From Bacteroidota bacterium (GTDB lineage: Bacteria; Bacteroidota; Bacteroidia; UKL13-3): a stretch of 64,000 nucleotides of DNA. How positions within the stretch are numbered: position 1 is the stretch's first letter; the number at the start of each line of letters is the position of its first letter. This document shows, piece after piece, positions 1-64,000 of the stretch. The position numbers were made by a program, and so were the translations under genes. The stretch covers positions 106,229 to 170,228 of the forward strand of contig JAAFJM010000005.1 in NCBI GenBank assembly GCA_013298895.1, written 5' to 3'. Below the pieces are notes generated by a model that was given only the letters and a program-made list of their open reading frames with translations, ran no database searches and had not been told where the DNA came from.

Positions 1-471
1 AAACTTTATTGTAATCAGTATTTCTAAACTTTATGTAATTAGTACTTTGTGCGTTTGCAAAAAATAAATTAAGCAAAAATGCAGTATTAGTAGTATTTTC
101 CTCATTTATAAAGCAGTATTTTAAAAAGTTATTTTTTTCAAAGTTTAGAATTTATAAAGTAGGGTCACTGTTAAGTTAACATAGATTTTACTTCCTATTC
201 CTTGAGAGGGTGAATATTGCGAATTGTTTTCAAAACCAAATATTTTGTTTTTAAAAGCAATTTCATTTTGCAGTTTATAACCAACTAAATAACCCATACC
301 TATCAAGATTTTCTGTCCTAAAATTAATTGATGATTACTTCCTATTTCAATAGATTGATATAGAAATCCATAAAAATTTATTCTTAAATTAATTACTGTA
401 AATAAGCTATGGTAATCAAGTTATAAAATGTTTTATTTGTAAACTTAAAAAATCTAATTGTATATAAAGAA

Positions 472-984
472 ATGAAAAAAATAATTTTATGCGCAGCAGT
501 TGCTTTAACTGTAATTGCATGTGGCAATGGTAACACACCAAAACAAGAAACAACTCCAACAGATACAACTAAAACTGCAACTGATACTACAGCACAAGCT
601 CAATATTTTGGTGCTAAAATTACAGAAGAAGGTGCTATTGCATTGGCCGAATTAAAAGGCGCAATGGGCGAAAAGAAAGAATTAAGTACTAAGGTAATGG
701 GTGAAGTAGAGGCTGTTTGCCAGAAAAAAGGCTGTTGGATGAATATTAAAAATGCAGAAGGTGAAAGCATGCGTGTAACTTTTAAAGATTATGCTTTTTT
801 TATGCCTATGGACTGTTCAGGTAAAACTGCAATAGTAGAGGGTATGGCTAAAATAGAAGAAACAAGTATTGCTGATTTAAAAGAATATGCCAAAGACGAC
901 AACCAAAGCAAAGAAGCTATTGCTGCCATTAAAGAACCTAAAAAAGAATTGGTTTTTGAAGCAAGTGGTGTAATTTTAAAGTAG
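472..984 (+). CDS. DUF4920-like lipoprotein
   Basis: Signal peptide ending in Cys (VIACGNG) then a low-complexity Thr-rich linker. The C-terminal KKGCWMNIKN...DCSGK region resembles DUF4920 lipoproteins common in Flavobacteriia. Confidence 0.5.
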   Translation: MKKIILCAAVALTVIACGNGNTPKQETTPTDTTKTATDTTAQAQYFGAKITEEGAIALAELKGAMGEKKELSTKVMGEVEAVCQKKGCWMNIKNAEGESMRVTFKDYAFFMPMDCSGKTAIVEGMAKIEETSIADLKEYAKDDNQSKEAIAAIKEPKKELVFEASGVILK

Positions 985-1002
985 TTAACAAAATTGTTTT
1001 AT

Positions 1003-1040
1003 AAAAACAGCCAATAATTTTTTTATTGGCTGTTTTTTAT
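1003..1040. terminator. Rho-independent terminator
   Basis: Perfect inverted repeat AAAAACAGCCAATAA / TTATTGGCTGTTTTT with a 5-nt loop and flanking T-run, directly after the stop at 984. Confidence 0.7.
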
Positions 1041-1057
1041 TTTACCAAAGTAAAAAT

Positions 1058-1525
1058 ATGAAAAAAGTAATTTACATAATTGTATTAGCGTTATTTACAG
1101 GTATTTTAATTAATGCTTGTACAAATAATAATAACCAACAAGCAGGAGCAAAAATTGCTGATTCTGCAACAGTTATTGAAACCGTAAAAGACCCAAATAA
1201 ACCCAAACCTATGGCTTTAATGATGCGCCAAATGGCAGCCAATGCAGATAGCATGAAAGCTAAACTTTTAAGAGGTGAAAGTATAGATAGTTTATCGTTT
1301 CCTTTTATTCGTTTTTACTTAGTAGAACCCACCGACAAAAATGTTTTGGAACCTCAGTTTTTCGAAAATGCTAAAGTTTATCAAGCTGCTCATAAAGCTA
1401 TTTTTGACCATCCTGAAAATCAAAAAAAATATTATAACTTAATGATTGGTGCTTGTATTAGTTGTCATGAAAATTATTGTAGTGGCCCATTACGCAGGAT
1501 AAAAAAAATGCCAATAATAGATTAA
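1058..1525 (+). CDS. Lipoprotein with a single CXXCH motif, putative c-type cytochrome
   Basis: Lipoprotein signal (LINAC). A C-terminal CISCH matches the heme c attachment motif CXXCH. No other homology recognised. Confidence 0.4.
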   Translation: MKKVIYIIVLALFTGILINACTNNNNQQAGAKIADSATVIETVKDPNKPKPMALMMRQMAANADSMKAKLLRGESIDSLSFPFIRFYLVEPTDKNVLEPQFFENAKVYQAAHKAIFDHPENQKKYYNLMIGACISCHENYCSGPLRRIKKMPIID

Positions 1526-1527
1526 GT

Positions 1528-2010
1528 ATGAAAAGTATTTTTACCATTATTTCTTTACTAGTTATTGGTTCGTGTGGTATTTTTAAAAATAAGTCTACCA
1601 TGATTTTAAACGGAAGAGCAACCCAAGAAACACTCACAAATAATCAATATTTTTGGTTTACTGATGAATACAATAATTATAAAGTAAATCAAGAATTAAT
1701 TAATCAATTAAAGCCTTTAAAGGAAGACTTAAAAGTGCTTATAGTAGCAGGTACATGGTGTGGTGATACTCAACGAGAATTACCTCGTTTTTTTAAAATT
1801 GCTAATCAAATTGGCATTCCAGCAGAAAATATTGAAATGATAATGGTAAATGAAAAAAAGCAATCAGCTGCATTTAATATTTCGGTTATTCAGGTTACTA
1901 ACATTCCAACATTTATTTTTTTTAAAGATGGCAAAGAGCAAGGAAGAATTATTGAAAAACCCAAAACCACCATTGAAGAGGACTTATGTAACCTATTAAA
2001 TTTAATGTAA
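1528..2010 (+). CDS. Thioredoxin-fold lipoprotein (monothiol WCGDT motif)
   Basis: Lipoprotein signal (VIGSCG). VAGTWCGDTQRELP resembles the thioredoxin WCGPC active site but only one Cys is present. Starts 3 bp after the preceding gene. Confidence 0.5.
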   Translation: MKSIFTIISLLVIGSCGIFKNKSTMILNGRATQETLTNNQYFWFTDEYNNYKVNQELINQLKPLKEDLKVLIVAGTWCGDTQRELPRFFKIANQIGIPAENIEMIMVNEKKQSAAFNISVIQVTNIPTFIFFKDGKEQGRIIEKPKTTIEEDLCNLLNLM

Positions 2011-2194
2011 AAAACATTAGTTAGTTCACACTAAAAGTTCTTTAAAGTAACAATATCGCAAAACTCCTATTTCTTTAATAACTCCTTTGAAAAGTATACT
2101 GATAAAATCTTTTGTTAAAAGGAAATGACTTTGATAAAGGTTAGCGTATATCAATTCATAAAAACGCTTTAACCAACAAATAATAGAAAATTTA

Positions 2195-4408
2195 TTATTC
2201 TATTACATCCATAAAAATACCCCTTATTCTAAAATCATTCAAATCATCTCCTTTCAAAATAATATCTTCATATTCGTCCATTGTCGATAAAGGTTTCAAG
2301 ATTATTGATTCATGTTTACGTTCATCATTGGATAAATTCCATTTACTATGATACTCCTTAACTGTATAACCAGAACCAAATTCAGAGTCTCTTATATTCG
2401 TTGATTCTACTAAAACAATTTTACCATTTCTTGATCCTCCTTCATCTTGTCTGAATAAACAATACGAACCATTTGGTATTTTTTTATTCATAGATTCTCC
2501 TATTACTTTACAAATGAAATAACCTTTTTTAGCTGAGATATTAAATGGCGGTTCTACCCATATCAACTCTGAATGTTGCTGCAAGTCGCTAAAGTTTCCT
2601 GCTGCTGCGGAGATATCAACTAATGGTATTGAATTGACGTATGGTTTTGCTTCTTCAAACCGTAGGATTCTGAATGGAATTTCTTTTTTGAAAGTCTCAA
2701 TGTGATTTTGTAAATACTCTCTCAACTCTTTGTTATAAGCGTAAATAAAAGTTCCCTTTATTCCACGATACATTATTGTCTTGTAAATATTAACAATAAA
2801 GTTCTTTAGTTCTTCTTCATTTACTCCGATTCGCCCATATTTATCAAAATAGTTACTTGAATCAATTTCGATTTTATTTGTCGCAGAGTTGTAATTTATT
2901 TCTTTTCCGAAAATAACTCCTGTATAGTTTAAATCATATCCTTGAACTGTATGAATACAACCAATTTCATGCAAAGGATTATTAATGTCTTTTGGATTGT
3001 TAATCCAATCTTTATCAGTTTGATTCCATTGAAATTGTAGGCCTTCAATTTCTATATCTATCGCATCTGGAGTTGGATTCTTTTTTTTGGGGTCAGATTG
3101 CCATTCCCATGAATACCCTGCAACTAACCTACACAAGTGAAAGTCTTCTTCTTTTTTTGATAATTCGGTATACAAATCTTTAAATGATTCAAATAATACA
3201 AGATCATATGATTCTTCTCTATATTTAGATTGAATTGTTCTTTTAACATTTAGTAATTCGTCAACAAATTGAATATAGTTATTACCACCTTTTACTCTCA
3301 TTTGAGACTTCAGTTCAAGCTTTAACGTGTTTTTCTCATTCAATAAAGTATTAAAATTTGAAGAGTCAACATCAGAAGGCTTCACAGATTGAGCTGAGTC
3401 ATAAAAGAAAATTTGGTTCTTGCTATTTGCAAGTATCCAATCCAACTCAGTGCCAGTGTCATCTAAATTTAATTTTTGATTATTCTTTTTAAATGCACCT
3501 CTCCAGCCAATATTTTTATATTGCCTAAGTCTGTGAGCTTCGTCAACGATTAATAAATCATATTTCTCTGAACTAAAAGTGTCTGATGGGTTTATTACCA
3601 TAGATGCTTTAAGCCCTGGAATTTTTCTGAATACATTTTCTAATGATTCTCTAAGAGAAGTCATTGCCACTACTAAACCAATTTTTGCATTAGGATATTT
3701 ATTTCTAAATTCAATGATATAATTAATCTCTCGCAATTCATCATCATTGAAATCTTCGATTTGTATATTTCCAACATCTGTACTCAAAAGTTTAATCAAA
3801 TAGGTGGCAAGAATGGTTTTTCCAGTTCCAGCACCTCCGCTAATAAAAATTCTATTTGATTTTTTTGATGTTAATCCTTCCAATATTTCAATAACAGAAT
3901 TATATTGATCTTCATTAAGCGACTTATATGGGGAATATTTAAATAATTCTGAATTTTCTATTTCAGTTAATGATTTTGTTACAATTTTTTTCTCAATAAG
4001 TTGATTCCAAATTTCTTTAAAAAGATTTTTATATAAATCCTGTTGATAATAATTGTGATTTATTAACCCGTAATTACCATTCTGAAGCTTATAAGTACCT
4101 TCAGCTGTTATATATTGAATTAAACTCGACTCAATATCTAATGTTGCGGACTTATTGAATTTATCTGAACCAATAATAGATATTTTATCAAGCTTACACC
4201 TTTCAGGATTTGCTAAATGATTTTTGATACGGCTAGATGCATTTGTCGATTCACCAACATATGCAATTTTTATTGAATCGTTTTGAATAAAATAAACCAA
4301 TGGCCATTGGTTTTTAACCCAAGTATTTTGTTCAATACTACTTAGTGAGAGTTTGTTAAAATCATATTGTTCAGAAACTTCAATTGATAATTCAAAGGAT
4401 AAACTCAT
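2195..4408 (-). CDS. GIY-YIG nuclease / DUF2075-type P-loop ATPase / C-terminal S24 (LexA/UmuD-like) peptidase domain fusion protein
   Basis: N-terminus VYFIQNDSIKIAYVGES...SSRIKNH...DIESSL matches GIY-YIG (GIY, YIG, conserved R, N/H, E). Walker A motif ISGGAGTGKT plus LLIVDEAHRL Walker B/DEAH-like, as in DUF2075/Schlafen-like ATPases. C-terminus has GESM (Ser in the G[DE]SM context) and YTVKEY (Lys in TVK[RE]) about 45 residues apart, with GKIVLV, as in the S24 Ser-Lys dyad fold. Its ATG overlaps the upstream gene's stop by 4 bp (ATGA). Confidence 0.75.
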   Translation of the reverse strand: MSLSFELSIEVSEQYDFNKLSLSSIEQNTWVKNQWPLVYFIQNDSIKIAYVGESTNASSRIKNHLANPERCKLDKISIIGSDKFNKSATLDIESSLIQYITAEGTYKLQNGNYGLINHNYYQQDLYKNLFKEIWNQLIEKKIVTKSLTEIENSELFKYSPYKSLNEDQYNSVIEILEGLTSKKSNRIFISGGAGTGKTILATYLIKLLSTDVGNIQIEDFNDDELREINYIIEFRNKYPNAKIGLVVAMTSLRESLENVFRKIPGLKASMVINPSDTFSSEKYDLLIVDEAHRLRQYKNIGWRGAFKKNNQKLNLDDTGTELDWILANSKNQIFFYDSAQSVKPSDVDSSNFNTLLNEKNTLKLELKSQMRVKGGNNYIQFVDELLNVKRTIQSKYREESYDLVLFESFKDLYTELSKKEEDFHLCRLVAGYSWEWQSDPKKKNPTPDAIDIEIEGLQFQWNQTDKDWINNPKDINNPLHEIGCIHTVQGYDLNYTGVIFGKEINYNSATNKIEIDSSNYFDKYGRIGVNEEELKNFIVNIYKTIMYRGIKGTFIYAYNKELREYLQNHIETFKKEIPFRILRFEEAKPYVNSIPLVDISAAAGNFSDLQQHSELIWVEPPFNISAKKGYFICKVIGESMNKKIPNGSYCLFRQDEGGSRNGKIVLVESTNIRDSEFGSGYTVKEYHSKWNLSNDERKHESIILKPLSTMDEYEDIILKGDDLNDFRIRGIFMDVIE

Positions 4409-5019
4409 AATTCAGTGTATTTTTTAGCAACGCCTTTAGACTTATCTACTGGATATTTTTTATCATTTTCAATGGTTTTATCTATAACAGCATCAAACAA
4501 ATCAATGCCATAATTATTAGCCAAGTACAAGCAATAAGTAACTATATCAGCTAATTCATTTTTTACTTTATCTTCATCTACATCCTTTTCTCTATCCCAA
4601 AGAAACAAGTCAATCAGCTCACCAGCCTCCGATCCTATAGCCATAGATAAATTTTTAGATGTATGAAACTTTTTCCAATCCCTTTCACTTCTAAAGCTAT
4701 CCAAAAACTTCATCATTTCATTTAATGGATTAAAACCTAAAGGCTGTTCATAGACTAAAACAATTTGATTTGGGCCTATTAAATTCTTATGGAAAATAAA
4801 ATCACCTTCTTCGTATGAATTTTCAACATTAAAAACATCAGGTGCCAAAATAATATCAAAGCCTTGTTCTCTTAAAAAACTATTTACCAAAACTATTTGC
4901 TTTTGTATAGATTCGGCTTCGAATGTTCTTTTAAATAACTTCCCTTCTGTCCAGCCATGATGGAGTTCCGCTAATCTATCAGAAAAAGGATAAACTTCAG
5001 ATAATAAAGGTAATTTCAT
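4405..5019 (-). CDS. MazG-like all-alpha NTP pyrophosphohydrolase with an uncharacterised ~100-aa N-terminal domain
   Basis: The C-terminal half FHTSKNLSMAIGSEAGELIDLFLW...NELADIVTYCLYLA carries the ExxE...ExxD metal-binding signature of MazG/YpjD-type NTP-PPases. The gene sits between the neighbouring genes with a 2-nt gap on one side and a 4-nt overlap on the other. Confidence 0.65.
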   Translation of the reverse strand: MKLPLLSEVYPFSDRLAELHHGWTEGKLFKRTFEAESIQKQIVLVNSFLREQGFDIILAPDVFNVENSYEEGDFIFHKNLIGPNQIVLVYEQPLGFNPLNEMMKFLDSFRSERDWKKFHTSKNLSMAIGSEAGELIDLFLWDREKDVDEDKVKNELADIVTYCLYLANNYGIDLFDAVIDKTIENDKKYPVDKSKGVAKKYTEL

Positions 5020-5021
5020 AG

Positions 5022-6998
5022 TTAATTTTGAGGTTTATGCATTGTCAATGCTAATTTATATTCATCATCGTAAGGCAATTGTAATTGTGGAAGCATTTCG
5101 GGTATTGCCAAAGCCCAACTAACATAGTAGTAAGCAAGAACATGATAACCTGAAAAGGTTTTTCCTTTAATCGAACTTATTCTGTAATCGTCTTTATCAG
5201 GCCTATAACCTTGCGTGCCTTGCATAGCAATTTCTAACGCCATTTTCTTAATTTCTTCTTTAGGCATTCCAACGAAAAATTGAAGAGCATCAACCATGAA
5301 CATAACCACTGCCATGTTAGTACCAATGCTCTGCTGTGACTTTTGGAACTTTTCCATTTCCCTTTCTTTGTAAGGGTCTTTGGATTCCAAATCATAAGGA
5401 TCTTTTTCAATGGATGATAAAAGCTCGTCTATATTTGTTCTTTTTGTTCTGTATTCATTTTCATTAACAAGTTCAAAGTTCTTATCAAGTTTTAAGTCTT
5501 CTGCCCAATGCAATACCAATTCATACTCTTCAGCAGGTTCTTTATCGTCCTTGTATTGCAAATACTCTTCATAAAAATCTGTTGCTAATTTCATTTCTGA
5601 CGGAATAGCATTGAAGTCTTTGATAAAGTCAAAACCAAATAATTCTTTGAACTGAATTGCATTTACAATATTGTAGACCTTGCTTTTTGAAATGATGTCT
5701 TTGGGAGAGAGTTCAACAATCTTTTTATCTGTTACAGCCTTCAGGCCTTCTTGTAACATATTGTAGAGAGAGATAAATTGAAAAGGTCTGAGTTCTGCGA
5801 ATTCATTATAAAGGAAATTCTCAATAAATAAGTCAATTGGCGTATTGAATATTTGACGGTTCATGCCTTCAAATAAATTAGAACAATAATCAGCAATTGA
5901 CTTTTCAGAAATTCCCATTTTGTTGAATTTCTTGATTGTCGGTTCAAGTTCTTTTATGAATTCTGTTTTATGATTCTGAGTAGAAATAAATAATTGGTTT
6001 AACTCACCTTTTCTTGCTTCAATAACAAAATCTAAATGCACCAATTCATGCATTATTAAATGTTCAACCGCTGGATAACTTGGTTTGTATTTTACAATGT
6101 GAGTTTCTCTGTCATAGTTTTCTGCAAACTCAAATTTTGCTGCCGTTGGGATTTCTTCATCTTGAATAATGTCAATTTTTCTGTCACCATCAAATTCAAG
6201 TTTGTGTCTGTATTCCCTGAATATTTTTTTGCCAGTATCAGTTGCAATTATTTTTTTAGAAATCTCGAAAGCTTGTCTTACAGAGTTTTGGTATAAAATA
6301 TCCTTACTTTTATTCAGTTTAATTGCTTGAATGGTGCTGTAAAAAGATGACTGCAAGTCCGCTTCCATTTCGGCAATCATTCCTAAAGCAAAATGAGTGT
6401 TTGCATATTGATCATTAATCTTTAAAGCCTCATAAAAATATTTTTTTGCTTCTTCCAATTTACCTTGTTGCATAAGGTTTGCACCAATATTATTTATGGT
6501 GATATTGTCCTTAGGATTTGCAATTTGTGCTTGGTCATAATACTTCATTGCAGTTGGAACATCATCTTTAAATTTAGCAAAGATGTTTCCCATCATAAGT
6601 AAAGCCCATCCATTTTTTGAATCCCAACGCAAAGCGTCAATTAAGCAATTTATTGCTTCATCTTGGTTACCTTCATCGGATAGTACTTGTCCCATAATTC
6701 GGTGGTATTCCGAATTTGTTGGATTTTTTTCAATGAGTTTTTTTAGGATTGGTTTTGCCTCTGAGTATTTTCCTTTTTCGCAAAATGAAACAACTTTTTG
6801 AAAATCTATTTCTTGAGCAAGAATTGAAGATGTATCGATTTCTATTTTTACAAAATCATCATTAATTGATACTCTGGGCTTAATAGAAGCAAAAGTGTAA
6901 TAATTTTCTAGTGTATTGATAATGAGCGATTTACCCCCCCCAATTAATTCTGGGAAGATTTCTAGTAAAAAGTTATCTATTTTATGAATAATTACCAT
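5022..6998 (-). CDS. TPR-repeat protein with a C-terminal HExxH metallopeptidase-like motif
   Basis: Several 34-aa TPR-like repeats (YHRIMGQVL..., ALLMMGNIF..., NNIGANLMQQG..., HFALGMIAE...). The C-terminal region has HELVH. The ORF track starts at TTG (7016). I prefer the ATG at 6996-6998 (MVIIHKID...) because a TAcaTTTG -7 box (complement of 7014-7021) lies just upstream. Confidence 0.6.
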   Translation of the reverse strand: MVIIHKIDNFLLEIFPELIGGGKSLIINTLENYYTFASIKPRVSINDDFVKIEIDTSSILAQEIDFQKVVSFCEKGKYSEAKPILKKLIEKNPTNSEYHRIMGQVLSDEGNQDEAINCLIDALRWDSKNGWALLMMGNIFAKFKDDVPTAMKYYDQAQIANPKDNITINNIGANLMQQGKLEEAKKYFYEALKINDQYANTHFALGMIAEMEADLQSSFYSTIQAIKLNKSKDILYQNSVRQAFEISKKIIATDTGKKIFREYRHKLEFDGDRKIDIIQDEEIPTAAKFEFAENYDRETHIVKYKPSYPAVEHLIMHELVHLDFVIEARKGELNQLFISTQNHKTEFIKELEPTIKKFNKMGISEKSIADYCSNLFEGMNRQIFNTPIDLFIENFLYNEFAELRPFQFISLYNMLQEGLKAVTDKKIVELSPKDIISKSKVYNIVNAIQFKELFGFDFIKDFNAIPSEMKLATDFYEEYLQYKDDKEPAEEYELVLHWAEDLKLDKNFELVNENEYRTKRTNIDELLSSIEKDPYDLESKDPYKEREMEKFQKSQQSIGTNMAVVMFMVDALQFFVGMPKEEIKKMALEIAMQGTQGYRPDKDDYRISSIKGKTFSGYHVLAYYYVSWALAIPEMLPQLQLPYDDEYKLALTMHKPQN

Positions 6999-7013
6999 TA
7001 GTTTTTTATGATT

Positions 7014-7021
7014 CAAATGTA
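7014..7021 (-). promoter_or_regulatory. Bacteroidota sigma-A -7 box (TAnnTTTG) for the three-gene operon
   Basis: Minus-strand TACATTTG, 16-23 nt upstream of the ATG at 6998. Confidence 0.35.
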
Positions 7022-7189
7022 ATGCAAAATGATATTATTTCATTAAAAAGTATGTGTGAATAGATATCAGAATTTAATTTAAAATATAGTCCTTATGAAA
7101 TCAATTACTTAAAATGTGCTTCTTAAAAATAAAATTACTTTACTAACCAAATTTGATAAATATGTCAAGCACTATTTTAGTTCTAAAAC

Positions 7190-7385
7190 CCGTGCGGGAA
7201 AGGTTTTGTCAAAGTTCAAGACTTTAACAAAGGTAAAGACAGTTAAAAAGGAACTACTTTTGGTTTCAAGTTTAAAACTTTGACAAAGTATATTCCGCAT
7301 AATTTTCCCTATTAATCTATTCCGTAGGGGAACACCTTTGTCAAAGTTCAAGACTATACAAAGGTAAAGACCAATAAAAAGGAAA
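7190..7385. repeat. Intergenic composite repeat: two ~65-bp direct copies plus an inverted partial copy
   Basis: CCGTgcGGGAAaggTTTGTCAAAGTTCAAGACTtTAaCAAAGGTAAAGACagtTAAAAAGGAA (7190-7253) recurs at 7322-7385 with few mismatches. CAAGTTTAAAACTTTGACAAAG (7267-7288) is an inverted partial copy of the core TTTGTCAAAGTT. Lies between the divergent operon (start 6998) and the PKD gene (7515). Confidence 0.7.
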
Positions 7386-7514
7386 ACTGCACTCATCCTA
7401 TAAAACTTTACAATAAAAAAATTTACTTTTAATTGGAGTAAACTAAACTTTATTATATTCGTTTAAAATTGTTGTTACCCTAAAAAGGCTTCACCAAATA
7501 GTTAGGATATAAAT

Positions 7515-10500
7515 ATGGTTAAAAAAATTTACTTAATAATTTTAGTGTTGCTTGCAACATTAAAAATTTCAGCCCAAACTTGTACTATTATTGCCAATTC
7601 AAATTTAGTATGCCTTGGCAATGCCATAAATTTTAGCGCAACTTTTACACAAGGCTTAACTCCTAGCATTTATGAATGGAATTTTGGGAATGGCGTTACC
7701 AATAATCAAGCTAGTCCTACCTATAACTACCCTAATACAGGTAACTTTACACCAACCTTGAAAATTACTTTTACCAACAATTCGCAGTGCGTGGTAAATG
7801 GAAGCAATATTCAAGTGGTGGCACTGCCTATTGCCGATTTTGTAATAACTACTGCTACACGCCAATGTTTTAAAGGCAATAGTGTTTGTGTAAATGATTT
7901 ATCAAAACCAGGACCAAGCGGAAGTCCATTGAATATTCGTACTTTTTTATGGGGAGATGGTGGTTTTGATGTAAGTCCAATAAGTAATAAAAACTTTTGT
8001 AATACCTATACAAACAGCGCTGGTAGTACTAACTCACTCGTACTTGAGGTTACCGATGCCAATGGCTGTTTAACACGACTTGAAAAAAACAATGCCATTG
8101 TTATTTTACCCAAATCGGATGCCATTAGTTTTGTAACACAATACAATGTAAAATGCAATACCACTCCAGTTACATTTTTAAATACTTCCATTTTATCACA
8201 ATCAAAGGTTAAGAAATTTACTTGGGATTTTGGTGATGGTACCATTGATTCGTCAAGTACCAAATGGAATAATTTTATACATAATTATACTATTGGAGGT
8301 TATTTTTCACCACGATTAATCGTTACCGATTTAAATGATTGTAAAGATACTTTTGTATTGGTTAATGGAGCCCAAAATCTTAAATTAGATGACAAAATTA
8401 CAATTACCAATGTAGATAAATGTTTTAGTAAACAAGATTATTCTTTTTCAGTACCAGGCTCATCAGGGGCAAATATTTATTGGTCTATTTACGATGAAAA
8501 AGGCAAAATATTTGACACCATATACAATACAGCATATATACAATTGGCCAACAAAAAATTTAATTGTGGTTGGTACAAAGTAAACATGTATGCCAGTGCT
8601 GGCAGTTGTAATATAAAAGCAGATACTTTAGTTGAAGTTTTTGGCCCTAATACTATTTTAGCCAATGATACAGTTAGACCATTAAATGAAAACCAGTGTA
8701 ATCCTAACGATACTGTTTTTTTTAGAGTTCCTCCTCCTGAAATTTCATGTTTTTATAAAAATGTAACCAATTGGCTTTGGGACTTTGGTGATGGTTTTGC
8801 ACCTCCTTGTACCACTGATACTAAAAACGGAATTAATGTAGGTGTAAATTGTAGGTATAGTAAAGATAGCACTAATATCAAACACAAATACAATCCAACA
8901 AAACCAGATTGTTATAATGTAAAACTATTAATTACCGACCCTATAAAAAATTGTAGTGACCTTGATTCTTCATTGGTAATATTAAGTAGCCCCAACGCAA
9001 AACCTAATTTACCAACACGCAGAGGATTATACTATTACACCATTCCTCCTGGTAAAGCAGGACCACCACAAAATTGTTTTTCAAGTACCTTTGTATTTCA
9101 ATACGAAGAAACCTTACCCGATTGCGGCAGAGAAAGAGTATGGATTAACCTAGATTCGGCTGCTGGAAAAAACAGATGGGACTCTGTATATCCTAAAGAA
9201 AATTTTCACATTACGAGGTATTCAAATACTGCAGATCCTAACGGATGGGTTACAGTTGGTTTAATCATTAAAAATGGCATTTGTTACGATACCGCTTGGT
9301 ATCACAATATGTTTCAGCTACTCAAAATAAAACCTCAGTTTAAGGCAACGGTAGAAGGAAAATGCCCTCCTTATAAAGTTACAGTTAATTTAATTGACTC
9401 CATACAAGATAGCATAGTTACCGCACGAATAAGTTTTAATGGTATTGACAGTGTTCAAAACTTAGCTTTAACAGACTCGGTTATAAACCAGAAAGTGGGG
9501 TACTTTAATTCAATGGGAATTAAAACAATACGTGTTACATTAACCAATGCCAAAGGCTGTAGCCAAGTTTACGACACTTTGCTATACCTTGGCTTTTATA
9601 AAGATTTAGCCATACCAAAACCAATAGGTTGTTTTAAAGATTCAATTCAATTTTTAGAGGTAGTGGATTATTATTCTAAAACTACCAACTATTGGAAACA
9701 ACCCGCGAGAGCAATTGCTAATAAAGAAAAGTTGTGGTGGAACTTTGGAGATACGAATGTATTTGTAGCGGGAGGCAGTTCACCAAAATATAAATTTAGT
9801 AGACCGGGCAATTTTTTAGTAAAAATTGCAATTCAAGATAGTCTTGGATGCAGAGATACTATGATAGCTAGGCAAACAATAAAAATAGTAGATGTAAAGG
9901 CTAATATTTTACCTATTAGTGCTAACTTAATTTGTGCTCCTAAAATTATTCCATTTAAAGACAATTCAAAAGTTATTGACTCATCAGCATTATATGGCAA
10001 TAGTAGCTACGACAACATCATTTCTTGGAGTTGGGACTTTGGGGATTTAAAAGCCAAATCATTATTAAAAGATCCTCTTCATGACTATACAAGTAATGAT
10101 TCTTTTATGGTTACACACATAGTAAAAACTACAGCTGGATGCACCGATACTGTATTTTTACCTTTAATTATTAAAGGCCCCAAACCTAAATATCTTTTTT
10201 CAAGTGGAGATACATTAGGATGCGCCCCTGTTAAACTAAAACTAAATAATACAACAGGAAAACAAATTAAAAGTTGGCAATGGACAGTAAATGGTCCGTT
10301 AAACTTCATTATCTCAACTGATAAAGACACTGCAACAGATTTTTCGTTGGTAAAAGCAGGGAAATATAGAATTTTATTATTAGGAACTGACTCATTGGTA
10401 AATGAAGTAACTGGACAAACTGTTTATTGCACATCTGTTTACCCCGATACTTTAAACCCAAGTCAAAAGCCTGTTTATGTAACCGTTTACGACAAACCTT

Positions 10501-11300
10501 TAGTAAATTTAATTGGGCCTGATACTATTTGTCCAAACCAAAATTTCTCAATAATAGCAAGGGCGGATACCATTTATAATCAATTTTTATGGCAGGTAAG
10601 TGATGGATTTACGGCACCACTAAAACCAAAAACTGATACAGTATTCACTCATAGTATTAAAGATACCGGAAACTTTATTATAACTATGATTCCAAGTACG
10701 TCTGTGAAAATTTCATGTTTGGATACTGGCTATCATGCAATTTATGTTAGCAATATTAAAGCTAATTTTGACATTGATGATACCAAATCACCCTTGTATT
10801 CTTTTATAAATAAATCAACTAATGCTGTAAGTTATAATTGGAATTTTGGACAACCAAATTCAGGATCTGAAAATAGTTCAAACATTCAAAACCCAAGTCA
10901 TGATTATAAAAACTTAAACGATAGTTTTAAAATTTGTTTAGTAGTAAAAAATGCAGGCGATTGTTATGATACAGCATGTAAAGTAATATTGCCAGTAGCA
11001 CGTTTAATAAATGTGCCAAATGTGTTTACACCCAATAACGATGGCATAAACGATGCTTTTGATATAGATATTTTCGGAGAATTTGAGTACAATTTAAAAA
11101 TATTTAACCGTTGGGGAGGTAAAGTTTTTGAAGGAACTAAAGATGGTAAAGGAAATGATGGCATTAATTGGAATGGAAAAACAGATAATGATGGATATCC
11201 TAATCCTGACGGTGTTTATTACTATACCTTTAAATACAAATTTAACAGTACGGAACCCGAAAGAACTTTACATGGAAGTATCACATTAATTCGTGAATAA
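7515..11300 (+). CDS. PKD-repeat surface protein with T9SS type B (gliding-motility-associated) C-terminal sorting domain
   Basis: Signal peptide. Repeated W(N/D)FG(D/N)G PKD signatures throughout. C-terminus VPNVFTPNNDGINDAFDI...FNRWGGKVFEG...GVYYYTF is characteristic of the CHU_C / T9SS type B sorting domain. Confidence 0.8.
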   Translation: MVKKIYLIILVLLATLKISAQTCTIIANSNLVCLGNAINFSATFTQGLTPSIYEWNFGNGVTNNQASPTYNYPNTGNFTPTLKITFTNNSQCVVNGSNIQVVALPIADFVITTATRQCFKGNSVCVNDLSKPGPSGSPLNIRTFLWGDGGFDVSPISNKNFCNTYTNSAGSTNSLVLEVTDANGCLTRLEKNNAIVILPKSDAISFVTQYNVKCNTTPVTFLNTSILSQSKVKKFTWDFGDGTIDSSSTKWNNFIHNYTIGGYFSPRLIVTDLNDCKDTFVLVNGAQNLKLDDKITITNVDKCFSKQDYSFSVPGSSGANIYWSIYDEKGKIFDTIYNTAYIQLANKKFNCGWYKVNMYASAGSCNIKADTLVEVFGPNTILANDTVRPLNENQCNPNDTVFFRVPPPEISCFYKNVTNWLWDFGDGFAPPCTTDTKNGINVGVNCRYSKDSTNIKHKYNPTKPDCYNVKLLITDPIKNCSDLDSSLVILSSPNAKPNLPTRRGLYYYTIPPGKAGPPQNCFSSTFVFQYEETLPDCGRERVWINLDSAAGKNRWDSVYPKENFHITRYSNTADPNGWVTVGLIIKNGICYDTAWYHNMFQLLKIKPQFKATVEGKCPPYKVTVNLIDSIQDSIVTARISFNGIDSVQNLALTDSVINQKVGYFNSMGIKTIRVTLTNAKGCSQVYDTLLYLGFYKDLAIPKPIGCFKDSIQFLEVVDYYSKTTNYWKQPARAIANKEKLWWNFGDTNVFVAGGSSPKYKFSRPGNFLVKIAIQDSLGCRDTMIARQTIKIVDVKANILPISANLICAPKIIPFKDNSKVIDSSALYGNSSYDNIISWSWDFGDLKAKSLLKDPLHDYTSNDSFMVTHIVKTTAGCTDTVFLPLIIKGPKPKYLFSSGDTLGCAPVKLKLNNTTGKQIKSWQWTVNGPLNFIISTDKDTATDFSLVKAGKYRILLLGTDSLVNEVTGQTVYCTSVYPDTLNPSQKPVYVTVYDKPLVNLIGPDTICPNQNFSIIARADTIYNQFLWQVSDGFTAPLKPKTDTVFTHSIKDTGNFIITMIPSTSVKISCLDTGYHAIYVSNIKANFDIDDTKSPLYSFINKSTNAVSYNWNFGQPNSGSENSSNIQNPSHDYKNLNDSFKICLVVKNAGDCYDTACKVILPVARLINVPNVFTPNNDGINDAFDIDIFGEFEYNLKIFNRWGGKVFEGTKDGKGNDGINWNGKTDNDGYPNPDGVYYYTFKYKFNSTEPERTLHGSITLIRE

Positions 11301-11309
11301 AAATATTAT

Positions 11310-11663
11310 ATGACTAATGAACACATAGCTTTAAAATGGTTTGAAGCGTTTAACAACCATAATCTTGATAATTTATTAAACTTATACAGTGAAAATGCCA
11401 AACACTATAGTCCTAAGTTAAAGGTAAGACAACCAGAAACTAATGGCTTAATAGTTGGTAAAAATGCACTTAGAGTTTGGTGGGCTGATGCTTTTAAACG
11501 TTTGACTAATTTACATTATGAAGTAACATCACTAACCGCAAACAATAACCGGGTTTTTATGGAATACATAAGAAAGGTACCCAATGAAGAGGAAATCTTA
11601 GTGGCCGAAGTACTTGAAATTGAAGATGGTTTAATAGTTGCATCAAGGGTTTACCATGGATAA
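11310..11663 (+). CDS. NTF2-like / SnoaL-like small protein
   Basis: 117 aa, cytoplasmic. The pattern ALKWFEAFNNHNLDNLLNLYSENAKHYSP...ASRVYHG is typical of the NTF2-like superfamily. Confidence 0.5.
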   Translation: MTNEHIALKWFEAFNNHNLDNLLNLYSENAKHYSPKLKVRQPETNGLIVGKNALRVWWADAFKRLTNLHYEVTSLTANNNRVFMEYIRKVPNEEEILVAEVLEIEDGLIVASRVYHG

Positions 11664-11675
11664 ATTAATTGAATA

Positions 11676-12185
11676 GTGAAATCTTCAATTTTATTATTCC
11701 TTATGCTGCTCATATTTGTTTTTAGCAGCTGTCAAAAGCGGTATTGGTATAGGTCTTTTGTATGGGGTTCTGACAAAAATTTAGTCCCTGCTAATATTGT
11801 AATAAACAATAGCAGCACTCAATTACTTAATAAAGCTTTTGAAGATGAAATATTAACTGCCTGCAAAAAACAATTGCAAAAAAAAGGCTTCAAAATCTCA
11901 ACAAAAAAAGCAGCCTTCACCTTTGAATTAAACATTAAAGTTGACAAATTTTCAGTAAGCGGTTTAGCATATTATGGTGGAGAAAAAACATATTTATACC
12001 CCTACTACGACAAAGATGTAAAAGCAATATTATTAGATTGCTACTTATTCGAAACTAAAAAAGATTTACGTTGGAAGGTATGGGAAAATAGTAATGATTT
12101 ATATTTTTTTGGTAAACAAAAGCGTGATATGAGAAGAACAAAAAGTATGGTTAAATATTTAATTAGGAGCGCCAAGCAAAAATGA
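11676..12185 (+). CDS. Hypothetical lipoprotein
   Basis: Signal peptide with lipobox (VFSSCQ). No recognisable domain. Confidence 0.4.
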   Translation: MKSSILLFLMLLIFVFSSCQKRYWYRSFVWGSDKNLVPANIVINNSSTQLLNKAFEDEILTACKKQLQKKGFKISTKKAAFTFELNIKVDKFSVSGLAYYGGEKTYLYPYYDKDVKAILLDCYLFETKKDLRWKVWENSNDLYFFGKQKRDMRRTKSMVKYLIRSAKQK

Positions 12186-12883
12186 AAAATTTACTAAAAT
12201 TAATCTTGGTATTATTTGTAATATCAAATAATGCCTATGCACAAACAGAGAAACTATTAGATAAAGTAAAGAAACAATCTGCAAGTATTAAATCTGGCTC
12301 CTATATAGTAACCAAACGATTCAAATATTTTGATTTTAATGAAACAAAAACAGCAAAATTAGCTGTTCAATTTTGCGAACTAAAAAACACCACACTTTGT
12401 ATAATTAACGATTTAGAAAATGAAGAAATTATGTATTTTGACACTTCAAAGTATGTGTATCACTTTAGTAAAAAGGATTCAATTTTAAGAATTTTAATAG
12501 CATATAATCCAAACCAAGATTTACTTTATCGCTATATGCAACCATATGGATATCCTGCTATTTACCCATCTAATTTAAAAAATACCCAAATATTAAATTC
12601 AAAAACATTATGTACCTTAGTTGACACTAATTTTGATAATGAAAATGGAATATTTAGAAATGAAAAATTTGAATTCACGGTTGATAAAAAGCTAAATACA
12701 ATTATAAATTATAAAACCTATTTAGAAATGAGAGCCTATAATGGCAGTTATAACAATCAAAGAATAGAAGAAAGCATTACAAATGTTAAACTAAATAATT
12801 TTAAAGCACCTAAATTTTTAAAAAAAATAAAGCTAGAAATGAGCAGATTACCCATTAAAAGAAAAATGCTAATGGGTTACTAA
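12182..12883 (+). CDS. Hypothetical secreted protein
   Basis: N-terminal signal peptide (ISNNAYAQ). 4-bp overlap with the upstream gene. Confidence 0.4.
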   Translation: MKNLLKLILVLFVISNNAYAQTEKLLDKVKKQSASIKSGSYIVTKRFKYFDFNETKTAKLAVQFCELKNTTLCIINDLENEEIMYFDTSKYVYHFSKKDSILRILIAYNPNQDLLYRYMQPYGYPAIYPSNLKNTQILNSKTLCTLVDTNFDNENGIFRNEKFEFTVDKKLNTIINYKTYLEMRAYNGSYNNQRIEESITNVKLNNFKAPKFLKKIKLEMSRLPIKRKMLMGY

Positions 12884-12892
12884 TAATTCATT

Positions 12893-12934
12893 AAACAAAA
12901 AAGCCAACAGAATTAACTGTTGGCTTTTTTATTT
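12893..12934. terminator. Bidirectional rho-independent terminator
   Basis: AAGCCAACAG-aattaa-CTGTTGGCTT hairpin flanked by an A-run and a T-run, between the convergent genes ending at 12883 (+) and 12954 (-). Confidence 0.7.
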
Positions 12935-12953
12935 TAAAATGAAATATATGATA

Positions 12954-14867
12954 CTATTTTACTTCTTCAAAAGTAGCATCTTGTGTATTACTATCTGCCG
13001 ACCCTGCATTAGCATCTGAACCTGCTTCAGCACCATTGGCTTCAGCATTTTGAGTTGCTTTATACATATCTTCGCTAGCGGCAGCCCAAGCTGTATTTAA
13101 AGCTTCTAAAGCAGCATCAATTCTAGGTAAGTCTTTAGCTGAATGTGCAGCTTTTAATTCTTCTAAACCTTTTTCAATCGCCTCTTTTTTCTCTACCGGA
13201 ATTTTCTCGCCATATTCTTTTAACTGTTTTTCAGTTTGGAATATTAAGCTATCTGCCATATTGATTTTTTCAGCTTCTTCTTTTGCTTGTTTATCGGCAT
13301 CTGCATTGGCTTCTGCTTCAGCTTTCATGCGTTTAATATCATCATCGCTTAAACCTGAAGATGCTTCGATACGAATTTTTTGCTCTTTTCCAGTTCCTTT
13401 ATCTTTTGCACTTACATGTAAAATACCGTTAGCATCAATATCAAAAATAACTTCTACTTGAGGTACTCCGCGAGGTGCAGGAGGAATGCCATCTAAGTGG
13501 AAACGACCTAAACTTCTGTTTTGCGCTGCCATTGGACGCTCACCTTGTAAAACATGAATTTCTACACTTGGTTGGTTATCGCTAGCTGTACTAAATGTTT
13601 CCGATTTTTTTGTTGGAATAGTTGTGTTTGCATCAATTAATTTGGTAAAAACACCACCCATAGTTTCAATACCTAAACTTAAAGGAGTTACGTCTAATAA
13701 TAAAACGTCTTTTACCTCGCCAGTTAATACACCACCTTGAATGGCAGCTCCAATAGCTACTACTTCATCAGGATTTACACCTTTTGATGCTGCTTTGCCA
13801 AAGTATTTTTCTACCGCTTCTTGAATAGCAGGAATACGGGTTGAACCACCTACTAAAATAATTTCATCTATATCGCTTGTGCTGTAACCAGCATTTTTCA
13901 ATGCAGTTTTACATGGCTCAATAGTACGTTTGATTAAGCTATCAGCTAATTGCTCAAATTTAGCACGAGTTAATGTTTTAACTAAATGTTTTGGAATTCC
14001 ATCAACAGGAATAATATAAGGTAAATTAACCTCAGTTTGAGTTGAACTTGAAAGTTCAATTTTTGCTTTTTCAGCAGCTTCTTTCAAACGTTGTAAAGCC
14101 ATTGGGTCTTTACGCAAATCAATACCTTCATCGTTTTTAAACTCATCTGCCAACCAATCAATGATTACTTGGTCAAAATCGTCACCACCTAGGTGAGTAT
14201 CACCATCAGTACTTTTTACTTCAAAAGTTCCAGTTCCATCTACATCGTACATTTCTAAAACAGAAACGTCATGTGTTCCACCACCACAATCAAAAACTAC
14301 TACTTTAATGTCTTTTTTGCTTGCTTTATCTAATCCATAAGCTAATGCAGCTGCGGTTGGCTCGTTGATAATACGTTTAACAGTTAAGCCTGCAATTTCG
14401 CCAGCTTCTTTAGTTGCCTGACGTTGTGCATCGTTAAAGTATGCAGGAACAGTAATAACTGCTTCTTTTACTTCATAACCTAAATAATCTTCAGCAGTTT
14501 TTTTCATTTTTTGTAAAACCATTGCTGAAATTTCTTGTGGAGTATATAATCTTCCGTCAATGTCAACACGAGGAGTATTATTGTCACCTTTTTTAACAGT
14601 GTACGACATACGACTAATTTCTGTAGAAACTTGGTCGAATGTGTTACCCATAAAACGTTTAATAGAAGAAATGGTGTTTTTAGGATTAGTAACTGCCTGA
14701 CGTTTTGCAGGATCACCAATTTTACGTTCACCATCTTTAATAAATGCTACAATTGAAGGAGTCGTTCTACGTCCTTCGCTGTTGGCAATAACCACGGGTT
14801 CGTTGCCTTCCATTACCGCAACGCACGAGTTGGTTGTTCCTAAATCTATACCTATTATTTTACTCAT
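12954..14867 (-). CDS. dnaK: Molecular chaperone DnaK (Hsp70)
   Basis: [18 protein letters not shown]..., DLGGGTFD-like and other Hsp70 signatures throughout, C-terminal lid. The ORF track extends 11 codons upstream; I take the start at the conserved [10 protein letters not shown]. Confidence 0.95.
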
Positions 14868-14964
14868 AATTTTGTTTGTTATTTTCTCCTTCAGTGTCAA
14901 TCATAATGCCAAGCCAAAAAATGACAATCTAACTAAAAAATTGGCTTGTTTTTTAACTTTTAGG

Positions 14965-14993
14965 CAAAAAAATAGCTGCCTTTTGGCAGCTAT
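14965..14993 (-). terminator. Rho-independent terminator for the lipoprotein gene
   Basis: ATAGCTGCC-tttt-GGCAGCTAT hairpin with an A-run on the plus strand (T-run on the minus strand), downstream of the stop at 15020. Confidence 0.6.
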
Positions 14994-15019
14994 TATGACA
15001 TATTTAGTTTAGTGAAATT

Positions 15020-16003
15020 CTATTGCTGAAATTGCGGTAAAGCTTTAATTATAGCAATGCCACCGTTATCTACTGTTATAGCAGATTGTATATTAATAGT
15101 TCGAGCAGCAAATAAACCCAATGCACCACCTTTAATGTTTGTATAGTCAGTTCGCTTTTGAACAAATGAAATATTAGGTTTACTTACTTCTTGGATATCT
15201 AATAAGTCTGCACTAGCTCCCCAAGTAACATATTCAACACCAACATATTGTCTGATTACATTGTTAGATTGAGTTTCAAAATAAGCTCTCCAATCTTTTA
15301 AAACATCAGGTGATTTAATTAGAAATGAAACAATTGAATTAGGTTGGTATTTAGCAGTTTCATCACTAGATTGTACGTAGTAATCATAAAATTTCTCTTC
15401 AAAAGCGGTTGGATTTGATAAAGGAGCCTCTAAGTATTTTAATCTTATTGCTGCATCAATAATAAAGGCCGAAGTATTTATTCTGTAACTAAATCTAAAT
15501 TTATTTGCACTGTTTTCTGAAATGGTAATATTGCGCGATTCTATAGCTTGATCACCAATTAGATTACACATAGCGGTATATTTATTACCTGTTAATGTAT
15601 TTATTACACTCAAATTGACACTTTGTATATCAGGATACTGCTTTAAATTGTAAACATCCGATTTATAAATGAAGTTTTTATCGTTGGCAAAAAAGCCTGC
15701 ATTCTTTGAAATTTCGTTTGTTCTATAGCAATTTATAGTGTCATTTGTAAATGCTCTAACTACAATTAGCTGCACTTTAATATTTTTAAGTTCCAACGAA
15801 TCAGAAATTTTAGAAGCTTCATTGGCTTTTACTTCAATAGAATTCTGAAACACCTTTTGAATTCTTAAATATTGTACAGTATCATTAATGTTAATAAAGC
15901 CGTAAATCACAGGTATTTCGCGGTAAGGAGCGTTTATTTCGAGCTTGTTATCACAAGAAATAAAGCCTAAAAGAACAATAATTATTAATATATTTTTTTT
16001 CAT
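15020..16003 (-). CDS. Hypothetical lipoprotein
   Basis: Lipoprotein signal (LGFISCDN). No recognised catalytic motif. Possibly a DUF4270-like Bacteroidota lipoprotein, a weak impression only. Confidence 0.4.
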   Translation of the reverse strand: MKKNILIIIVLLGFISCDNKLEINAPYREIPVIYGFININDTVQYLRIQKVFQNSIEVKANEASKISDSLELKNIKVQLIVVRAFTNDTINCYRTNEISKNAGFFANDKNFIYKSDVYNLKQYPDIQSVNLSVINTLTGNKYTAMCNLIGDQAIESRNITISENSANKFRFSYRINTSAFIIDAAIRLKYLEAPLSNPTAFEEKFYDYYVQSSDETAKYQPNSIVSFLIKSPDVLKDWRAYFETQSNNVIRQYVGVEYVTWGASADLLDIQEVSKPNISFVQKRTDYTNIKGGALGLFAARTINIQSAITVDNGGIAIIKALPQFQQ

Positions 16004-16081
16004 TTTGAGGTGGCAATATAGCTTTATGCTTTTAAATTCATTTTATGTATGACAAATAATTTTGATTAATGGTTTTATCTT

Positions 16082-16089
16082 TACATTTG
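16082..16089 (+). promoter_or_regulatory. Bacteroidota -7 box TAcaTTTG upstream of panB
   Basis: TACATTTG about 20 nt upstream of the panB ATG. Matches the TAnnTTTG consensus. Confidence 0.3.
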
Positions 16090-16108
16090 AAAAATAAAAA
16101 AAATTACA

Positions 16109-16924
16109 ATGAGCGTTCATAAAGAGTATAAAAAAATAACTACCCACAGTTTACAAGAAATGAAAATACGTGACGAAAAAATTAGCATGCTTACTGCTTA
16201 CGACTACAGCATGGCTAAAATTTTTGACGAAGCCAAAATTGATGTATTATTGGTGGGCGATAGTGCAAGCAATGTAATGCATGGCCACGAAACTACTTTA
16301 CCCATCACATTAGATGAAATGATAAGCCATGCCGCAGCTGTTATTAGAGCCGTTAACCGCTGCCTAGTAGTGGTGGATTTACCTTTTGGAAGTTATCAAG
16401 GTAACTCAAAGGAAGCTTTAAACTCTTCAATCAGAATCATGAAAGAATCCGAGGCGCATGCAGTTAAATTAGAGGGTGGCGAAGAAGTGGTAGAATCTAT
16501 CAAACGTATATTAACTGCCGGAATACCTGTTATGGGCCATTTGGGTTTGACACCACAAAGTATTTATAAATTTGGAACTTATGAAGTTAGGGCAAAAGAA
16601 GATGCTGAAGCACAGAAACTATTACACGATGCTAAATTATTAGAAGAAGCAGGTTGTTTTGCTTTGGTTTTAGAAAAAATTCCATCAAAATTGGCAAAGC
16701 AAGTAACTGAATTGGTGAAAATTCCGGTAATTGGAATTGGTGCAGGTTCTGATGTGGATGGCCAAGTTTTGGTAAGCCACGATTTATTGGGCATTAACAA
16801 AGATTTTTCACCTAAGTTTTTACGCAGGTATTTAAACTTATTTGATGAAATTAAAGGTGCAGTTGAGCAATACATAGCTGATGTAAAATCGGTTGATTTC
16901 CCGAATGAGAAAGAGCAGTATTAA
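16109..16924 (+). CDS. panB: 3-methyl-2-oxobutanoate hydroxymethyltransferase
   Basis: [45 protein letters not shown] and VKLEGG are canonical PanB motifs. Confidence 0.9.
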
Positions 16925-16976
16925 TGAGTGCGGAGTTCGAAGTGACAAAAGTGCGAAGTGAAATGCTAAATGAATT

Positions 16977-17011
16977 AGCAATTAGCAATTGGCAATAAGC
17001 AATTGGCAAAA
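16977..17011. repeat. Heptanucleotide simple sequence repeat (5 tandem units of RGCAATW)
   Basis: AGCAATT AGCAATT GGCAATA AGCAATT GGCAAAA, sitting 27 bp upstream of the ATG at 17038. A second imperfect repeat of AGTGCG(A)AGT(T)CGAAGTGA lies at 16927-16960. Confidence 0.6.
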
Positions 17012-17037
17012 GTTTGACTACTCAGTAAAAATAAATT

Positions 17038-17634
17038 ATGAAATTTAAGAATTTAGTTCAATTGAAGTTTTGCTTGCTTCTAAGTTTGTTAGTTGTATAC
17101 ATTGCTGCAAATGCCAATGAAATTGACAGCTTGAAAACGGATAAACAAGTTTTGGCATTTATAAAAAAACTATCTCCTAAAGACGAAAGAATAGGTGGAA
17201 CAAGTTTTAATGCTCATAATAGTTATGATTCAAAAACGCAAAAAACGGCTGATTCATTAGGAGTTAAAAATTGGATAAAAATTGACTTTGACCAAAATGG
17301 CGAAACAGATTTGATTGCATTTAATTTGTATGATTTGCAGCAAATAGTCGCTGTTTTTTCAATAAATGGAAAGTACAAAAAAATTAATTCTACTTGGAGT
17401 GTTGGTTTTAAATATCCACTTACTTATCCAATTATTAAAAATATTGACAGTAAAAATTTGATTTTAATTTACCACAATCAAAGAACAAGTAATAGAATAA
17501 AATTAGGAGAAGATTTAAATTATACTCCAATTGAATGCGATACTATTATGTTTGAAGATGGGATGTTTTTAAATTATTATAAAAATCCTCAAAAACATAT
17601 AGTTGAAAGCCTTAGTATAAAAAAGCTATTATAA
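17038..17634 (+). CDS. Hypothetical secreted protein
   Basis: Signal peptide (AANANE). No recognisable domain. Confidence 0.35.
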   Translation: MKFKNLVQLKFCLLLSLLVVYIAANANEIDSLKTDKQVLAFIKKLSPKDERIGGTSFNAHNSYDSKTQKTADSLGVKNWIKIDFDQNGETDLIAFNLYDLQQIVAVFSINGKYKKINSTWSVGFKYPLTYPIIKNIDSKNLILIYHNQRTSNRIKLGEDLNYTPIECDTIMFEDGMFLNYYKNPQKHIVESLSIKKLL

Positions 17635-17650
17635 TGATGTTGGCGGAGAA

Positions 17651-17983
17651 ATGAATATGGAAATTGATTTTATTAATCTGAAAGATAGTTGCTTTGAAAT
17701 TAGCTATAATTATTCCACTACATATCCGATTAAAGAAATATTTACCTATAAATTAACTCAATCTGAAATATTGAAAATTAAATATTTAATCGAGGGCTCT
17801 AATTTTCCAACACTAAATAATAATAATAAATATAATTTGAGCCACCATAATAAATATTCTATAGAAATAATTTATGACAATGGTAAAGTAAAAAAAATCG
17901 AAGACGTTGGAGGTGTTGTAAACTATAATTTTTCAGAAATTTATTTTATGATGTACAACTTCAATTGGCTAAAATCACAATAA
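17651..17983 (+). CDS. Hypothetical small protein
   Basis: 110-aa ORF immediately downstream. Asn/Tyr-rich. No homology recognised. Confidence 0.3.
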   Translation: MNMEIDFINLKDSCFEISYNYSTTYPIKEIFTYKLTQSEILKIKYLIEGSNFPTLNNNNKYNLSHHNKYSIEIIYDNGKVKKIEDVGGVVNYNFSEIYFMMYNFNWLKSQ

Positions 17984-18039
17984 CTCAATAAACCTTCTAA
18001 TCTTTCAATCTTGTAATTTTTCAATCTTTAAATCAAAAA

Positions 18040-18690
18040 ATGGTTCAAATCCTATACGAAGACAATCACTTAATAGCTGCTTTAAAACAAAGCGGACAAA
18101 CAGTTCAGCCTGAACCTAACAAACCTAAAAGTTTGGAAGAGGAGGTTAAACAATACATAAAGGTAAACGAAAATAAACCAGGCGAGGTATATTTAGGTGT
18201 AATTCATAGGATTGACATGCCCGTAAGTGGCTTGGTTTTATTTGCCAAAAGCAGTAAAGCCCTAGTGCGCATGAACGAAATTTTTCAAAAACGTGAAGTA
18301 GAAAAACATTATATAGCCAAAGTTCATAATACACCTCCAAGTGCTAAAGGCTTACTTACACATTGGCTACGCAGAGATGAAAATAAAAACTTTACCAAGG
18401 CCTTTGACGAAGAAGTTACCAAAGCCACCAAAGCACAATTAGAATATACTTTGCTAAAAAAAGAAGGTAAATTTAGCTGGCTCAAAATAAAATTATTAAC
18501 TGGACGAAAACACCAAATTAGGGCGCAGTTGGCTTATATTGGTTGCAGCATAGCTGGAGATGTAAAATATGGAGCACAAACACCAAACCGAAATGGCAGC
18601 ATTTGTTTACACTCTTTCAGTTTAAGTTTTATACACCCGGTAAAAAAAGAACCTATTTTAATTGAAACTGAAATGCCTACTTTTTTATAA
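18040..18690 (+). CDS. RluA-family RNA pseudouridine synthase
   Basis: ILYEDNHLIAALKQSG and the HRIDMPVSGLVLFAKS catalytic Asp motif. Confidence 0.8.
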   Translation: MVQILYEDNHLIAALKQSGQTVQPEPNKPKSLEEEVKQYIKVNENKPGEVYLGVIHRIDMPVSGLVLFAKSSKALVRMNEIFQKREVEKHYIAKVHNTPPSAKGLLTHWLRRDENKNFTKAFDEEVTKATKAQLEYTLLKKEGKFSWLKIKLLTGRKHQIRAQLAYIGCSIAGDVKYGAQTPNRNGSICLHSFSLSFIHPVKKEPILIETEMPTFL

Positions 18691-19365
18691 ATAAGTTATT
18701 CCAAGAGGATATTCTTTACAAACTGAATTTAATAAAAACTCATAATCGGTTGGTTTATTTACAAAATCGAGTGCTGCGCAATTAATTACCAGAACACGTG
18801 CATTTTGTTGGCTATGTAAGTATTTAAAATACGTTTCTTGCAAACCTTGTAAATAACTATCTTCCATTTTTCGTTCATACACTCGGCCTCGGTTTAAAAT
18901 ATTCCATTGCAGTTTTTCAATAGGCGAATGCAAGTAAACCAATAAATCGGGTTGAGGAATTTGAAAATTAATAATTTCGAACATTTGACGGTATAGTTTA
19001 TACTCGTCATCGTCCAAAGTATTTTGCGAAAACAACAAACATTTAGCAAAAATATAATCGCTTATTATAGGCTCACCAAATAAGTTTTCTTCTACCAAAT
19101 GCTTTTTTAGTTGATTAAAACGAGCAGCCAAAAAGCTCATTTCGAGCGGAAATGCATACCTGGCTTTGTTCTCGTAAAATTTGGGTAGAAATGAATTATC
19201 TTCAAATTCTTCCATAATTTTTTTAGCATTTAAGCTGTTAGCCAACATATTAGCCAAAGTGCTTTTACCTGCACCAATATTACCTTCAATGGCTATAAAA
19301 CGATATGGAGTTAAAAAATTCAAGAACTGCGAAAATGGACTTATAAAAATGATTGATATGTACAT
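18685..19365 (-). CDS. Deoxynucleoside kinase
   Basis: IAIEGNIGAGKSTLANML P-loop, ERS...DRY-like dNK motifs (ISDYIFAKCLLF, LLVYLHSP). The true start may lie downstream of the called ATG. Confidence 0.75.
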   Translation of the reverse strand: MYISIIFISPFSQFLNFLTPYRFIAIEGNIGAGKSTLANMLANSLNAKKIMEEFEDNSFLPKFYENKARYAFPLEMSFLAARFNQLKKHLVEENLFGEPIISDYIFAKCLLFSQNTLDDDEYKLYRQMFEIINFQIPQPDLLVYLHSPIEKLQWNILNRGRVYERKMEDSYLQGLQETYFKYLHSQQNARVLVINCAALDFVNKPTDYEFLLNSVCKEYPLGITYL

Positions 19366-19430
19366 TTTTTCAACTAATTAAATGTGAATAATACCACTTA
19401 ACAATAAGTTTATATTACTAAATAATTAAT

Positions 19431-21212
19431 TTGCTTAATTTTGATTTTTATAAAAATACCGAACAAACTATGAGCGAATTAATAAATGAACAAGATGTAG
19501 CCAAAGCCTTAAAATTGGAAAAACTACATATCAGTTTAATTGCTCCCGCAATAATGAAACTGCTAAAGCTCGATAAAATTAACGAAGCATACAGCCCTTA
19601 CTCTGAATTACAAAGTTTTGAATTTACCGATAAAATGCTTGCTGAGTTAGGTATTGATTACGAAATAGATGCAGAAGATTTAAAAAACATACCAAAAACA
19701 GAACCTTTTATAGCCATAGCAAACCATCCTTATGGCGGAATTGATGGATTAATTTTGGTTTCTATTTTAAATAAAATAAGGCCCGATACAAAAGTATTGG
19801 CAAATTACCTATTACAACAAATTCCAGCTATACAAGATAATATTATTGCGGTTAATCCTTTTAATGATGCTAAAAACAGCAATATAAATGTACAGGGTTT
19901 AAAAACACTTATGGGTTATGTAAAAGAGCATCCCATAGCAATTTTTCCTGCTGGTGAAGTTTCTGCTTTGAGTTTAAATACACTAAAAATTGCAGATAAA
20001 AAATGGGATCCAACTATTGGTAAAATTATTCAAAGAGCCAATATCAAAGTGTTGCCTATTTATTTTAGTGGCCACAATAGTTTAGCCTTTAACCTTTTAG
20101 GGTTAATTAGTCCGAGTTTACGAACAGTTAAATTACCTTCTGAGTTATTTAATAAAAAACAAAAAGTTAAAGTTAGAATTGGCAAACCCATTTTGCCAAA
20201 ATCATTAGCCGAATTTGAAAATAGCGATGAATTATTGCGCTTTGTAAGGGCTAAAACTTATGCTTTGGGCTCTGGTTTTGAAGTAAAAAAATTCTTCAAT
20301 ATAAACCTCAATCGATTAATTAGACCAAGACCTATCATAGAAGAAACGCCAACAGATGAAATAATAAATAATATAAAAAACATTCCTGAAGATTGCGTTT
20401 ACAAACACGAAAATTTTGAAGTTTATATAAGTAGTTCCTACAATATTCCAGCAGTTTTAAAGGAAATAACAAGGCTACGTGAGATTACATTTAGAGCAGT
20501 AGGCGAAGGTACCAACCGCAGTTTTGACACTGATGAGTTTGATTTATATTACAAACATTTATTTATTTGGGATTCGGCCGAAAATAAAATTGTAGGCGCA
20601 TATCGATTAGGTTTAGGAGATGAGCTTTTTAAGCAATTTGGCAAAAAAGGATTTTACTTAAACCAACTATTCAAACTTAAAAAACCTTTTGCCCCTATTT
20701 TAAAAGAAAGCATAGAATTAGGTCGTTCGTTTGTAGCATTGGATTACCAACGCAAACCTTTGAGTTTAATGTTGCTTTGGAAAGGTATCAACGAGTTTTT
20801 AAAACAAAACAAAGGTCGATATAATTATATGATTGGCCCGGTAAGTATTAGTGGAGAGTTTTCTAATCTGTCGAAAGATTTATTGGTGGCTTATATTAGG
20901 CATAATCATTTTGATAGGGCTTTATCGAAAATGGTAAAACCACGCAAAAAATTCAAGTATAAATTTAAAGGTGAAGACAAAAAACTATTGCTTGAAAAGC
21001 ACATGGACGACATTAAATTATTGGATAATTTAATTGGCGACATAGAGACCAATCATGCCAAAATACCTGTTTTGATAAAAAAATATTTGAAGCTAAAAGG
21101 AAAAATTATTGCATTTAATGTGGACCCTAAATTCAATAATTCTTTAGACGGATTTTTAATTTTAAATATTAACGAAATACCTGACGAAGCCTTTGATATG
21201 GTAAGCCGATAA
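19431..21212 (+). CDS. Bifunctional acyltransferase, OlsF-like (N-terminal PlsC-type O-acyltransferase plus C-terminal GNAT-like N-acyltransferase); candidate aminolipid synthase
   Basis: N-terminal domain has the acyltransferase ANHPYGGIDGL (HX4-5D) motif and a FPAGE-like FPAGEVS. The C-terminal ~300 aa resembles OlsB/GlsB-type N-acyl amino acid synthases. The ~590-aa length matches Bacteroidota OlsF. Confidence 0.6.
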   Translation: MLNFDFYKNTEQTMSELINEQDVAKALKLEKLHISLIAPAIMKLLKLDKINEAYSPYSELQSFEFTDKMLAELGIDYEIDAEDLKNIPKTEPFIAIANHPYGGIDGLILVSILNKIRPDTKVLANYLLQQIPAIQDNIIAVNPFNDAKNSNINVQGLKTLMGYVKEHPIAIFPAGEVSALSLNTLKIADKKWDPTIGKIIQRANIKVLPIYFSGHNSLAFNLLGLISPSLRTVKLPSELFNKKQKVKVRIGKPILPKSLAEFENSDELLRFVRAKTYALGSGFEVKKFFNINLNRLIRPRPIIEETPTDEIINNIKNIPEDCVYKHENFEVYISSSYNIPAVLKEITRLREITFRAVGEGTNRSFDTDEFDLYYKHLFIWDSAENKIVGAYRLGLGDELFKQFGKKGFYLNQLFKLKKPFAPILKESIELGRSFVALDYQRKPLSLMLLWKGINEFLKQNKGRYNYMIGPVSISGEFSNLSKDLLVAYIRHNHFDRALSKMVKPRKKFKYKFKGEDKKLLLEKHMDDIKLLDNLIGDIETNHAKIPVLIKKYLKLKGKIIAFNVDPKFNNSLDGFLILNINEIPDEAFDMVSR

Positions 21213-21292
21213 GCCTTAAAACTTTTATGGTGGCAAACCGCCTTTAAATTGCTGCATATTTACTATACTTGCATTCTATAATTTTTACAACT

Positions 21293-22243
21293 ATGGAAGC
21301 AGGAATTCCCTCAATTGATTTAAACGACTTTTTAAGTGGCGATACTCAGCGCAAAGAAAAGTTTGTACAAGAACTAGGCAGAGCTTACGAAGAGATAGGC
21401 TTTGTGGCCGTTAAAGGACATTTATTAACAGACGATACTTCGAGTACTTTATACCAACAAGTCCAAAACTTTTTTAACTTACCATTAGAGAAAAAAGTAA
21501 CATTTGAAGACCCTGAAATAGCCGGACAAAGAGGTTATGTGGGTTTTGGAAAAGAACATGCCAAGGGCCGCAGCGAAGGCGATTTAAAAGAATTTTGGCA
21601 TTTTGGTCAAACGGTAGAAGGCGATGATCCAATAAGAAGCGAATACCCTGAAAACATATTTGTACCTGAGCTACCTGCTTTTAACGAATATGGCATAAAA
21701 GCATATAAACAATTAGAAGAAACTGGCAAACACATGTTGCGCGCCATTGCTTTATACTTAGGTTTAGATGAATTTTATTTTGATGCAAAAATAAAAAATG
21801 GCAATTCTATTTTACGCCCTATTCATTATCCACCTATAACTAATGAACCTAAAAGTGCTGTAAGAGCTGCTGAACACGAAGACATTAACCTCATTACTTT
21901 GTTAATGGGCGCTAGTGCTGAGGGTTTAGAGGTATTAAACAAACAAGGCGAATGGGTGGCAATTACTGCATTACCTGAGCAGTTGGTTGTTAACGTAGGT
22001 GATATGTTACAACGTTTGACCAATAATAAACTAAAATCAACTACACACCGAGTGGTAAATCCACCAAAAGAAAAATGGGGAACTAGCCGTTTTAGTATTC
22101 CTTTCTTTTTACACCCGCGTAGCGAAATGCGTTTGGATTGTTTGGAAAGTTGCGTAACTAGCAGTTATCAATTACATTATGAACCAATCAGTGCTGGCGA
22201 ATATTTAAATGAACGCTTGCGCGAAATTGGCTTAAAAAAATAA
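21293..22243 (+). CDS. 2-oxoglutarate/Fe(II)-dependent oxygenase (isopenicillin-N-synthase-like)
   Basis: IPSIDL N-terminal DIOX_N pattern. HEDINLITLL ... STTHRV fits the HxD...H facial triad plus RxS 2OG-binding motif. Start set at MEAGIPSIDL. Confidence 0.7.
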   Translation: MEAGIPSIDLNDFLSGDTQRKEKFVQELGRAYEEIGFVAVKGHLLTDDTSSTLYQQVQNFFNLPLEKKVTFEDPEIAGQRGYVGFGKEHAKGRSEGDLKEFWHFGQTVEGDDPIRSEYPENIFVPELPAFNEYGIKAYKQLEETGKHMLRAIALYLGLDEFYFDAKIKNGNSILRPIHYPPITNEPKSAVRAAEHEDINLITLLMGASAEGLEVLNKQGEWVAITALPEQLVVNVGDMLQRLTNNKLKSTTHRVVNPPKEKWGTSRFSIPFFLHPRSEMRLDCLESCVTSSYQLHYEPISAGEYLNERLREIGLKK

Positions 22244-22266
22244 TTGTATTAGATATTATCAAATAA

Positions 22267-23166
22267 ATGCACGCTTTTCCAAAGCCAAATATTACTTTTA
22301 ATCCTGCTTCGCAAACACTTAGTGACGCAAAATTTAGCATTGTAATTCCTAGTTGGAATAACTTGGCTATGTTACAGTTTTGCTTAGCAGCCATTAAAAA
22401 AAATTCTACTTATAAACATCAAATAATTATTCATGTAAATGAAGGAACAGACGGTACTTTAGATTGGATAAAAACCCAACAATTAGATTATACTTATTCG
22501 GTTCAAAATGCAGGTGTGTGTTATGCCATGAATGCCATGGCTACTTTAGCTAAAACGGATTATATATTGTTCTTAAACGATGATATGTATGTATGTCCTG
22601 AATGGGATGAAGTATTATGGAACGAAGTGCAATTACAAAACAATCATTTATGGTATTTTAGTGGCACTATGATAGAGCCAAAAGACAGTGGTAATAAATG
22701 TGCCATAGCTCCTTTCGATTTTGGCAATTCGCCAGAAAATTTTAAAGAAAAAGAACTGCTTACTTTTGTATCAAAACTAAAACACCACGATTGGTTTGGC
22801 GCAAGCTGGCCTCCAAGTTTGGTGCATATCAGTTTGTTTAATCAAGTAAATGGCTATAGCGAAGAGTTTAGCCCGGGCATGTATAGCGACCCCGATTTTT
22901 CAATGAAACTTTGGCAAGCAGGTGTGCGAAATTTTAAAGGATTGGGCAATAGTTTGGTTTATCATTTTCAAAGTAAAAGCACAGGCCGTGTTCAAAAAAA
23001 CAATGGCCGTAAACAATTCGCTGCCAAATGGAAATTACCATCATCGTATTTTTATAAAAATGTATTGCTGTTAGGCAATGTATTTAACCAAAATACAACT
23101 CTTAAATTTACCAAAGATATTTTTTACTTAAGCGCCAAATTGAGAGCTTGGTGGATAGCAAAATAA
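22267..23166 (+). CDS. Family 2 glycosyltransferase
   Basis: FSIVIPSWNN ... ILFLNDDMY is the GT2 DXD context. Confidence 0.7.
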   Translation: MHAFPKPNITFNPASQTLSDAKFSIVIPSWNNLAMLQFCLAAIKKNSTYKHQIIIHVNEGTDGTLDWIKTQQLDYTYSVQNAGVCYAMNAMATLAKTDYILFLNDDMYVCPEWDEVLWNEVQLQNNHLWYFSGTMIEPKDSGNKCAIAPFDFGNSPENFKEKELLTFVSKLKHHDWFGASWPPSLVHISLFNQVNGYSEEFSPGMYSDPDFSMKLWQAGVRNFKGLGNSLVYHFQSKSTGRVQKNNGRKQFAAKWKLPSSYFYKNVLLLGNVFNQNTTLKFTKDIFYLSAKLRAWWIAK

Positions 23167-23172
23167 GTAACT

Positions 23173-23916
23173 ATGAATTTAAGTGTAGCCATCATAACTC
23201 ATAACGAATCACAAAATATTGAGCGATGCATTAACTCGGTTAAAGCCATTGCAGATGATATTGTGGTAATAGACTCATATAGTACTGACAATACAGCAAA
23301 ACTAGCAAAAGAATTAGGTGCAAGGGTTATTCTACAAAAATTTTTAGGACATATAGAACAAAAAAACTTTGCCATCAGCAAGGCGCAATATCCTTTTATA
23401 CTTTCGCTTGATGCAGATGAAGCCATTGACGAAAAACTAAAACAAGAAATCATTACTTTAAAAAACAGCAATAAAATTGCCGATGGATATATTATAAACA
23501 GGCATAATAATTACTGCGGACAATGGATAAATCATGGTGCTTGGAAAAGCGATTTAAAACTTCGCTTATGGGATAGCCGCAAAGGCAAATGGGGAGGCAT
23601 GAATCCGCACGATAAATTTGAAATGGAAACCAATGCCAAAATAACCATGCTTGAAGGTAAAATATTACATTGGAGTTATACCTCAGTAGCGCAACATGAA
23701 GGCAAGGTAGATTATTTTTCGTCCATAGCTGCAAAGGCTTATCACGCTAAGGAAAAAAAATCTTCCCTATTTAAAATTGTATTCAGTCCCCTATTTAGGT
23801 TTTTACGCGATTATATATTTAAACTAGGTTTTTTAGATGGTAAATATGGTTTTGTAATAGCCAAACTTACCGCCAAAGAGGTTTATTTTAAGTATAAAAA
23901 ATTGAGTAAACTGTAA
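23173..23916 (+). CDS. Family 2 glycosyltransferase
   Basis: LSVAIITHNESQNIERCINS ... LSLDADE is the GT2 fold with DXD. Confidence 0.7.
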   Translation: MNLSVAIITHNESQNIERCINSVKAIADDIVVIDSYSTDNTAKLAKELGARVILQKFLGHIEQKNFAISKAQYPFILSLDADEAIDEKLKQEIITLKNSNKIADGYIINRHNNYCGQWINHGAWKSDLKLRLWDSRKGKWGGMNPHDKFEMETNAKITMLEGKILHWSYTSVAQHEGKVDYFSSIAAKAYHAKEKKSSLFKIVFSPLFRFLRDYIFKLGFLDGKYGFVIAKLTAKEVYFKYKKLSKL

Positions 23917-24199
23917 AATTTACTACAAAACAAATTCAGTAATTTAATTTCTGAAACCAATCTATACATTTGTTATACCTAATTACTAGATAAAAGTATA
24001 TCAAATTGAAATCAAAAAACAGCTCATTTTACTGGAAAGCAATTCACTCAAATCAATCAGATGAGGAAGAAATAGTATCCATTAACCAAAAGATAGATTT
24101 CCGATTTTATCAGAAGGAGTTCTAAACCTCAATCATTATATGTTGGAAAATTCAAGGGGAAATATTTTTGCGTGAGTCGTTTATATAGACAAATAAAAC

Positions 24200-24706
24200 A
24201 TGACAAAAGAACTAAATTATAGAACAGCAACTGAAAAAGATTTAAAACAACTTCAGCAGTTGGGTTTATTGGCTTACGGACAATTCCAAAATGTATTAGG
24301 AAATGAAAATTGGGAATTAATGAAAGCCAATCATAATGACGATAATACTTATTTAAACATTTTAAAATTAGCAAAGTGTTTTGTTTGTGAAAATGCAAAC
24401 GAACTTGTTGGAATGGCTTTTTTGATACCAAATGGAAATCCAACAACTATTTTTGAAAAGGAATGGTGCTATATAAGATTGGTAGGCGTTCATCCAAAAT
24501 TTGAAGGTATGGGAATCGGTAGAAAATTAACACAAATGTGCATTGATAAAGCCAAAGAAACAGGAGAAAAAACCATTGCTTTACATACTTCCGAGTTCCA
24601 AAATGCAGCTAGGCATATTTATGAAAGTCTTGGCTTTGTTAAGCAAAAAAATCTTGATTTAATTTACGGAAAGCAATATTATTTATATACCCTAAAGTTA
24701 CAATAG
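24200..24706 (+). CDS. GNAT family N-acetyltransferase
   Basis: RLVGVHPKFEGMGIGRKL is the acetyl-CoA binding motif A (R/Q-x-x-G-x-G/A). Confidence 0.75.
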   Translation: MTKELNYRTATEKDLKQLQQLGLLAYGQFQNVLGNENWELMKANHNDDNTYLNILKLAKCFVCENANELVGMAFLIPNGNPTTIFEKEWCYIRLVGVHPKFEGMGIGRKLTQMCIDKAKETGEKTIALHTSEFQNAARHIYESLGFVKQKNLDLIYGKQYYLYTLKLQ

Positions 24707-24708
24707 CA

Positions 24709-25178
24709 ATGAATATAATATTTCACAAAGCCACTCTCAGCGATATTTCTACTTTAGTTGAAAACAGGATTTATTTGCACTTGAATTATCAGGAGCACAA
24801 AATGAAGAGGCTATTGAATCATTAAGAAATCAAATGACTAACTATTTTTCAAATGCAATCCAAAATAATACCTGTATTTCATTCATTGCAAAATGTGATG
24901 GGATAGTTGCAGGTATTGGTTCTGTTCATTTACGCGAAATGCCAGGCAATTTTAAAAATCCTTCTGGAAAATGGGGTTATATTATGAATATGTACACGGT
25001 TCCTGCATTCAGAAGAAACGGTATTTGTAAAAACAGTGTGAATTTATTGTTGAAAGTTGAAAAAAAATATGGCTATCATGCATTTGAATTTCATGTCATC
25101 AAATTAGGTGAAATAGTTTATACACAAGAAGGGTTTGTTCATCATGAAGAGCCAACATTGAGGAAATTTATTTTATGA
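24709..25178 (+). pseudogene. GNAT family acetyltransferase disrupted by a frameshift near 24765-24775
   Basis: MNIIFHKATLSDISTLVENRI... runs into a stop. The continuation ...DLFALELSGAQNEEAIESLRNQMTNYFSNAIQ... is in another frame and joins the called ORF 24834-25178. A single-base indel restores a typical ~155-aa GNAT. Confidence 0.55.
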
Positions 25179-25639
25179 AAATAATAAAAACTAAAGAATT
25201 AACCCCGCACCAATCAGCCCAAATTAACCAATTATGGAATGATGAATACCCTTTAAAATTAAAGGATAGATTTCCTATTTTGTTAGATGGTGCAGACTGG
25301 CACAATCATTATATTATTTTAGATGAAGAACAAAATGTAATTGCTTGGGCAGTTGATTTTGAAAAAGAAAAACAAATTCGATTTTCTATTATTGTTGCCT
25401 CAAAACAAAAAGGCAAAGGTTTGGGAGGGTTATTAATAGACAAATTGAAAGAAGAAAATAAAGAATTTTATGGTTGGGTAATTGACCATAATGATGATTT
25501 GAAAAGTAATGGAGAACATTACCAAACCCCAATGCCATTTTACTTAAAACATGGTTTTGAAATATTAAATGATATCAGAATTGACAATGAAATGATAAAG
25601 GCTGTTTTGATTAAATGGATTAAGAATAATAACTCATAA
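25175..25639 (+). CDS. GNAT family N-acetyltransferase
   Basis: VASKQKGKGLGGLLI motif A. 4-bp overlap with the upstream gene. Confidence 0.7.
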   Translation: MKIIKTKELTPHQSAQINQLWNDEYPLKLKDRFPILLDGADWHNHYIILDEEQNVIAWAVDFEKEKQIRFSIIVASKQKGKGLGGLLIDKLKEENKEFYGWVIDHNDDLKSNGEHYQTPMPFYLKHGFEILNDIRIDNEMIKAVLIKWIKNNNS

Positions 25640-25642
25640 AAA

Positions 25643-26188
25643 ATGAAAACTACATTCAAATATTCACTAGAGGGACAAGAAACAGATAGATTATTGTTTA
25701 GAAGAATTACTGAACAAGATTTTGACACATGGTTAGTATTTTGCAAATACCCAGATTCGTTGAAGTATATTTTTTCGCAAGAACAACTAAAGGTTGAAGA
25801 CCCAATAGAACGCTGTAACATTTGGTTTAAAAGGGTTTTTAACCGATACGAAAACGAACTTGGTGGCATGAATGCTTTAATTGATAAACAAACAGGCGAA
25901 TTGGTGGGTCAATGTGGCTTACTCATTCAAACCATTGATGATATGGAAGAGTTAGAAATTGGCTATTCGCTTATGCCAGCATTCCGAGGAAAAGGATACG
26001 CCAGTGAAGCAGCTATTAAATGTAAAGAGTTTGCTTTCGAAAATGAGTATGCAACTTCACTCATTTCGGTAATAGTTCCTGAAAATTCGGCTTCAATAAA
26101 AGTTGCCATGAATAATGGAATGAAATTGGACAAAACCACTACCAGTAATGGAGATATTGTAAATATTTATAGAATCAATAAACCATGA
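25643..26188 (+). CDS. GNAT family N-acetyltransferase (RimJ/RimL-like)
   Basis: LMPAFRGKGYASEAA is the motif A typical of the RimL subfamily. Confidence 0.7.
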   Translation: MKTTFKYSLEGQETDRLLFRRITEQDFDTWLVFCKYPDSLKYIFSQEQLKVEDPIERCNIWFKRVFNRYENELGGMNALIDKQTGELVGQCGLLIQTIDDMEELEIGYSLMPAFRGKGYASEAAIKCKEFAFENEYATSLISVIVPENSASIKVAMNNGMKLDKTTTSNGDIVNIYRINKP

Positions 26189-26652
26189 CACATGAACATC
26201 ATTACAAAATAACCACTATTTGGCAAGGCAATAAAGAAGAAGGAACCAATAATGTAAGGACGTATGATAGAAGCCATACGATTTATAATAATGGAAAACC
26301 CGATTTATACTTAACTACCGACAATGCAGCTGTGGGTGATAAATCAAAGCTAAATCCCGAAGATTTATTGGTATCGGCCATATCATCTTGTCACATGTTA
26401 TCCTATTTGTATTTATGTGCAATGGAAGGCATCATCGTAACTGAATACATTGACCAAGCAGCGGGTGTAATGATAGAAAACACCAATGGTGGAGGGCAGT
26501 TTAAAACGGTAACTTTAAATCCAAACATAAAAGTAAAACAGGAAACTATGATACCAAAAGCTATTGAACTGCATCATAAGGCACATGAAATTTGTTATAT
26601 AGCCAATTCAGTTAACTTCGAAGTAGTCTGTAATCCTGCTTGCTCTATTTAA
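26185..26652 (+). CDS. OsmC-family protein (putative peroxiredoxin / organic hydroperoxide resistance)
   Basis: ~150 aa with the conserved Cys in SSCHML and a second Cys near the C-terminus, as in OsmC/Ohr. Confidence 0.6.
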   Translation: MTHEHHYKITTIWQGNKEEGTNNVRTYDRSHTIYNNGKPDLYLTTDNAAVGDKSKLNPEDLLVSAISSCHMLSYLYLCAMEGIIVTEYIDQAAGVMIENTNGGGQFKTVTLNPNIKVKQETMIPKAIELHHKAHEICYIANSVNFEVVCNPACSI

Positions 26653-26661
26653 ATAAACCAC

Positions 26662-27207
26662 ATGAAAAATAAACCTATAGAAACCGAAAGACTCATCATA
26701 CGAGAACTTCTACCAAGCGATGTTAAGGATATGTTTGAGTTAGATTCAAACCCTGAGGTTCACAAATACCTTGGCGAAAATCCGGTTAAAAGTATTGAGC
26801 AATCTCAAGAGGTAATTACAATGGTAAGGAACCAATACCAAACCAATGGCATTGGCAGATGGGCTACCATTGAAAAAGAAACAGGCTTATTTATAGGATG
26901 GAGTGGATTAAAATTTATTACCGAACCCGAAAATAATAAAGTAAATTACCATGATATTGGCTATAGATTTATGCCCCAATTTTGGGGTAAAGGATATGCC
27001 ACAGAAGCAACCAAAGCGTGGCTAACATATGGTTTTGAACAATTAAATTTAACTGGAATTATTGGAGCTGCACATCAAGAAAACAAGGCATCGCGCAGGG
27101 TACTTGAAAAATGCGGGCTTCAATTTGTAGAGCAATTTATGTGGCACGATATAACATGTGATTGGCTGAGCATAAGTAAAGAAAATTGGCTTGAATTAAA
27201 TAAATAA
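26662..27207 (+). CDS. GNAT family N-acetyltransferase (RimJ/RimL-like)
   Basis: FMPQFWGKGYATEAT motif A. Confidence 0.7.
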   Translation: MKNKPIETERLIIRELLPSDVKDMFELDSNPEVHKYLGENPVKSIEQSQEVITMVRNQYQTNGIGRWATIEKETGLFIGWSGLKFITEPENNKVNYHDIGYRFMPQFWGKGYATEATKAWLTYGFEQLNLTGIIGAAHQENKASRRVLEKCGLQFVEQFMWHDITCDWLSISKENWLELNK

Positions 27208-27209
27208 GT

Positions 27210-28019
27210 ATGAACCCAGAAATTGATTATATAGAAATAAACAAGCAATCTTGGAACAATAGAACGGATTTTCATGTGAGTTCAGATTTTTATGATATGG
27301 ATGCTTTTTTAAAAGGCAAAAGTTCATTGAATGAGATTGAATTGAATTTATTGGGTGATATAAAAGGTAAAAGCATTCTGCATTTACAGTGTCATTTCGG
27401 ACAAGATTCTATCTCGCTGCAACGTTTAGGAGCAGAGGTTGTAGGTATTGATTTGTCAGATAAATCAATTGCAATGGCAAAGGAAATAGCAATGAAGACC
27501 AATTCAAATGCTTCATTTATTTGTACTGATATTTATAATTTACCCAATTGTTTGGATCAACAATTTGATATTGTTTATACCAGTTATGGAACCATAGGCT
27601 GGCTGCCTGATTTAGATAAATGGGCTTCGGTTGTACAGCATTTTTTAAAACCAAATGGCAAATTTGTTTTTGTTGAATTTCATCCAGTGGTGTGGATGTT
27701 TGATGATGATTTTGATAAAATTGGCTATAACTATTTTAACTCAGGAGCTATTGTAGAAACCGAAAGTGGAACATATGCAGACAGGAATGCTGACCTAAAG
27801 CAAGAATACGTGATGTGGAATCATGGTTTGAGTGAAGTGTTGAATAGTTTAATAAAAAATAACCTGCTCATTAATTCTTTTGATGAGTTTGACTATTCAC
27901 CCTACAACTGTTTTAAGCATACCATTGAATTTGAACCTAAGAAATTTCGCATTAAACATTTGGAAAATAAGATTCCTATGGTATATGCATTAACAGCAAC
28001 TAAAAAGGAAAAGCTATGA
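27210..28019 (+). CDS. Class I SAM-dependent methyltransferase
   Basis: ILHLQCHFGQDSISL ... VVGIDLSDKSIAMAKE is a glycine-rich motif I plus acidic motif II. Confidence 0.7.
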   Translation: MNPEIDYIEINKQSWNNRTDFHVSSDFYDMDAFLKGKSSLNEIELNLLGDIKGKSILHLQCHFGQDSISLQRLGAEVVGIDLSDKSIAMAKEIAMKTNSNASFICTDIYNLPNCLDQQFDIVYTSYGTIGWLPDLDKWASVVQHFLKPNGKFVFVEFHPVVWMFDDDFDKIGYNYFNSGAIVETESGTYADRNADLKQEYVMWNHGLSEVLNSLIKNNLLINSFDEFDYSPYNCFKHTIEFEPKKFRIKHLENKIPMVYALTATKKEKL

Positions 28020-29122
28020 ATGAAAGAATAATTGGGTTTGACTTAGCAAGGGCTTATGCTATTTTCGGGATGTATATAGTAAACTTTATTTTTTGCTTCG
28101 GCACTTTTAGAAATGAAACTCTTGTAGCCAAGTTCACCAATCTTTTTATTGGCAACTCAACTTCCATATTTATTATTTGTGCTGGAATGGGAATCATGTT
28201 ATTGGCAAACCGCCACAATGAAAGCGTTGAAGATAAAAGGAACTTGAAATCAATACTAGTGAAACGTTCATTGTTTCTATTTACATTAGGTATCTTACTA
28301 TATAGTTGGTGGCCGGGCGACATCCTCCACTTTTATGCCGGCTATATGCACATAGCAATATTTATACTATTTATCCCTAAACGAAATTATTTATTGATTG
28401 CATTAGCATTTATATTGATTTATAATATCCTACAAATTTTCATTCCAATTTTTACAAGTTGGAATTTACAAACAACAAAATATGCAGATTTTTGGACACC
28501 TATTGGTTTTTTTAGAAATACACTATACAATGGTTGGAATTCTATTTTTCCATGGTTTGCCTATTTCTCTGTTGGAATGTTCTTGGGTAAATTAAATTGG
28601 CAAGACAAAAGAATTTGGAAAAAATTGTTTCTAATGGGCTTTTGTTTACTTTTTATTTTCAAAGCATTGCGGCTATACATAATCTATGATTTTGAAAATC
28701 CTTTACATAAGCAATTTTATATCGATTCTTGGTTTTACTTGATGGAAGATTATTTTCCAGTTAATATTCCTTTTATGATGATTACCATTGGTTGGGCATT
28801 AATGGTTATCTCAATTTGTATGTATTTAGGTGTTAAATTTTCATCAAGTAAGATAATTAGTATGTTATCACAAACAGGTAAAATGTCCCTTTCTCTTTAT
28901 GTTTTTCACATAACTATTGGAATGATTATTCTTTCTGTTTTAACAAATAAAAAAAATACAGGTTTTCCTCAGACAGGTGTGCCTATTGATTCCGAATTCT
29001 TATTACTTTATACCATAATATTCTTTTTAATAAGTGTTGTTTTTAGTAATATGTGGAGTAAGAAATTTAAACATGGTCCATTAGAAATGTTGATGAGAAA
29101 ATTATCTAATTCGAAAATTTGA
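28016..29122 (+). CDS. Polytopic membrane protein (DUF418/YeiB-like)
   Basis: About 10 predicted hydrophobic helices, architecture like DUF418/acyltransferase_3 family membrane proteins. 4-bp overlap. Confidence 0.4.
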   Translation: MNERIIGFDLARAYAIFGMYIVNFIFCFGTFRNETLVAKFTNLFIGNSTSIFIICAGMGIMLLANRHNESVEDKRNLKSILVKRSLFLFTLGILLYSWWPGDILHFYAGYMHIAIFILFIPKRNYLLIALAFILIYNILQIFIPIFTSWNLQTTKYADFWTPIGFFRNTLYNGWNSIFPWFAYFSVGMFLGKLNWQDKRIWKKLFLMGFCLLFIFKALRLYIIYDFENPLHKQFYIDSWFYLMEDYFPVNIPFMMITIGWALMVISICMYLGVKFSSSKIISMLSQTGKMSLSLYVFHITIGMIILSVLTNKKNTGFPQTGVPIDSEFLLLYTIIFFLISVVFSNMWSKKFKHGPLEMLMRKLSNSKI

Positions 29123-29125
29123 TTT

Positions 29126-29956
29126 ATGACAAACTACCTAGATTATCAATTTGAAGACAGTGAAACCTTCATCAATACTTTTGATGAAGCGCCCTTATGG
29201 AGTGCCTCTTTTGGACTTTTGCTTCTGAAACACTTAGAACTAAAACCAAATCAATTTGTGGTTGATATTGGTTCGGGTGCTGGTTTCCCATTGTTAGAAT
29301 TAGCAGGAAGGATGGGTAGTTCATGTAAATTATTTGGTATTGATACATGGAACAACGCTAACCAAAGAGCTAAGCAAAAAATAAAAGATTACAATTATTC
29401 TAATATTGAAATCATAGAATGTTCTGCGCATAAAATGCCATTTGAAAATAATTCCATCGACCTTATAATTTCGAATTTAGGAATTAATAATTTTGATACT
29501 CCTTCTGATGTTTTCATGGAATGCAACAGGGTATTAAAACCTAAAGGTAAGCTAGCATTAACCACTAATATTAATGGGCATTGGAAGGAATTTTATCAGG
29601 TATTTTATGCCTCCCTGATACAAATAGGCAAGTCTAATTTGATTGAGAAACTGGAACATGAAGAAGCCCACAGAGGTAACATACAAAGTGTTTCAGAATT
29701 ATTTATTCAGAGTGGATTTAGAATAAGCAAAACTATAGAAGATAGTTTTGTAATGAAATTTGTAGATGGAACGGCCTTTTTGAACCATCATTTTGTTAAG
29801 TTAGGTTGGCTTTCATCATGGACTAATCTTTTTTCAAAAGAGGATTTGCAAGATATATTTACAGTATTACAAAATAATTTAAATATTTATTCTCAAGAAA
29901 ATGATGGACTGAATTTAACTGTTCCCATGTTATTTATAGAAGGAGAAAAACAATGA
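29126..29956 (+). CDS. Class I SAM-dependent methyltransferase
   Basis: VVDIGSGAGFPLLELAGRMG motif I, LISNLGINNF, VLKPKGKLAL post-I motifs. Confidence 0.7.
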   Translation: MTNYLDYQFEDSETFINTFDEAPLWSASFGLLLLKHLELKPNQFVVDIGSGAGFPLLELAGRMGSSCKLFGIDTWNNANQRAKQKIKDYNYSNIEIIECSAHKMPFENNSIDLIISNLGINNFDTPSDVFMECNRVLKPKGKLALTTNINGHWKEFYQVFYASLIQIGKSNLIEKLEHEEAHRGNIQSVSELFIQSGFRISKTIEDSFVMKFVDGTAFLNHHFVKLGWLSSWTNLFSKEDLQDIFTVLQNNLNIYSQENDGLNLTVPMLFIEGEKQ

Positions 29957-30801
29957 AAAATAAAATCATCCAATTAATTATCGCAGTATTGCTATTATTA
30001 AACAATGGTAATGTTTTAGCACAAGTAAAAATTCCTTATGGAGATAATAAAGAAGTAGGCAAATATGTTACTTTAAACGGAGCCAAACATTATTACGAAG
30101 TATATGGAAATGGAACACCATTACTGCTGATACATGGCAATTCAACTCCCACACGAGGCTGGGCACCACAAATTAAATATTTTTCAAAAAAGTATAAAGT
30201 GTATTCCATTGATTGCCGCGGACGAGGTAAATCAGAATTAGGCAAAGACTCCTTAACTTATATACAACAAGCCAAAGATATGGCTGAATTCATCAAGGAA
30301 ATGAAATTAGATTCGGTGTATATTGTTGGCAAAAGCGATGGCGGAATCATAGCCATTTTATTGGGAATTTATTACCCTGAAAAAATTAAGAAAATGGTGG
30401 CTTTTGGCGCAAACATGGAACCTGATAGCAATGCCTTATACCCCAATACAGTGATTGAATGCCATGATGAACGAGTAAAAGCTGATAGAATATTAGCCAA
30501 AGGCGATACCACTAAAAACTGGCTAATAGAGCAACAACGTTATAGAATGATGGAATTTCAACCACATATAACTGCTAAAGATTTACAAACAATAAATGTT
30601 CCTATTTTGGTGATGTCAACTGATAGAGATTTAATAAAAGAAGAACATACTTTATTTATCTACAAAAATATTCCTAAAGCCAACTTATGCATTGTGCCAA
30701 ACGAAAAGCATGGAATAGCAAAGCTCAATCCTGATTTGTTTAATGCCATTGTTGACAAATATTTAAGCGAAAGCTATAAAGGGAATGAATTCCGCTATTA
30801 A
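29953..30801 (+). CDS. Alpha/beta-hydrolase fold protein (secreted)
   Basis: Signal peptide. LLLIHGNS ... IVGKSDGGIIA is the G-x-S-x-G nucleophile elbow variant. Late His (NEKHGIA). Confidence 0.65.
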   Translation: MKNKIIQLIIAVLLLLNNGNVLAQVKIPYGDNKEVGKYVTLNGAKHYYEVYGNGTPLLLIHGNSTPTRGWAPQIKYFSKKYKVYSIDCRGRGKSELGKDSLTYIQQAKDMAEFIKEMKLDSVYIVGKSDGGIIAILLGIYYPEKIKKMVAFGANMEPDSNALYPNTVIECHDERVKADRILAKGDTTKNWLIEQQRYRMMEFQPHITAKDLQTINVPILVMSTDRDLIKEEHTLFIYKNIPKANLCIVPNEKHGIAKLNPDLFNAIVDKYLSESYKGNEFRY

Positions 30802-30813
30802 GAATTATTTTGA

Positions 30814-31911
30814 ATGAAAATAGGTAAACTCTTTTTTATTTTACTTTGCTTTTTTTACACAGCAAAAGCACAATCTATTGACAAAATTCAATTTATATTG
30901 GATAGTGCTTATGCTAAATCTGTATTTTATGGCAATGTTCTAATTACTCAAAATAATCAAATACTTCTTGAAAAAAGTTATGGTTATGCCGATGCAACAA
31001 AGCAAGAGCCATTAACAAACAAAAACGCCTTTCAAGTGGCTTCTATTTCAAAGCAATTCACGGCTTACGCCATTATGATTTGCCAACATAAAGGACTTTT
31101 GCATATAGATAGTTTGGCTAGTAAATACTTGCCAACTTTCCCATATAAAAACATACGCGTAAAACATTTGCTTAACCATTCATCGGGGCTACCTAACTTT
31201 TGGGATCAAATAAGGCCTAATTTAGACACTTTGAAGGCAAATGGCAATAATGATGTGTTGGATTATTTAATAGCGCATCCTTTGCCCTTACAATTTGAGC
31301 CAGGCACTAAGTTTCAATATTGCGATATAGGCTATGATTTTTTAGCTAATATCATTGAAAATGTTTCAGGACAAACTTATCAAGTCTTTATGCATAATAA
31401 TATTTTCAAGCCGCTCAAGATGAAGAATACTTATGCTTATATGGTAACTGATATAAGTAGAATTAATAATAAAAATTTAGCCATTGGACATACTTTGGTA
31501 AAAGGAAAATTGGAATATGCACACCTCCAACCCCAAAATAATTTTGTAAGTTACTTAGGTAATTTTTATGGAGATGGCTCTATGGTAACTACTGCTAATG
31601 ATTTAGCATTATGGAGTTATGCCTTAAAAAATTGCACATTATTACCTTGCGATTTACAAGCATTAACAATGGACTCCAGCATTTTTGTGAGAGAAAATAT
31701 TAACTATGGTTTGGGATGGCTTGTAAAAAATACACCCACTGGAAAATTACTTTATCATACAGGCGGGCACCCTGGCAATTTACATGTCATTTATAGAATT
31801 CCTGAAAGTAACATTACTTTTATTTTCTTGTCAAATGCCGAAACTGCTAATCACAGAGCAATAAGAAATAGGGTTTTGGACTTGTTAAACCAATATGTCA
31901 AAATATACTAA
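30814..31911 (+). CDS. Serine hydrolase of the beta-lactamase/transpeptidase family
   Basis: Signal peptide. FQVASISKQFTAYAI is the S-x-x-K active site. HSSGL, and HTGGHPG is a KTG-like variant. Confidence 0.75.
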   Translation: MKIGKLFFILLCFFYTAKAQSIDKIQFILDSAYAKSVFYGNVLITQNNQILLEKSYGYADATKQEPLTNKNAFQVASISKQFTAYAIMICQHKGLLHIDSLASKYLPTFPYKNIRVKHLLNHSSGLPNFWDQIRPNLDTLKANGNNDVLDYLIAHPLPLQFEPGTKFQYCDIGYDFLANIIENVSGQTYQVFMHNNIFKPLKMKNTYAYMVTDISRINNKNLAIGHTLVKGKLEYAHLQPQNNFVSYLGNFYGDGSMVTTANDLALWSYALKNCTLLPCDLQALTMDSSIFVRENINYGLGWLVKNTPTGKLLYHTGGHPGNLHVIYRIPESNITFIFLSNAETANHRAIRNRVLDLLNQYVKIY

Positions 31912-31921
31912 CTAGCTAAAA

Positions 31922-31961
31922 AATAAAAGCCAAACATTAACTTATGTATGGCTTTTATTTT
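31922..31961. terminator. Bidirectional rho-independent terminator
   Basis: AAGCCAAACA...TGTATGGCTT hairpin with flanking A/T runs, between the convergent genes ending at 31911 and 31968. Confidence 0.55.
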
Positions 31962-31967
31962 GAAAAA

Positions 31968-32930
31968 CTAATAACTAACTACAGCTTGTTTATTATCGTT
32001 GCGTATGTTGGTCCAAACAACTTTATAACCATAAGGACAACCACTTGAAACAACAGCCCCTGATTGGTCAACGCCATAGGTAACTGTTATTTCTCTAGCA
32101 ATTTTTTTATGTGATTTAATACCACTAACCGGAACCCAACTTCCATTAAAACAATTACTATTTTTTGTAAAAACAATTGTTTGAGTAATTATGGTATTGA
32201 ATGGATTACCAAATCTGTTTGTTCCAGCCACAGCTATATTATTCACTCCATCAATACTTTCAAAACCAGAAACTTTAAGGGTAGGTACACCAGTTTCCGA
32301 TATCAAAATTTCACGTTTAAGATAAACAGACCAAAATCTTTGAGTACTATCTTCAAAAGTAACAATCATATTACCTCTAATTGCATGTAACACGCTGGTA
32401 CCACCTGCTGTTAGCATATTAACCAATCCACCATTTAAATTACTCATCATATGTGTTCCATTTAAAACAATTGATTTATTAGTACTATTATTTCTAACCA
32501 ATAAATTATTAAAAGTAATGGTAACCATAGCGTTAACATCTCTCCATTTTGAACCTGAGGTTAATTGAATCACAATTTGCCCACTTCTAAATTTGGTTCC
32601 ATTGGCATTATTACCATTATAATTAATAACGTACATTTTTTCTGCCACAATTGAATCAATAGTAGCACCTGCAATAGAAAATCCTTTTCCTAAATTAGAT
32701 GCTCCCATGTAAGCATTAACATCATCTAGTGATGCTTCAGTTTCTTTTGTAACACTTGCTTCATCAGAAGAATGTTGAATTTGGGAAGCAGTATCGTCCG
32801 AAAAATCATCACTATTTTTTTTCTTACATGCCTGAAATCCTAATACTGATATAATAATCAACCCTAATAAAAGCTTGTTTTTTAACGTTTTCATATATTC
32901 AATTTTTAATTTATTTCTATTGTGTTGCAC
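31968..32930 (-). CDS. Hypothetical lipoprotein
   Basis: Lipoprotein signal (GFQACKK). Ser/Asp-rich linker. No recognised domain. Confidence 0.4.
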   Translation of the reverse strand: MQHNRNKLKIEYMKTLKNKLLLGLIIISVLGFQACKKKNSDDFSDDTASQIQHSSDEASVTKETEASLDDVNAYMGASNLGKGFSIAGATIDSIVAEKMYVINYNGNNANGTKFRSGQIVIQLTSGSKWRDVNAMVTITFNNLLVRNNSTNKSIVLNGTHMMSNLNGGLVNMLTAGGTSVLHAIRGNMIVTFEDSTQRFWSVYLKREILISETGVPTLKVSGFESIDGVNNIAVAGTNRFGNPFNTIITQTIVFTKNSNCFNGSWVPVSGIKSHKKIAREITVTYGVDQSGAVVSSGCPYGYKVVWTNIRNDNKQAVVSY

Positions 32931-32964
32931 TTAACTTTAAAAGGTTGAATTCAATGAATATTTT

Positions 32965-35900
32965 TTATAATTCTATTACCACATCATCTTGCGCAACTAA
33001 GCTGCCTGGTTTTAATAAAATAGCTTTTACTTTACCTGCAAATGGAGCCACTACAGTACTTTCCATTTTCATAGCTTCTATGGCAAACAATGGGGTGTTT
33101 TTTTCAATTTCATCGCCAACAGACACCATTATTTTAGATAGTTTACCTTGTAATGGTGCACCAATTTCATTTTCCGAACTAACCTTTTTATTGGTTAAAG
33201 CAGTAACTTTAAAATTTCTATCTTTAACATCAATGGCCCTTGTTTGTCCATTAAGCTTAAAAAACACGCTTCTTATTCCATGCTCATCCGATTCGGTTAT
33301 ATACATCATTTTAACCAAGATACTCTTACCCGGAGCAAGCTCTATTAAGGTTTCTTCATCAGCATTTAAACCATAGAAAAAGGCTGTGGTGGGCAAATAA
33401 TACACATCGCCATATTGCTCTCTATGTGCTGCATATTCTTCAAAAACCTTTGGATAAAACAAATAACTCAATAAATCTAAGAAGGTATATTCATTGCCAA
33501 ATTTAGCTTTAAAATCATCAAATGCTTTATCAAAATCAATGGGCTGCATGTGTTCATTTGGTCTTGATGTATAAGGAACTACATCTTTCAAAACCAATTT
33601 TTGCAAAGGTTTTGGAAAACCACCTTCGGGCTGACCTAAATCGCCTTTTAACAATCCAATTACACTATCGGGAAACGAAATACTATCGCCATTGGCAAAA
33701 ATATCAACTTTATTATAACCGTTAGCAGTCATAAATAAAGCCATATCGCCCACCACTTTGCTTGATGGGGTAACTTTTATGATATCGCCAAACAATTCGT
33801 TTGCTACCACATAATTTTTCTTAATGGTTTCAAATTGATCTTCTAATCCTAATCCACGAGCTTGCGGACGCAAGTTTGAATATTGTCCACCCGGAATTTC
33901 ATGGTCGTAAACTTCTGCTGTACCAGCTTTTAACTCACTTTCAAAAGGATAATACCATTCGCGAACATCTTCCCAATAATTACTAAATTCATTGAGTTTA
34001 GGTAAGTTTATTTTGCATTCTCTCTCCTGCCCTTCCATCATAGCAACTATAGAGTTAAAATTAGGTTGCGATGTTAAACCACTCATACTAGCCAAACATA
34101 CATCTACTATATCCACTCCCGCTTCAATGGCTTTTAAATAAGTAGCAGGTTGAATGCTGCTGGTATCGTGCGTATGTAAGTGAATTGGAATATCAATGCT
34201 CTTTTTAAGTTCAGTAATTAATATTTGCGCTTGGTATGGTTTAAGTAAACCTGCCATATCTTTTATGCCTAAAATATGTGCCCCAGCATCTTCTAATCGT
34301 TTAGCTAAATCAAGATAATAATTGAGGTTAAATTTTTTATTTTTTTCATTATTTAAAAAATCGCCACTATAGCAAATACAAGCTTCTGCAATTCCATTGG
34401 TGCGTTCGTTAATGGCATTGATAGAAACCTTCATGCCATCTAGCCAATTCAAAGAATCAAACACACGGAATACATCAATGCCATACTCCCAACTTTTCTC
34501 TATAAATTTTTCTACCAAGTTATCAGGATAAGCTGTGTAGCCAACTGCGTTTGCGCCACGAATTAACATTTGGAAAAGTGTATTTGGAATGGCTTCGCGC
34601 AATAGTTGCAAACGTTGCCATGGGTCTTCATGTAAAAAACGTAAGGCAACATCAAAAGTTGCTCCTCCCCACATTTCTAAACTAAATAATTCAGGATGAT
34701 TCTTAGCAAAACTTTCCGCTACTTTCAGCATATCGATGGTACGAACTCTGGTAGCTAATAAACTTTGATGAGCATCTCTAAAAGTAGTGTCGGTATAAAG
34801 TATTTGAGGATTGTTTTTAATACTTTCAATAAACTTAGGTCGGCCTAATTCGTTTAATAAATCTTTAGTTCCTTTTGGATAAGGTGCATACTTATCAAAA
34901 CTTGGCACATTAGGGTGACGAAACTGTGCATTAGGATTGATGTATTTTACATCCTCATTTCCATTAACTACAATGTTAGCAAGGTATTTTAAAGTTTTTG
35001 TACCGCTATCTTTACGCTTACTAAAAACAAATAAATTGGGGTTATCTTGAATAAAATTAACAGTACATTTCCCTGCTATAAAAGTAGGATGGCGTAATAC
35101 ATTTTCTAAAAATGCAATATTGGTTTTAACACCTCTAATTCTAAACTCAGACAATACCCTAATTAAACGCTCGCAGGTTTCGGGCAATGAACGACCTTTG
35201 GCAGTTACTTTAACCAAAAGCGAATCGAAAAAAGGCGATATTTTTACCCCAGGATAACTACTTCCTTCATCTAACCTAATACCATGTCCGCCCGCATTTC
35301 TGTATGCTATAATGGTTCCATAATCAGGTTGAAAATTATTGGCTGCATCTTCTGTTGTTATGCGGCATTGAATGGCAAAACCTTCGTAGGAAACATCAGC
35401 TTGGCTTTTAATATTTATTTCGGGCGAATCTAACCTGCAACCTTTGGCGATTAATAATTGATTTTTTACAATATCAACACCTGTAATTTCCTCGGTAACG
35501 GTATGTTCCACTTGTATGCGTGGATTTACTTCTATAAAAAATACATTTTCGTCTTTATCCACTAAAAACTCAACTGTACCTACATTATTATAATTTACTT
35601 TTTTGCAAATGGCTACAGCATAATCATACAACTTCTGCTTGGTTTCAGCTTTTAAACTTGGGCTTGGCGCCATTTCCACCACTTTTTGAAACCTGCGTTG
35701 CACAGAACAATCACGTTCAAATAAATGGATTAAATTTCCATAATTATCGCCCATAATTTGCACTTCAATGTGCTTAGGTTGGTCAATAAATTTTTCGAAG
35801 AAAATAGTACCATCCCCAAAAGCTACTTGAGCTTCGTTTTTTGCTTCATTAAACTGCTGTTCTAAATCAGCCATATTGCGCAATACACGCATACCTCGTC

Positions 35901-36393
35901 CGCCACCACCAGCAGCAGCTTTTATCATAATTGGCAAACCAATTCGAGTAGCTTCCTGCTGTGCAATGGCAACATTGGTTAAATCAACTTTACTATCTTC
36001 AATAATGGGAACTTGTGCTTCAATGGCTACTTTTTTAGCCATTACTTTATCACCAAGGTTAAGCATTACTTGTGGCTCAGGACCAACAAATACAATGCCT
36101 TCCTCTTTACAACGTTGGGCAAACTGAGCATTTTCACTTAAAAAACCATAACCAGGATGTATGCCATCTACTTCATACAATTTGGCTATTCTAATTATCT
36201 CTTCTATATCTAAATAAGGTTTTAAAGGTTCGCTTTCATCGCCTATTTGGTAGCTTTCGTCAGCTTTATACCTATGCAATGAATACCTGTCTTCGTAAGT
36301 ATATACAGCTACAGTTTTGATATGTAACTCATTTGCTGCACGCAGCACGCGAATGGCAATTTCGCCTCGATTAGCCACCAATAATTTTTTCAT
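32965..36393 (-). CDS. pyc: Pyruvate carboxylase (biotin carboxylase + carboxyltransferase + biotinyl carrier domains)
   Basis: N-terminal biotin carboxylase (MKKLLVANRGEIAIRV..), central HMGL-like carboxyltransferase (HLHTHDTSS), C-terminal biotinylation motif EAMKME. 1142 aa. Confidence 0.92.
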   Translation of the reverse strand: MKKLLVANRGEIAIRVLRAANELHIKTVAVYTYEDRYSLHRYKADESYQIGDESEPLKPYLDIEEIIRIAKLYEVDGIHPGYGFLSENAQFAQRCKEEGIVFVGPEPQVMLNLGDKVMAKKVAIEAQVPIIEDSKVDLTNVAIAQQEATRIGLPIMIKAAAGGGGRGMRVLRNMADLEQQFNEAKNEAQVAFGDGTIFFEKFIDQPKHIEVQIMGDNYGNLIHLFERDCSVQRRFQKVVEMAPSPSLKAETKQKLYDYAVAICKKVNYNNVGTVEFLVDKDENVFFIEVNPRIQVEHTVTEEITGVDIVKNQLLIAKGCRLDSPEINIKSQADVSYEGFAIQCRITTEDAANNFQPDYGTIIAYRNAGGHGIRLDEGSSYPGVKISPFFDSLLVKVTAKGRSLPETCERLIRVLSEFRIRGVKTNIAFLENVLRHPTFIAGKCTVNFIQDNPNLFVFSKRKDSGTKTLKYLANIVVNGNEDVKYINPNAQFRHPNVPSFDKYAPYPKGTKDLLNELGRPKFIESIKNNPQILYTDTTFRDAHQSLLATRVRTIDMLKVAESFAKNHPELFSLEMWGGATFDVALRFLHEDPWQRLQLLREAIPNTLFQMLIRGANAVGYTAYPDNLVEKFIEKSWEYGIDVFRVFDSLNWLDGMKVSINAINERTNGIAEACICYSGDFLNNEKNKKFNLNYYLDLAKRLEDAGAHILGIKDMAGLLKPYQAQILITELKKSIDIPIHLHTHDTSSIQPATYLKAIEAGVDIVDVCLASMSGLTSQPNFNSIVAMMEGQERECKINLPKLNEFSNYWEDVREWYYPFESELKAGTAEVYDHEIPGGQYSNLRPQARGLGLEDQFETIKKNYVVANELFGDIIKVTPSSKVVGDMALFMTANGYNKVDIFANGDSISFPDSVIGLLKGDLGQPEGGFPKPLQKLVLKDVVPYTSRPNEHMQPIDFDKAFDDFKAKFGNEYTFLDLLSYLFYPKVFEEYAAHREQYGDVYYLPTTAFFYGLNADEETLIELAPGKSILVKMMYITESDEHGIRSVFFKLNGQTRAIDVKDRNFKVTALTNKKVSSENEIGAPLQGKLSKIMVSVGDEIEKNTPLFAIEAMKMESTVVAPFAGKVKAILLKPGSLVAQDDVVIEL

Positions 36394-36572
36394 AACGGAG
36401 TAGTAAATAATATAAGCAAATTATAAAAATAATTGTACAAAAAAAGGAAACTTTATATAATCAAATTGTGAATTGTATAATTATTGACTTACAACAAAAT
36501 AAACTTGGTAAATTAGAATAGTGGTGGCAATAAAATTTTATTTTAGTCTTAAACTATTTTATGTTTTTTTGA

Positions 36573-37160
36573 ATGAACAAAATTACTCGAATGAATCCAA
36601 AATATATAAATGAATTTCCATACAATATTATATTTGATGAAGAACTTGATGAACGTTCCATAAGTGATACACTGATTGATACTATTTACAGCGATAATAG
36701 AACTAGGTATTTTAATAAATACTTTAAACAAACAAGCGAGTTTTTATACCCTTCCAATCATAAACTAAAACATAGAATAGCAGAGCAAAACATTAATAAA
36801 ATTTCTTTCATAATATTTGGCTTGGCTGTTATAGGCTGTATTTGCTATAACAATTGGGGTAAAGCTGATTACGAAAATATAATTCCTCAGTACCTACTTT
36901 TATTTATTATTCCTTACTTAGGTATTTTATCAATAATTAAACGCCTCGGAATAAAAACTGGATTGGTATTTATATTTGATGAAAATAGCTTTACCATTGA
37001 AGATCGAAGTTATGAAAGGATACAAGAATTTAAATACAACGAAATAATTGATGTACTCATCGTTCAAAGGCCTTCCGATAGTAAATTCAGTGGAACTTAT
37101 TTAATAATTATTGACAAAGACAAAGTATGTTACAGGTTTAACGTGAGCAATTTTAGCTAA
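36573..37160 (+). CDS. Hypothetical membrane protein
   Basis: Two central hydrophobic helices. No homology recognised. Confidence 0.35.
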   Translation: MNKITRMNPKYINEFPYNIIFDEELDERSISDTLIDTIYSDNRTRYFNKYFKQTSEFLYPSNHKLKHRIAEQNINKISFIIFGLAVIGCICYNNWGKADYENIIPQYLLLFIIPYLGILSIIKRLGIKTGLVFIFDENSFTIEDRSYERIQEFKYNEIIDVLIVQRPSDSKFSGTYLIIIDKDKVCYRFNVSNFS

Positions 37161-37282
37161 GGCATTTTGGCTAATAACATAGAAGCTAGAATTAAACGAA
37201 CAACTCATTAAATATTACTTTTCTTATTAATTTTAGGAAAGTATTATTTAATACCTACCTTTCAGCCCTTATTTTAAATAAA

Positions 37283-37792
37283 ATGGCAATAGAAGCAAAT
37301 AAGGTTGTTACTTTAAATTACAAGTTATCGAACCACAAAACAGGAGAAAAAATTGAAGAAACGACTCCAGAACATCCAATGGTATTTTTATTTGGCACAG
37401 GAGCTGTAATACCTGAGTTTGAAATAAACCTACATGGTAAAAACATTGGCGATACTTTTGAATTCTCCATTGAATCGGCAAATGCTTATGGCAATCCAAA
37501 TCCAAACGAAATAGTTCAAATTCCGGTTGATGCATTTTTAGATGAAGATGGAAACATGGAAACTGAATATGTATATGTTGGTGCTGTTGTTCCTATGAAC
37601 GATGAGGAAGGAAACCAACTTACTGGAACTGTATTGGCTATTACTAATACTTATGTAGAAATGGATTTTAACCATCCTTTAGCTGGAACTGACTTAAAAT
37701 TTGAAGGTGAAATAGTTGGTATTAGAGAAGCTACTGCCGATGAATTATCTCATGGGCACGCTCATGGCGCTGATGGACACGCACACCACTAA
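37283..37792 (+). CDS. slyD: FKBP-type peptidyl-prolyl cis-trans isomerase SlyD
   Basis: FKBP fold with IF-domain insertion and a C-terminal His-rich metal-binding tail HGHAHGADGHAHH. Confidence 0.8.
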   Translation: MAIEANKVVTLNYKLSNHKTGEKIEETTPEHPMVFLFGTGAVIPEFEINLHGKNIGDTFEFSIESANAYGNPNPNEIVQIPVDAFLDEDGNMETEYVYVGAVVPMNDEEGNQLTGTVLAITNTYVEMDFNHPLAGTDLKFEGEIVGIREATADELSHGHAHGADGHAHH

Positions 37793-37852
37793 ACAAACTA
37801 TTTGTTGAAAAAATACCACTAATTTAAAGGCAATAAAAGTTATTGAGTATCA

Positions 37853-37890
37853 AAAGGGCTGTTTTCTGAATTGAAAATAGCCCTTTTTTG
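37853..37890 (+). terminator. Rho-independent terminator after slyD
   Basis: AAAGGGCTGTTTTC-tgaattg-AAAATAGCCCTTT hairpin (one G:U wobble) followed by a T-run. Confidence 0.6.
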
Positions 37891-38319
37891 ATTTAAAGCC
37901 TAATTACCATTGATTAGATATTATAAACTATTTGAAATTTAAACTTTATTAAATTAAAATCTTTAACATCCATTCTTTTTACATAAAATAGAATTAGACT
38001 TTTGATAGACTTTTTTAATAAAAAACTAATTTTCAATAAAATAAATAATCAAATATTAAAGTAAAATATAATTAAACAATAACACCAAAAAGTGACTAAA
38101 AATGAAAAAAATTAACCATTTTATGTAAAATCATCAAATTGAAATTTTCATTTAAAAAAATACAAAGTATAAGTGTTAATTTTAAGCATTTAAAAAAAAA
38201 TGATATGAAAACAAAGAAGGTGTGTCAAAATTGGGAAGTAAATTGTATTGAATAATGTTTACATTACTAAAAATTAATAAACTCATATAAAAACACTTTG
38301 ACAAATTAAATTACTTATT

Positions 38320-38760
38320 ATGTTTGACTCTGCAACATTGATAAGTATTGCCCGAACACAAATGAATTTACCCGTTACTTTCGATTCTTCCTATGTAAAT
38401 TATGGTTTGGTATCGTTTGGCGGAACCGATTCTACAATTGTTGTTCACCCAACTAATTCTGAAAATCAAGTTGCCAAAGTGATTAAAATCAATACTGCCG
38501 AAGTTTGGGCAGGAACTACCATTTCTATGGCTGTAAATCCTGAACCATGATTTAGTGCAGCTATTCCTTTTACTGCCTCAGAAAATGACGCTAAAGCATA
38601 CGTTTACAATATGTTAGGCGATGAAGTGGTTAGCAAAATTAATTTCCAAACAACGGAATAAGAATTATTAACTTAGATACTCGTTCTTTAAAACAAGGCA
38701 CTTGTTTATTGAAAGTTAAAGCAGGTAATGCTGTTAAAACTATCAAATTCCAAAGAGACT
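38320..38760 (+). pseudogene. Remnant of a T9SS type A C-terminal sorting domain (Por_Secre_tail), frameshifted and with an internal stop
   Basis: Three consecutive short reading frames give ...AKAYVYNMLGDEVVSKINFQ... and ...INLDTRSLKQGTCLLKVKAGNAVKTIKFQRD. These are the hallmark CTD motifs IYN.LG.EV...INLS.L..G.Y.LK.. Only the C-terminal ~120 codons remain, and upstream is 500 bp of AT-rich non-coding DNA. Confidence 0.5.
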
Positions 38761-38870
38761 AGTTTTCAAGTTTTACATATAATTGTAAGAATTAGGTTGG
38801 AGCAATCCGGCCTTTTTCTTTTTAAAATATATACTACTTTTGGCATCGTATTTATATACACCAATCTTAA

Positions 38871-39650
38871 ATGAATATACCTATTCTTAGAACCGTAACT
38901 ATTACACGTTATATAACTCCTCTGCGCGAAGGTGGCTCTTTGCCAGCTTTGGCCGAAGCAGATGATAATTTTAAATATGTACTCAAATTTAATGGTTCTG
39001 GCCATGGTACCAAAGTGTTAGTAGCCGAGTTATTAGGTGGCGAAATTGCCCGTGCCTTGGGTTTACAAGTGCCCGAATTGGTGTTTGCTAATTTACATGA
39101 AGCCTTTGGTCAAACCGAGGCTGACGAAGAAATTCAAGATTTATTGAAGGCTAGCAAGGGGCTTAATTTAGCATTACATTTCTTGTCAGGTTCCATTAAT
39201 TTTGATCCAGCAGTTAAAACCATTGAACCTCACTTAGCTTCCAAAATAGTTTGGCTAGATTCGTTTATTACCAATATGGATAGAACATTCAGAAATACTA
39301 ATATGTTACTGTTTAATAGGGAATTATGGTTAATTGATCATGGGGCAAGTTTTTATTTTCACCATTCAGGAACCGATTGGGAAAATGCTGCTAAAACACC
39401 TTTTGCCATTATTAAAAGCCATGTTTTATTGCCGCAGGCCACAGAATTAACCCTAGTTGACGAGGAAATAAAAAAGGTTTTAACGGTTGATAAACTTACC
39501 GAAATTGTAAATTTAATTCCAGCTGAATGGTTGGTTTGGAACGATACTAATAAAACTCCAGATGAGCTGAAAAACATGTATTTGCAGTTTTTAATTACTC
39601 GCTTGAATCATTCTCACATTTTTATAAACGAAGCTCAAAATGCAAGATAA
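38871..39650 (+). CDS. HipA-like / PI3-4-kinase-fold Ser/Thr kinase, short single-domain form
   Basis: YVLKF is a putative ATP-binding Lys. FITNMDRTFRNTNMLL resembles the HipA/CtkA catalytic loop (D.H.KN). WLIDHGASF is the DFG-equivalent metal-binding motif. Confidence 0.5.
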   Translation: MNIPILRTVTITRYITPLREGGSLPALAEADDNFKYVLKFNGSGHGTKVLVAELLGGEIARALGLQVPELVFANLHEAFGQTEADEEIQDLLKASKGLNLALHFLSGSINFDPAVKTIEPHLASKIVWLDSFITNMDRTFRNTNMLLFNRELWLIDHGASFYFHHSGTDWENAAKTPFAIIKSHVLLPQATELTLVDEEIKKVLTVDKLTEIVNLIPAEWLVWNDTNKTPDELKNMYLQFLITRLNHSHIFINEAQNAR

Positions 39651-40023
39651 TCACATATATGAATATGCGGTAATTCGTGTTTTGCCGGTTATTGAACGCG
39701 AAGAATTTGTAAACGTGGGCATTATTTTATTTTGTAAAAAAGCCAATTTTATAAAAGTGCATTATACTGTAAATGAAGCTAAACTATTAGTTTTTTCAGA
39801 AAAAATTGATATTGAACAAATTAACTTGAATTTACAATCATTAGCTAATATTGCACACGGCATAAAAAATAGCAATCCAATTGCTGAATTAGATGTACCT
39901 TCAAGGTTTAGATGGCTCACAGCAGTAAGAAGTTCAGCCATTCAGCTATCACGTCCACACCCAGGATTGTGTTCTGATTTAGAAAAAACCGCTCAACGAT
40001 TGTTTGAGGAAATAGTTCTTTAG
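39640..40023 (+). CDS. DUF3037-like small protein, translationally coupled to the kinase
   Basis: 127 aa. EYAVIRVLPVIEREEFVNVGIILF matches the conserved N-terminal block of DUF3037. Its ATG overlaps the kinase stop by 11 nt. Confidence 0.5.
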   Translation: MQDNHIYEYAVIRVLPVIEREEFVNVGIILFCKKANFIKVHYTVNEAKLLVFSEKIDIEQINLNLQSLANIAHGIKNSNPIAELDVPSRFRWLTAVRSSAIQLSRPHPGLCSDLEKTAQRLFEEIVL

Positions 40024-40461
40024 CAAACAACATTTAAAGTTCTTATAAATAATCTGCAGTACTATATTTTTCTGCACTAAACTATTGATGTTTGAAGTTA
40101 AATAAATGGTGTAGTATTGTTCATTTTTACAATATACTTGCGGCCCCTAACAAGCCATTTTAGTAACTTATTTACCCATTAAAGTATCAGTTCTTTAGGT
40201 CATAAATATTAACTTTGCTTCGGCTTTCATTTTTTTAGTATTGTAAAAGCCGTTTTGAATAGCATGACTAAAACAATAGGAAAGGTATTCCAATGAACTT
40301 TCGTTCATGTTCTCCAATAGAATGATATACCTCTGCACGATTTGATGATGATTATAAATGTTTATGGTAATGAACCAAGTGCAACTAATAATTGCAAGCT
40401 ATTAACTTTTTCAGGGTATTTTTTAGAAATAATCTAGCTATTACCCCTCCAAAGCTGTGCT

Positions 40462-40745
40462 CTAATAAGTAGCCTTGCTTAAATGGTAGTTTGAATAAAT
40501 GGTGTTTAAATCGTTAAAAGTTTCTTGAAAAGTAAATTGGGCATTTTTGTCTAATGATCTTCCCTCGCCACGTCTGTCATATACAATTACATAAAAGCCG
40601 TTTTCGGTAAGCTTTTTTGATGTTGTACCTTCAAAATTAGCACAATTATAACCAGGACCACCATGCAAAAATATAAGTGGTTTATCTTTGGCATTGCCAA
40701 ATGTTCTAATTAAAAGGGTATATCCAACTGAAGCAACGTTTGTTA
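40462..40745 (-). pseudogene. Truncated alpha/beta-hydrolase (proline-iminopeptidase-like) gene fragment
   Basis: The minus strand encodes ...FGNAKDKPLIFLHGGPG...VIVYDRRGEGRS..., the N-terminal ~95 aa of an alpha/beta hydrolase. It has no in-frame Met upstream (a stop precedes it) and no nucleophile-elbow region downstream. Confidence 0.5.
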
Positions 40746-41264
40746 CAATAAAAATGAAGCAATAAAAAGTAATTTCATAATATTTTTTTGTTTGTTTAAA
40801 CTTATAGATACAAAGCAGAGCAAAATGTTACAGGTTAAAACATTTGTTTTGTAAACTGTCTGATTAAAACAAAGAGCAAATAAAAATATAACTTTCCATT
40901 CCAAATAAGAGCATGAGAAATAGGAAAAACAACAACCATATAACTATTTAAACATTAAATAATAACACTAAATTTACTAGTAATGTTGTAGTTTTTTTAT
41001 AAATAAAAAATATTGAGCGAAAATATAAAAGGGGGTAAAAAAGAATCAAAATAGTGTACAAGTAGAAAAGTTACATCATCAAAAAAAACAAAAAAAAGTT
41101 TGAAAATAATTTTTTTTACTATATTGGTTGTGGTAAATTTTACCATAATTAAATTTAAAATCAATATATTGATCAACAGTTTCGATTAAAAAAATGCATA
41201 AAAAACTATTACGTACATAAAATAAAAAAAATCAATGCTAATGGATAAACTAAACAGATACAAA

Positions 41265-44200
41265 ATGAAAAAAATGTTACTTCAGTGCCTTTTATTTCTT
41301 ACACCAGTCTTAGCATTTGCGCAAAAGGATAAAGTGTTAGTCATTAAATCTGGCAACGGATTTAAACTTACTGTAAATGGAAAAGAGACGTTCATCAATG
41401 GAATGAATTGGGATTATTTTCCAATTGGTACCAACTACAATTATAGTTTATGGAAGCAATCAGATGATGTGATTATTGCAGCATTAGATATTGAAATGCC
41501 CCTTCTTAAAAATATGGGCGTTAATGTTATTAGGCAATATACTGGCGTTCCAGCAAAATGGGTAAAATATATTTATGAAAATTATGGTATTTATACCATG
41601 CTTAATCATTCTTTTGGCCGCTATGGTTTAACTGTTAAGGGCAAATGGGAACCAAATACTGACTACGCTGATCCAAATGTGCGCGAAATTTTATTGAACG
41701 AAACCAAAGAGATGGTAAGGGAATACAAGGAAACACCTGGTGTTTTGCTTTTTTTGCTAGGTAATGAAAATAACTATGGTCTTTTTTGGAGAGGTGCAGA
41801 AACAGAGAACATACCATTTGCCGACAGAAAGTCAACAAAAGCGGCTTATGACATGTACAAACTCTTCAACGATGCTACAAAAGCATTAAAAGAATTAGAT
41901 AGCAATCACCCAATATCAATATGTAATGGAGACTTATTATTTTCAGATATCATTGCCAAAGAGTGCAAGGATGTTGATATTTTAGGAATTAATTGTTACC
42001 GCGGGTCTTCTTTTACTAATTTGTACGATAAAGTAAAAAAGGATTTAAATATGCCCATATTACTTACTGAATTTGGTTCAGATGCCTATAATACGCTGGC
42101 AAATAAAGAAGATCAAGAATATCAAGCCAAAGTGTTACTTAGCAATTGGAAAGAAATATACGAAAATGCTTCTGGAATGGGTAAAAATGACAATAGCTTG
42201 GGTGGATTCACATTTCAGTTTAGCGATGGCTGGTGGAAAACCGGTCAAACAATAAATTTAGATGAACACGATGCCACTGCTTCATGGTCGAATGGCGGTT
42301 ACAAAAATGATTTTGTTTTAGGTGAGAATAATATGAATGAAGAGTGGTTTGGAATATGTGCTAAAGGACAAACAAATGAGCGAGGAACATACGAACTTTA
42401 TCCAAGAGCAGCCTATTATGCTCTGCAAAGTGTTCATCAGTTTAATCCTTACACTGCAAATCCTGAATCTATAAATATTTTGTTTAAAGGAATTTCTGTG
42501 GCAGATGCTACTTTAAGGGCAAGGGGAGATAAAGCGGTGTTGGAGTCTAAAGATAAAGGCAAATTGTATTTAAGTAATTTACAGGCCAATTTTAACACTT
42601 ACCAAACTGGCGGAAGTTTAATTTCAACTCCTACAACTGCTAACCCAGCAAGCACAACATTTCCAAATGAACAAGGCTTCGACCACATGGAATCATTTAA
42701 TATTGGAGTGACAGCAAGACCTGCTCCTAACATGAGGGCAAATGTTCAATTTAATGTGTTAGGTAATGTTGCTACCAGACCAATTGATGAAATATTTTAT
42801 GAAAACAGGGGACGTAATTTAACGGTTCAAACACCAAATGGACCTCAACAGATTAATTCAAACAATAGGTTGCAATTATATAGAGCAAGTTATACTTGGG
42901 ATGCTCAAGAATTTAAGGTAACAGGTTTTTACAGAACCGGCCACTACCATTGGGGGTATGAGGGCGATTTTTTTGGACTTTATCGTGAGGCTAATTACGG
43001 GCCAAATATTGATATTTATAATGGCAATGCTCCTTTTGGTTTTGAAGTGGAAGCAAAGAAAATGTTAAAAGGCTTGAAAATTGCATTTGGCCCTGAATTA
43101 TGGTGGGGTGCAAACCCCGCTTTTCTAGCAAAATATAGTAGAAAATTAATCGGTTTAGATGTAACTGGTATATTCCATGAAGATCTCGTACAAAGGAGTG
43201 ATTTACAAAGTTCATTTGCTGTACCTGTTCCAAAAACGAGAAGATTGACATTAGCGATTGGTAAAAAAACAGAAAAATTCACATTTGATGTGGGTGGAAT
43301 TTGGGGAGGTCAGCCTCTTGTTGGAAGAGGTTTCCAAATGATCCAAGACAATATTGTGTATGTTGATAAAATAAAAAGTACAGATAATTTTGGAGGAAAA
43401 GTAAAACTTACTTATTCAATAGGATCGATACGATGGTATGGTCTTGCGTCTTATATGGGGCTAGTTGCTAACGGTGGTGTAGATCAAACTAAAACTTTTA
43501 CAGGATGGGTACTTAAGGATATTGGAAGTGGAAATATGTACAATGTACTTTCAGGGTTTACCTACAACATTGGTAAATTTCAAATTGCTCCTAATTTCTT
43601 GTATCAAAAACCTTTAGTAGGACCAATTGGGCCACAATTTGCTGCACCAGCCAGGCCAAGAAATATATTAGATGATCCTTTTTCAGTAAGAGGAAACAGA
43701 GAAACTTTGGGTGGAGAGCTTTTACTAACCTTTGACCCTACTCCAGCTACTTGGATGTATGAATGGGACAATGATAGAATGGAAGATGCACAGTTTGCCA
43801 TGAGTACAGGCTTTGTGTATCGCCATCTACCTACTATTCAAGATGCAGCTATTGGTATTCTTGGAAATGGACGTACTACTTTCGTGTTTCCTGGTTCAGC
43901 ACCAGCACAAGATTTGTGGGAAGCAAATACCAGAATGGTTTCCAAAATAAATCCTCAATTCGGTATTATAGGAAATATTTATTTTGGAAATGGACAAGCA
44001 AATGGAAGTGATACCAGAACTATAAATAGATATGGTATTGACATCAGAACCATTTACAAAAAAATGAAACTAATTACGATGGTTAAAATTGATGATTGGG
44101 GACCTTTTGATTACCACAGAGATTTTAACCAAACTTTCCCGCTTCAGTTGATAGGTGATTGGTCAGTAGAAATAGGGAAACCGGACTGGTTTATGTTGCC

Positions 44201-44378
44201 TGGAACAAAACTTGGATTTAGAGGAACCTACCGCACACTAAATAGATACTCCAATAGATATTCACCAACTACGAAAATGAATAACTTAGGTGAAATTGTT
44301 CCAGACCCAAATGCTATTGGATTCCCTGATGGAAATGAGTGGGAATTTAGAACCTATATCCAAATAAACATTAACTAA
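41265..44378 (+). CDS. Secreted clan GH-A glycoside hydrolase domain (GH5-like) fused to a ~600-aa putative outer-membrane beta-barrel
   Basis: Signal peptide (MKKMLLQCLLFLTPVLAFAQ). The N-terminal ~400 aa carry the LFLLGNENNY acid/base and ILLTEFG nucleophile Glu motifs of TIM-barrel clan GH-A hydrolases. The C-terminal ~600 aa are Gly/Tyr/Asn/Trp-rich with alternating hydrophobic residues, typical of OM beta-barrels. The ORF track starts 10 codons earlier at 41235. Confidence 0.55.
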   Translation: MKKMLLQCLLFLTPVLAFAQKDKVLVIKSGNGFKLTVNGKETFINGMNWDYFPIGTNYNYSLWKQSDDVIIAALDIEMPLLKNMGVNVIRQYTGVPAKWVKYIYENYGIYTMLNHSFGRYGLTVKGKWEPNTDYADPNVREILLNETKEMVREYKETPGVLLFLLGNENNYGLFWRGAETENIPFADRKSTKAAYDMYKLFNDATKALKELDSNHPISICNGDLLFSDIIAKECKDVDILGINCYRGSSFTNLYDKVKKDLNMPILLTEFGSDAYNTLANKEDQEYQAKVLLSNWKEIYENASGMGKNDNSLGGFTFQFSDGWWKTGQTINLDEHDATASWSNGGYKNDFVLGENNMNEEWFGICAKGQTNERGTYELYPRAAYYALQSVHQFNPYTANPESINILFKGISVADATLRARGDKAVLESKDKGKLYLSNLQANFNTYQTGGSLISTPTTANPASTTFPNEQGFDHMESFNIGVTARPAPNMRANVQFNVLGNVATRPIDEIFYENRGRNLTVQTPNGPQQINSNNRLQLYRASYTWDAQEFKVTGFYRTGHYHWGYEGDFFGLYREANYGPNIDIYNGNAPFGFEVEAKKMLKGLKIAFGPELWWGANPAFLAKYSRKLIGLDVTGIFHEDLVQRSDLQSSFAVPVPKTRRLTLAIGKKTEKFTFDVGGIWGGQPLVGRGFQMIQDNIVYVDKIKSTDNFGGKVKLTYSIGSIRWYGLASYMGLVANGGVDQTKTFTGWVLKDIGSGNMYNVLSGFTYNIGKFQIAPNFLYQKPLVGPIGPQFAAPARPRNILDDPFSVRGNRETLGGELLLTFDPTPATWMYEWDNDRMEDAQFAMSTGFVYRHLPTIQDAAIGILGNGRTTFVFPGSAPAQDLWEANTRMVSKINPQFGIIGNIYFGNGQANGSDTRTINRYGIDIRTIYKKMKLITMVKIDDWGPFDYHRDFNQTFPLQLIGDWSVEIGKPDWFMLPGTKLGFRGTYRTLNRYSNRYSPTTKMNNLGEIVPDPNAIGFPDGNEWEFRTYIQININ

Positions 44379-44408
44379 TGAAATTCAATACTTATAAAAA
44401 AACAAAAA

Positions 44409-45818
44409 ATGAATATTTTAAGTAAAAAAATTATTTCTATAAGTCTCTTATCTACATTATTTGTTGTTCAATTTGGATGTAAAAGAGATTTATCTAACGA
44501 TGCAGTATTGCCTACGTTTTCAAAAAATGGAGGGATTTTTACCGATAATTTTATTGGTTTAGGCTCTAATTTTTATTTCCCATTTGCTGATGCAAAACCG
44601 GATGTGTTTTCCGTAGATATGAAAGAGGGTTTCGAAAGCAATGCTTCTATAAGAATAGACGTACCCAACAATACTGACCCAACAGGGACTTATGCAGGGG
44701 CTATTTTTAGGGTAGATGGAGCAGGTAGAAATCTTTCAGGTTTTGATGCACTTACATTTTATGTTAAAGCATCTACAGGTGTAAAACTAGGGGATGTAGG
44801 GTTTGGAATAGACTACCTTGGTGACAAATACAAAGTTTCAATACAAAATGTAAATGTAGGTACTGGGTGGTCCAAAGTAATTATTCCTATTCCTGATGCA
44901 TCTAAACTTACAAACGAAAGAGGTGTGTTTTGGTTTGCTGCAGGAACTCAAGGAACAAATGGCTCAGGCTATGCCCTTTGGTTTGATGAAATAAAATTTG
45001 AAAAACTAGGAACTGTAGGCAAACCAACTTCCACTATTTTGGATGGTCAAACAAGCACTATTAAATCATTTAATGGCTCTACTATAAATATAACTGGACT
45101 AGACCATATTTATAACCTTACAAATGGTCAAGATGTTAAAGTAATTTCAACTGCCGCTTATTATAATTTTACCAGCTCTAATCCAACCGTGGCTACTGTT
45201 AATGATATAGGAGTTATAACCGTTTTAGCAACGGGAAATGCAGAAATAACAGCTAGCGTAAATGGTGTTCCAGCCAAAGGGAAAGTTATAATTGAGTCGA
45301 AAGGAGATTTTGTAGGTGCACCGGCTCCAACAAAGCCTCAAAATGACGTAAAATCTATTTTTAGTGACGCTTATACCGATGCAACAACAAGTAATTTCAC
45401 CCCTGGTTTTGGAGGTTCTACAACAATAACCGATATCTTAACAACAAGTACTGGAAAGATTGCTCAGTATAGTAACAATAATTACACGGGAATAATGTTC
45501 ACTGAAAACCCTTTAGACGGAACAACAATGGGATTTTTACATATAGATGCTTACGTTGAGAACGCCTCTACCACAATTGGAATTCAAATTAGAGATATAG
45601 GTGCAAATAAAACCATTAATACCGATGTGAACACAGGAAATCCCATAGGAGATGATAAAGATTTAAGAACTACTTTATCAGGCTTTCAAGCGGGAGTTTG
45701 GAAGTCTTTTGATATACCTTTAAATGGTGCAATCCAAAACCAAAAAGGTAACTTAGGTGCACTTATTGTTACTGGTGGTCCTAATTTTATTCTCGACAAT
45801 ATTTATTTCTATAAATAA
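44409..45818 (+). CDS. Surface lipoprotein with Big_2 (bacterial Ig-like) domain; putative glycan-binding SusE/F-like protein
   Basis: Lipobox (VVQFGCKRD). ISTAAYYNFTSSNPTVATVNDIGVITVLATGNAEITASV is a Big_2 signature. Confidence 0.5.
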   Translation: MNILSKKIISISLLSTLFVVQFGCKRDLSNDAVLPTFSKNGGIFTDNFIGLGSNFYFPFADAKPDVFSVDMKEGFESNASIRIDVPNNTDPTGTYAGAIFRVDGAGRNLSGFDALTFYVKASTGVKLGDVGFGIDYLGDKYKVSIQNVNVGTGWSKVIIPIPDASKLTNERGVFWFAAGTQGTNGSGYALWFDEIKFEKLGTVGKPTSTILDGQTSTIKSFNGSTINITGLDHIYNLTNGQDVKVISTAAYYNFTSSNPTVATVNDIGVITVLATGNAEITASVNGVPAKGKVIIESKGDFVGAPAPTKPQNDVKSIFSDAYTDATTSNFTPGFGGSTTITDILTTSTGKIAQYSNNNYTGIMFTENPLDGTTMGFLHIDAYVENASTTIGIQIRDIGANKTINTDVNTGNPIGDDKDLRTTLSGFQAGVWKSFDIPLNGAIQNQKGNLGALIVTGGPNFILDNIYFYK

Positions 45819-45853
45819 AATAAAGCAAGTTCAATCCTTTAAAAAATGTATTA

Positions 45854-46666
45854 ATGAAGTATATAAATAAAATAATGATAGTGGCTATGCTATTTGTAAT
45901 GCTAGCAGGTTGTGAAGTAGAACCAAAACAAACCCTACCAAATAGAAGCTTCGAGTTGGTTTGGAGTGACGAGTTTGAAGGTGATTCGGGCGTTGCCCCC
46001 AATGCAACTAAATGGACATACGATTTAGGTACTGGTCAAAATGGTTGGGGGAATAACGAACTTCAATCCTATACGAATAAAGCACAAAATGTATCTTTAG
46101 ATGGAAAAGGAAATCTGTTGATAACAGCAATAAAAAATGGTTCCAATTATACCTCTGCACGTATCAAAACGAAAGGAATATTTTCTCAGAAATATGGCAA
46201 ATTTGAGGCACGTATTAAAACACCAACAGGAGCTGGCATGTGGCCTGCGTTTTGGATGTTGGGTGATAATATTGATAGTGTAAGTTGGCCAAAATGTGGT
46301 GAGATTGATATCATGGAACAAAAAGGAAAGTTTTCGAATATTACTTACGGTACTATTCATGGGCCTGGTTACTTTGGTGGCGAAGCTATAAGCTCCCCTT
46401 ATTCAATACCCAATAGCCGATTCGATAATGATTTTTTCATTTACGCTGTAGAATGGAATGAAAGCCAGATTGATTTTTTTGTGAATGGTTATCTTTATAG
46501 AAGAATCACACCTGCTGAAACGAAAGGACAGTGGGTATTCAAACAATCATTTTTTATGATCCTTAATTTAGCAGTAGGTGGAAACTTTGGAGGACCTCCA
46601 AATGAGAATACACCATTTCCAGGAACTATGGCTGTGGATTATGTCAGAGTTTATAAGTATAAATAA
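45854..46666 (+). CDS. GH16 endo-beta-1,3-glucanase (laminarinase) lipoprotein
   Basis: Lipobox (MLAGCEV). ELVWSDEFEG and the GH16 catalytic motif EIDIME (ExDxxE). ARIKTKG, WPAFWMLG. Confidence 0.85.
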   Translation: MKYINKIMIVAMLFVMLAGCEVEPKQTLPNRSFELVWSDEFEGDSGVAPNATKWTYDLGTGQNGWGNNELQSYTNKAQNVSLDGKGNLLITAIKNGSNYTSARIKTKGIFSQKYGKFEARIKTPTGAGMWPAFWMLGDNIDSVSWPKCGEIDIMEQKGKFSNITYGTIHGPGYFGGEAISSPYSIPNSRFDNDFFIYAVEWNESQIDFFVNGYLYRRITPAETKGQWVFKQSFFMILNLAVGGNFGGPPNENTPFPGTMAVDYVRVYKYK

Positions 46667-46780
46667 CTCTGCAACATTGTTATTTGTTATATTTAAATTA
46701 GCTGATAACACTTTTGAAATATAATGTTTTGAAAAAATTAGATTCTTAAAATTTATAAAAAGGTAAATAAATACCAATTA

Positions 46781-49700
46781 ATGACAGGTCAAAATCAAGA
46801 AAAACAAGAGTCTTTAGTAGCAATAAAGCGATTGAAAATTGAAGGTGAAAACTTCTTTTGCATTTCAAACAATAATGAAATGCGTCCATTTTTTATGAGT
46901 ATAGTAAGCGATTCTCATCATTGGATGTTTATATCCAGTAATGGAGGGATTACTGCTGGACGTAAGAGTGCTGAGTACGCATTATTTCCTTATTACACTG
47001 TTGATAAAATTACTGAATCATACGACATTACTGGTTCTAAGTCAATATTTCAAGTAATTCAAAATGACGAAATCCATGTATGGGAACCATTTTCTGAACG
47101 AAATGAAAGCGAATTTCACACTGCTAGAAACCTATATAAAAATGCTATTGGTAATAAAATCATTTTTGAAGAAATAAATCATACGCTTGGGCTTACATTT
47201 AGATATGAATGGAACTCTAGCAATATGTATGGGTTTGTACGTAAATCTACTATAGAAAATATAGGAGATAAAGAACTTAAAATTAATTTGCTAGATGGCA
47301 TACAAAATATAATGCCAGATGGTGTAAGTAGTGATTTACAAAACGCTGCTAGTAATCTTGTTGATGCGTACAAGAGAAATGAATTAGATGCGGGTTCAGG
47401 GATGGGGATATTTGCCCTAAGTGCAATTATAGTAGATAAAGCTGAACCTAGCGAAGCACTTAAAGCCAACGTTGCTTGGTCTCTTGGACTTGATAATCCA
47501 AAATATTTAGTGTCTTCTTTGCAACTTAATGCTTTTAGAAAGGGATTAGGCATAGTTCAAGAAGAAGATGTGAAGGCAGAAAAAGGATCTTATTTCATTA
47601 ATAAAGAAATTACATTATCACCTGGGAATAAAAAAAATTGGTTAATTATAGCTGATGTAAACCAAAGCCAGGCCGATGTTGTTAGATTAATTAATGAGAT
47701 TAAAACCAATAAAGAAATTAGAAAACTGGTAGAAGACGACATAGAACTTGGCTCTCAACGATTAATTGAACTTAATGCATCATCTGATGGCATCCAATTG
47801 TCGGATGATGTTTACAGGGATACACGACATTTTTCCAATACCCTTTTCAATATAATGCGAGGCGGCATTTTCGATTTCAATTACCAAATCGAAAAGTGGG
47901 ATTTAGTTAAACACTTCATTACGGCTAACAAAACGGTTTATGAAAAGCACCATAAGTTGTTTGATGGCTTGGCTGAAACTTTCACAGTTTTTGAATTAGA
48001 AAAATTATCATCTGAAACTGACGACAACCATTTTAAGAGACTATGTGCAGAATACATGCCTTTAAAATTCAGCAGAAGGCATGGTGATCCAAGTAGGCCT
48101 TGGAATAAATTTTCAATCAACACCCGAAGCGCGGTTGACCACTCAAAGGTATTGGATTACGAAGGCAACTGGCGAGATATTTTTCAAAACTGGGAAGCAC
48201 TAGCAATCTCTTACCCTGCCTTTACCAAGAGTATGGTTCACAAGTTTTTAAATGCAACTACTTTTGAAGGATATAATCCTTATAGGTTAACTAAAAGTGG
48301 TTTTGATTGGGAAACAGTAGAGCATGATAATCCTTGGTCGTATATTGGTTATTGGGGAGATCATCAGATTATATATTTGTTAAAATTATTGGAAATTAAT
48401 GAGAAGTATTTTCCTGGTCAATTAAGTAGCCAATTTAATCAAGACCTTTTTGTATATGCCAATGTTCCTTACAAAATAAAGAGTTATAATGAAATTGTGA
48501 ACAACGCTAAAGATACCATAGAGTTTGAGGAGGCGTTGGATGCAAAAATCAGAAAAAAGCGTGACTTAATAGGTTCTGACGCTACACTTTTAGAAGATCA
48601 AAAAGGAAAAATTTATTCCGTAAATTTTATAGAGAAAATATTAGCAACTGTTTTGTCTAAACTCTCCAATTTTATTCCTGGTGGTGGAATTTGGATGAAT
48701 ACCCAAAGGCCGGAATGGAATGATGCAAACAATGCACTTGTAGGGAATGGTGTTTCCGTTGTAACCCTCTGCTACCTGCGAAGGTTCCTTGTGTTTTTTG
48801 ATAAGCTTATTGAGCAAACAGCGGATGAAGATCGCGTTGAAGTATCGAATGAGTTAATCATCTTCTTTAAAAAATTACATACAACTTTTGATGAACATGC
48901 AGCATTGTTAAAAAATGACATCAATGATGCTCAACGCAAAGAAATACTTGATAGTTTAGGTCAAGCAGGAAGTGATTACAGAGAACATATTTACAAACAA
49001 TCATTTTGGGGAGAGAAAAGAACAATTTCATACCGTAGGCTTAAAGCATTTGCTAAAGTAAGTTTACAGTTTATAGAACATACAATCAACGCCAATAAAC
49101 GTGATGATGAGATGTATCATTCCTACAATTTGATGAGCATTCGAGACAATAATGAAATTTCTATTTCTTACCTCAATGAAATGCTCGAAGGACAAGTTGC
49201 TGTGCTGAGTTCGGGTTACCTATCTCCAAAGGATGCCTTAAAACTATTGGATAGTATGAAGAAGAGTGCGCTTTTCCGTCCTGATCAGTACAGCTATTTG
49301 CTTTACCCAAATAAAATACTTCCTAAGTTTTTAGAGAAGAACAATATCCCAAAAGAAGCCATAAAACAATCAAAGCTTATCAATGCAATGTTAGCTGATG
49401 GCGATAAATCGCTTGTAGAGCAAGACATAAAAGGAGATTACCATTTTAACGGTAACTTTAAAAATGCTGCCGATTTAAGTGATGCCATTTCAAAATTGGA
49501 GAATTCAAAGTATGGTCAGTTCATTCAAAGTGAAAAGAAAGCTCTTTTAGATACTTTTGAATTAGTTTTTGACCATAAATCATTTACTGGCCGTTCTGGT
49601 ACATTTTATGGCTACGAAGGTCTAGGCTCTATTTACTGGCACATGGTTTCTAAACTGCAATTGGCTGTGCAAGAAGTATGTTTGCAAGCAATAGAAAAAG

Positions 49701-50236
49701 AAGAAAGTGCCGAGGTAATTGGAAAATTATTGGAGCATTATTACGAAATAAATGCAGGCGTTGGTGTGCACAAATCGCCATCACTTTACGGTGCATTTCC
49801 TACCGATCCATACTCTCACACTCCGGCTAACAGAGGAGCGCAACAACCAGGCATGACAGGCCAGGTAAAAGAAGACATTCTTAGTAGATTTGGCGAATTG
49901 GGTGTTTTTGTTTCCAATGGTCGTTTGTATTTTAATCCATGTTTATTAAGAAAAAACGAGTTTACAACAGAAGACCGTTTGTTTAATTACGTTACCATAA
50001 ATAAGGAACATAAAACTTTTGCACCTGCCCTTGGCTCACTTTGTTTTACTATTTGCCAAGTTCCAGTCATTTACTGTTTATCAAATGAAAATCGTCTTGA
50101 AATTGAAAAGAAAGATGGTAATTTAAGTAAACATGATACCCTGTACCTTGATGCAGAAACAAGCACACAAATCTTTAATAGAACAGGTAAAGTAGCTAAA
50201 ATTACTGTATATGTCAAAGAATCAATATTGAAGTAA
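46781..50236 (+). CDS. Large cytoplasmic protein; candidate beta-1,3-glucan phosphorylase (GH149/GH161/GH94-clan-like)
   Basis: 1151 aa, no signal peptide. Embedded among GH16/GH17/GH30 genes. Size and context match the GH149-type phosphorylases described in flavobacterial laminarin loci. I cannot confirm catalytic motifs by eye. Confidence 0.4.
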   Translation: MTGQNQEKQESLVAIKRLKIEGENFFCISNNNEMRPFFMSIVSDSHHWMFISSNGGITAGRKSAEYALFPYYTVDKITESYDITGSKSIFQVIQNDEIHVWEPFSERNESEFHTARNLYKNAIGNKIIFEEINHTLGLTFRYEWNSSNMYGFVRKSTIENIGDKELKINLLDGIQNIMPDGVSSDLQNAASNLVDAYKRNELDAGSGMGIFALSAIIVDKAEPSEALKANVAWSLGLDNPKYLVSSLQLNAFRKGLGIVQEEDVKAEKGSYFINKEITLSPGNKKNWLIIADVNQSQADVVRLINEIKTNKEIRKLVEDDIELGSQRLIELNASSDGIQLSDDVYRDTRHFSNTLFNIMRGGIFDFNYQIEKWDLVKHFITANKTVYEKHHKLFDGLAETFTVFELEKLSSETDDNHFKRLCAEYMPLKFSRRHGDPSRPWNKFSINTRSAVDHSKVLDYEGNWRDIFQNWEALAISYPAFTKSMVHKFLNATTFEGYNPYRLTKSGFDWETVEHDNPWSYIGYWGDHQIIYLLKLLEINEKYFPGQLSSQFNQDLFVYANVPYKIKSYNEIVNNAKDTIEFEEALDAKIRKKRDLIGSDATLLEDQKGKIYSVNFIEKILATVLSKLSNFIPGGGIWMNTQRPEWNDANNALVGNGVSVVTLCYLRRFLVFFDKLIEQTADEDRVEVSNELIIFFKKLHTTFDEHAALLKNDINDAQRKEILDSLGQAGSDYREHIYKQSFWGEKRTISYRRLKAFAKVSLQFIEHTINANKRDDEMYHSYNLMSIRDNNEISISYLNEMLEGQVAVLSSGYLSPKDALKLLDSMKKSALFRPDQYSYLLYPNKILPKFLEKNNIPKEAIKQSKLINAMLADGDKSLVEQDIKGDYHFNGNFKNAADLSDAISKLENSKYGQFIQSEKKALLDTFELVFDHKSFTGRSGTFYGYEGLGSIYWHMVSKLQLAVQEVCLQAIEKEESAEVIGKLLEHYYEINAGVGVHKSPSLYGAFPTDPYSHTPANRGAQQPGMTGQVKEDILSRFGELGVFVSNGRLYFNPCLLRKNEFTTEDRLFNYVTINKEHKTFAPALGSLCFTICQVPVIYCLSNENRLEIEKKDGNLSKHDTLYLDAETSTQIFNRTGKVAKITVYVKESILK

Positions 50237-50238
50237 TC

Positions 50239-51522
50239 ATGCGAAAAGTTAGTATAACATATTATTTTTTAGTGCTTTTAACTGTTATGCTAACTTCGTG
50301 TGGCTCTCAAAACGCTACCAAAGAAAACTCAAAACAATTGGAGAAAACAAAAACGGCCGCTCAAATTTTAGGTGATTCTAACTACCAAGCAATATGCTAT
50401 GGAGGTTATCGCACAAATACGCGAGATTCACAGCCCTCTGTTTCTCAAATTAAAGAAGACGTGAAAATACTAAGTGCAATGGGCATAAAATTGCTCCGCA
50501 CTTATAATACAAAGTATGACGAGGTAAGAAGTTTGATGCAGGCAATAACTGAGTTGCGCTCAGAGAACCCAGATTTTGAAATGTATGTAATGCTTGGTGC
50601 TTGGATAGATTGCGAAAATGCTTGGACAGAGAAGACACCTAATCATAACAAAGAAAACATAAAAGCGAATACCGAGGAGATTGAAAGAGCTGTTGACCTA
50701 GCAAACAAATATCCTGAAATTATAAAAATAATTGCTGTGGGTAATGAAGCCATGGTAAAATGGGCAGCCAGCTATTATGTAGAACCACATATTATTTTAA
50801 AATGGATTACTTACTTACAAAACTTAAAAAAAGAAAATAGTTTACCTCAAGATTTATGGATTACCTCTTCCGATAACTTCGCTTCTTGGGGTGGTGGCGA
50901 CTCCTCTTACCATGTCAGTGATTTAAAGAAAATATATGAAGCAGTAGATTATGTTTCTATTCATACATATCCAATGCACGACACCCATTACAATCCTGTT
51001 TTTTGGGGATTAACTGCGCAGGAAGAAGCTTTAACGCCAGAAGAAAAAATAGACACTTTGATGTTGCGTTCCTTAAATTATGCAAAAAAGCAATACCTTG
51101 GCGTATCTAATTATATGAAATCTATTGGAATAGATAAACCCATTCATATTGGAGAAACTGGTTGGGCTTCAAGCTCTGATGGTTTGTATGGAAATAATGG
51201 TTCCAAAGCATGTGATGAATATAAATCTGGAAAATATTATAAATTGATGCGTGAATGGACCAATCAAGAAAAAATTACTTGTTTTTATTTTGAGGCCTTT
51301 GACGAGCAATGGAAAGATGCCAACAACCTAAAAGGTTCAGAAAATCATTTTGGATTATTTACCATTGAGGGTAAAGCCAAATATGCACTATGGGAAAAAG
51401 TAGATCAAGGTGTATTTAAGCACTTAAAAAGAGATGGCAATTCAATTGAAAAAACTTACAATGGTAAAGAAGAAGATTTGCTAAAGATGGTTGAATTACC
51501 TAAAATTAAAAATATTAAATAA
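50239..51522 (+). CDS. GH17-family beta-1,3-glucanase/transglycosylase lipoprotein
   Basis: Lipobox (MLTSCGS). IAVGNEAM is the acid/base region and IHIGETGWASS the nucleophile region (GH17 signature x-E-[ST]-G-W-[PA]-S). Confidence 0.7.
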   Translation: MRKVSITYYFLVLLTVMLTSCGSQNATKENSKQLEKTKTAAQILGDSNYQAICYGGYRTNTRDSQPSVSQIKEDVKILSAMGIKLLRTYNTKYDEVRSLMQAITELRSENPDFEMYVMLGAWIDCENAWTEKTPNHNKENIKANTEEIERAVDLANKYPEIIKIIAVGNEAMVKWAASYYVEPHIILKWITYLQNLKKENSLPQDLWITSSDNFASWGGGDSSYHVSDLKKIYEAVDYVSIHTYPMHDTHYNPVFWGLTAQEEALTPEEKIDTLMLRSLNYAKKQYLGVSNYMKSIGIDKPIHIGETGWASSSDGLYGNNGSKACDEYKSGKYYKLMREWTNQEKITCFYFEAFDEQWKDANNLKGSENHFGLFTIEGKAKYALWEKVDQGVFKHLKRDGNSIEKTYNGKEEDLLKMVELPKIKNIK

Positions 51523-53030
51523 TGAAGAACATGAAACAGCATTTATTTTCCGTAAAAACTTTTCTATTGGTGATGACTTGTGCTGTTTTTGTTCAATGTA
51601 ATAATATTAGAAAAATGACTATTGATGTATATGAAACCTCAGAAAACGGAAATTCACTTACGCTTATAAAAGATTTTAAACCCGCTGACGAATCTTTAAC
51701 ATTAAAGGTAAATCCAGCCGAGCAATTTCAAAAAATTACAGGATTTGGAGGGTCATTTACTGAGGCATCGGCCCATTTGTTAAATAAATTGAGCCTTGCC
51801 AACAGAAAAAAAATATTAGACGCTTATTTTAGTCAAGAAGGCGCAAATTATTCTCTAACCAGAACACATATTGCATCGTGCGACTTTTCGTTAAGCAACT
51901 ACACCTATGCCAAAGTTGAAAACGATTTGGAAATGAAACATTTTACAATTGAAGATGATAAAATGGATTTAATTCCGATGATTTTAGATGCCAAGAAAAC
52001 ATCAAAAGAAGGATTTAAAATTATAGCCTCTCCATGGACTTGCCCACCGTGGATGAAAGACAATAAAAAATTTGTTGGAGGGAAATTATTACCCGAGTTT
52101 AATGATGCTTTTGCTTTGTATTTTTCAAAATATTTATCGGCTTATAAAAAAGAAGGAATTGATATTTGGGGCGTAACAGTAATTAATGAGCCACATGGCA
52201 ACGGAAATAACTGGGAAAGCACCTTGTTTTCACCAAAAGAAATGACTGATTTTGTTCAAAACCATCTTGGGCCAAAATTAGAAAAAGACAATTGGGGTAA
52301 AGTAAACATTTTTGGTTACGACCAAAACCGAGCTGGCTTAAAGGAATGGGTTGATGAAATGTACAAAGATGAAAAATCATCAAAGTATTATGCTGGTGTT
52401 GCCATTCACTGGTACGAAAGCACGTATAATTATTTTCCAGATGCACTTCAATATGCGCACAAAAAAGCACCTAATAAATATTTAATAGAAACCGAAGGTT
52501 GTGTAGATTCAGAAGTTCCAAAGTGGCAGGATGATAAATGGTATTGGCAAAAAGAAGCCACCGATTGGGGTTGGGACTGGGCAAGCGAAAAGGACCGTCA
52601 TTTACACCCAAAATATGCACCTGTAAATAGGTATGCAACAGACATAATTGGCTGTTTGAATAATTATGTAGATGGTTGGGTAGATTGGAACATGGTTTTA
52701 AACAAACAAGGAGGGCCTAATTGGTTTAAAAATTGGTGTGTAGCTCCTGTAATTGTAGATGAAGAAAAGGACGAAGTGTATTTTACACCATTGTACTTTA
52801 TAATGGCACATTTTAGTAAATTTATGCGACCAGGAGCTGTTAAAATTGGCTGTGAAATAAATCACAAAGAAGTAATGACAACGGCTGTTCAAAACCCTGA
52901 TGGAAGCATTGTGATTGCATTATTTAACCCTACGGATAAAAAATACAATATTGCAATCAACATCAATAAGGAAATAAAAACAATTGCCATAGATTCAAAA
53001 GCATTACAAACAATAGTAATTAAAAATTAA
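51522..53030 (+). CDS. GH30-family beta-glucosidase/beta-1,6-glucanase
   Basis: Signal peptide. ITGFGGSFTEASA, VTVINEPHG (catalytic acid/base NEP) and the glucosylceramidase-like architecture. Confidence 0.75.
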   Translation: MKNMKQHLFSVKTFLLVMTCAVFVQCNNIRKMTIDVYETSENGNSLTLIKDFKPADESLTLKVNPAEQFQKITGFGGSFTEASAHLLNKLSLANRKKILDAYFSQEGANYSLTRTHIASCDFSLSNYTYAKVENDLEMKHFTIEDDKMDLIPMILDAKKTSKEGFKIIASPWTCPPWMKDNKKFVGGKLLPEFNDAFALYFSKYLSAYKKEGIDIWGVTVINEPHGNGNNWESTLFSPKEMTDFVQNHLGPKLEKDNWGKVNIFGYDQNRAGLKEWVDEMYKDEKSSKYYAGVAIHWYESTYNYFPDALQYAHKKAPNKYLIETEGCVDSEVPKWQDDKWYWQKEATDWGWDWASEKDRHLHPKYAPVNRYATDIIGCLNNYVDGWVDWNMVLNKQGGPNWFKNWCVAPVIVDEEKDEVYFTPLYFIMAHFSKFMRPGAVKIGCEINHKEVMTTAVQNPDGSIVIALFNPTDKKYNIAININKEIKTIAIDSKALQTIVIKN

Positions 53031-53041
53031 TAACATAGATT

Positions 53042-55396
53042 ATGTCCAATCAAATTTCATCACAAAAAGTGCCCATGGGGCAAAAAATCGCCTTCGGATT
53101 GGGAATGCTAGCCAACCAAATGTTCCCAGCTATGATTGGTATTTTTACCGTTGTATTGGTAGAAAAACTTGGATTTAGTGGATTGTTACTTGGATTAACC
53201 TATTTTATTCCTAAGTTTTATGATGCTTTATTTGATCTTATAATGGGATATGTAAGCGATAATACTAAATCTAAATGGGGTAGAAGAAGACAATATGTAT
53301 TGGCAGGTGCTATTATATTAGGGATTTCATTTTCATTAATGTGGCAATTGTATGCTGAAAATGGTGTTACTTACAATTTTTGGTACTTTTTAGTTGTGTC
53401 GCTAGTTTTTTATTCAGGGCTTACCATATTTAGTATTCCTTATGTAGCAATGGGATACGAAATGAGTGATGATTTTCATGAACGAACAAATATCATGGCT
53501 ACTTCCCAACTTATTGGTCAATTAGCTTGGGTTGTTGCTCCTTGGTTTTGGGTAATAATGGCTGATGAATCTTTGTTTCCATCAACCGATGTAGCAGTTA
53601 GAACTTTATCGGTGTATGTTGCAATTGGATGTAGCATTTTAGCAGCCATTCCAGCTTTCTTTATTCCAAGTAAATCAACATTGAACGAAAATTATAGCCC
53701 AATTGATTTTAAAGGAATACTTGGCAGTTTTGGAGAAATCAAAGAAGGATTAAAAGCTTCGGCAGAAATTAAACCATTCAGAAAAATTTGTATTGCAACC
53801 TTCTTAATTTTTAATGCTTTTCAAACCACAGCAGGTTTTTCTTATTTTATCATCAAATATTATTTGTTTAAGGGAAATGAAGACGGTTTTGGATTATGGC
53901 CAACATTATTTGGATGTGTGGGAGCTATGATTACTACAGTTATTGTAATACCTATTGTTGCTAGAATGTCTAAAATAATGGGAAAAAAGAAGGCATTTTT
54001 AGTTTCTCAAAGCATTTCAGTATTTGGTTATATTTTATTATGGATACTTTTTGTTCCGGGGAAACCTTATCTTTTTCTTTTTGCATTACCTTTTTTTGCA
54101 TTTGGTATTGGAAGTTTGTTTACCCTAATGATGTCTATGACTTCTGATGTAATAGATATTGACGAATTAAATACTGGAAAAAGAAGAGAAGGAAGTTTGG
54201 GGGCTATCTATTGGTGGATGGTAAAATTTGGAACTGCCGTAGCGGGATTATTAAGTGGTTTAATTCTAACTTTTGTTAGTTTTAAATCTAATGCACCTAC
54301 CCAAACAGATGAAACTATGTTTTGGTTAAGAATCTTCTTTGTTGGAATTCCAATATTAGGAACATTGGCTGCTATTTGGGCAATGAAAGATTATGATATT
54401 GATGAAGTAAAAGCATTAGAAGTAAGAGATCTTTTAGAAAAAAGGAAAAAACCTTCAGTAAATAAGCAATCATCCAGTTATCTTACTGGCAAATTACTTT
54501 CTTTATCCAATAATGGATCTTTAATCAATAAGTTGGTTGGAACAGATTTAAGTTCAAAAAGCGAAGAAGAAATAGAAACTCTATTTTCTAAGCAATTTAA
54601 TACTGGTTTAAATGGATTATGTTTTAGTCCTTATATTGAAGGGCAAAAAGTGGGCGATATTTTATCGGCCGAACAAATAAGAAGAAGATTAGAAATTATT
54701 GCACCGCATACAAAATGGATTAGAACTTTTTCATGCACAGAAGGAAATGAATTGATACCAGAAATTGCGCACCAAAAAAGCATTAAAACAGTTGTTGGAG
54801 CATGGATAAGCAATGATAGAGTGAGGAATGAAAAAGAAATAAATGAATTGATAAAACTTGCAAATGCTGGCTTGGTTGATATTGCAGCGGTAGGTAATGA
54901 AGTTTTGCATAGGGAAGAGATTTCAGAGGATGAATTAATTGAATACATTAAAAGAGTTAAAAACGCCATTCCAAATCATATTGAAGTAGGTTATGTTGAC
55001 GCCTATTATCAATTTATTGAAAGGCCTATACTTGTTGATGCTTGCGACTTGATTTTATGTAATTTCTATCCTTTCTGGGAAGGTGCTAACATTGATTATT
55101 CTGCATCTTATCTTTCAAATATGCTTGAGGTTACCAAAGCAGTAAGTAAGAATAAAAGAATAATTATTACAGAAACAGGATGGCCTAGTTTTGGAGAAAC
55201 AGTAGAAAATGCTGTACCATCAAAAATAAATGCGATGAAATATTTTGTTGTTTCGCAAGAATGGGCAAAAAGCAATAAAATAGAATTATTCCATTTTTCA
55301 TCATTCGATGAATCATGGAAAGTTATTCAAGAAGGTAAATTGGGAACATCTTGGGGATTATGGGATAAAAACGAAAAATTCAAGTTCAAAAAATAA
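53042..55396 (+). CDS. Fusion protein: N-terminal MFS/GPH-family sugar transporter (~460 aa) plus C-terminal GH17 domain (~300 aa)
   Basis: The N-terminal half has about 12 hydrophobic helices and a GPH-like DxxxGxRR region (DNTKSKWGRRRQ). The C-terminal half has AAVGNEVLH and IIITETGWPSFGE, a match to the GH17 signature, and is ~45% identical to the next gene. Confidence 0.7.
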   Translation: MSNQISSQKVPMGQKIAFGLGMLANQMFPAMIGIFTVVLVEKLGFSGLLLGLTYFIPKFYDALFDLIMGYVSDNTKSKWGRRRQYVLAGAIILGISFSLMWQLYAENGVTYNFWYFLVVSLVFYSGLTIFSIPYVAMGYEMSDDFHERTNIMATSQLIGQLAWVVAPWFWVIMADESLFPSTDVAVRTLSVYVAIGCSILAAIPAFFIPSKSTLNENYSPIDFKGILGSFGEIKEGLKASAEIKPFRKICIATFLIFNAFQTTAGFSYFIIKYYLFKGNEDGFGLWPTLFGCVGAMITTVIVIPIVARMSKIMGKKKAFLVSQSISVFGYILLWILFVPGKPYLFLFALPFFAFGIGSLFTLMMSMTSDVIDIDELNTGKRREGSLGAIYWWMVKFGTAVAGLLSGLILTFVSFKSNAPTQTDETMFWLRIFFVGIPILGTLAAIWAMKDYDIDEVKALEVRDLLEKRKKPSVNKQSSSYLTGKLLSLSNNGSLINKLVGTDLSSKSEEEIETLFSKQFNTGLNGLCFSPYIEGQKVGDILSAEQIRRRLEIIAPHTKWIRTFSCTEGNELIPEIAHQKSIKTVVGAWISNDRVRNEKEINELIKLANAGLVDIAAVGNEVLHREEISEDELIEYIKRVKNAIPNHIEVGYVDAYYQFIERPILVDACDLILCNFYPFWEGANIDYSASYLSNMLEVTKAVSKNKRIIITETGWPSFGETVENAVPSKINAMKYFVVSQEWAKSNKIELFHFSSFDESWKVIQEGKLGTSWGLWDKNEKFKFKK

Positions 55397-55407
55397 ATAT
55401 ACATATC

Positions 55408-56355
55408 ATGTCATATAGAGAAGGTCATTTATTTAATCAAAAGAATCAGGAAAACTATTCTAATTCACACACTGAAAAACATGCTAATTCATATCACGAA
55501 ACTATTCATGTTAATTATTCTGAACTTTCAAATGATGATTTAAAAAGTTTATGGCATAAAACACTTCTGGGTGGAATGCATGGTATTTGTTTTAGTATTT
55601 ATGAAGATGGACAAAAGCCAGGAGCAATCATTACAGAAGCCCAAGTAGAAAGGCGCATAAAAATATTACAACCTTATGCCAAATGGGTGCGCTCGTTCTC
55701 TTGTATTGAAGGAAACGAACACGTGCCAAGAATGGCAAAAAAGTACGGAATGAAAACCCTTGTGGGGGCATGGCTTGGAGATGATTTAGAATTGAACGAA
55801 AGAGAAATTGAAGGCTTAATTGCGATGGCAAATGAAGGCTTGGTTGATGTGGCTGCTGTGGGTAATGAAGTGATGTATAGAAAAGATTTAACAGAAGAAC
55901 AATTATTAGCATATATACAAAGAGTAAAAGAAGCTATACCTCATATTCCAGTTGGTTATGTTGATGCCTATTACGAATTTTCTCACCGACCAAGAATTAC
56001 AGAAATTTGCGATGTGATTTTAACAAACTGTTACCCCTATTGGGAAGGATGTCCTATTGAATATTCCTTTGAACATATGAAAAGCATGTTTGAGTCCGCC
56101 AAAAATGCTAGTCAAGGTAAACGTGTAATTGTTACAGAAACTGGTTGGCCAAGCGAAGGTGGAGCATTTAAAGCATCAGTTGCTAGTAATGAAAATGCAA
56201 TGCGTTATTTTATTGATTGCCAGAATTGGTGTAATATAAATGGTATTGAGAGTTTTTATTTTGCTTCATTTGATGAATCTTGGAAAACTGGTCCAGAAGG
56301 CGATGTTGGAGCGTATTGGGGACTTTGGGATAAACATGAACAATTGAAATTTTAA
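55408..56355 (+). CDS. GH17-family protein without signal peptide (cytoplasmic paralogue)
   Basis: AAVGNEVMYR, VIVTETGWPSEGG. No N-terminal signal sequence. Paralogous to the C-terminal domain of the preceding fusion. Confidence 0.7.
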   Translation: MSYREGHLFNQKNQENYSNSHTEKHANSYHETIHVNYSELSNDDLKSLWHKTLLGGMHGICFSIYEDGQKPGAIITEAQVERRIKILQPYAKWVRSFSCIEGNEHVPRMAKKYGMKTLVGAWLGDDLELNEREIEGLIAMANEGLVDVAAVGNEVMYRKDLTEEQLLAYIQRVKEAIPHIPVGYVDAYYEFSHRPRITEICDVILTNCYPYWEGCPIEYSFEHMKSMFESAKNASQGKRVIVTETGWPSEGGAFKASVASNENAMRYFIDCQNWCNINGIESFYFASFDESWKTGPEGDVGAYWGLWDKHEQLKF

Positions 56356-57302
56356 TGGCGGATTTTTTTAATCAATTTAATTTACCATTTGCCAAAGCCA
56401 TGTGTTATTCTGGCTTTCGAAATGGACAACAACCAGGTGGAATTGTGCCATCTTACGAAGAAATAAAAGAAGATTTACTGCTTTTAGCACCTCATTGTAA
56501 TTACTTGCGATTGTATGATTGTGATGAGCACGCGTTAACCGTAATCAAGGTTATTCTCGAAGAAAAATTAGACTTCAAATTAATGCTTGGGGCGTACATC
56601 GTAGCCGAATTGAATAACCACGGCTGCCCATGGGGTGGTGGTATTTATGAGGAAAGGCAATTGGAAGAAAATAGGAAAATGAACGACCAAAAAATTCAAA
56701 GCCTAATCGATTGGTCTAATCAGTATACTGAAATTATTTGTTGTGTATCACTTGGCAATGAAGCTTGTGTTGATTGGACGGATCATTTTGTACCTGTTGA
56801 CCGTGTAATAGAGTTTGCAAAAAGAGTGAAGAAAAGTATTGAACAACCAATTACCTTCTGCGAGAATTATGTTCCCTGGTTAAATTATCTCGCACCACTT
56901 GTAGAGGTAATAGATTTCATTTCAATACACACCTATCCAGTTTGGGAATACAAACACATAAACGAATCTGTTGATTATACCATTGCTAATTATCAAATGG
57001 TAGCCAATCAATATCCTCAAATTCCTGTGGTAATTACGGAAGCGGGCTGGGCTACCAATTCGCATGGCAGAGGAATTCATGTTGAACATGTAAATGAAGA
57101 GAATCAGAAAATTTACTATGAAGACTTAATGGATTGGTCTATTAAAAACAATGTATTGACCTTCTTTTTCGAAGCATTTGACGAACAATGGAAAGGGTCA
57201 CCAGATCCATTGGAACCTGAAAAGCATTGGGGAGTGTTTAAAGCTGACAGGACGCCTAAATTGGTTTTTGCAGAATCCGCTAAAGTGTTAAAATCAACAT
57301 AA
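56355..57302 (+). CDS. Divergent GH17-like protein without signal peptide
   Basis: SLGNEACVDW, VVITEAGWATNSHG. The start overlaps the upstream stop (ATGA-type overlap at 56355). Confidence 0.6.
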   Translation: MADFFNQFNLPFAKAMCYSGFRNGQQPGGIVPSYEEIKEDLLLLAPHCNYLRLYDCDEHALTVIKVILEEKLDFKLMLGAYIVAELNNHGCPWGGGIYEERQLEENRKMNDQKIQSLIDWSNQYTEIICCVSLGNEACVDWTDHFVPVDRVIEFAKRVKKSIEQPITFCENYVPWLNYLAPLVEVIDFISIHTYPVWEYKHINESVDYTIANYQMVANQYPQIPVVITEAGWATNSHGRGIHVEHVNEENQKIYYEDLMDWSIKNNVLTFFFEAFDEQWKGSPDPLEPEKHWGVFKADRTPKLVFAESAKVLKST

Positions 57303-57380
57303 GCCTCCATCACTTTTGGGTGATGGCACGCTATTTAAACAGATTAACTTGTATTGGTAAAACTAAATACTTCTTATATC

Positions 57381-58106
57381 TTAAAGTTCAAAAGAAAAGC
57401 CCTTTTCTTCTAGTACCTTGTATCTTTTTTCATCAAATTGAAATAGTTTGGCAGGACGGTGAGCAACATTTTCTTTAAACTCATTCAAAGGTTGTAAAAT
57501 ATTCATTTCAAGAATTTTTTTCCTGAAATTAGATTTGTCAAACTTATATCCTAGTAGGGCTTCGTATAACAATTGTAATTCCAGTAGTGTAAATTTAGTT
57601 GGCAACAATTCAAATCCTGTAGGCTTATGTCGAACCTCATGTTTTAATGTTTCGATGCCTTTTTGAAGAATAGTATAATGATCAAAAGCCAATTCAGGCA
57701 ACTCATTTATACTAAACCATTCTGCAGATTTTGCCCAAGAAGAAGCAATGGGATTATAGCTCAAACTATTTACTACTGAAAAATAGCCTACCGTAACCAC
57801 TCGATCCAATGGATGTCTATCTATACTTCCAAAAGCGAAAAACTGCTTCATGTAAATGTTTTTTAATCCAGTGAGCTTTTCCAACACGTTATTAGCAGCA
57901 TCACATAAGTTTTGTTCAGGCTCTACAAGATCTCCAATTAAGGCCCAATGATCTTTAAATGGCTCCAAACTTCTTTGCACCAGCAATACCTTTATCTCAC
58001 CTTCTTGGTAACCAAAAATCACACAATCAACAGATAAACCAAAAATAAAGTACTCCCTGATTGGAATATTATAGTCGGATATATAGTAAGCATTTGTTGA
58101 TTTCAT
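57381..58106 (-). CDS. NrtR/AraR-like Nudix-domain transcriptional regulator
   Basis: Nudix-like fold (GLSVDCVIFGY...VLLVQR...WALIGDLVE, degenerate Nudix box) followed by a C-terminal winged-helix (FTLLELQLLYEALLG), as in Bacteroides AraR/NrtR. I take the start at MKSTNAYY (58106) rather than the upstream ATG, which would add a hydrophobic extension. Confidence 0.5.
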   Translation of the reverse strand: MKSTNAYYISDYNIPIREYFIFGLSVDCVIFGYQEGEIKVLLVQRSLEPFKDHWALIGDLVEPEQNLCDAANNVLEKLTGLKNIYMKQFFAFGSIDRHPLDRVVTVGYFSVVNSLSYNPIASSWAKSAEWFSINELPELAFDHYTILQKGIETLKHEVRHKPTGFELLPTKFTLLELQLLYEALLGYKFDKSNFRKKILEMNILQPLNEFKENVAHRPAKLFQFDEKRYKVLEEKGFSFEL

Positions 58107-58215
58107 GTTGCAAAATAACAGAAGAATTGTAAGTAAAATAAATTTACTTATAGTATTTTTTACTTTAACTTTTTTTGCTTTACTTGCGTTTACAAATATA
58201 TTAATATAATTACAT

Positions 58216-60051
58216 ATGAAAAAAATCATTACTTTAAGTTTATCCTTACTTGTTTCAAGCATAGGATTTTCTCAAAACGCCCCAATTAATTTTGAAACGG
58301 GTGGTCAAGGTGCGAGTTGGACTTGGACAACTTTTGAGAATGGCACGAATCCAACATTAGAAATTGTAAACAATCCTAGTTCAGTTGCTCCAAACACTTC
58401 TAGTAAAGTAGCAAAATTTACTGCACTAAAAGGAGGTAATCCGTGGGCTGGATGTGAGTCTGCGAAAGGTTCAGATATTGGTACGTTTTCTTTATCTGCA
58501 TCAAATGCCAGAGTGAAAATTTTGGTTTACAAAACTAGAATTAGCGATGTTGGAATCAAGTTCGTTAACAGCACCAATGGCTCTACAGGCGAAATCAAAG
58601 TTCCTAATACTAAAATCAACGAGTGGGAAGAGTTAACTTTTGACTTTTCTTCAAAAATTGGTGTCCCTGAATCAAATAATATTACTCAAATTGTAATATT
58701 CCCTGATTTCATTCCCGGTGGTGATCCTAGAGCTGATACTACTATTTCTTATTTCGACAATATTACATTTTCTGCCGGCACTACTTTAGCTGAACCAACT
58801 GCGCCTGCCATGGCTCCAACCAAACTAGCCGCTGATGTTATTTCATTGTTTAGCAACGCTTATACCAATGTAACAGTTGATACTTGGAGAACAGGTTGGT
58901 CTAACGGTACACTTACAGAAATGAAAATTGGCACTGATGATGTTAAAAAATACTCTGGATTGGATTTTGTTGGTATTGAAATGATTGCAAAACCAATTAA
59001 TATCAGTGCTATGGATTTGTTTGAATTTGACATTTGGACGCCAAATTCAACTAATTTTAGATTCAAATTAGTTGATGCTGGAGCCAATGGAACTATTGGA
59101 GGTGGGGATGATAAAGAGCACGAACTTACTGTTACTCCTACATTAGAAGGATGGAATCATATAGCGGTGCCAATATCGAATTTTACTGGCTTAACAACTA
59201 AGTCAAATATTGCACAACTTATTTTTGGAAGTGCGCCTGTAGGTACATCTATAGTTTATTTGGATAATATTATGTTTAGTAAAGCCCCTGTATTGGCTGA
59301 ACCAACTGTTGCAGCAAAAACTCCTACAAAATTAGCTAAAGACGTTATTTCTTTGTTTAGCAATGCTTACACCAATGTAACAGTTGATACATGGAGAACT
59401 TCTTGGTCTAATGGAACACTTACAGAAACGAAAATTGGAGCTGATGATGTTAAAAAATACACTGGATTAGATTTTGTTGGGATTGAAACGATTGCAAAAC
59501 AAATTGATTTAACTGGTATGGATTCATTTGAATTTGATATGTGGACGCCAAATTCTACTGCTTTTAGGTTCAAATTAGTTGATGCAGGCGCTGATGGTGT
59601 TATTGGTGGTGGTAATGATAAAGAACATGAAACAACCATTACACCGACTTTAAACGGTTGGAATCACGTAGCAGTGTCAATATCGAGCATGACAGGCCTT
59701 ACAACCAAAAAGAATATTGCACAACTTATTTTTGCAAGTGCGCCTGTAGGGACTTCAATTGTTTACATTGATAATGTTTTATTTAGCAAAAAAACTTCAG
59801 TAGGTGTTTCTTCTATTGCGCAAGAAACAATTGGTGTTTTCCCAAATCCTGCAAGCAATAATTTAAATATCACCACTAAAAATAATATTCAAGATATTGC
59901 CATTTACAATGCATTGGGTCAGGTTGTATTAACAACTTCACCAAATGCTAATACTGTAAATGTTGATATTACTAGTTTACCAAACGGTTTTTATACTGTT
60001 AAGGCTAGCATAAATGGTGTTGATACCTTCAAGAAAATTATAAAAGAATAA
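58216..60051 (+). CDS. T9SS type A cargo protein with three CBM-like beta-sandwich domains (two near-identical tandem copies)
   Basis: Signal peptide. The C-terminus VFPNPASNNLNITT...IYNALGQVV...GFYTVKA is Por_Secre_tail. Internal 169-aa repeats are ~85% identical. Confidence 0.75.
   Translation: MKKIITLSLSLLVSSIGFSQNAPINFETGGQGASWTWTTFENGTNPTLEIVNNPSSVAPNTSSKVAKFTALKGGNPWAGCESAKGSDIGTFSLSASNARVKILVYKTRISDVGIKFVNSTNGSTGEIKVPNTKINEWEELTFDFSSKIGVPESNNITQIVIFPDFIPGGDPRADTTISYFDNITFSAGTTLAEPTAPAMAPTKLAADVISLFSNAYTNVTVDTWRTGWSNGTLTEMKIGTDDVKKYSGLDFVGIEMIAKPINISAMDLFEFDIWTPNSTNFRFKLVDAGANGTIGGGDDKEHELTVTPTLEGWNHIAVPISNFTGLTTKSNIAQLIFGSAPVGTSIVYLDNIMFSKAPVLAEPTVAAKTPTKLAKDVISLFSNAYTNVTVDTWRTSWSNGTLTETKIGADDVKKYTGLDFVGIETIAKQIDLTGMDSFEFDMWTPNSTAFRFKLVDAGADGVIGGGNDKEHETTITPTLNGWNHVAVSISSMTGLTTKKNIAQLIFASAPVGTSIVYIDNVLFSKKTSVGVSSIAQETIGVFPNPASNNLNITTKNNIQDIAIYNALGQVVLTTSPNANTVNVDITSLPNGFYTVKASINGVDTFKKIIKE
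58789..59802 (+). repeat. Tandem 507-bp intragenic duplication (2 copies, ~85% nt identity)
   Basis: GCTGAACCAACTG... at 58789 recurs at 59296, and the sequences stay collinear for ~500 bp. Confidence 0.8.
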
Positions 60052-60074
60052 ATTTAAGATTTTAAAATAATACA

Positions 60075-60111
60075 AAGGGCAAGCAGTTTTACTGCTTGCC
60101 CTTTTTGTTTT
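60075..60111 (+). terminator. Rho-independent terminator
   Basis: AAGGGCAAGCAG-tttta-CTGCTTGCCCTT followed by TTTTGTTTT. Confidence 0.7.
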
Positions 60112-60809
60112 ATAAATTAGTTCCACTTACTTAAGGCTTCATTTCAAAAAGGAGCTTACCGTTTGTGTGTTTACATTTACGATACCCACGAGCAAGTAGC
60201 TTGCGCTAATTTTCCATTTTGGGTAAAGTAGGTTAATTCTTATTGATGGTAAATGGAATTTTGCTTTTACTTAAAGGTGTTTCATTTGCCTTAAAATAAA
60301 TTGATTCATTATCGTAACATTGGAAATTATCGCAAGTGCCGCTTCGTTTTCCTTTAATAATAATATTATCAATTAATACATTTACATTAGGTTTTTTATT
60401 ATAAATTCTGTAAGTAAAATTGCGCATATAATTATCAATCTTTAATGCTTCAAAATTCCAAATGTTAAAATTATATATGTAATTTATATTGTCACTATAA
60501 ATTGGTATTAAATTGCCAATACTATAACTCGTTTTCTATTTCCCAAAAAATTTTGCAGGCCTCTTTATATTTGCTATTGAACATGGCTTGTTTAATGTAA
60601 AAAATAAATTTTAGTCAACTACAAAATAGTGGTAAAAAAATAATTCAATATTACCAATAGCCATATACCTAGTATATATAATATAATTCTCATTTTTTGG
60701 CATGTCAATTATTTTCGAAAATTTTGACTAATTTAAAAATTAAGTATGGCCATAAAATAATTTGTACTACGGCTAAAAAAGTTATTTTTGTTTTAAAAGA
60801 ATAATATCA

Positions 60810-62924
60810 ATGAAAATAAAAAAATTACTAAGTATTGTTTTACTAGCAAGTTCTTACGCAGCTTTTGCACAGAGCTTTACAGTAAACTCTCCAAACAAAA
60901 AAATTTCCTTATCACTTAAATTAAATGAAGCAGGTGCTTTAAATTACAGTGTAAACTTTAAGGCCAAGCCTGTTGTTGAAACCTCCAAGTTAGGTTTTAA
61001 AATAAACGATCAAGCCGATTTAATGAACAACTTTAGTATTTTAAAAGTTGATTCAAGTACCTTTAACGAAACATGGACTCCTGTTTGGGGCGAAACAAAA
61101 ACCATTGTAAATAATTATAAAGAAATAGCCATTACTTTAAAAGAAAAAGGCGATAAACCTCGTATAGTTCAAGTAGTATTTAGGGTTTTTAATGATGGTG
61201 TGGGCTTTAGATATGTTTTTCCTGAACAACCAAATTTATTCCATTTTGTAGTAGCTGATGAAGAAACTACCATTAATTTAACTGGTGACCATAAAATTTG
61301 GTGGATGCCAGGTGATTTTGATACCAATGAATATACTTACAATACATCGCAAATATCTGAAATTGAAAAATTAGCTAAAAAACGTGATGGCGCTATATTT
61401 ACTGCTACTCCTTTAAAAGGTGCTTTTGTACAAACTCCTTTAATGGTAAAAACCAAAGACAATTTATACGTTAGTATACACGAAGCAGCGTTAATCAATT
61501 ATCCTGCAATGGACTTAATGTTTGACTTAAGCACATTTGAAGCTACTACTAAAATAGCCAATGATGCGGTTGGAAATAAAGCTTATATGCGCGCTCCTTG
61601 CCACACTCCTTGGCGAACAATAATTATAAGCGATGATGCCAGAGATATTATCGCTTCAAAAACTATTTTGAATTTAAATGAACCATCAAAATTAACCAAC
61701 ACCAGTTATATTAAACCAATGAAATACGTTGGCATTTGGTTAGAAATGCATTTAGGACTTTCTACATGGGATTTTGCTGGTGGACAATCGGCTAGTGATG
61801 CAGGTTCAGATGGTAAACAAAAGACTAAAACCAAACATGGTGCCACTACTGAAAATACAAAAAAATACATTGACTTTGCTGCTAAAAATGGTTTTGGTGG
61901 TGTGTTAGTAGAAGGTTGGAACGATGGATGGGAAGATTGGTTTGGCAAATGGAAGGAAGATGTTTTTGATTTTGTAACTCCATATCCTGATTACGATTTT
62001 AAAGGCTTAAATGCTTATGCGCAAAGCAAAGGTGTTGGTATGATAACTCACCACGAAACAAGTGGAAGTGTTACTAATTACGAACGTTATATGGATACTG
62101 CTTACCGCTTAATGGCAAGTGTTGGAAGCCATGCTTTAAAATCGGGTTATGTTGGAAAAATTATTCCACGTGGCGAGTTTCATGATGGACAATGGATGGT
62201 AAACCATTACTTACGTGCCATTAAAAAAGCAGCTGATTACAATATTATGGTGGTAGCTCACGAGCCAGTGCGTCCTACTGGTTTGCACCGCACTTATCCA
62301 AACTTTATGGCTGCTGAGGCTGCTCGCGGACAAGAGTTTAATTTTTGGAGCGAAGGCAATTCACCTGAGCACGAAACCATTTTACCATTTACTCGCTTAA
62401 TGGGTGGTCCAATGGATTATACGCCTGGTATTTTTAAAATTAAAAAGAGCAGCTATTACCCAGGTGCTAAAGAACAAGTTCATACTACTTTAACCAAACA
62501 GTTAGCATTGTATTTAACATTGTATAGCCCAATACAAATGGCTACTGATTTACCTGAAAATTACGAGGCCAAACCTGATGCATTCCAGTTTATTAAAGAT
62601 GTAGCTGTTGATTGGGACGATACCAAAGTAGTTCATGCAGAACCAGGTGAGTATTTAACCATAGCTCGTAAAGCTAAAGGAACCAACAACTGGTTTTTAG
62701 GAAGCATTACCGATGAAAATGCAAGAGAGTTAAACATGGATTTTAGCTTTTTAGATAAAGGTAAAAAATATACTGCTACCATTTACCGCGATGCACCTGA
62801 TGCTAGTTGGGATAAAAATCCAGAAGCCTATGTAATTGAAAAAATTACTGTTACCAATAAATCAAAACTATTGTTAAAATTAGCTCCAGGCGGAGGAACT
62901 GCCATCAGTATTATTGCACAATAA
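60810..62924 (+). CDS. GH97-family alpha-glucosidase (SusB-like)
   Basis: Signal peptide. The N-terminal SPNKKISLSLKLNEAGALNYSVNFKAKPVVETSKLGF pattern and the ~700-aa three-domain length are typical of GH97. Confidence 0.75.
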   Translation: MKIKKLLSIVLLASSYAAFAQSFTVNSPNKKISLSLKLNEAGALNYSVNFKAKPVVETSKLGFKINDQADLMNNFSILKVDSSTFNETWTPVWGETKTIVNNYKEIAITLKEKGDKPRIVQVVFRVFNDGVGFRYVFPEQPNLFHFVVADEETTINLTGDHKIWWMPGDFDTNEYTYNTSQISEIEKLAKKRDGAIFTATPLKGAFVQTPLMVKTKDNLYVSIHEAALINYPAMDLMFDLSTFEATTKIANDAVGNKAYMRAPCHTPWRTIIISDDARDIIASKTILNLNEPSKLTNTSYIKPMKYVGIWLEMHLGLSTWDFAGGQSASDAGSDGKQKTKTKHGATTENTKKYIDFAAKNGFGGVLVEGWNDGWEDWFGKWKEDVFDFVTPYPDYDFKGLNAYAQSKGVGMITHHETSGSVTNYERYMDTAYRLMASVGSHALKSGYVGKIIPRGEFHDGQWMVNHYLRAIKKAADYNIMVVAHEPVRPTGLHRTYPNFMAAEAARGQEFNFWSEGNSPEHETILPFTRLMGGPMDYTPGIFKIKKSSYYPGAKEQVHTTLTKQLALYLTLYSPIQMATDLPENYEAKPDAFQFIKDVAVDWDDTKVVHAEPGEYLTIARKAKGTNNWFLGSITDENARELNMDFSFLDKGKKYTATIYRDAPDASWDKNPEAYVIEKITVTNKSKLLLKLAPGGGTAISIIAQ

Positions 62925-62936
62925 ATAGTTTATGCA

Positions 62937-62976
62937 AAAGGGGCTGTTTCAAAATTTGAAACAGCCCCTTTTTTAT
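62937..62976. terminator. Bidirectional rho-independent terminator
   Basis: AAAAGGGGCTGTTTCAAA / TTGAAACAGCCCCTTTT perfect hairpin between convergent genes. Confidence 0.75.
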
Positions 62977-62996
62977 TAATTAAAGTATAACCAACA

Positions 62997-63674
62997 CTAT
63001 TTCCTCATTTGTCCGTTTAAAGCACTTGCCTTAAACCCACTATCATACCCAAAACTAATTCCGAGATAAAGATATTGAAGAGATGACTTATAGATCTCTG
63101 AAGTTCCTCTCCATTCAGAATTGGGAGTGAATGTATAGCCTAAACGTAAATTATAGAAAATACCATCATCAGTTAAATAGTCTATGGTTTCAATACCCAA
63201 ATTAAACCCAATACTTACGTTGGACCAATAAATACCATTGGGTTGATTGGGAGCAATTAAAACCAAATTATTGTTTCTCATTGCTATATCATATTTAAAC
63301 AAGTCAAATCCGGTATGAATAAGTACTTTATCTGCAAGTAGCATTTTCCCTAAATCATAATTGGCACCTAAGGTTACACTAGATACATTGTGTAAAATAT
63401 CCCAACTTCCAAAATTATCCATATAATCTATACTTGTGCTTAAAGAAGTTTCAATACCCCATTTTTGACCTTTGAATTTATAAAAGGATCCTACCATTTC
63501 TTGCCCTACCCTATATTTATTTACTCCAGTAGCTCTATTTATTTGGCTTACCAAGCCTTTATGGCTAAATACTCTCCATTCTCCAACCATTCCAACCATG
63601 TGAGATTTTTGTGCGTTGGCCGTACAAGCTAGTGCTACAAATAAAAGTGTAATAAGTATTTTTGTATTAATCAT
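62997..63674 (-). CDS. Outer-membrane beta-barrel protein (hypothetical)
   Basis: Signal peptide (ACTANAQ). Alternating hydrophobic pattern. C-terminal aromatic-rich strands. Confidence 0.45.
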   Translation of the reverse strand: MINTKILITLLFVALACTANAQKSHMVGMVGEWRVFSHKGLVSQINRATGVNKYRVGQEMVGSFYKFKGQKWGIETSLSTSIDYMDNFGSWDILHNVSSVTLGANYDLGKMLLADKVLIHTGFDLFKYDIAMRNNNLVLIAPNQPNGIYWSNVSIGFNLGIETIDYLTDDGIFYNLRLGYTFTPNSEWRGTSEIYKSSLQYLYLGISFGYDSGFKASALNGQMRK

Positions 63675-63750
63675 ATTTGCGGTGGCAAATAATTAAACTT
63701 AAAAATAGTTAACAACAACCTTTAGGTTGTAACATGTAAATTTATATTTT

Positions 63751-63963
63751 ATGGAATACGCAAAAAGAATTCGATTAATAAGGGAAAATAAAGGTTTTAC
63801 ACAAGAATATGTAGCTGATAAATTAGCAGTAAGCCAAGCTGCATATAGTAAAATGGAGAGAAAGGCAGGGAATTGTTCTTTATTAACTTTGGAAAAGGTT
63901 GCTGAAGTGCTAGAAGTTACATTGCCTTTTTTGATTGATGTAAAAAAAGAGCATTATGAATAA
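63751..63963 (+). CDS. XRE-family helix-turn-helix transcriptional regulator
   Basis: FTQEYVADKLAVSQAAYSKMERK is the canonical XRE HTH. Confidence 0.7.
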   Translation: MEYAKRIRLIRENKGFTQEYVADKLAVSQAAYSKMERKAGNCSLLTLEKVAEVLEVTLPFLIDVKKEHYE

Positions 63964-64000
63964 AAGAAGCTCCATATAACAAGGTATTTGGTCATTTATT

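Follow-up and report, generated by a model that had tools for sequence, protein, structure and literature searches.

The window analysed here is a 64-kb stretch of DNA from an uncultured Bacteroidia bacterium, and its positions 41,265-60,051 hold eleven tightly packed genes, the first two of which are referred to as P1 and P2. Nine co-directional genes are separated by intergenic gaps of no more than 115 bp or overlap one another. A strong bidirectional hairpin at 60074..60104 (14-bp stem, seven G-C pairs, T-runs on both strands) closes the locus at its 3' end, the total count of terminator-like sites across the region being not above chance. A previous sequence-only reading of this DNA had listed these genes as an enzyme set for the degradation of laminarin (beta-1,3-glucan); every gene was recovered at its position, each family assignment was reproduced and the families agree with that substrate, although the recount gives eleven genes instead of the twelve reported. 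Genes lie on the forward strand unless otherwise indicated.

P1 (41265-44378) encodes a clan GH-A enzyme fused to an outer-membrane barrel. Its translation begins with a type I signal peptide without lipobox (41265..41321; MKKMLLQCLLFLTPVLAFA followed by QKD), and the alignment of its homologues begins at residue 1. The N-terminal catalytic domain (aa 24-395, 41334..42449) has a (beta/alpha)8 clan GH-A fold with the invariant motifs GNE (E168) and TEFG (E269). Pfam gives a weak match to Glyco_hydro_2_C (clan GH-A) at aa 86-301 and leaves about 600 C-terminal residues without assignment. The domain is predicted to be a GH158/GH157-like beta-1,3-glucanase: by sequence the match to GH158 is weak (E 1e-4, 22% identity), and the identity to the endo-beta-1,3-glucanases of known structure, i.e. 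9oro (GH158(Pro)), 6pal (BuGH158) and 9fz9 (LaGH157), is 19-22% with marginal E-values. None of these solved enzymes carries a membrane barrel, unlike P1. The GH158/GH157-like assignment fits better than the GH5-like one originally given; the fusion itself is real because the C-terminal part of P1 is an outer-membrane beta-barrel.

This C-terminal domain (aa 434-1037, 42564..44378) is a transmembrane beta-barrel of about 26 strands belonging to an undescribed outer-membrane protein family; it matched no Pfam family, has no close relative among the solved structures, and no description of P1 was found in the literature. The barrel model is confident (pLDDT 87.9, pTM 0.85), the hydrophobic and polar faces of the strands alternate (+1.27 vs -1.01), and turns of 2-3 residues mostly alternate with loops of 18-36 residues. 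The alternation is broken in places, connections 18 and 24 having 20 and 10 residues where short turns are expected. The highest conservation is found in long connections rich in aromatic and acidic residues (aa 557-590, 612-618, 824-843 and 946-956) and not in the membrane strands. The protein ends in ...QININ, with no terminal aromatic residue; stand-alone barrel homologues (26-33% identical) have a signal peptide and, at the C-terminus, the aromatic-F signal. These stand-alone barrels, devoid of the enzyme domain, adjoin GH16 genes, and a second, divergent clade of fusions adjoins GH149, GH30, MFS, GH16 and GH17 genes.

Enzyme and barrel are joined by a linker (aa 400-427, 42462..42545) with predicted alpha-helices at 400-409 and 412-427 in the full-length AF2 model, whose inter-domain confidence is low (pTM 0.46). 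Because of the ordinary topology of outer-membrane proteins, the fused glucanase would be placed at the barrel's periplasmic face and not on the cell surface. An unlikely arrangement is that the linker threads the lumen as in type Va autotransporters, the GH158-like domain being a surface endo-laminarinase and the barrel a plugged, non-transporting structure. The passenger-like N-terminal domain, followed by an alpha-helical stretch of about 28 residues and a barrel in which the first strand begins at the side of the short turns, is indeed a signature of autotransporter topology. Surface display also agrees with the additional N-terminal CBM_4_9 domain of one distant P1 homologue, with BuGH158 being a cell-surface enzyme in Bacteroides (PMC7157763), and with the presence of the P1 counterpart of Formosa in the extracellular fraction as well, at 0.67 %riBAQ (PMC6246565).

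Three further products are predicted to work at the cell surface. P2 (44409..45818) is a lipoprotein whose lipobox (...QFGC) is followed by KRDLSND; it contains a Big_2 domain (Pfam) and a C-terminal CBM-like beta-sandwich, and it is predicted to be the surface glycan-binding partner of P1. Its counterpart in Formosa, FORMB_24680, was detected on laminarin only and was enriched in the extracellular fraction (PMC6246565). The C-terminal domain of P2 is 27-32% identical (E 1e-13) to two repeats of the last protein of the locus (58216..60051), which contains three CBM-like domains and a C-terminal T9SS sorting domain (Por_Secre_tail, E 1e-13); with a CBM_11 match below the cutoff (E 2e-4) and a weak match of aa 32-147 to 8qx6 (E 0.0085), it is predicted to be a secreted or surface beta-glucan binder. 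The third is a GH16 lipoprotein (45854..46666; lipobox LAGC, then EVE; Pfam GH16 E 1e-22). Among solved structures it is closest to beta-1,3-glucanases and laminarinases (2hyk, E 2e-73; 3azx; 4crq), and it is predicted to be a surface-exposed endo-beta-1,3-glucanase of the laminarinase type. Acidic residues resembling an export signal follow the lipid-bearing cysteine in 71% of the P2 homologues; they are present in the GH16 homologues too, and absent from those of the GH17 and GH30 lipoproteins described below. This pattern is consistent with the extracellular-to-membrane ratios reported for Formosa.

The remaining enzymes would act further inside the cell. The giant cytoplasmic putative phosphorylase of the sequence-only reading (46781..50236) is a GH149 beta-1,3-(oligo)glucan phosphorylase without signal peptide, as it scores 1758.7 bits against the equivalog NCBIfam NF058639 (cutoff 1150) and 1625 bits, at full length, against PDB 6hq6 (Pro_7066). 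It is followed by a GH17 lipoprotein (50239..51522, lipobox LTSC), an endo-beta-1,3-glucanase orthologous to FbGH17A (PDB 6fcg, E 4.6e-171, aa 9-424 against 8-423) and predicted to face the periplasm, and by a GH30 lipoprotein (51522..53030; Pfam GH30 E 7e-76 plus GH30C) that resembles subfamily 1. The closest solved relatives of the latter are GH30_1 glucosylceramidases (E 1e-75) and its position matches the slot of FbGH30 in the Formosa cluster; it is predicted to be a debranching exo-beta-1,6-glucosidase of the FbGH30 type, also facing the periplasm. The next gene (53042..55396) encodes an inner-membrane sugar symporter of the GPH family (MFS_2, E 6e-61 across the full profile) with a C-terminal GH17 domain of the FbGH17B type (Pfam, aa 697-782). 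Its final hydrophobic helix spans aa 427-445 and none lies beyond, and the GH17 domain is predicted to be cytoplasmic. Two GH17 paralogues (both Pfam GH17, without signal peptide and cytoplasmic) complete the set: that at 55408..56355 is nearest to GH17 glucanosyltransferases (PDB 4wtp, the beta-1,3-glucanosyltransferase of R. miehei, E 1.3e-35), and that at 56355..57302 has a core related to FbGH17A (PDB 6fcg, E 1.8e-22).

The only gene of the locus on the reverse strand encodes an NrtR/AraR-type regulator composed of NUDIX and winged-helix domains (57381..58106; Pfam NrtR_WHD, E 1e-24, AraR_C and NUDIX), whose 138 bits against NCBIfam NtrR are below the cutoff of 400. The gene call of 241 aa is the more likely extent of this gene, rather than the longest ORF, which ends at 58262. 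The protein is probably a local repressor. An NrtR-type regulator adjoins P1 in the closest Chitinophagaceae loci, and roughly half of the related loci have, upstream of P1, a sensor of the BguR type (Y_Y_Y), known to activate laminarin utilisation in F. agariphila. A perfect palindrome, TGGTAAATTTTACCA, at 41131..41145, about 120 bp 5' of the start codon of P1, is a weak candidate for the operator: it has a single exact copy in the window, and the two matches found with up to two mismatches were reached by 19 of 100 shuffled sequences. It was not found at L003, L007 and L040, three NrtR-linked loci that instead contain TTGCGTCAcaaTGACACAA.

The lack of SusC/SusD, already pointed out in the sequence-only reading, holds for the 64-kb window and for 8.3 kb to its right and 3.2 kb to its left: no such gene appeared when all window ORFs of at least 110 aa were compared with Pfam, and tblastn with SusC and putative SusD queries, three of each, returned noise only (best E 0.095). 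The right flank, as far as the point that corresponds to window position 72,360, encodes RmuC, DAG kinase, GlyRS and an amidohydrolase, and the left flank contains small ORFs only. Nevertheless, a locus free of SusC/SusD does not amount to uptake independent of them, because Formosa has two other laminarin-induced loci with SusC/SusD (FORMB_10080/10090 and 13580/13590, in PUL 1 and PUL 3; PMC6246565); by analogy, SusC/SusD laminarin loci may sit elsewhere in the genome of this organism.

Related to this, a possible though doubtful explanation is that uptake depends on such distant SusC/SusD pairs, as in Formosa PUL 1 and PUL 3, the locus providing periplasmic, inner-membrane and cytoplasmic processing while the P1 barrel merely anchors the glucanase. 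It agrees with the existence of those laminarin-induced loci besides the P1-type locus in Formosa and with the few SusC/SusD genes found beside P1-P2 in a sample of 80 loci from Chitinophagaceae, Flavobacterium, Chryseobacterium, Saprospiraceae, Bacteroidales, Cytophagales and Balneolales. SusC/SusD was found within 10 kb, directly beside an intact P1-P2 pair, in only three of the 80, of which 46 extended for at least 5 kb on the upstream and 8 kb on the downstream side. P1 thus coexists with SusC/SusD and is not a strict replacement for it, both because Formosa B, the one carrier studied in depth, has the two systems and because of these three loci. However, 600 residues in about 26 strands far exceed what an anchor needs, the loops are the most conserved parts of the barrel, and enzyme-free barrels are still kept beside GH16 genes. 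Furthermore, P1 and P2 occupy together the first two operon positions in 75 of the 80 loci across the phylum (the fusion being 60-92% identical from end to end when these loci and the closest database matches are compared), and the P1 counterpart of Formosa outnumbers either induced SusC-like receptor in the membrane fraction (1.19 %riBAQ vs 0.46 and 0.45; PMC6246565). A role of P1 related to transport rather than to mere anchoring is therefore plausible, backed by the pairing with P2, the loop conservation and the stand-alone barrels, and the barrel may plausibly serve as an entry route for laminarin without a local SusC/SusD gate.

The best explanation is that the locus is an operon of the same type as Formosa 'PUL 2' and serves to utilise beta-1,3-glucan of the laminarin type; taken jointly with a six-step pathway that includes uptake through the barrel, we regard it as evenly balanced between right and wrong. 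At the cell surface, laminarin would be cut by the GH16 lipoprotein while P2 and the T9SS-secreted protein hold the glycan with their CBM-like domains. The oligosaccharides would cross the outer membrane through the barrel of P1 without TonB, and the GH158-like glucanase, most likely placed at its periplasmic mouth, would cleave the incoming chain and could also ratchet it inward. In the periplasm, debranching at the beta-1,6 linkages would be the task of the GH30_1 lipoprotein, and cleavage of the backbone that of the FbGH17A orthologue. Short oligosaccharides would then be imported by the MFS symporter, met on the cytoplasmic face by its fused GH17 domain, and converted by the two GH17 paralogues and the GH149 phosphorylase to glucose and glucose-1-phosphate. 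The NrtR-type regulator would take the place of the BguR-type sensor in this lineage. It is very improbable that the locus is not catabolic, with GH17 transglycosylases and the reversible GH149 making or remodelling a beta-1,3-glucan of the cell's own for export via the barrel: glycosyltransferases or synthases are absent from the locus, a GPH symporter of the importer type, a surface laminarinase and a debranching GH30 are present, external laminarin induces the syntenic Formosa locus, and roughly half of the related loci carry a sensor like BguR, the activator of laminarin utilisation.

Loci of this type have been described before. The enzyme set, the phosphorylase, the barrel fusion and the absence of SusC/SusD described by the sequence-only reading stand, but the design that it considered non-canonical has precedents. 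One of the closest is the laminarin 'PUL 2' of Formosa sp. Hel1_33_131 (FORMB_24670-24750; Unfried et al. 2018, PMC6246565), with the same gene order and no SusC/SusD inside the cluster: a 117-kDa 'GH2/hypothetical' protein, a 49-kDa hypothetical protein, GH16, GH149, FbGH17A, GH30, the MFS::GH17 fusion (FbGH17B, already described for FORMB_24740) and GH17, the orthology being based on synteny, annotation and protein mass, with direct alignment for FbGH17A only. The Formosa cluster has an additional PKD-domain protein between GH16 and GH149 that the window lacks, and lists one cytoplasmic GH17 gene after the MFS fusion instead of two. The NrtR-type regulator and the T9SS CBM protein of the window are not among the genes that Table S3 lists for Formosa PUL 2. 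All nine Formosa proteins were detected on laminarin; induction over glucose was weakest for GH30 in the soluble fraction, at about 1.5-fold, and at the other extreme proteins were detected on laminarin only (PMC6246565). Three of the enzymes were biochemically characterised. For syntenic counterparts, others have demonstrated the induction by laminarin, the enrichment of the P1 counterpart in the membrane, and the enzymatic activities of FbGH17A, FbGH30, FbGH17B and GH149. The first gene is termed GH2 or hypothetical in that paper, without mention of a beta-barrel (PMC6246565).

The laminarin PUL of Muricauda lutaonensis and the GH149 clusters (PMC13188888, PMC5827456) share the gene order of the window and show a LuxR-type regulator, 'GH2', GH16, GH149, GH17A, GH30_1, MFS and GH17B; the regulator type differs from that of the window. 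A text search of the Muricauda paper yielded no SusC/D described in this PUL, and the GH149 paper explicitly records, for Bacteroidetes, 'CAZyme clusters lacking susCD-like pairs'. In these papers the first gene is taken for a soluble GH2 beta-glycosidase or left undiscussed, whereas P1 is a barrel fusion.

Canonical SusC/SusD PULs, such as the Bacteroides beta(1,3)-glucan locus with BuGH158 (PMC7157763), share with the window the substrate class, a surface endo-glucanase with surface glycan-binding lipoproteins, an enzyme of the GH158 fold, and the initial position of the barrel and lipoprotein genes of the outer membrane. On the other hand, the window has neither a TonB-dependent transporter (no Plug, CarboxypepD_reg or TonB_dep_Rec domain) nor a SusD fold, its barrel is fused to an enzyme, and cytoplasmic import and phosphorolysis belong to the same operon. 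Finally, P1 has the transmembrane beta-barrel fold in common with porins specific for sugars and with large single-chain barrels (maltoporin, ScrY, chitoporin and AlgE; FimD/PapC ushers; TonB-dependent transporters; LptD). Its conserved loops, rich in aromatic and acidic residues, are reminiscent of the constrictions at which glycoporins bind sugar, and the P1 barrel gene adjoins the genes of enzymes for its presumed substrate as the chitoporin gene adjoins those of chitinases.

The locus at 41,265-60,051 contains eleven ORFs; nine run in the same direction, with overlaps or with gaps that never exceed 115 bp. The first gene (P1, 41265-44378) encodes a protein of 1037 aa with a type I signal peptide, a weak Pfam match to a clan GH-A TIM barrel (aa 86-301) and a C-terminal part of about 600 residues to which Pfam and NCBIfam scans assign no family. 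The second (P2, 44409-45818) encodes a lipoprotein with a Big_2 domain (Pfam). Further products are a GH16 lipoprotein, whose nearest solved structures are beta-1,3-glucanases and laminarinases (2hyk, E 2e-73), and a GH149 phosphorylase devoid of signal peptide, which scores 1758.7 bits against the NCBIfam equivalog NF058639 (cutoff 1150) and matches the solved enzyme 6hq6 at 1625 bits (aa 13-1150). A GH17 lipoprotein aligns over its whole length with the FbGH17A structure 6fcg (E 4.6e-171, aa 9-424 against 8-423), and it is consequently of the FbGH17A type, defined by full-length similarity to this characterised endo-beta-1,3-glucanase. The GH30 protein is closest to solved GH30_1 enzymes. 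The next product is a fusion of a 12-TM permease of the GPH/MFS_2 type (aa 18-455, full profile) with GH17 (aa 697-782; both Pfam) that has no transmembrane segment beyond aa 445, which is the architecture of FbGH17B. Besides, there are two GH17 paralogues without signal peptides, a regulator, and a protein with three CBM-like domains and a T9SS sorting domain. The domains of this last protein give weak matches only (8qx6, E 0.0085; CBM_11, E 2e-4, below cutoff); for laminarin binding, the comparison for them and for P2 is with the CBMxx and CBMyy families (10.1101/2023.09.07.556657). A hairpin with a 14-bp stem (60074-60104) closes the locus, which is very probably a beta-1,3-glucan utilisation operon. 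The families named in the sequence-only reading were reproduced with Pfam, NCBIfam and solved structures, although that reading counted twelve genes instead of eleven and wrongly labelled P1 as GH5-like.

The same reading had claimed that SusC and SusD are missing, and this holds across the 64 kb of the window. Among all ORFs of at least 110 aa there is no Pfam match to Plug, TonB_dep_Rec, CarboxypepD_reg or SusD, and tblastn with SusC and putative SusD queries from related loci, three of each, gives a best E of 0.095 in the window. Nor does a susC/susD pair lie immediately outside it: 8.3 kb of right flank, recovered on a contig with identical genes, encode RmuC, DAG kinase, GlyRS and an amidohydrolase, and 3.2 kb of left flank on another contig hold small ORFs only, with no SusC/D in either. 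The adjacent susC-like and susD-like genes that define a canonical Bacteroidota PUL are therefore absent from the locus. Among 80 related loci, of which 46 extend from P1 by 5 kb or more on the upstream side and by 8 kb or more downstream, only three (L057, L073 from Flaviramulus, and L077) have a SusC-like transporter and a putative SusD within 10 kb, so the layout without SusC/D is the rule for this type of locus and not a peculiarity of the window. The initial observation is confirmed, and the interpretation built on it is partly supported.

The remaining genes of the window are housekeeping or accessory, among them those for DnaK and pyruvate carboxylase. On the minus strand, 2195-7016 holds three neighbouring genes that resemble a defence or stress island. 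One product (737 aa) unites GIY-YIG, Schlafen-group-3/ResIII helicase and S24 peptidase domains; the others are a MazG-like pyrophosphohydrolase and a TPR protein of 664 aa. A second T9SS substrate, with no relation to the glucan locus, is encoded at 7515-11300; its 1261 aa include four PKD repeats and a CHU_C type-IX secretion domain. At 24200-31911 about a dozen small genes run in one direction. Most of them encode GNAT acetyltransferases (five) or SAM methyltransferases (two), and the run also includes genes for an OsmC-like protein, a DUF418/HGSNAT-like acyltransferase, an alpha/beta hydrolase and a protein with the class C beta-lactamase fold. Just upstream of the locus, the genes for a HipA_2-like kinase (259 aa) and a DUF3037 protein (127 aa) overlap by a few bases and form a two-gene module (38871-40023). 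They are followed, directly before P1, by short minus-strand ORFs (40195-40780) that are probably a pseudogene of an alpha/beta hydrolase, with a proline-iminopeptidase-like 'HGGPG...DRRG' N-terminus. Beyond the terminator lies a gene for a secreted GH97 protein (60810-62924), a member of an alpha-glucosidase family. Because P1 is never accompanied by GH97 in the 80 related loci, this is probably a separate gene for alpha-glucans.

The N-terminal domain of P1, a predicted endo-beta-1,3-glucanase, has a (beta/alpha)8 clan GH-A fold and its nearest structures are those of GH158. As in that family, the acid/base lies in an N-E motif and the nucleophile Glu in a T-E-F-G-like motif: GNE (E168) and TEFG (E269) are invariant across 55 homologues and align with the GNE and TEFG of 9oro. 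At the sequence level the relationship is weak (phmmer E 1.5e-3, profile E 1.3e-4, 22% identity). A 2026 preprint places a GH158, together with GH149, GH17 and GH30_1, in a laminarin PUL of F. agariphila, and that enzyme may be a P1 homologue; in the structural paper on GH158 the sequences were explicitly trimmed to the catalytic domain. GH5_46, named in papers on laminarin PULs, was rejected as an identity for P1 because the characterised GH5_46 is a 576-aa protein with CBM6 and no barrel.

The C-terminal domain of P1 gives no Pfam match, even at E values up to 10. In a full-length AF2 model the TIM barrel is confident, the C-terminal part is not, and the inter-domain confidence is poor (pTM 0.46). 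When the last 608 residues were remodelled with a diverse alignment, about 26 long antiparallel strands were obtained (pLDDT 87.9, pTM 0.85). The predicted strands alternate hydrophobic and polar faces (mean Kyte-Doolittle +1.27 against -1.01), and their connections mostly alternate between turns of 2-3 residues and loops of 18-36 residues, a long loop coming first, after strand 1. An antiparallel barrel with amphipathic strands, short turns and long loops is what characterises outer-membrane barrels, and there is little doubt that this domain is one; the fusion of a glycoside hydrolase with a beta-barrel, already proposed from the sequence, is borne out by the model. The Sec signal peptide can be read as MKKMLLQCLLFLTPVLAFA, with cleavage before a Q. 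P1 ends in ...EFRTYIQININ, without a terminal aromatic residue, and stand-alone homologues of the barrel end in YFTYSF, YATYKF or YYEYSF.

In outer-membrane proteins the short turns usually lie on the periplasmic side. By this rule the N-terminus of the modelled barrel would be periplasmic, and so would the enzyme and its helical linker (aa 400-427), unless the helix threads the lumen as in autotransporters. In a diverse set of homologues, conservation of the barrel is highest not in the membrane strands but in long connections rich in aromatic and acidic residues: aa 557-590 (...HYHWGYEGDFFGL...), 612-618 (LWWGANP), 824-843 (DPTPATWMYEWDNDRMEDA) and 946-956. Such conservation is unusual for exposed loops, and it suggests a place for these connections along the lumen or in a binding site.

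Full-length matches to P1 fall into more than 5,340 clusters at 90% identity, and the protein is encoded by at least 593 GTDB species representatives. The carriers include Chitinophagaceae, Flavobacterium, Chryseobacterium, Cloacibacterium, Saprospiraceae and Bacteroidales, as well as Algoriphagus, other Cytophagales and Balneolales. P2 lies immediately downstream of P1 in 75 of 80 fetched loci, the other five ending at contig ends. Within the same set GH16 is found in 68 loci, GH149 in 52, FbGH17A-type GH17 in 50, GH30 in 47 and MFS in 42, and the gene order of the window is mostly kept. A second, divergent clade of fusions (enzyme 43-48% and barrel 30-33% identical), encoded on contigs of 36-62% GC, lacks P2 and adjoins GH149, GH30, MFS, GH16 and GH17 genes. 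Searching with the barrel only among 1.84 billion representative proteins yielded 464 families, mostly fusions of 1,000-1,100 aa; two homologues carry additional N-terminal modules, one of them CBM_4_9. Some families are stand-alone barrels of 570-600 aa with a signal peptide and a C-terminal Y-x-Y-S/K-F signal, and on metagenome contigs they adjoin multidomain GH16 genes. Those on contigs L088-L090, L095, L097 and L099 measure 586-598 aa (contig GC 0.44-0.52) and also have unannotated ORFs of 436-707 aa as neighbours, in an order that L088-L090 share.

Regulation differs among the loci. The regulator of the window (minus strand, most likely 57381-58106) has the NrtR/AraR architecture of a winged helix with a NUDIX domain (NrtR_WHD E 1e-24, AraR_C E 2e-14, NUDIX E 2e-8). 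Its score against the NCBIfam NtrR equivalog, 138 bits, is below the 400-bit cutoff, and therefore it is a member of the NrtR family and not an NrtR equivalog. Among the 80 loci this type is confined to the window and to the Chitinophagaceae loci closest to it; about half (35/80) have instead, upstream of P1, a Y_Y_Y/Reg_prop regulator of about 970 aa, of the type recently named BguR (2026 preprint). In three Chitinophagaceae loci the near-palindrome TTGCGTCAcaaTGACACAA is conserved between P1 and the divergent NrtR-type regulator (L003 3180-3200, L007 9808-9828, L040 about 1208-1228), which makes it a candidate operator for this type of regulator. It is not present in the window, whose own palindrome upstream of P1 (41131-41145) is unique to it and differs; the stretch that separates the regulator gene from the T9SS gene holds no match, and the palindrome was dropped as a shared NrtR operator. 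A sigma-70 promoter scan gave no more matches than expected by chance, the sigma-70 model being unsuited to Bacteroidota.

This type of locus has been published before: PUL 2 of Formosa sp. Hel1_33_131 belongs to it and has been studied experimentally (Unfried et al. 2018, PMC6246565). Its Table S3 lists FORMB_24670 ('GH2 family' or hypothetical, 117 kDa), FORMB_24680 (hypothetical, 49 kDa), FORMB_24690 (GH16), FORMB_24700 (PKD-domain protein), FORMB_24710 (GH149), FORMB_24720 (GH17, FbGH17A), FORMB_24730 (GH30), FORMB_24740 (MFS, FbGH17B) and FORMB_24750 (GH17), the first two being the syntenic counterparts of P1 and P2. The window shares this order (large GH-A protein, hypothetical protein of about 50 kDa, GH16, GH149, GH17A, GH30_1, MFS::GH17, GH17), as do most of the 80 loci. 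FbGH30 is an exo-beta-1,6 enzyme, FbGH17A an endo-beta-1,3 enzyme and FbGH17B an MFS-fused exo enzyme (PMC6246565). GH149 genes of Bacteroidetes have been reported in 'CAZyme clusters lacking susCD-like gene pairs' (Kuhaudomlarp et al. 2018, PMC5827456), and the Muricauda papers describe the same cluster, whose first gene is called a GH2 beta-glycosidase (PMC13188888). The non-canonical design is accordingly no discovery in itself. What remains of interest is the unrecognised fusion of a GH158-like enzyme with a barrel, and its partner lipoprotein, found phylum-wide at the head of beta-glucan loci without SusC/D; in the open-access and bioRxiv papers searched, neither a GH-barrel fusion nor an association of GH158 with a barrel or membrane, or of GH149 with the outer membrane, is described. 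The Formosa 'putative porin' FORMB_11920, also considered, is a DUF1597 porin of a nitrogen-metabolism cluster, unrelated to P1.

Laminarin induction is known for the Formosa counterpart locus only, where FORMB_24670 rises 150-196-fold on laminarin relative to glucose and is enriched in the membrane proteome, with 1.19 %riBAQ in the membrane-enriched fraction against 0.67 (extracellular) and 0.18 (soluble); FORMB_24680 is detected on laminarin only and is highest in the extracellular fraction (PMC6246565). Few membrane-associated proteins of that strain respond more strongly to laminarin than these two. A biosynthetic or export role for the locus is unlikely. Formosa B has two further laminarin-induced loci, both with SusC/SusD, and these bear on the interpretation: the glucan could enter through a SusC/D system encoded elsewhere, P1 being an anchored enzyme. 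This explanation is possible but less likely than a channel; the laminarin-induced SusC-like receptors of Formosa amount to 0.46 and 0.45 %riBAQ, less than FORMB_24670 (PMC6246565).

The localisation signals fit a spatial relay. In Bacteroidota, acidic residues after the lipid-modified Cys direct lipoproteins to the surface. At least two D/E at positions +2 to +6 occur in 71% of P2 and 67% of GH16 homologues, and in only 4% and 21% of those of GH17A and GH30, which lack the acidic pattern; the Formosa fractionation agrees with the signals of these four proteins. The cytoplasm is the predicted site of GH149, of both GH17 paralogues and of the GH17 domain carried by the MFS fusion. In the best-supported model GH16, P2 and the T9SS protein would capture and cleave the glucan at the surface, and the products would then cross the outer membrane, to be debranched by GH30 and endo-cleaved by GH17A in the periplasm, imported through the inner membrane by the MFS protein and degraded in the cytoplasm by hydrolysis and energy-saving phosphorolysis. 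Outer-membrane passage is the sole step without an assigned component, and the P1 barrel is its obvious candidate. That the substrate passes through the barrel as a channel, the enzyme sitting at the periplasmic mouth, has about an even chance of being correct. A broader proposal, to be taken as speculative, is that P1 and P2 form a new TonB-independent outer-membrane glycan importer that replaces SusC/SusD for beta-1,3-glucans in at least 593 Bacteroidota species. It would consist of a barrel of a new family with about 26 strands, a processive-type GH158-like glucanase tethered at the periplasmic exit and a dedicated surface lipoprotein; hydrolysis at the inner mouth would bias chain entry as a ratchet, and the stand-alone barrels would be beta-glucan porins in other bacteria.

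Laminarin is among the largest carbon fluxes of the ocean, beta-1,3-glucans are major polymers of fungi and algae in soil and fresh water, and current models of glycan capture in Bacteroidota are built on SusC/SusD. As a fusion of an enzyme with a barrel of a new family, P1 offers a testable hypothesis for TonB-independent entry through the outer membrane in loci without SusC/D. P1 and P2 are conserved phylum-wide and have so far been annotated as 'GH2' or 'hypothetical'; the barrel is a domain family missing from Pfam and adjacent to CAZy, and PUL predictors keyed to SusC/D would miss it.

Compared with known outer-membrane systems, P1 departs from the TonB-dependent transporters such as SusC, which have a plug, a TonB box and a 22-strand barrel: it matches neither Plug nor TonB_dep_Rec, phmmer and tblastn detect no resemblance to SusC, and its N-terminus is a TIM-barrel enzyme. 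The type Va autotransporters have 12 strands, a pore helix and an N-terminal passenger, and P1 differs from them in having about 26 strands and no autotransporter Pfam match. It resembles them in the order of a helix followed by a barrel, so that a display of the enzyme at the cell surface in their manner has a small probability.

Follow-up and report, generated by a model that had tools for sequence, protein, structure and literature searches.

How would oligosaccharides cross the outer membrane (OM) of a member of the Bacteroidota whose glucan operon carries no SusC/SusD importer? SusC/SusD counts as the defining mark of glycan uptake in Bacteroidota; PULs are defined by it, and glycan use is predicted from metagenomes with its help. 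Beta-1,3-glucan is among the most abundant glycans on Earth. The window (the whole stretch of 64 kb that was analysed) contains an operon predicted to serve its utilisation, and a scan of the large ORFs of the window found no SusC/D. A gene of this operon encodes a glycoside hydrolase joined to a beta-barrel. The fusion is read here, with a probability of roughly 0.55 for the reading as a whole, as the OM entry port of a SusC/D-less beta-1,3-glucan (laminarin/chrysolaminarin) operon, with the enzyme on the periplasmic side.

Table 1. Features of the fusion gene and of its operon. Coordinates are positions in the window; residues are those of the fusion protein.
Feature	Residues or size	Coordinates	Strand	Evidence or remark
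Whole gene: signal peptide, GH-A glucanase domain, hinge, OM beta-barrel	1037 aa + stop	41265..44378	+	ORF
Sec (SPI-type) signal peptide	1-20	41265..41324	+	MKKMLLQCLLFLTPVLAFA/QKD; the next part starts at 41325
(Beta/alpha)8 clan GH-A domain; predicted retaining endo-beta-1,3-glucanase	21-395	41325..42449	+	
Glu168 (GNE168N), predicted acid/base	168	41766..41768	+	Aligns with the GNE glutamate of GH158(Pro)
Glu269 (TE269FG), predicted nucleophile	269	42069..42071	+	Aligns with the TEFG glutamate of GH158(Pro)
Linker: helices 400-409 and charged 412-431, hinge at end	396-433	42450..42563	+	DSSP, pLDDT
OM beta-barrel of about 24 antiparallel strands; short turns and long loops in alternation	434-1037	42564..44375	+	
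Loop S5-S6, RTGHYHWGYEGDFFGLY...APFG	557-590	42933..43034	+	Longest near-invariant aromatic-rich barrel segment
Big_2 lipoprotein	469 aa	44409..45818	+	Lipobox FGC/KRD; Pfam Big_2
GH16 lipoprotein (laminarinase-type)		45854..46666	+	Pfam GH16, E 1.1e-22; lipobox LAGC/EVE
GH149 beta-1,3-oligosaccharide phosphorylase, cytoplasmic		46781..50236	+	1625 bits to PDB 6hq6 (Pro_7066); no signal peptide
GH17 lipoprotein and GH30	427 aa; 502 aa	50239..53030	+	Pfam; N-terminal signals
MFS-GH17 fusion, inner-membrane importer with its own enzyme domain		53042..55396	+	Pfam MFS_2 + GH17
Two cytoplasmic GH17 proteins		55408..57302	+	Pfam; no signal peptides
NUDIX / NrtR-AraR winged-helix regulator		57381..58262	-	Pfam

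The region is one real gene with four parts (Table 1). The covalent union of a GH-A hydrolase with a barrel, proposed in the earlier note, is borne out by the AF2 model, the lengths of the homologues and the structural neighbours. Structure prediction, the check that the note had called for, gave a TIM barrel and a closed, antiparallel transmembrane beta-barrel of ~24 strands, in agreement with the >20-strand barrel of OM type that had been suspected. The full-length model has a pLDDT of 87.6 and a pTM of 0.61; for the barrel modelled by itself, the values are 90.6 and 0.85. The signal peptide is a low-confidence helix in the AF2 model. No lipobox cysteine was found at the cleavage site on inspection of the signal sequence, and no T9SS C-terminal domain on inspection of the protein. 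Across the linker, pLDDT falls from 93 to 71 in the full model and from 74 to 62 in a C-terminal-only model; the junction of helix and barrel, where a 20-residue helix meets strand 1 via a two-residue turn (AF2 model), is the lowest-confidence point of both. The linker is the least conserved segment among orthologues (45% identity); region 372-452, which spans it, is of roughly conserved length among homologues (about 81 aa).

The enzyme domain has the GH-A fold, with an acid/base Glu after strand 4 (NE) and a nucleophile Glu after strand 7. The GNEN and TEFG motifs, already assigned to these two roles from the sequence, held up: their glutamates align with Glu143 and Glu229 of GH158(Pro) in the numbering of the published enzyme (PMC13195107), the equivalence to Glu143 depending on an inferred numbering offset of +8, and they are conserved in aligned fused homologues (Glu168 in 53 of 56, Glu269 in 55 of 59). 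The nearest structures are those of GH157, GH158 and GH72, which are beta-1,3-glucan enzymes according to the cited structures and papers; identity to GH158/GH157 is only 19-22%, and the phmmer E-value only 1.5e-3. BuGH158 (PDB 6pal), GH158(Pro) (9oro) and LaGH157 (9fz9/9g5g) share the clan GH-A (beta/alpha)8 fold with the fusion enzyme. GH158/GH157 have their catalytic glutamates in the same GNE... and TEFG motifs and, like the fusion, are encoded in beta-1,3-glucan utilisation loci; the N-terminal beta-hairpin of the fusion resembles that of BuGH158. In contrast, the C-terminal eight-stranded Ig-like domain borne by the TIM barrel of GH158 (PMC13195107) is missing from the fusion, where a helical hinge leads into a membrane barrel of 600 residues instead (AF2 model). 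The nearest structures, together with the GH16, GH17, GH30 and GH149 of the operon, suggest that the domain hydrolyses beta-1,3-glucan. Characterised GH158 enzymes are surface lipoproteins, whereas the signal peptide of the fusion is not of the lipoprotein type.

The protein combines a Sec signal peptide, amphipathic strands and the alternation of turns and loops, as in BAM substrates. In the AF2 models, turns have 2-3 residues and loops 18-36, with both ends of the chain on the side of the turns. Orthologues differ by insertions and deletions almost exclusively in the long odd-to-even loops. Mean identity of the barrel across the phylum is 67%. Conservation reaches 0.94 in the S5-S6 loop, vs 0.73 in the strands, and is higher still (0.99) in the short S7-S8 connector; G567, D568, D583, P590 and G592 are near-invariant, even among standalone proteobacterial barrels. 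Judged from this pattern in the sequences, the S5-S6 loop is a candidate element of the lumen or of the sugar path. The C-terminus, EWEFRTYIQININ, is an amphipathic last strand whose final residue is N (...ININ) and not aromatic, which counts against the entry-port reading. In distant homologues, both fused and standalone, the last residues are ...Y-x-F/Y/W/L/I; distant members of the family have a Sec signal peptide and, at the C-terminus, the canonical aromatic OM signal.

The barrel family is previously unnamed. Pfam and NCBIfam scans of the fusion protein and of distant members matched no barrel family, and the barrel had no match in the PDB by sequence or by profile; the likeness to DUF5916- or Wzi-type barrels that had been suggested found neither a family-model match nor a specific structural similarity. 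Neither the fusion nor the barrel was found described in the literature, including work on GH149, Formosa, GH158(Pro), Woeseiaceae, RB-TnSeq and BguR. Identity as a SusC-like/TonB-dependent transporter was rejected for want of a plug-domain match, the fusion protein having no Pfam match to Plug, TonB_dep_Rec or CarboxypepD_reg. Identity as a type Va autotransporter was rejected as well (about 24 strands against 12, no Pfam Autotransporter match). A plugless 24-strand pore would leak unless occluded by loops or by a partner lipoprotein, a point against the entry-port reading.

The fusion occurs in >5,340 homologous clusters, essentially all of about 1040 aa, and in at least 598 species, from which 80 loci were kept for the analysis of gene context. 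Candidate carriers in culture are Flavobacterium franklandianum, F. degerlachei, F. chungnamense, Algoriphagus confluentis, Cloacibacterium rupense and Marinobacterium sp. xm-a-152. The conserved order in these loci is fusion, lipoprotein, GH16, GH149, GH17, GH30, MFS-GH17. The lipoprotein directly follows the fusion gene in 75 loci and probably binds glucan at the surface as a partner of the barrel; GH16 is present in 73. The NUDIX / NrtR-AraR protein is a possible local regulator, a homologue of it lying close to the fusion gene in 7/80 loci. In 35/80, the gene just upstream of the fusion encodes a BguR-type regulator; in the canonical laminarin PUL of Formosa agariphila, BguR immediately precedes the SusCD pair (bioRxiv 10.64898/2026.01.10.698779). 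Clustering and inspection of the +/-10 kb flanks of the 80 loci did not turn up any SusC-like ORF of 700 aa or more, and the operon falls outside the strict definition of a PUL, an adjacent susC/susD pair. The fusion nevertheless resembles SusC/SusD in opening the operon right behind the BguR-type regulator, in being followed by a surface lipoprotein and GH16, and in being the only OM candidate in the locus. It differs in having no plug, no TonB-dependent-receptor/CarboxypepD_reg match and no SusD homologue, and transport through it would be energy-independent. The barrel appears to replace the SusC/SusD importer in a laminarin-utilisation operon.

Fused and standalone relatives are found in Gammaproteobacteria, and fused ones in Myxococcota. 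A standalone locus in Gammaproteobacteria consists of a glucokinase, the barrel, an SBP5-type ABC importer and GH1; another, in Marinobacterium, of an ABC importer, LacI, the barrel and GH16. The fused forms of Myxococcales and Gammaproteobacteria adjoin GH16, GH149 (or a GH149-sized ORF) and either an ABC importer or Entner-Doudoroff genes. In the loci examined, the barrel therefore recurs across phyla while the inner-membrane transporter varies. The pairing of barrel and lipoprotein genes is also conserved in the loci examined; the downstream lipoprotein of proteobacteria has no significant match to the Big_2 lipoprotein of Bacteroidota or to the GH domain. Since standalone barrels lie beside ABC sugar importers, GH16 or GH1, the barrel is marked as an uptake channel. 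The substrate-specific OM sugar channels LamB (maltoporin), ScrY, OprB, ChiP (chitoporin) and CymA are passive channels inside oligosaccharide catabolic operons, as is predicted for the barrel; conserved, aromatic-rich internal loops are common to LamB-type channels and the barrel, and chiP is placed by an ABC importer in the Vibrio chitin system, as standalone barrels are by the SBP5-type importer.

In the mechanism proposed, the C-terminal 600 residues would insert in the OM after Sec export as a barrel of about 24 strands, whose long, conserved, aromatic-rich loops would line a passive, TonB-independent channel for beta-1,3-gluco-oligosaccharides. The polymer would be captured by the Big_2 lipoprotein and a T9SS-secreted CBM-like protein and cut by the surface GH16 lipoprotein. 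The GH157/158-like glucanase, hanging by its flexible hinge from the periplasmic rim of the barrel, would cleave the emerging chains, keep the inward gradient steep and yield fragments of a size that the periplasmic GH17 and GH30 and the MFS-GH17 importer can handle; the GH149 phosphorylase and the two GH17 enzymes would complete breakdown in the cytoplasm. The MFS-GH17 type, described in Formosa (PMC6246565), follows the same principle in the same operon, the covalent union of a transporter and a beta-1,3-glucanase; it pairs an inner-membrane helical transporter with GH17, the fusion an OM barrel with a GH157/158-like domain.

The side of the membrane on which the enzyme acts has to be weighed separately. 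The earlier note had the hydrolase cut polysaccharide at the cell surface and feed its own pore, accounting in this way for the missing SusC/D; the barrel does stand as the sole OM transport candidate of a SusC/D-less beta-1,3-glucan operon, but cutting at the surface found no support in that form. By canonical topology, a closed barrel whose strands are all antiparallel has its two ends at the periplasmic face, where the short turns are. The enzyme precedes a barrel with an even number of strands, indels gather in the long loops, the junction is a hinge, and lipoprotein and T9SS signals are absent; by default, therefore, the enzyme would be periplasmic, at the exit of the pore.

The surface position best survives, as a minority reading, in an autotransporter-like form, in which the GH domain would reach the surface through the lumen of its own barrel, helix 412-431 would span the pore, and products would re-enter the barrel. 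The fusion does mirror type Va autotransporters (e.g. EstA) in its order of signal peptide, enzyme, alpha-helix and C-terminal barrel. The 20-residue helix with its two-residue turn has the look of a classical autotransporter linker, and the region around it is roughly constant in length. A distant variant (P0265) carries an N-terminal CBM4_9, a module more usual on surface enzymes, ahead of the GH-barrel, and BuGH158, a structural relative, acts at the cell surface. Type Va barrels, however, have 12 strands and not about 24, and they match neither the hinge junction nor the existence of standalone barrels. Because these barrels lack a passenger domain in uptake operons, the ancestral role of the barrel would be that of a channel and not of a translocator. 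With a helix in its lumen, that channel would be obstructed, and the helix-barrel junction, lowest in confidence in both models, is not packed; no autotransporter Pfam match was found. Moreover, a 45 kDa TIM barrel would have to be exported across the OM although neither usual surface-export signal of Bacteroidota (lipoprotein export signal, T9SS C-terminal domain) is present, and the operon already has a surface GH16 lipoprotein.

Rather improbable is a bolder form of the channel, in which a wide pore would thread glucan into a processive periplasmic glucanase; hydrolysis would ratchet the polymer in without TonB, with the lipoprotein as lid or plug. If true, this would be a third Gram-negative machine for glycan import beside TonB-dependent SusCD and simple porins, and the operon, with MFS-GH17, would carry glucan through both membranes by a series of transporters coupled to enzymes.

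Less probable again is a barrel that mainly anchors or scaffolds the enzyme, and perhaps the lipoprotein, with oligosaccharides entering via an unlinked transporter such as a SusCD elsewhere. The window covers 64 kb of the genome, so a beta-glucan SusCD could be encoded elsewhere, and the conserved pairs of barrel and lipoprotein recall assemblies of the LptD/LptE type, in which the lipoprotein sits inside the barrel. However, 600 residues with the mean identity given above and near-invariant aromatic loops far exceed the needs of an anchor, standalone barrels beside ABC importers have nothing to anchor, and the recurrent slot right after a BguR-type regulator matches that of the transporter. 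A machine for beta-glucan export or remodelling, in which a porin would work with a periplasmic hydrolase, as happens in the secretion of alginate, Pel, PNAG or cellulose, was rejected as very improbable: although some members of the GH17 family are transglycosylases (PMC11005184), AlgE/AlgK/AlgL, PgaA/PgaB, BcsC/BcsZ and PelB/PelA export polymers, pair with synthases and have a periplasmic TPR scaffold and a separate hydrolase, whereas the fusion has its hydrolase covalently attached in an operon without glycosyltransferase or synthase, and every partner is catabolic (GH16, GH30, GH149, MFS/ABC importer, glucokinase, Entner-Doudoroff; LacI, ROK or BguR regulators).

CAZyme clusters lacking susCD are known but unexplained (PMC5827456). 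The fusion family, which is large, unannotated and highly conserved, is a concrete candidate for their missing OM step. If the entry-port reading is true, oligosaccharides would have a further, TonB-independent way in, and annotation pipelines would gain a new marker gene. A new family of barrel folds, and probably also a GH-A (sub)family, would join those known, and nature would offer an instance of an enzyme linked covalently to a pore.

The fusion gene lies in an ORF of 1047 codons without interruption, in DNA with a GC content of about 30-37%. The start at 41265, chosen in the earlier note, is the one used by most homologues and gives a Sec signal peptide without lipobox (MKKMLLQCLLFLTPVLAFA followed by QKD); residues of the protein (1037 aa) are numbered from it. 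Homologues form more than 5,340 clusters at 90% identity, the best 120 of which are all about 1040 aa long (identity 74-92%), and a scan with one genome per species found the protein encoded in at least 598 species. The 80 species matches kept are full length (identity 61-92%) and nearly all labelled Bacteroidota (Flavobacterium, Algoriphagus, Cloacibacterium, Chitinophagaceae, Saprospiraceae, Cytophagales, Bacteroidales and others). The observation made in the earlier note is real, and all the motifs quoted there are found in the protein; the gene is genuine and under strong constraint.

Coordinates of the fusion gene, of its neighbours and of related features in other loci (L081, L082, L084 and L087, retrieved related loci).
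Sequence	Coordinates	Strand	Feature
Window	2195-4408	-	Schlafen group 3-like helicase fused to S24 (LexA-like) peptidase domain
Window	38871-40023		HipA-like kinase (HipA_2) gene overlapping DUF3037 gene
Window	40024-41234		AT-rich stretch (1.2 kb), no credible gene
Window	40462-40668	-	Short alpha/beta-hydrolase-like fragment
Window	41235-44378	+	ORF of the fusion gene
Window	41265-44378	+	Fusion gene
Window	46781-50236		GH149 beta-1,3-oligosaccharide phosphorylase
Window	53042-55396		MFS sugar transporter with C-terminal GH17 fused
Window	58216-60051		T9SS-secreted protein (Por_Secre_tail)
Window	60810-62924		GH97 alpha-glucosidase-type gene, signal peptide
L081	4106-4636		Conserved lipoprotein downstream of the barrel gene
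L082	5971-7206		Same lipoprotein
L084	13044-13664		Same lipoprotein
L087	13003-13629		Same lipoprotein
L087	1-9985		Giant protein (>4,100 aa), several GH16 and CBM4_9 modules

The sole Pfam match of the N-terminal domain is weak (GH2 TIM-barrel, E 7.6e-6). Its top PDB sequence matches are both solved GH158 endo-beta-1,3-glucanases, with single-sequence E values of 1.5e-3 and 0.017 that improve to 4.7e-10 and 7.3e-10 with a family profile. AF2 models residues 21-395 with confidence as a (beta/alpha)8 barrel, for which GH158(Pro) (PDB 9oro), BuGH158 (6pal) and GH157 hold the top Foldseek ranks (E about 1e-14). In the phmmer alignment, GNE168N corresponds to GNE-S of GH158(Pro) and TE269FG to TEFG; Glu168 is retained in 53 of 56 aligned fused homologues and Glu269 in 55 of 59. 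The domain is thus predicted, from sequence and model, to be a GH157/158-like retaining endo-beta-1,3-glucanase of clan GH-A. The label GH158 is avoided because the TIM barrel lacks the Ig-like domain attached to it in GH158; at 19-22% identity, the N-terminal domain appears to be a distant or unclassified member and no clear GH158.

Residues 434-1037 have no match in Pfam or NCBIfam, nor in the PDB by sequence and profile searches. Modelled alone from an alignment of 81 diverse sequences, this part reaches pLDDT 90.6 and pTM 0.85. DSSP on the models gives about 24 long antiparallel strands, which are amphipathic, with turns of 2-3 residues in regular alternation with loops of 18-36 residues. 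The fold class is thus that of outer-membrane barrels, with closure, exact strand number and lumen as predicted features; none of the solved structures is closely related. No soluble beta-sandwich or jelly-roll was obtained, and the large outer-membrane-type barrel proposed earlier is borne out. Conservation in the barrel peaks outside the strands (0.73): it is 0.94, 0.89 and 0.94 in long, aromatic-rich loops (residues 557-590, HYHWGYEGDFFGLY...; 732-757; 946-956) and 0.99 in connector 612-618. As in sugar porins with their greasy slide and L3, these segments likely line the lumen.

HMMER, run exhaustively with residues 408-1037 as query, retrieved 473 clusters at 50% identity. The majority of full-length matches have the GH-barrel architecture again (25-50% identity); fused barrels are found in a Myxococcales protein (43% identity over the full length, tblastn) and in gammaproteobacterial proteins. 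A few members carry extra modules, such as CBM4_9 in the distant member P0265. Standalone barrels of about 575-620 aa, found in Gammaproteobacteria including a cultured Marinobacterium, come with a Sec signal peptide of their own and with a classical outer-membrane C-terminus (...Y-x-F). Source names are 'hypothetical', 'beta-galactosidase' or 'GH2 TIM barrel-domain protein', none being 'porin'. These sequences indicate that the barrel is an autonomous family. Defining features of TonB-dependent transporters, of autotransporters, of DUF5916 and of Wzi were looked for and not found, and membership of these groups was rejected.

A closed barrel made only of antiparallel strands has an even number of them, and its two ends lie on the same side; in outer-membrane proteins of bacteria, this is the periplasmic side, which carries the short turns. 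In the models, even-to-odd connectors, all but two, have 2-6 residues and odd-to-even connectors are long, and indels among 79 orthologues are almost wholly confined to these long ones. From this pattern, we infer that strand 1 would begin at the periplasmic rim, where the GH domain is joined. The linking helix (412-431) is charged and less conserved (45% identity) than the GH domain (71%) or the barrel (67%). Where it meets strand 1, pLDDT is 71 in the full-length model and 62 in the barrel-only one, below most of the barrel, and pTM is 0.61 at full length versus 0.85 for the barrel alone. Helix and junction, as modelled, look more like a flexible tether than like an element embedded in the lumen. 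The fusion protein has no lipoprotein signal and no T9SS C-terminal domain; lipoboxes are present in the GH16 and Big_2 proteins. Because of the topology, the indels, the poorly conserved helix with its low-confidence junction, the absence of these signals and the existence of standalone barrels without passenger domain, the enzyme domain is placed in the periplasm at the pore exit (probability about 65-70%). Autotransporter-like surface display, which agrees with the geometry of a helix followed by a strand, with the CBM4_9 variant and with the position of characterised GH158 enzymes at the cell surface, is rather unlikely; the termini on the short-turn side, the tether-like junction and the lack of the two signals also tell against the cutting at the cell surface proposed in the earlier note.

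The fusion gene opens a series of closely spaced genes on the same strand (intergenic distances of -1 to 114 bp) and is followed by genes encoding a Big_2 lipoprotein, a GH16 lipoprotein, the GH149 phosphorylase, a GH17 lipoprotein, GH30, the MFS-GH17 fusion and two cytoplasmic GH17. The phosphorylase scores 1625 bits against crystallised metagenomic Pro_7066 (PDB 6hq6), whose source is probably a near relative of the window organism. The operon carries two transporter-enzyme fusions, one for each membrane; the inner-membrane type, MFS-GH17, was previously described in Formosa (PMC6246565). No SusC/SusD was found among the large ORFs scanned in the window. The HipA_2/DUF3037 pair just upstream resembles a toxin-antitoxin or defence-like module of two genes, and the Schlafen-S24 fusion, of unusual architecture, may be defence- or SOS-related. 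The GH97 gene just past the operon probably belongs to a separate alpha-glucan system. About half of the related loci encode, between Big_2 lipoprotein and GH16, a homologue of the T9SS-secreted protein; this protein, whose matches (CBM11, lyase-N-like) are weak, thus probably binds beta-glucan, in secreted form or attached to the surface. The true start of its gene may be further downstream, since the predicted one overlaps a divergent NUDIX regulator gene by 47 bp.

The gene order recurs in related Bacteroidota loci: 75 of 80 have a lipoprotein next after the fusion, 73 a GH16 and 57 a GH149. Within 10 kb on either side of these loci, clustering and inspection of ORFs of 700 aa or more revealed none that was SusC-like. 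Directly upstream of the fusion gene, 35 of them have a BguR-type regulator, made up of propeller, Y_Y_Y, transmembrane and GerE parts. In the canonical Formosa agariphila laminarin PUL, the SusCD pair is directly downstream of BguR (bioRxiv 10.64898/2026.01.10.698779), so that the fusion gene sits in the genomic slot of SusCD. In the window, the place of this regulator is taken by the AT-rich stretch upstream of the operon, and no BguR-type gene was found by tblastn anywhere, which suggests local rearrangement or loss.

Outside Bacteroidota, the gene company of the barrel is the same and the inner-membrane transporter differs. One locus combines glucokinase, standalone barrel, SBP5-type ABC importer and GH1; that of Marinobacterium, ABC importer, LacI, standalone barrel and GH16; that of Myxococcales, GH1, fused barrel, small lipoprotein, ABC importer, GH16, ROK and GH149. 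The metagenomic L087, retrieved via a gammaproteobacterial-type homologue, has the giant GH16/CBM protein directly upstream of the fused barrel, then a small lipoprotein, an unannotated 1143-aa ORF (GH149-sized), Entner-Doudoroff genes and GH30. Judged from gene content, these contexts match the pattern expected of an outer-membrane entry step in beta-1,3-glucan oligosaccharide uptake. The lipoprotein conserved directly downstream of the barrel gene in L081, L082, L084 and L087 (some 200 aa long, or forming the N-terminal part of a larger protein) has the motifs DP-NPFR, FYLWATA, GENQ[FY]Y and AYRSVLD and no Pfam match in the three scanned of four. It occurs in gammaproteobacterial-type loci and Myxococcales, beside standalone and GH-fused barrels alike, and is not related to the Big_2 lipoprotein, occupant of the same slot in Bacteroidota. 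By analogy, this suggests an obligate pair of the LptD/LptE or SusC/SusD kind.

As to function, localisation and pore openness, we infer the following scheme. Laminarin would be cut up and held at the surface by GH16 and glucan-binding lipoproteins; oligosaccharides would diffuse through the barrel, and emerging chains would be cleaved by the tethered GH157/158-like domain. Products would be trimmed and debranched by GH17 and GH30, imported across the inner membrane via MFS-GH17 and finally broken down by GH149 and cytoplasmic GH17. TonB-independent import of polymer, ratcheted by hydrolysis, is kept as an improbable variant because GH158(Pro) is reported to be processive (PMC13195107).

The fusion protein is proposed to resemble substrate-specific porins of the LamB/ChiP/OprB class, from which it would differ by its covalently attached periplasmic glycanase. 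No description of the fusion or of the barrel was found in the literature searched; the barrel family and the enzyme-pore architecture are rated as new, within a category already known, that of outer-membrane sugar channels. Bacteroidetal GH149 surroundings were described as 'CAZyme clusters lacking susCD-like pairs', with no outer-membrane component identified (PMC5827456). The barrel family is large, conserved, cross-phylum and testable in cultured strains, and bears on the definition of PULs and on unexplained CAZyme clusters without SusCD.

Follow-up and report, generated by a model that had tools for sequence, protein, structure and literature searches.

The window, a 64,000-nucleotide stretch of contig JAAFJM010000005.1 from a Bacteroidota bacterium, carries a canonical laminarin (beta-1,3/1,6-glucan) utilization cluster of Bacteroidota, of known type, here in the freshwater version of a Flavobacteriales-like organism; the region described is its downstream half. 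Between positions 50239 and 57302 lie genes for four proteins of family GH17: a lipoprotein, a 784-amino-acid permease fusion, and two 315-amino-acid proteins without signal peptides, here designated c1 and c2. The fusion is genuine and its GH17 domain is predicted to lie on the cytoplasmic side of the membrane, and c2, judged by its sequence, belongs to a conserved, uncharacterized clade that is sister to the periplasmic endo-laminarinase FbGH17A. We consider it probable that glucan is cut outside the cell, imported, and then processed by cytoplasmic GH17 proteins together with a GH149 phosphorylase.

Organization of the cluster

Features are listed by window coordinates, strand and assignment.

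41235..44378, + strand: 1047-amino-acid protein with a weak GH2 TIM-barrel match (PF02836, E=7.8e-6); opens the co-directional cluster
44409..45818, + strand: 469-amino-acid Big_2-containing protein (Pfam Big_2, weak match); position upstream of GH16 conserved
45854..46666, + strand: GH16 lipoprotein (PF00722, E=1.1e-22); N-terminus MKYINKIMIVAMLFVMLAGC
46781..50236, + strand: GH149 beta-1,3-glucan phosphorylase (NF058639 equivalog, 1758.7 bits, cut-off 1150)
50239..51522, + strand: GH17A, lipoprotein (PDB 6FCG, E=4.6e-171, residues 9-424; lipobox LTSC; clade bootstrap 87)
51522..53030, + strand: GH30 with signal peptide (PF02055, E=7.3e-76; N-terminal hydrophobic segment)
53042-55396, + strand: fusion, whole ORF, 784 amino acids (GPH/MFS permease plus C-terminal GH17)
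53042..54379, + strand: fusion residues 1-446, 12-helix GPH/MFS_2 symporter domain (PF13347, 206.7 bits, residues 18-455)
54380..54601, + strand: fusion residues 447-520, K/R-rich post-TM12 helix, variable linker and pre-barrel helix (alignment of 74 fusions)
54602..55396, + strand: fusion residues 521-784, FbGH17B-type GH17 catalytic domain (PF00332, 42.8 bits; RmBgt17A 4WTP, E=4.3e-29)
55408..56355, + strand: c1, free GH17 of the MlGH17B / FORMB_24750 type, 315 amino acids (4WTP, E=1.3e-35; clade bootstrap 81)
56355..57302, + strand: c2, free GH17 of a clade sister to GH17A, 315 amino acids (6FCG, E=1.8e-22; clade bootstrap 96)
57381..58262, - strand: Nudix/NrtR-AraR-type winged-helix regulator (PF21906, E=1.1e-24; PF19368; PF00293); convergent with c2

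Relatives of the 1047-amino-acid protein stand at the equivalent position in most of the related loci compared. The Big_2 protein is a possible surface glycan-binding protein, and the GH16 lipoprotein a putative endo-beta-1,3-glucanase. The Nudix/NrtR-AraR-type gene, whose adjacency to c2 is kept in the closest relatives, is a candidate regulator of the cluster. Inspection of N-termini revealed signal peptides with a lipobox-like Cys in GH17A, GH30 and GH16. The same inspection found neither an N-terminal hydrophobic segment nor a signal peptide in c1, c2 or GH149, which places the phosphorylase in the cytoplasm. A reading made earlier from the sequence alone had mentioned a phosphorylase, and the GH149 match bears this out.

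The order GH149-GH17A-GH30-MFS~GH17-GH17 is identical to that of FORMB_24710-24750 in Formosa, where the position of the window GH30 is that of the exo-beta-1,6-glucosidase FbGH30. Among 80 genome loci compared, the fusion is present in 76, c1 in ∼72 and c2 in ∼32, or about 40%.

The four GH17 copies

PF00332 scores for the four proteins are 30.7, 42.8, 46.9 and 31.8 bits, all above the gathering score of 28.2, and their PDB matches are the GH17 structures 6FCG (GH17A and c2) and 4WTP (fused domain and c1). Each carries the catalytic Glu pair (the GNE acid/base at the end of beta-4 and the E-[TA]-GW nucleophile at the end of beta-7), and both residues are kept in essentially all of 252 aligned GH17 homologues. 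The sequence-only reading had reported the GH17 signature four times. This holds for family membership but not to the letter: the exact ETGWPS is confined to two of the four, the fusion and c1, while GH17A has GETGWAS and c2 has TEAGWAT. The secreted lipoprotein that it counted among the copies is GH17A, which is located outside positions 53042-57302. It had also taken an extracytoplasmic site of action as the norm for bacterial GH17 enzymes, which is too general, given that MlGH17B is predicted in the literature to be cytoplasmic. The GH17 domains of NdvB are cytoplasmic too.

In a neighbour-joining tree built from simple distances, c1 is monophyletic (bootstrap 81) and groups with the fused domains, which form a grade and not a clade. 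The c2 clade (bootstrap 96) groups with GH17A (bootstrap 87). The two free copies had been described as paralogues, one of them divergent. Both are indeed predicted to be cytoplasmic, and c2 is the divergent one, in a separate clade and 28% identical to the window GH17A; they are nevertheless not a pair of close paralogues, c1 being sister to the fused domain, with 51% identity in the window, and c2 part of another deep lineage.

Conservation of the fusion

The predicted fusion of an MFS permease to GH17 withstood inspection of its junction. A continuous ORF of 777-793 amino acids is present in 74 independent species-level genomes (Bacteroidota and Balneolaceae) and the fusion is found in at least 240 further protein clusters from NCBI, JGI, ENA and Logan assemblies, with PF13347 and PF00332 together in 240 of the 240 listed. 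Besides marine Flavobacteriia, many freshwater Flavobacterium, Chitinophagaceae and their relatives have this architecture. Across the junction (54420-54600) the reading frame is unbroken and passes from a conserved K/R-rich helix into a variable linker of ∼45 residues; the mean majority-residue frequency in the 74-fusion alignment is 0.72 at residues 447-470 and 0.49 at residues 471-520. Within residues 447-520 the same alignment has small indels only, with zero stop codons or frameshifts. Unfused MFS-plus-GH17 arrangements are known in some genomes (loci L064, L066 and L068) and in Muricauda, and could be taken to favor a local frameshift, made in sequencing or assembly, by which two separate genes were joined. 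The free GH17 of the unfused loci, however, falls in the c1 clade of the tree, outside the fused-domain lineage, and the Formosa fusion protein is present in proteomes. Because the fusion is conserved across genomes and protein clusters, an artefact is excluded; we give it practically no weight.

The sequence-only reading implied that a transporter-GH17 set was new. The fusion and the adjacent free GH17 have in fact been published and partly characterized (PMC6246565, PMC11005184, PMC13188888), and on transporter-glycosidase fusions as such the window adds little. In Unfried et al. 2018 (PMC6246565), FbGH17B (FORMB_24740, AOR29491.1) of Formosa sp. Hel1_33_131 is described as an MFS-GH17 fusion, its GH17 domain is assayed as an exo-beta-1,3-glucosidase, and such fusions are said to be common in marine Flavobacteriia. 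FbGH17B and the window fusion share their architecture, a 12-TM MFS followed by GH17 within a single ORF of ∼785 amino acids, and their place in the cluster, immediately downstream of GH149-GH17A-GH30 and upstream of a free GH17. They differ in that FbGH17B is marine and the window fusion belongs to a freshwater lineage; marine fusions are ∼58-61% identical to the latter. Note that orthology to FbGH17B, FORMB_24750 and MlGH17B is assigned by gene order, published identities and motif statements, and not by direct alignment; the Formosa strain was absent among the best 120 matches of a search with a marine fusion. In Formosa, both the fusion homologue and the free GH17 (FORMB_24750, predicted cytoplasmic) are laminarin-induced.

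Membrane topology

Scored against models of GPH transporters (TC 2.A.2), the permease lies far above threshold for PF13347 and reaches 152.9 with TIGR00792, for which the cut-off is 231.35. The domain aligns end to end with MelB (4M64/8T60). It resembles MelB/GPH symporters (4M64, 7L16) over 12 helices, including a GPH-type cytoplasmic 2-3 loop (DNTKSKWGRRR), although similarity to MelB is low (E about 5e-11) and its substrate, unlike that of MelB, is presumably beta-1,3-gluco-oligosaccharides. To our knowledge, no MelB carries a catalytic domain. An AlphaFold2 model of the whole fusion has 12 long helices; its confidence is low (pLDDT 64, pTM 0.46) and it is silent on domain docking.

A 12-helix GPH/MFS permease with GH17 facing the cytoplasm had been proposed, and the in silico topology agrees. 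Alternate loops contain 32 K+R inside versus 5 outside, and the positive-inside bias holds in every one of the 74 fusions. Past TM12, 8 K+R fall within the first 30 residues of the tail. The fused GH17 domain is therefore predicted to be cytoplasmic, from which it would follow that import precedes cleavage. The opposite arrangement, in which a periplasmic GH17 makes glucose that the attached MFS then imports, could appeal to PMC6246565, whose wording of a coupling of “hydrolysis and product uptake” can be read as cleavage before transport and in that sense counts against import first. The accessible part of that source makes no explicit statement on the orientation of the FbGH17B GH17 domain relative to the membrane. 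A periplasmic domain is nonetheless improbable given the even number of helices, the likeness to MelB throughout, the strongly K/R-rich tail just past TM12, the uniform charge bias, and the lack of a 13th hydrophobic segment after TM12 in the window fusion protein. MFS and MelB termini are cytoplasmic. By putting the fused enzyme on the cytoplasmic face, these predictions set which of transport and hydrolysis comes first in models of the pathway.

The fused domain and c1

Acid/base E620 (GNEVLHR) and nucleophile E711 (TETGWPS) of the fused domain are invariant in the alignment. An aglycone-site Tyr, a Trp and a Glu have been tied to transglycosylation, and the hydrolase FbGH17B has Met at the Tyr position (PMC11005184). 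In the window fusion His replaces this Tyr, three positions after the acid/base Glu, and a residue other than Tyr (H, L, F or M) is found there in 74/75 and 239/239 fused domains (313/314). Tyr occupies the position in 72 of 75 c1 sequences and in RmBgt17A. Across hundreds of sequences, a single residue thus distinguishes the fused domains from the free sister c1. That it also tells hydrolases from transferases is the hypothesis of one paper (PMC11005184) and does not have the status of a rule. A hydrolase is the most likely role for the fused domain, because the Formosa counterpart liberates glucose in vitro and the lineage has lost the Tyr.

All three residues (Y136/Y102 and W191-E192 / W157-E158) are present in the window c1, in the motifs GNEVMYR and YPYWEG, with TETGWPS as nucleophile motif. 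The nearest solved structure for both proteins is RmBgt17A (4WTP), a beta-1,3-glucanosyltransferase of Rhizomucor miehei (E=4e-29 for the fused domain, E=1e-35 for c1). That enzyme is fungal and secreted, with ∼33-35% identity to either; c1 has equivalents of its Tyr102, Trp157 and Glu158, whereas the fused domain is without the Tyr. MlGH17B (WIW39500.1) of Muricauda lutaonensis is a characterized beta-1,3-glucanosyltransglycosylase (PMC11005184). Like MlGH17B and the uncharacterized FORMB_24750, c1 is a free GH17 of ∼300 amino acids without a signal peptide, encoded directly after the MFS gene, and like MlGH17B it retains Tyr, Trp and Glu. The identity between c1 and its sister fused domains (51-52%) matches the published 53% between MlGH17B and FbGH17B. 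Muricauda differs in having an unfused MFS and a single cytoplasmic GH17, against a fusion and two free copies in the window. We conclude that c1 is most likely an MlGH17B-type beta-1,3-glucanosyltransglycosylase/hydrolase.

The divergent protein c2

The c2 reading frame starts within the c1 stop codon (TAATG). Its homologues form more than 100 clusters of 298-319 amino acids, and all 152 of 152 c2 sequences are without a hydrophobic N-terminus or signal peptide. The AlphaFold2 model is a TIM barrel ((beta/alpha)8) with pLDDT 85.7 and pTM 0.87, for which Foldseek returned 6FCG as best match (TMq 0.78), followed by 4WTR/4WTP. FbGH17A, of which the window GH17A is the orthologue (6FCG, periplasmic endo-beta-1,3-glucanase), is closest to c2 in both sequence and fold and shares its GNEA-V-W and FEAFDEQWK motifs. 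Three segments of GH17A are nevertheless missing from c2: the first 49 residues with the signal peptide, an insertion of ∼24 residues, and some 40 residues at the C-terminus. With 315 versus ∼420 amino acids, no signal peptide and a clade of its own, it is not an endo-laminarinase of the FbGH17A type. The c2 clade appears to have been assayed by nobody previously.

Absence from ∼60% of related loci, including that of the Formosa model strain, would fit a duplicate that is redundant or in decay and has no role of its own. We regard decay as very improbable: TEAGWAT and GNEACV, which surround the catalytic Glu residues (GNEACVDW in the window c2), are each kept in 119 of 120 homologue matches; at 73%, identity within the clade exceeds that of the other three GH17 classes; the barrel is modelled with confidence; and members of the clade occur in Flavobacteriales, Chitinophagaceae and Balneolaceae. 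A widespread, conserved cytoplasmic clade of this kind is a cheap target for enzymology.

Proposed pathway

By orthology to characterized enzymes, the GH16 lipoprotein, the FbGH17A-type endo-laminarinase and GH30 would cut and debranch glucan outside the cytoplasm. The GPH/MelB-like symporter domain would import short laminari-oligosaccharides, and the fused GH17, held on a linker of ∼75 residues from TM12, would meet the sugar after transport, at the cytoplasmic face. Translationally linked c1 may disproportionate the imported oligosaccharides, and c2, as a compact relative of endo-laminarinases, might (at a guess) cut longer or branched ones. GH149, which acts on DP≥2, would phosphorolyse the products to glucose-1-phosphate and glucose. 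Intracellular remodelling and the coupling of import to first cleavage, both suggested by the sequence-only reading, are inferred on this basis.

In proteobacteria, the synthesis of cyclic glucans by NdvB involves a GH17 domain. Similarly, the three cytoplasmic GH17 proteins could be mainly anabolic, building branched or longer beta-glucans for storage or osmoprotection from imported oligosaccharides or GT2 products. The transglycosylation residues kept in c1 accord with such a role, and a possible use of MlGH17B products as storage carbohydrate is raised, as speculation, in PMC13188888. Yet across the 80 loci these genes lie in a co-directional cluster with the catabolic GH16, GH17A, GH30 and GH149 genes, growth on laminarin induces the Formosa homologues, the fused domain of FbGH17B acts as a hydrolase in vitro, and the ORF list and Pfam search of the cluster turned up no GT2 gene. 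A mainly anabolic role is thus unlikely.

Under the catabolic pathway, c2 might represent a functionally new cytoplasmic GH17 subfamily, acting for example on branched or longer oligosaccharides, to give a trio of exo-hydrolase, transglycosylase and endo-type enzyme in which import comes before cleavage. We advance this tentatively, as possible but doubtful. If true, the trio and GH149 would form a dedicated intracellular processing line for beta-1,3-glucan, and removal of the transported sugar at the inner face would pull uptake, in an order opposite to hydrolysis then product uptake. Laminarin/chrysolaminarin turnover is a large carbon flux, and the cluster is among its main bacterial routes.

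Gene content of the glucan cluster

A single co-directional cluster on the plus strand spans 41.2–57.3 kb of the window. Two genes upstream of it and its nine members are as follows.

Genes of the glucan cluster and its upstream neighbours
38871-39650, HipA_2 kinase, upstream of the cluster
39640-40023, DUF3037 protein, upstream of the cluster
41235-44378, +, GH2-like protein, 1047 aa
44409-45818, +, Big_2 protein, 469 aa
45854-46666, +, GH16 lipoprotein
46781-50236, +, GH149 beta-1,3-glucan phosphorylase (NCBIfam equivalog match at 1758.7 bits; cut-off, 1150)
50239-51522, +, GH17 lipoprotein (GH17A)
51522-53030, +, GH30
53042-55396, +, permease–GH17 fusion, 784 aa (PF13347 MFS_2 at residues 18-455, PF00332 GH17 C-terminal)
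55408-56355, +, first free GH17 (c1), 315 aa
56355-57302, +, second free GH17 (c2), 315 aa

The fusion stop codon lies 11 nt from the c1 start, and the TAA of c1 is overlapped by the ATG of c2. The annotated ORFs of the window include no SusC/SusD pair, and none precedes the cluster. The AT-rich stretch of ∼1.2 kb between the DUF3037 gene and position 41234 contains no long ORF, RNA-family match or tRNA; neither Rfam nor tRNA scanning gave a match anywhere in the window. A sigma-70 promoter and terminator scan of positions 40000–58400 was uninformative, because the model is unsuited to Bacteroidota and sites were fewer than in shuffled controls.

Conservation of the fusion

The sequence-only reading had allowed for a local artefact at the junction between permease and GH17 domain. 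The fusion is genuine, with a continuous ORF in 74 complete fusions and in 240 listed database matches. The best 120 matches to the window protein (717–792 aa; NCBI, JGI, ENA and Logan assemblies) all contain both Pfam domains. A search seeded with a marine fusion from an Algibacter MAG listed 120 further matches, from Polaribacter, Winogradskyella, Lacinutrix, Kordia, Cellulophaga, Dokdonia and others, and all 120 are fused.

A scan of genomes, one for each species, gave 80 loci. A freshwater MAG is the nearest (97% amino-acid identity), and others belong to Flavobacterium, Chryseobacterium, Chitinophagaceae, Cyclobacteriaceae, marine Flavobacteriaceae and Balneolaceae. When ORFs were called in these loci and compared with the window proteins by BLAST, nearly all 80 showed the order GH149–GH17A–GH30–fusion–c1; the permease is fused in 76, c1 is present in ∼72 and c2 as well in ∼32. 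Each complete fusion (n = 74) is a single ORF of 777–793 aa, in which a conserved K/R-rich helix after TM12 is followed by a variable linker (∼45 residues, small indels), which gives way to a conserved helix leading into barrel strand 1.

Where the MFS permease is unfused (loci L064, L066 and L068), the free GH17 belongs to the c1 clade. Winogradskyella (L064) and Polaribacter (L066) have the unfused form only. In a marine Flavobacteriaceae MAG (L068), an unfused permease and a c1-type GH17 are directly followed by a fused permease and a second c1-type GH17. These three loci could help in timing the fusion or fission event. The permease of Muricauda is also unfused, and the next GH17 is MlGH17B, a characterised beta-1,3-glucanosyltransglycosylase predicted to be cytoplasmic (PMC11005184).

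Published precedents

In Formosa sp. Hel1_33_131, FORMB_24740 (FbGH17B) is described as a GH17 domain fused behind an N-terminal 12-TM MFS, and the GH17 domain was assayed as an exo-beta-1,3-glucosidase (Unfried et al. 2018, PMC6246565). The supplementary tables of that paper place it after FORMB_24710 (GH149), FORMB_24720 (FbGH17A) and FORMB_24730 (GH30). They list the next gene, FORMB_24750, as “GH17 family”, with no signal peptide, a predicted cytoplasmic location and induction by laminarin; FORMB_24760 is an unrelated gene. By this gene list, a fusion plus one free cytoplasmic GH17 is therefore an arrangement already published. The window fusion is likened to FbGH17B by gene order and published statements rather than by direct sequence identity; the Formosa strain was absent among the 120 protein-database matches listed for the Algibacter MAG fusion. 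The window cluster is an ordinary, well-preserved freshwater member of the published system, and its value lies chiefly in the uncharacterised c2 clade and in the predicted orientation of the fused domain.

Topology of the fusion

The permease and MelB can be aligned over their full length (query residues 10–476 against 3–460). Simple hydropathy analysis gave 11 segments, with TM1 and TM2 merged; the MelB alignment and the helices of an AlphaFold model of the whole fusion both give 12. The model has 12 long helices plus a helix in the central loop, followed by an 8-stranded barrel. Note that its confidence is low (pLDDT 64, pTM 0.46), that it was built from a shallow alignment (81–97% identity) and that it was used for helix counting only; domain docking taken from it was rejected.

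With 12 segments, K+R counts in alternate loops are 32 versus 5 for the window protein and average 32.1 versus 4.5, the bias being present in 74/74 fusions. The first 30 residues past TM12 include 8 K+R, and no hydrophobic segment was found past TM12 in the window fusion (maximum 19-residue hydropathy, 1.15). From the alignment, helix count, charge bias and lack of a later hydrophobic segment, the GH17 domain is predicted to be cytoplasmic, as the sequence-only reading had proposed, and transport should therefore precede cleavage. The phrase “hydrolysis and product uptake” in PMC6246565 can be read as the opposite order, with cleavage before transport. As far as the accessible literature goes, orientation is the sole point at which the earlier reasoning adds to what is published.

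Relationships among the four GH17 copies

A GH17 signature had been reported four times in this region. Four GH17 copies are confirmed, since ORFs, Pfam matches (all above the gathering score) and both catalytic glutamates were found in all four; the literal ETGWPS, however, occurs only in the fusion and c1, the lipoprotein having GETGWAS and c2 TEAGWAT. The lipoprotein is an orthologue of the endo-laminarinase FbGH17A (structure 6FCG, E=4.6e-171). The fused domain and c1 are colinear and 51% identical, and the closest to both is the fungal transferase RmBgt17A from Rhizomucor miehei. For c2 the closest is FbGH17A, at 28% identity, relative to which c2 is without the N-terminal 49 residues, a ∼24-residue insertion and ∼40 C-terminal residues.

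In a neighbour-joining tree built from 79 representative domains (100 bootstraps), GH17A and c2 fall on one side and RmBgt17A, the fused domains and c1 on the other. Bootstraps are 81 for c1, 96 for c2 and 87 for GH17A, and c1 is surrounded by a grade of fused domains. The two free proteins, first described as paralogues, therefore belong to separate deep GH17 lineages. Their description as lacking signal peptides holds: an N-terminal hydrophobic segment is absent from c1, c2 and the homologues examined, and is present in 64/70 GH17A sequences. The c1 protein has an N-terminal extension of ∼35 His/Asn/Gln-rich residues (55408-55540) ahead of a pre-barrel helix; the homologue of that helix in the fusion is the last part of the linker.

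Transglycosylation by MlGH17B has been ascribed to Tyr136, Trp191 and Glu192, equivalent to Tyr102, Trp157 and Glu158 of RmBgt17A; FbGH17B, a hydrolase, has Met in place of that Tyr (PMC11005184). This marker position, three residues past the acid/base Glu, is Tyr in 72/75 c1 sequences and His, Leu, Phe or Met in the fused domains of 74/75 loci and in 239/239 further database proteins. The window motifs are GNEVMYR (Tyr) in c1 and GNEVLHR (His) in the fusion. The pattern supports, short of proof, a division of labour in which the fused domain would be a hydrolase and c1 a transglycosylase.

The c2 clade

Homologues of c2 make up more than 100 clusters among the matches listed (298–319 aa, 72–100% identity), with automated names only. 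TEAGWAT and GNEACV are each found in 119/120 matches, and within-clade identity (73%) is the highest among the four GH17 classes. An AF2 model of c2 is confident (pLDDT 85.7, pTM 0.87), its best PDB match being 6FCG (TMq 0.78), with RmBgt17A next. A literature search found no paper characterising this clade and nothing specific on freshwater or c2-type GH17. The Formosa model strain and many Flavobacterium species lack c2. In Flavobacterium (L007-L015, L018-L026 and others), a GH16 of ∼565 aa follows c1 instead, at about 13300-15000 of the locus; this GH16 and c2 may be alternative solutions to the same step.

Proposed pathway

GH16, GH17A and GH30 would act at the surface or in the periplasm to give debranched short oligosaccharides, which the GPH-type domain of the fusion would import. 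The tethered GH17 could then hydrolyse them on the cytoplasmic face, possibly with a kinetic benefit from tethering; c1 would disproportionate them in the cytoplasm and c2 might cleave some subset. GH149, acting on DP of at least 2, would yield glucose-1-phosphate. A MalQ/MalP-like scheme would require the transglycosylase to extend oligosaccharides before the phosphorylase could use them; it is less convincing given that characterised GH149 enzymes already use DP2, and glucose as acceptor.

Neighbouring genes

A Nudix/NrtR-AraR-type winged-helix regulator (57381-58262, −) is convergent with c2 and is kept in the freshwater clade of the window (L001-L006, L030, L033, L038, L049, L053, L070, L077). 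It differs from BguR, which is reported to be a membrane-spanning regulator and was recently described in marine Bacteroidota. A 611-aa protein (58216-60051) with a T9SS C-terminal sorting domain contains two internal repeats ∼30% identical to the Big_2 protein at 44409-45818, and could be a secreted beta-glucan-binding protein. Its gene adjoins the regulator in the closest relatives, and the start annotated for it lies within the regulator gene. Further downstream, a GH97 with a signal peptide (60810-62924; an alpha-glucosidase-type family) may be part of an adjoining alpha-glucan locus. At the other end of the window, a 737-aa ORF (2195-4408, −) has a Schlafen group-3-like helicase domain together with ResIII and, at its C-terminus, an S24 peptidase domain, an architecture that looks defence- or SOS-related.
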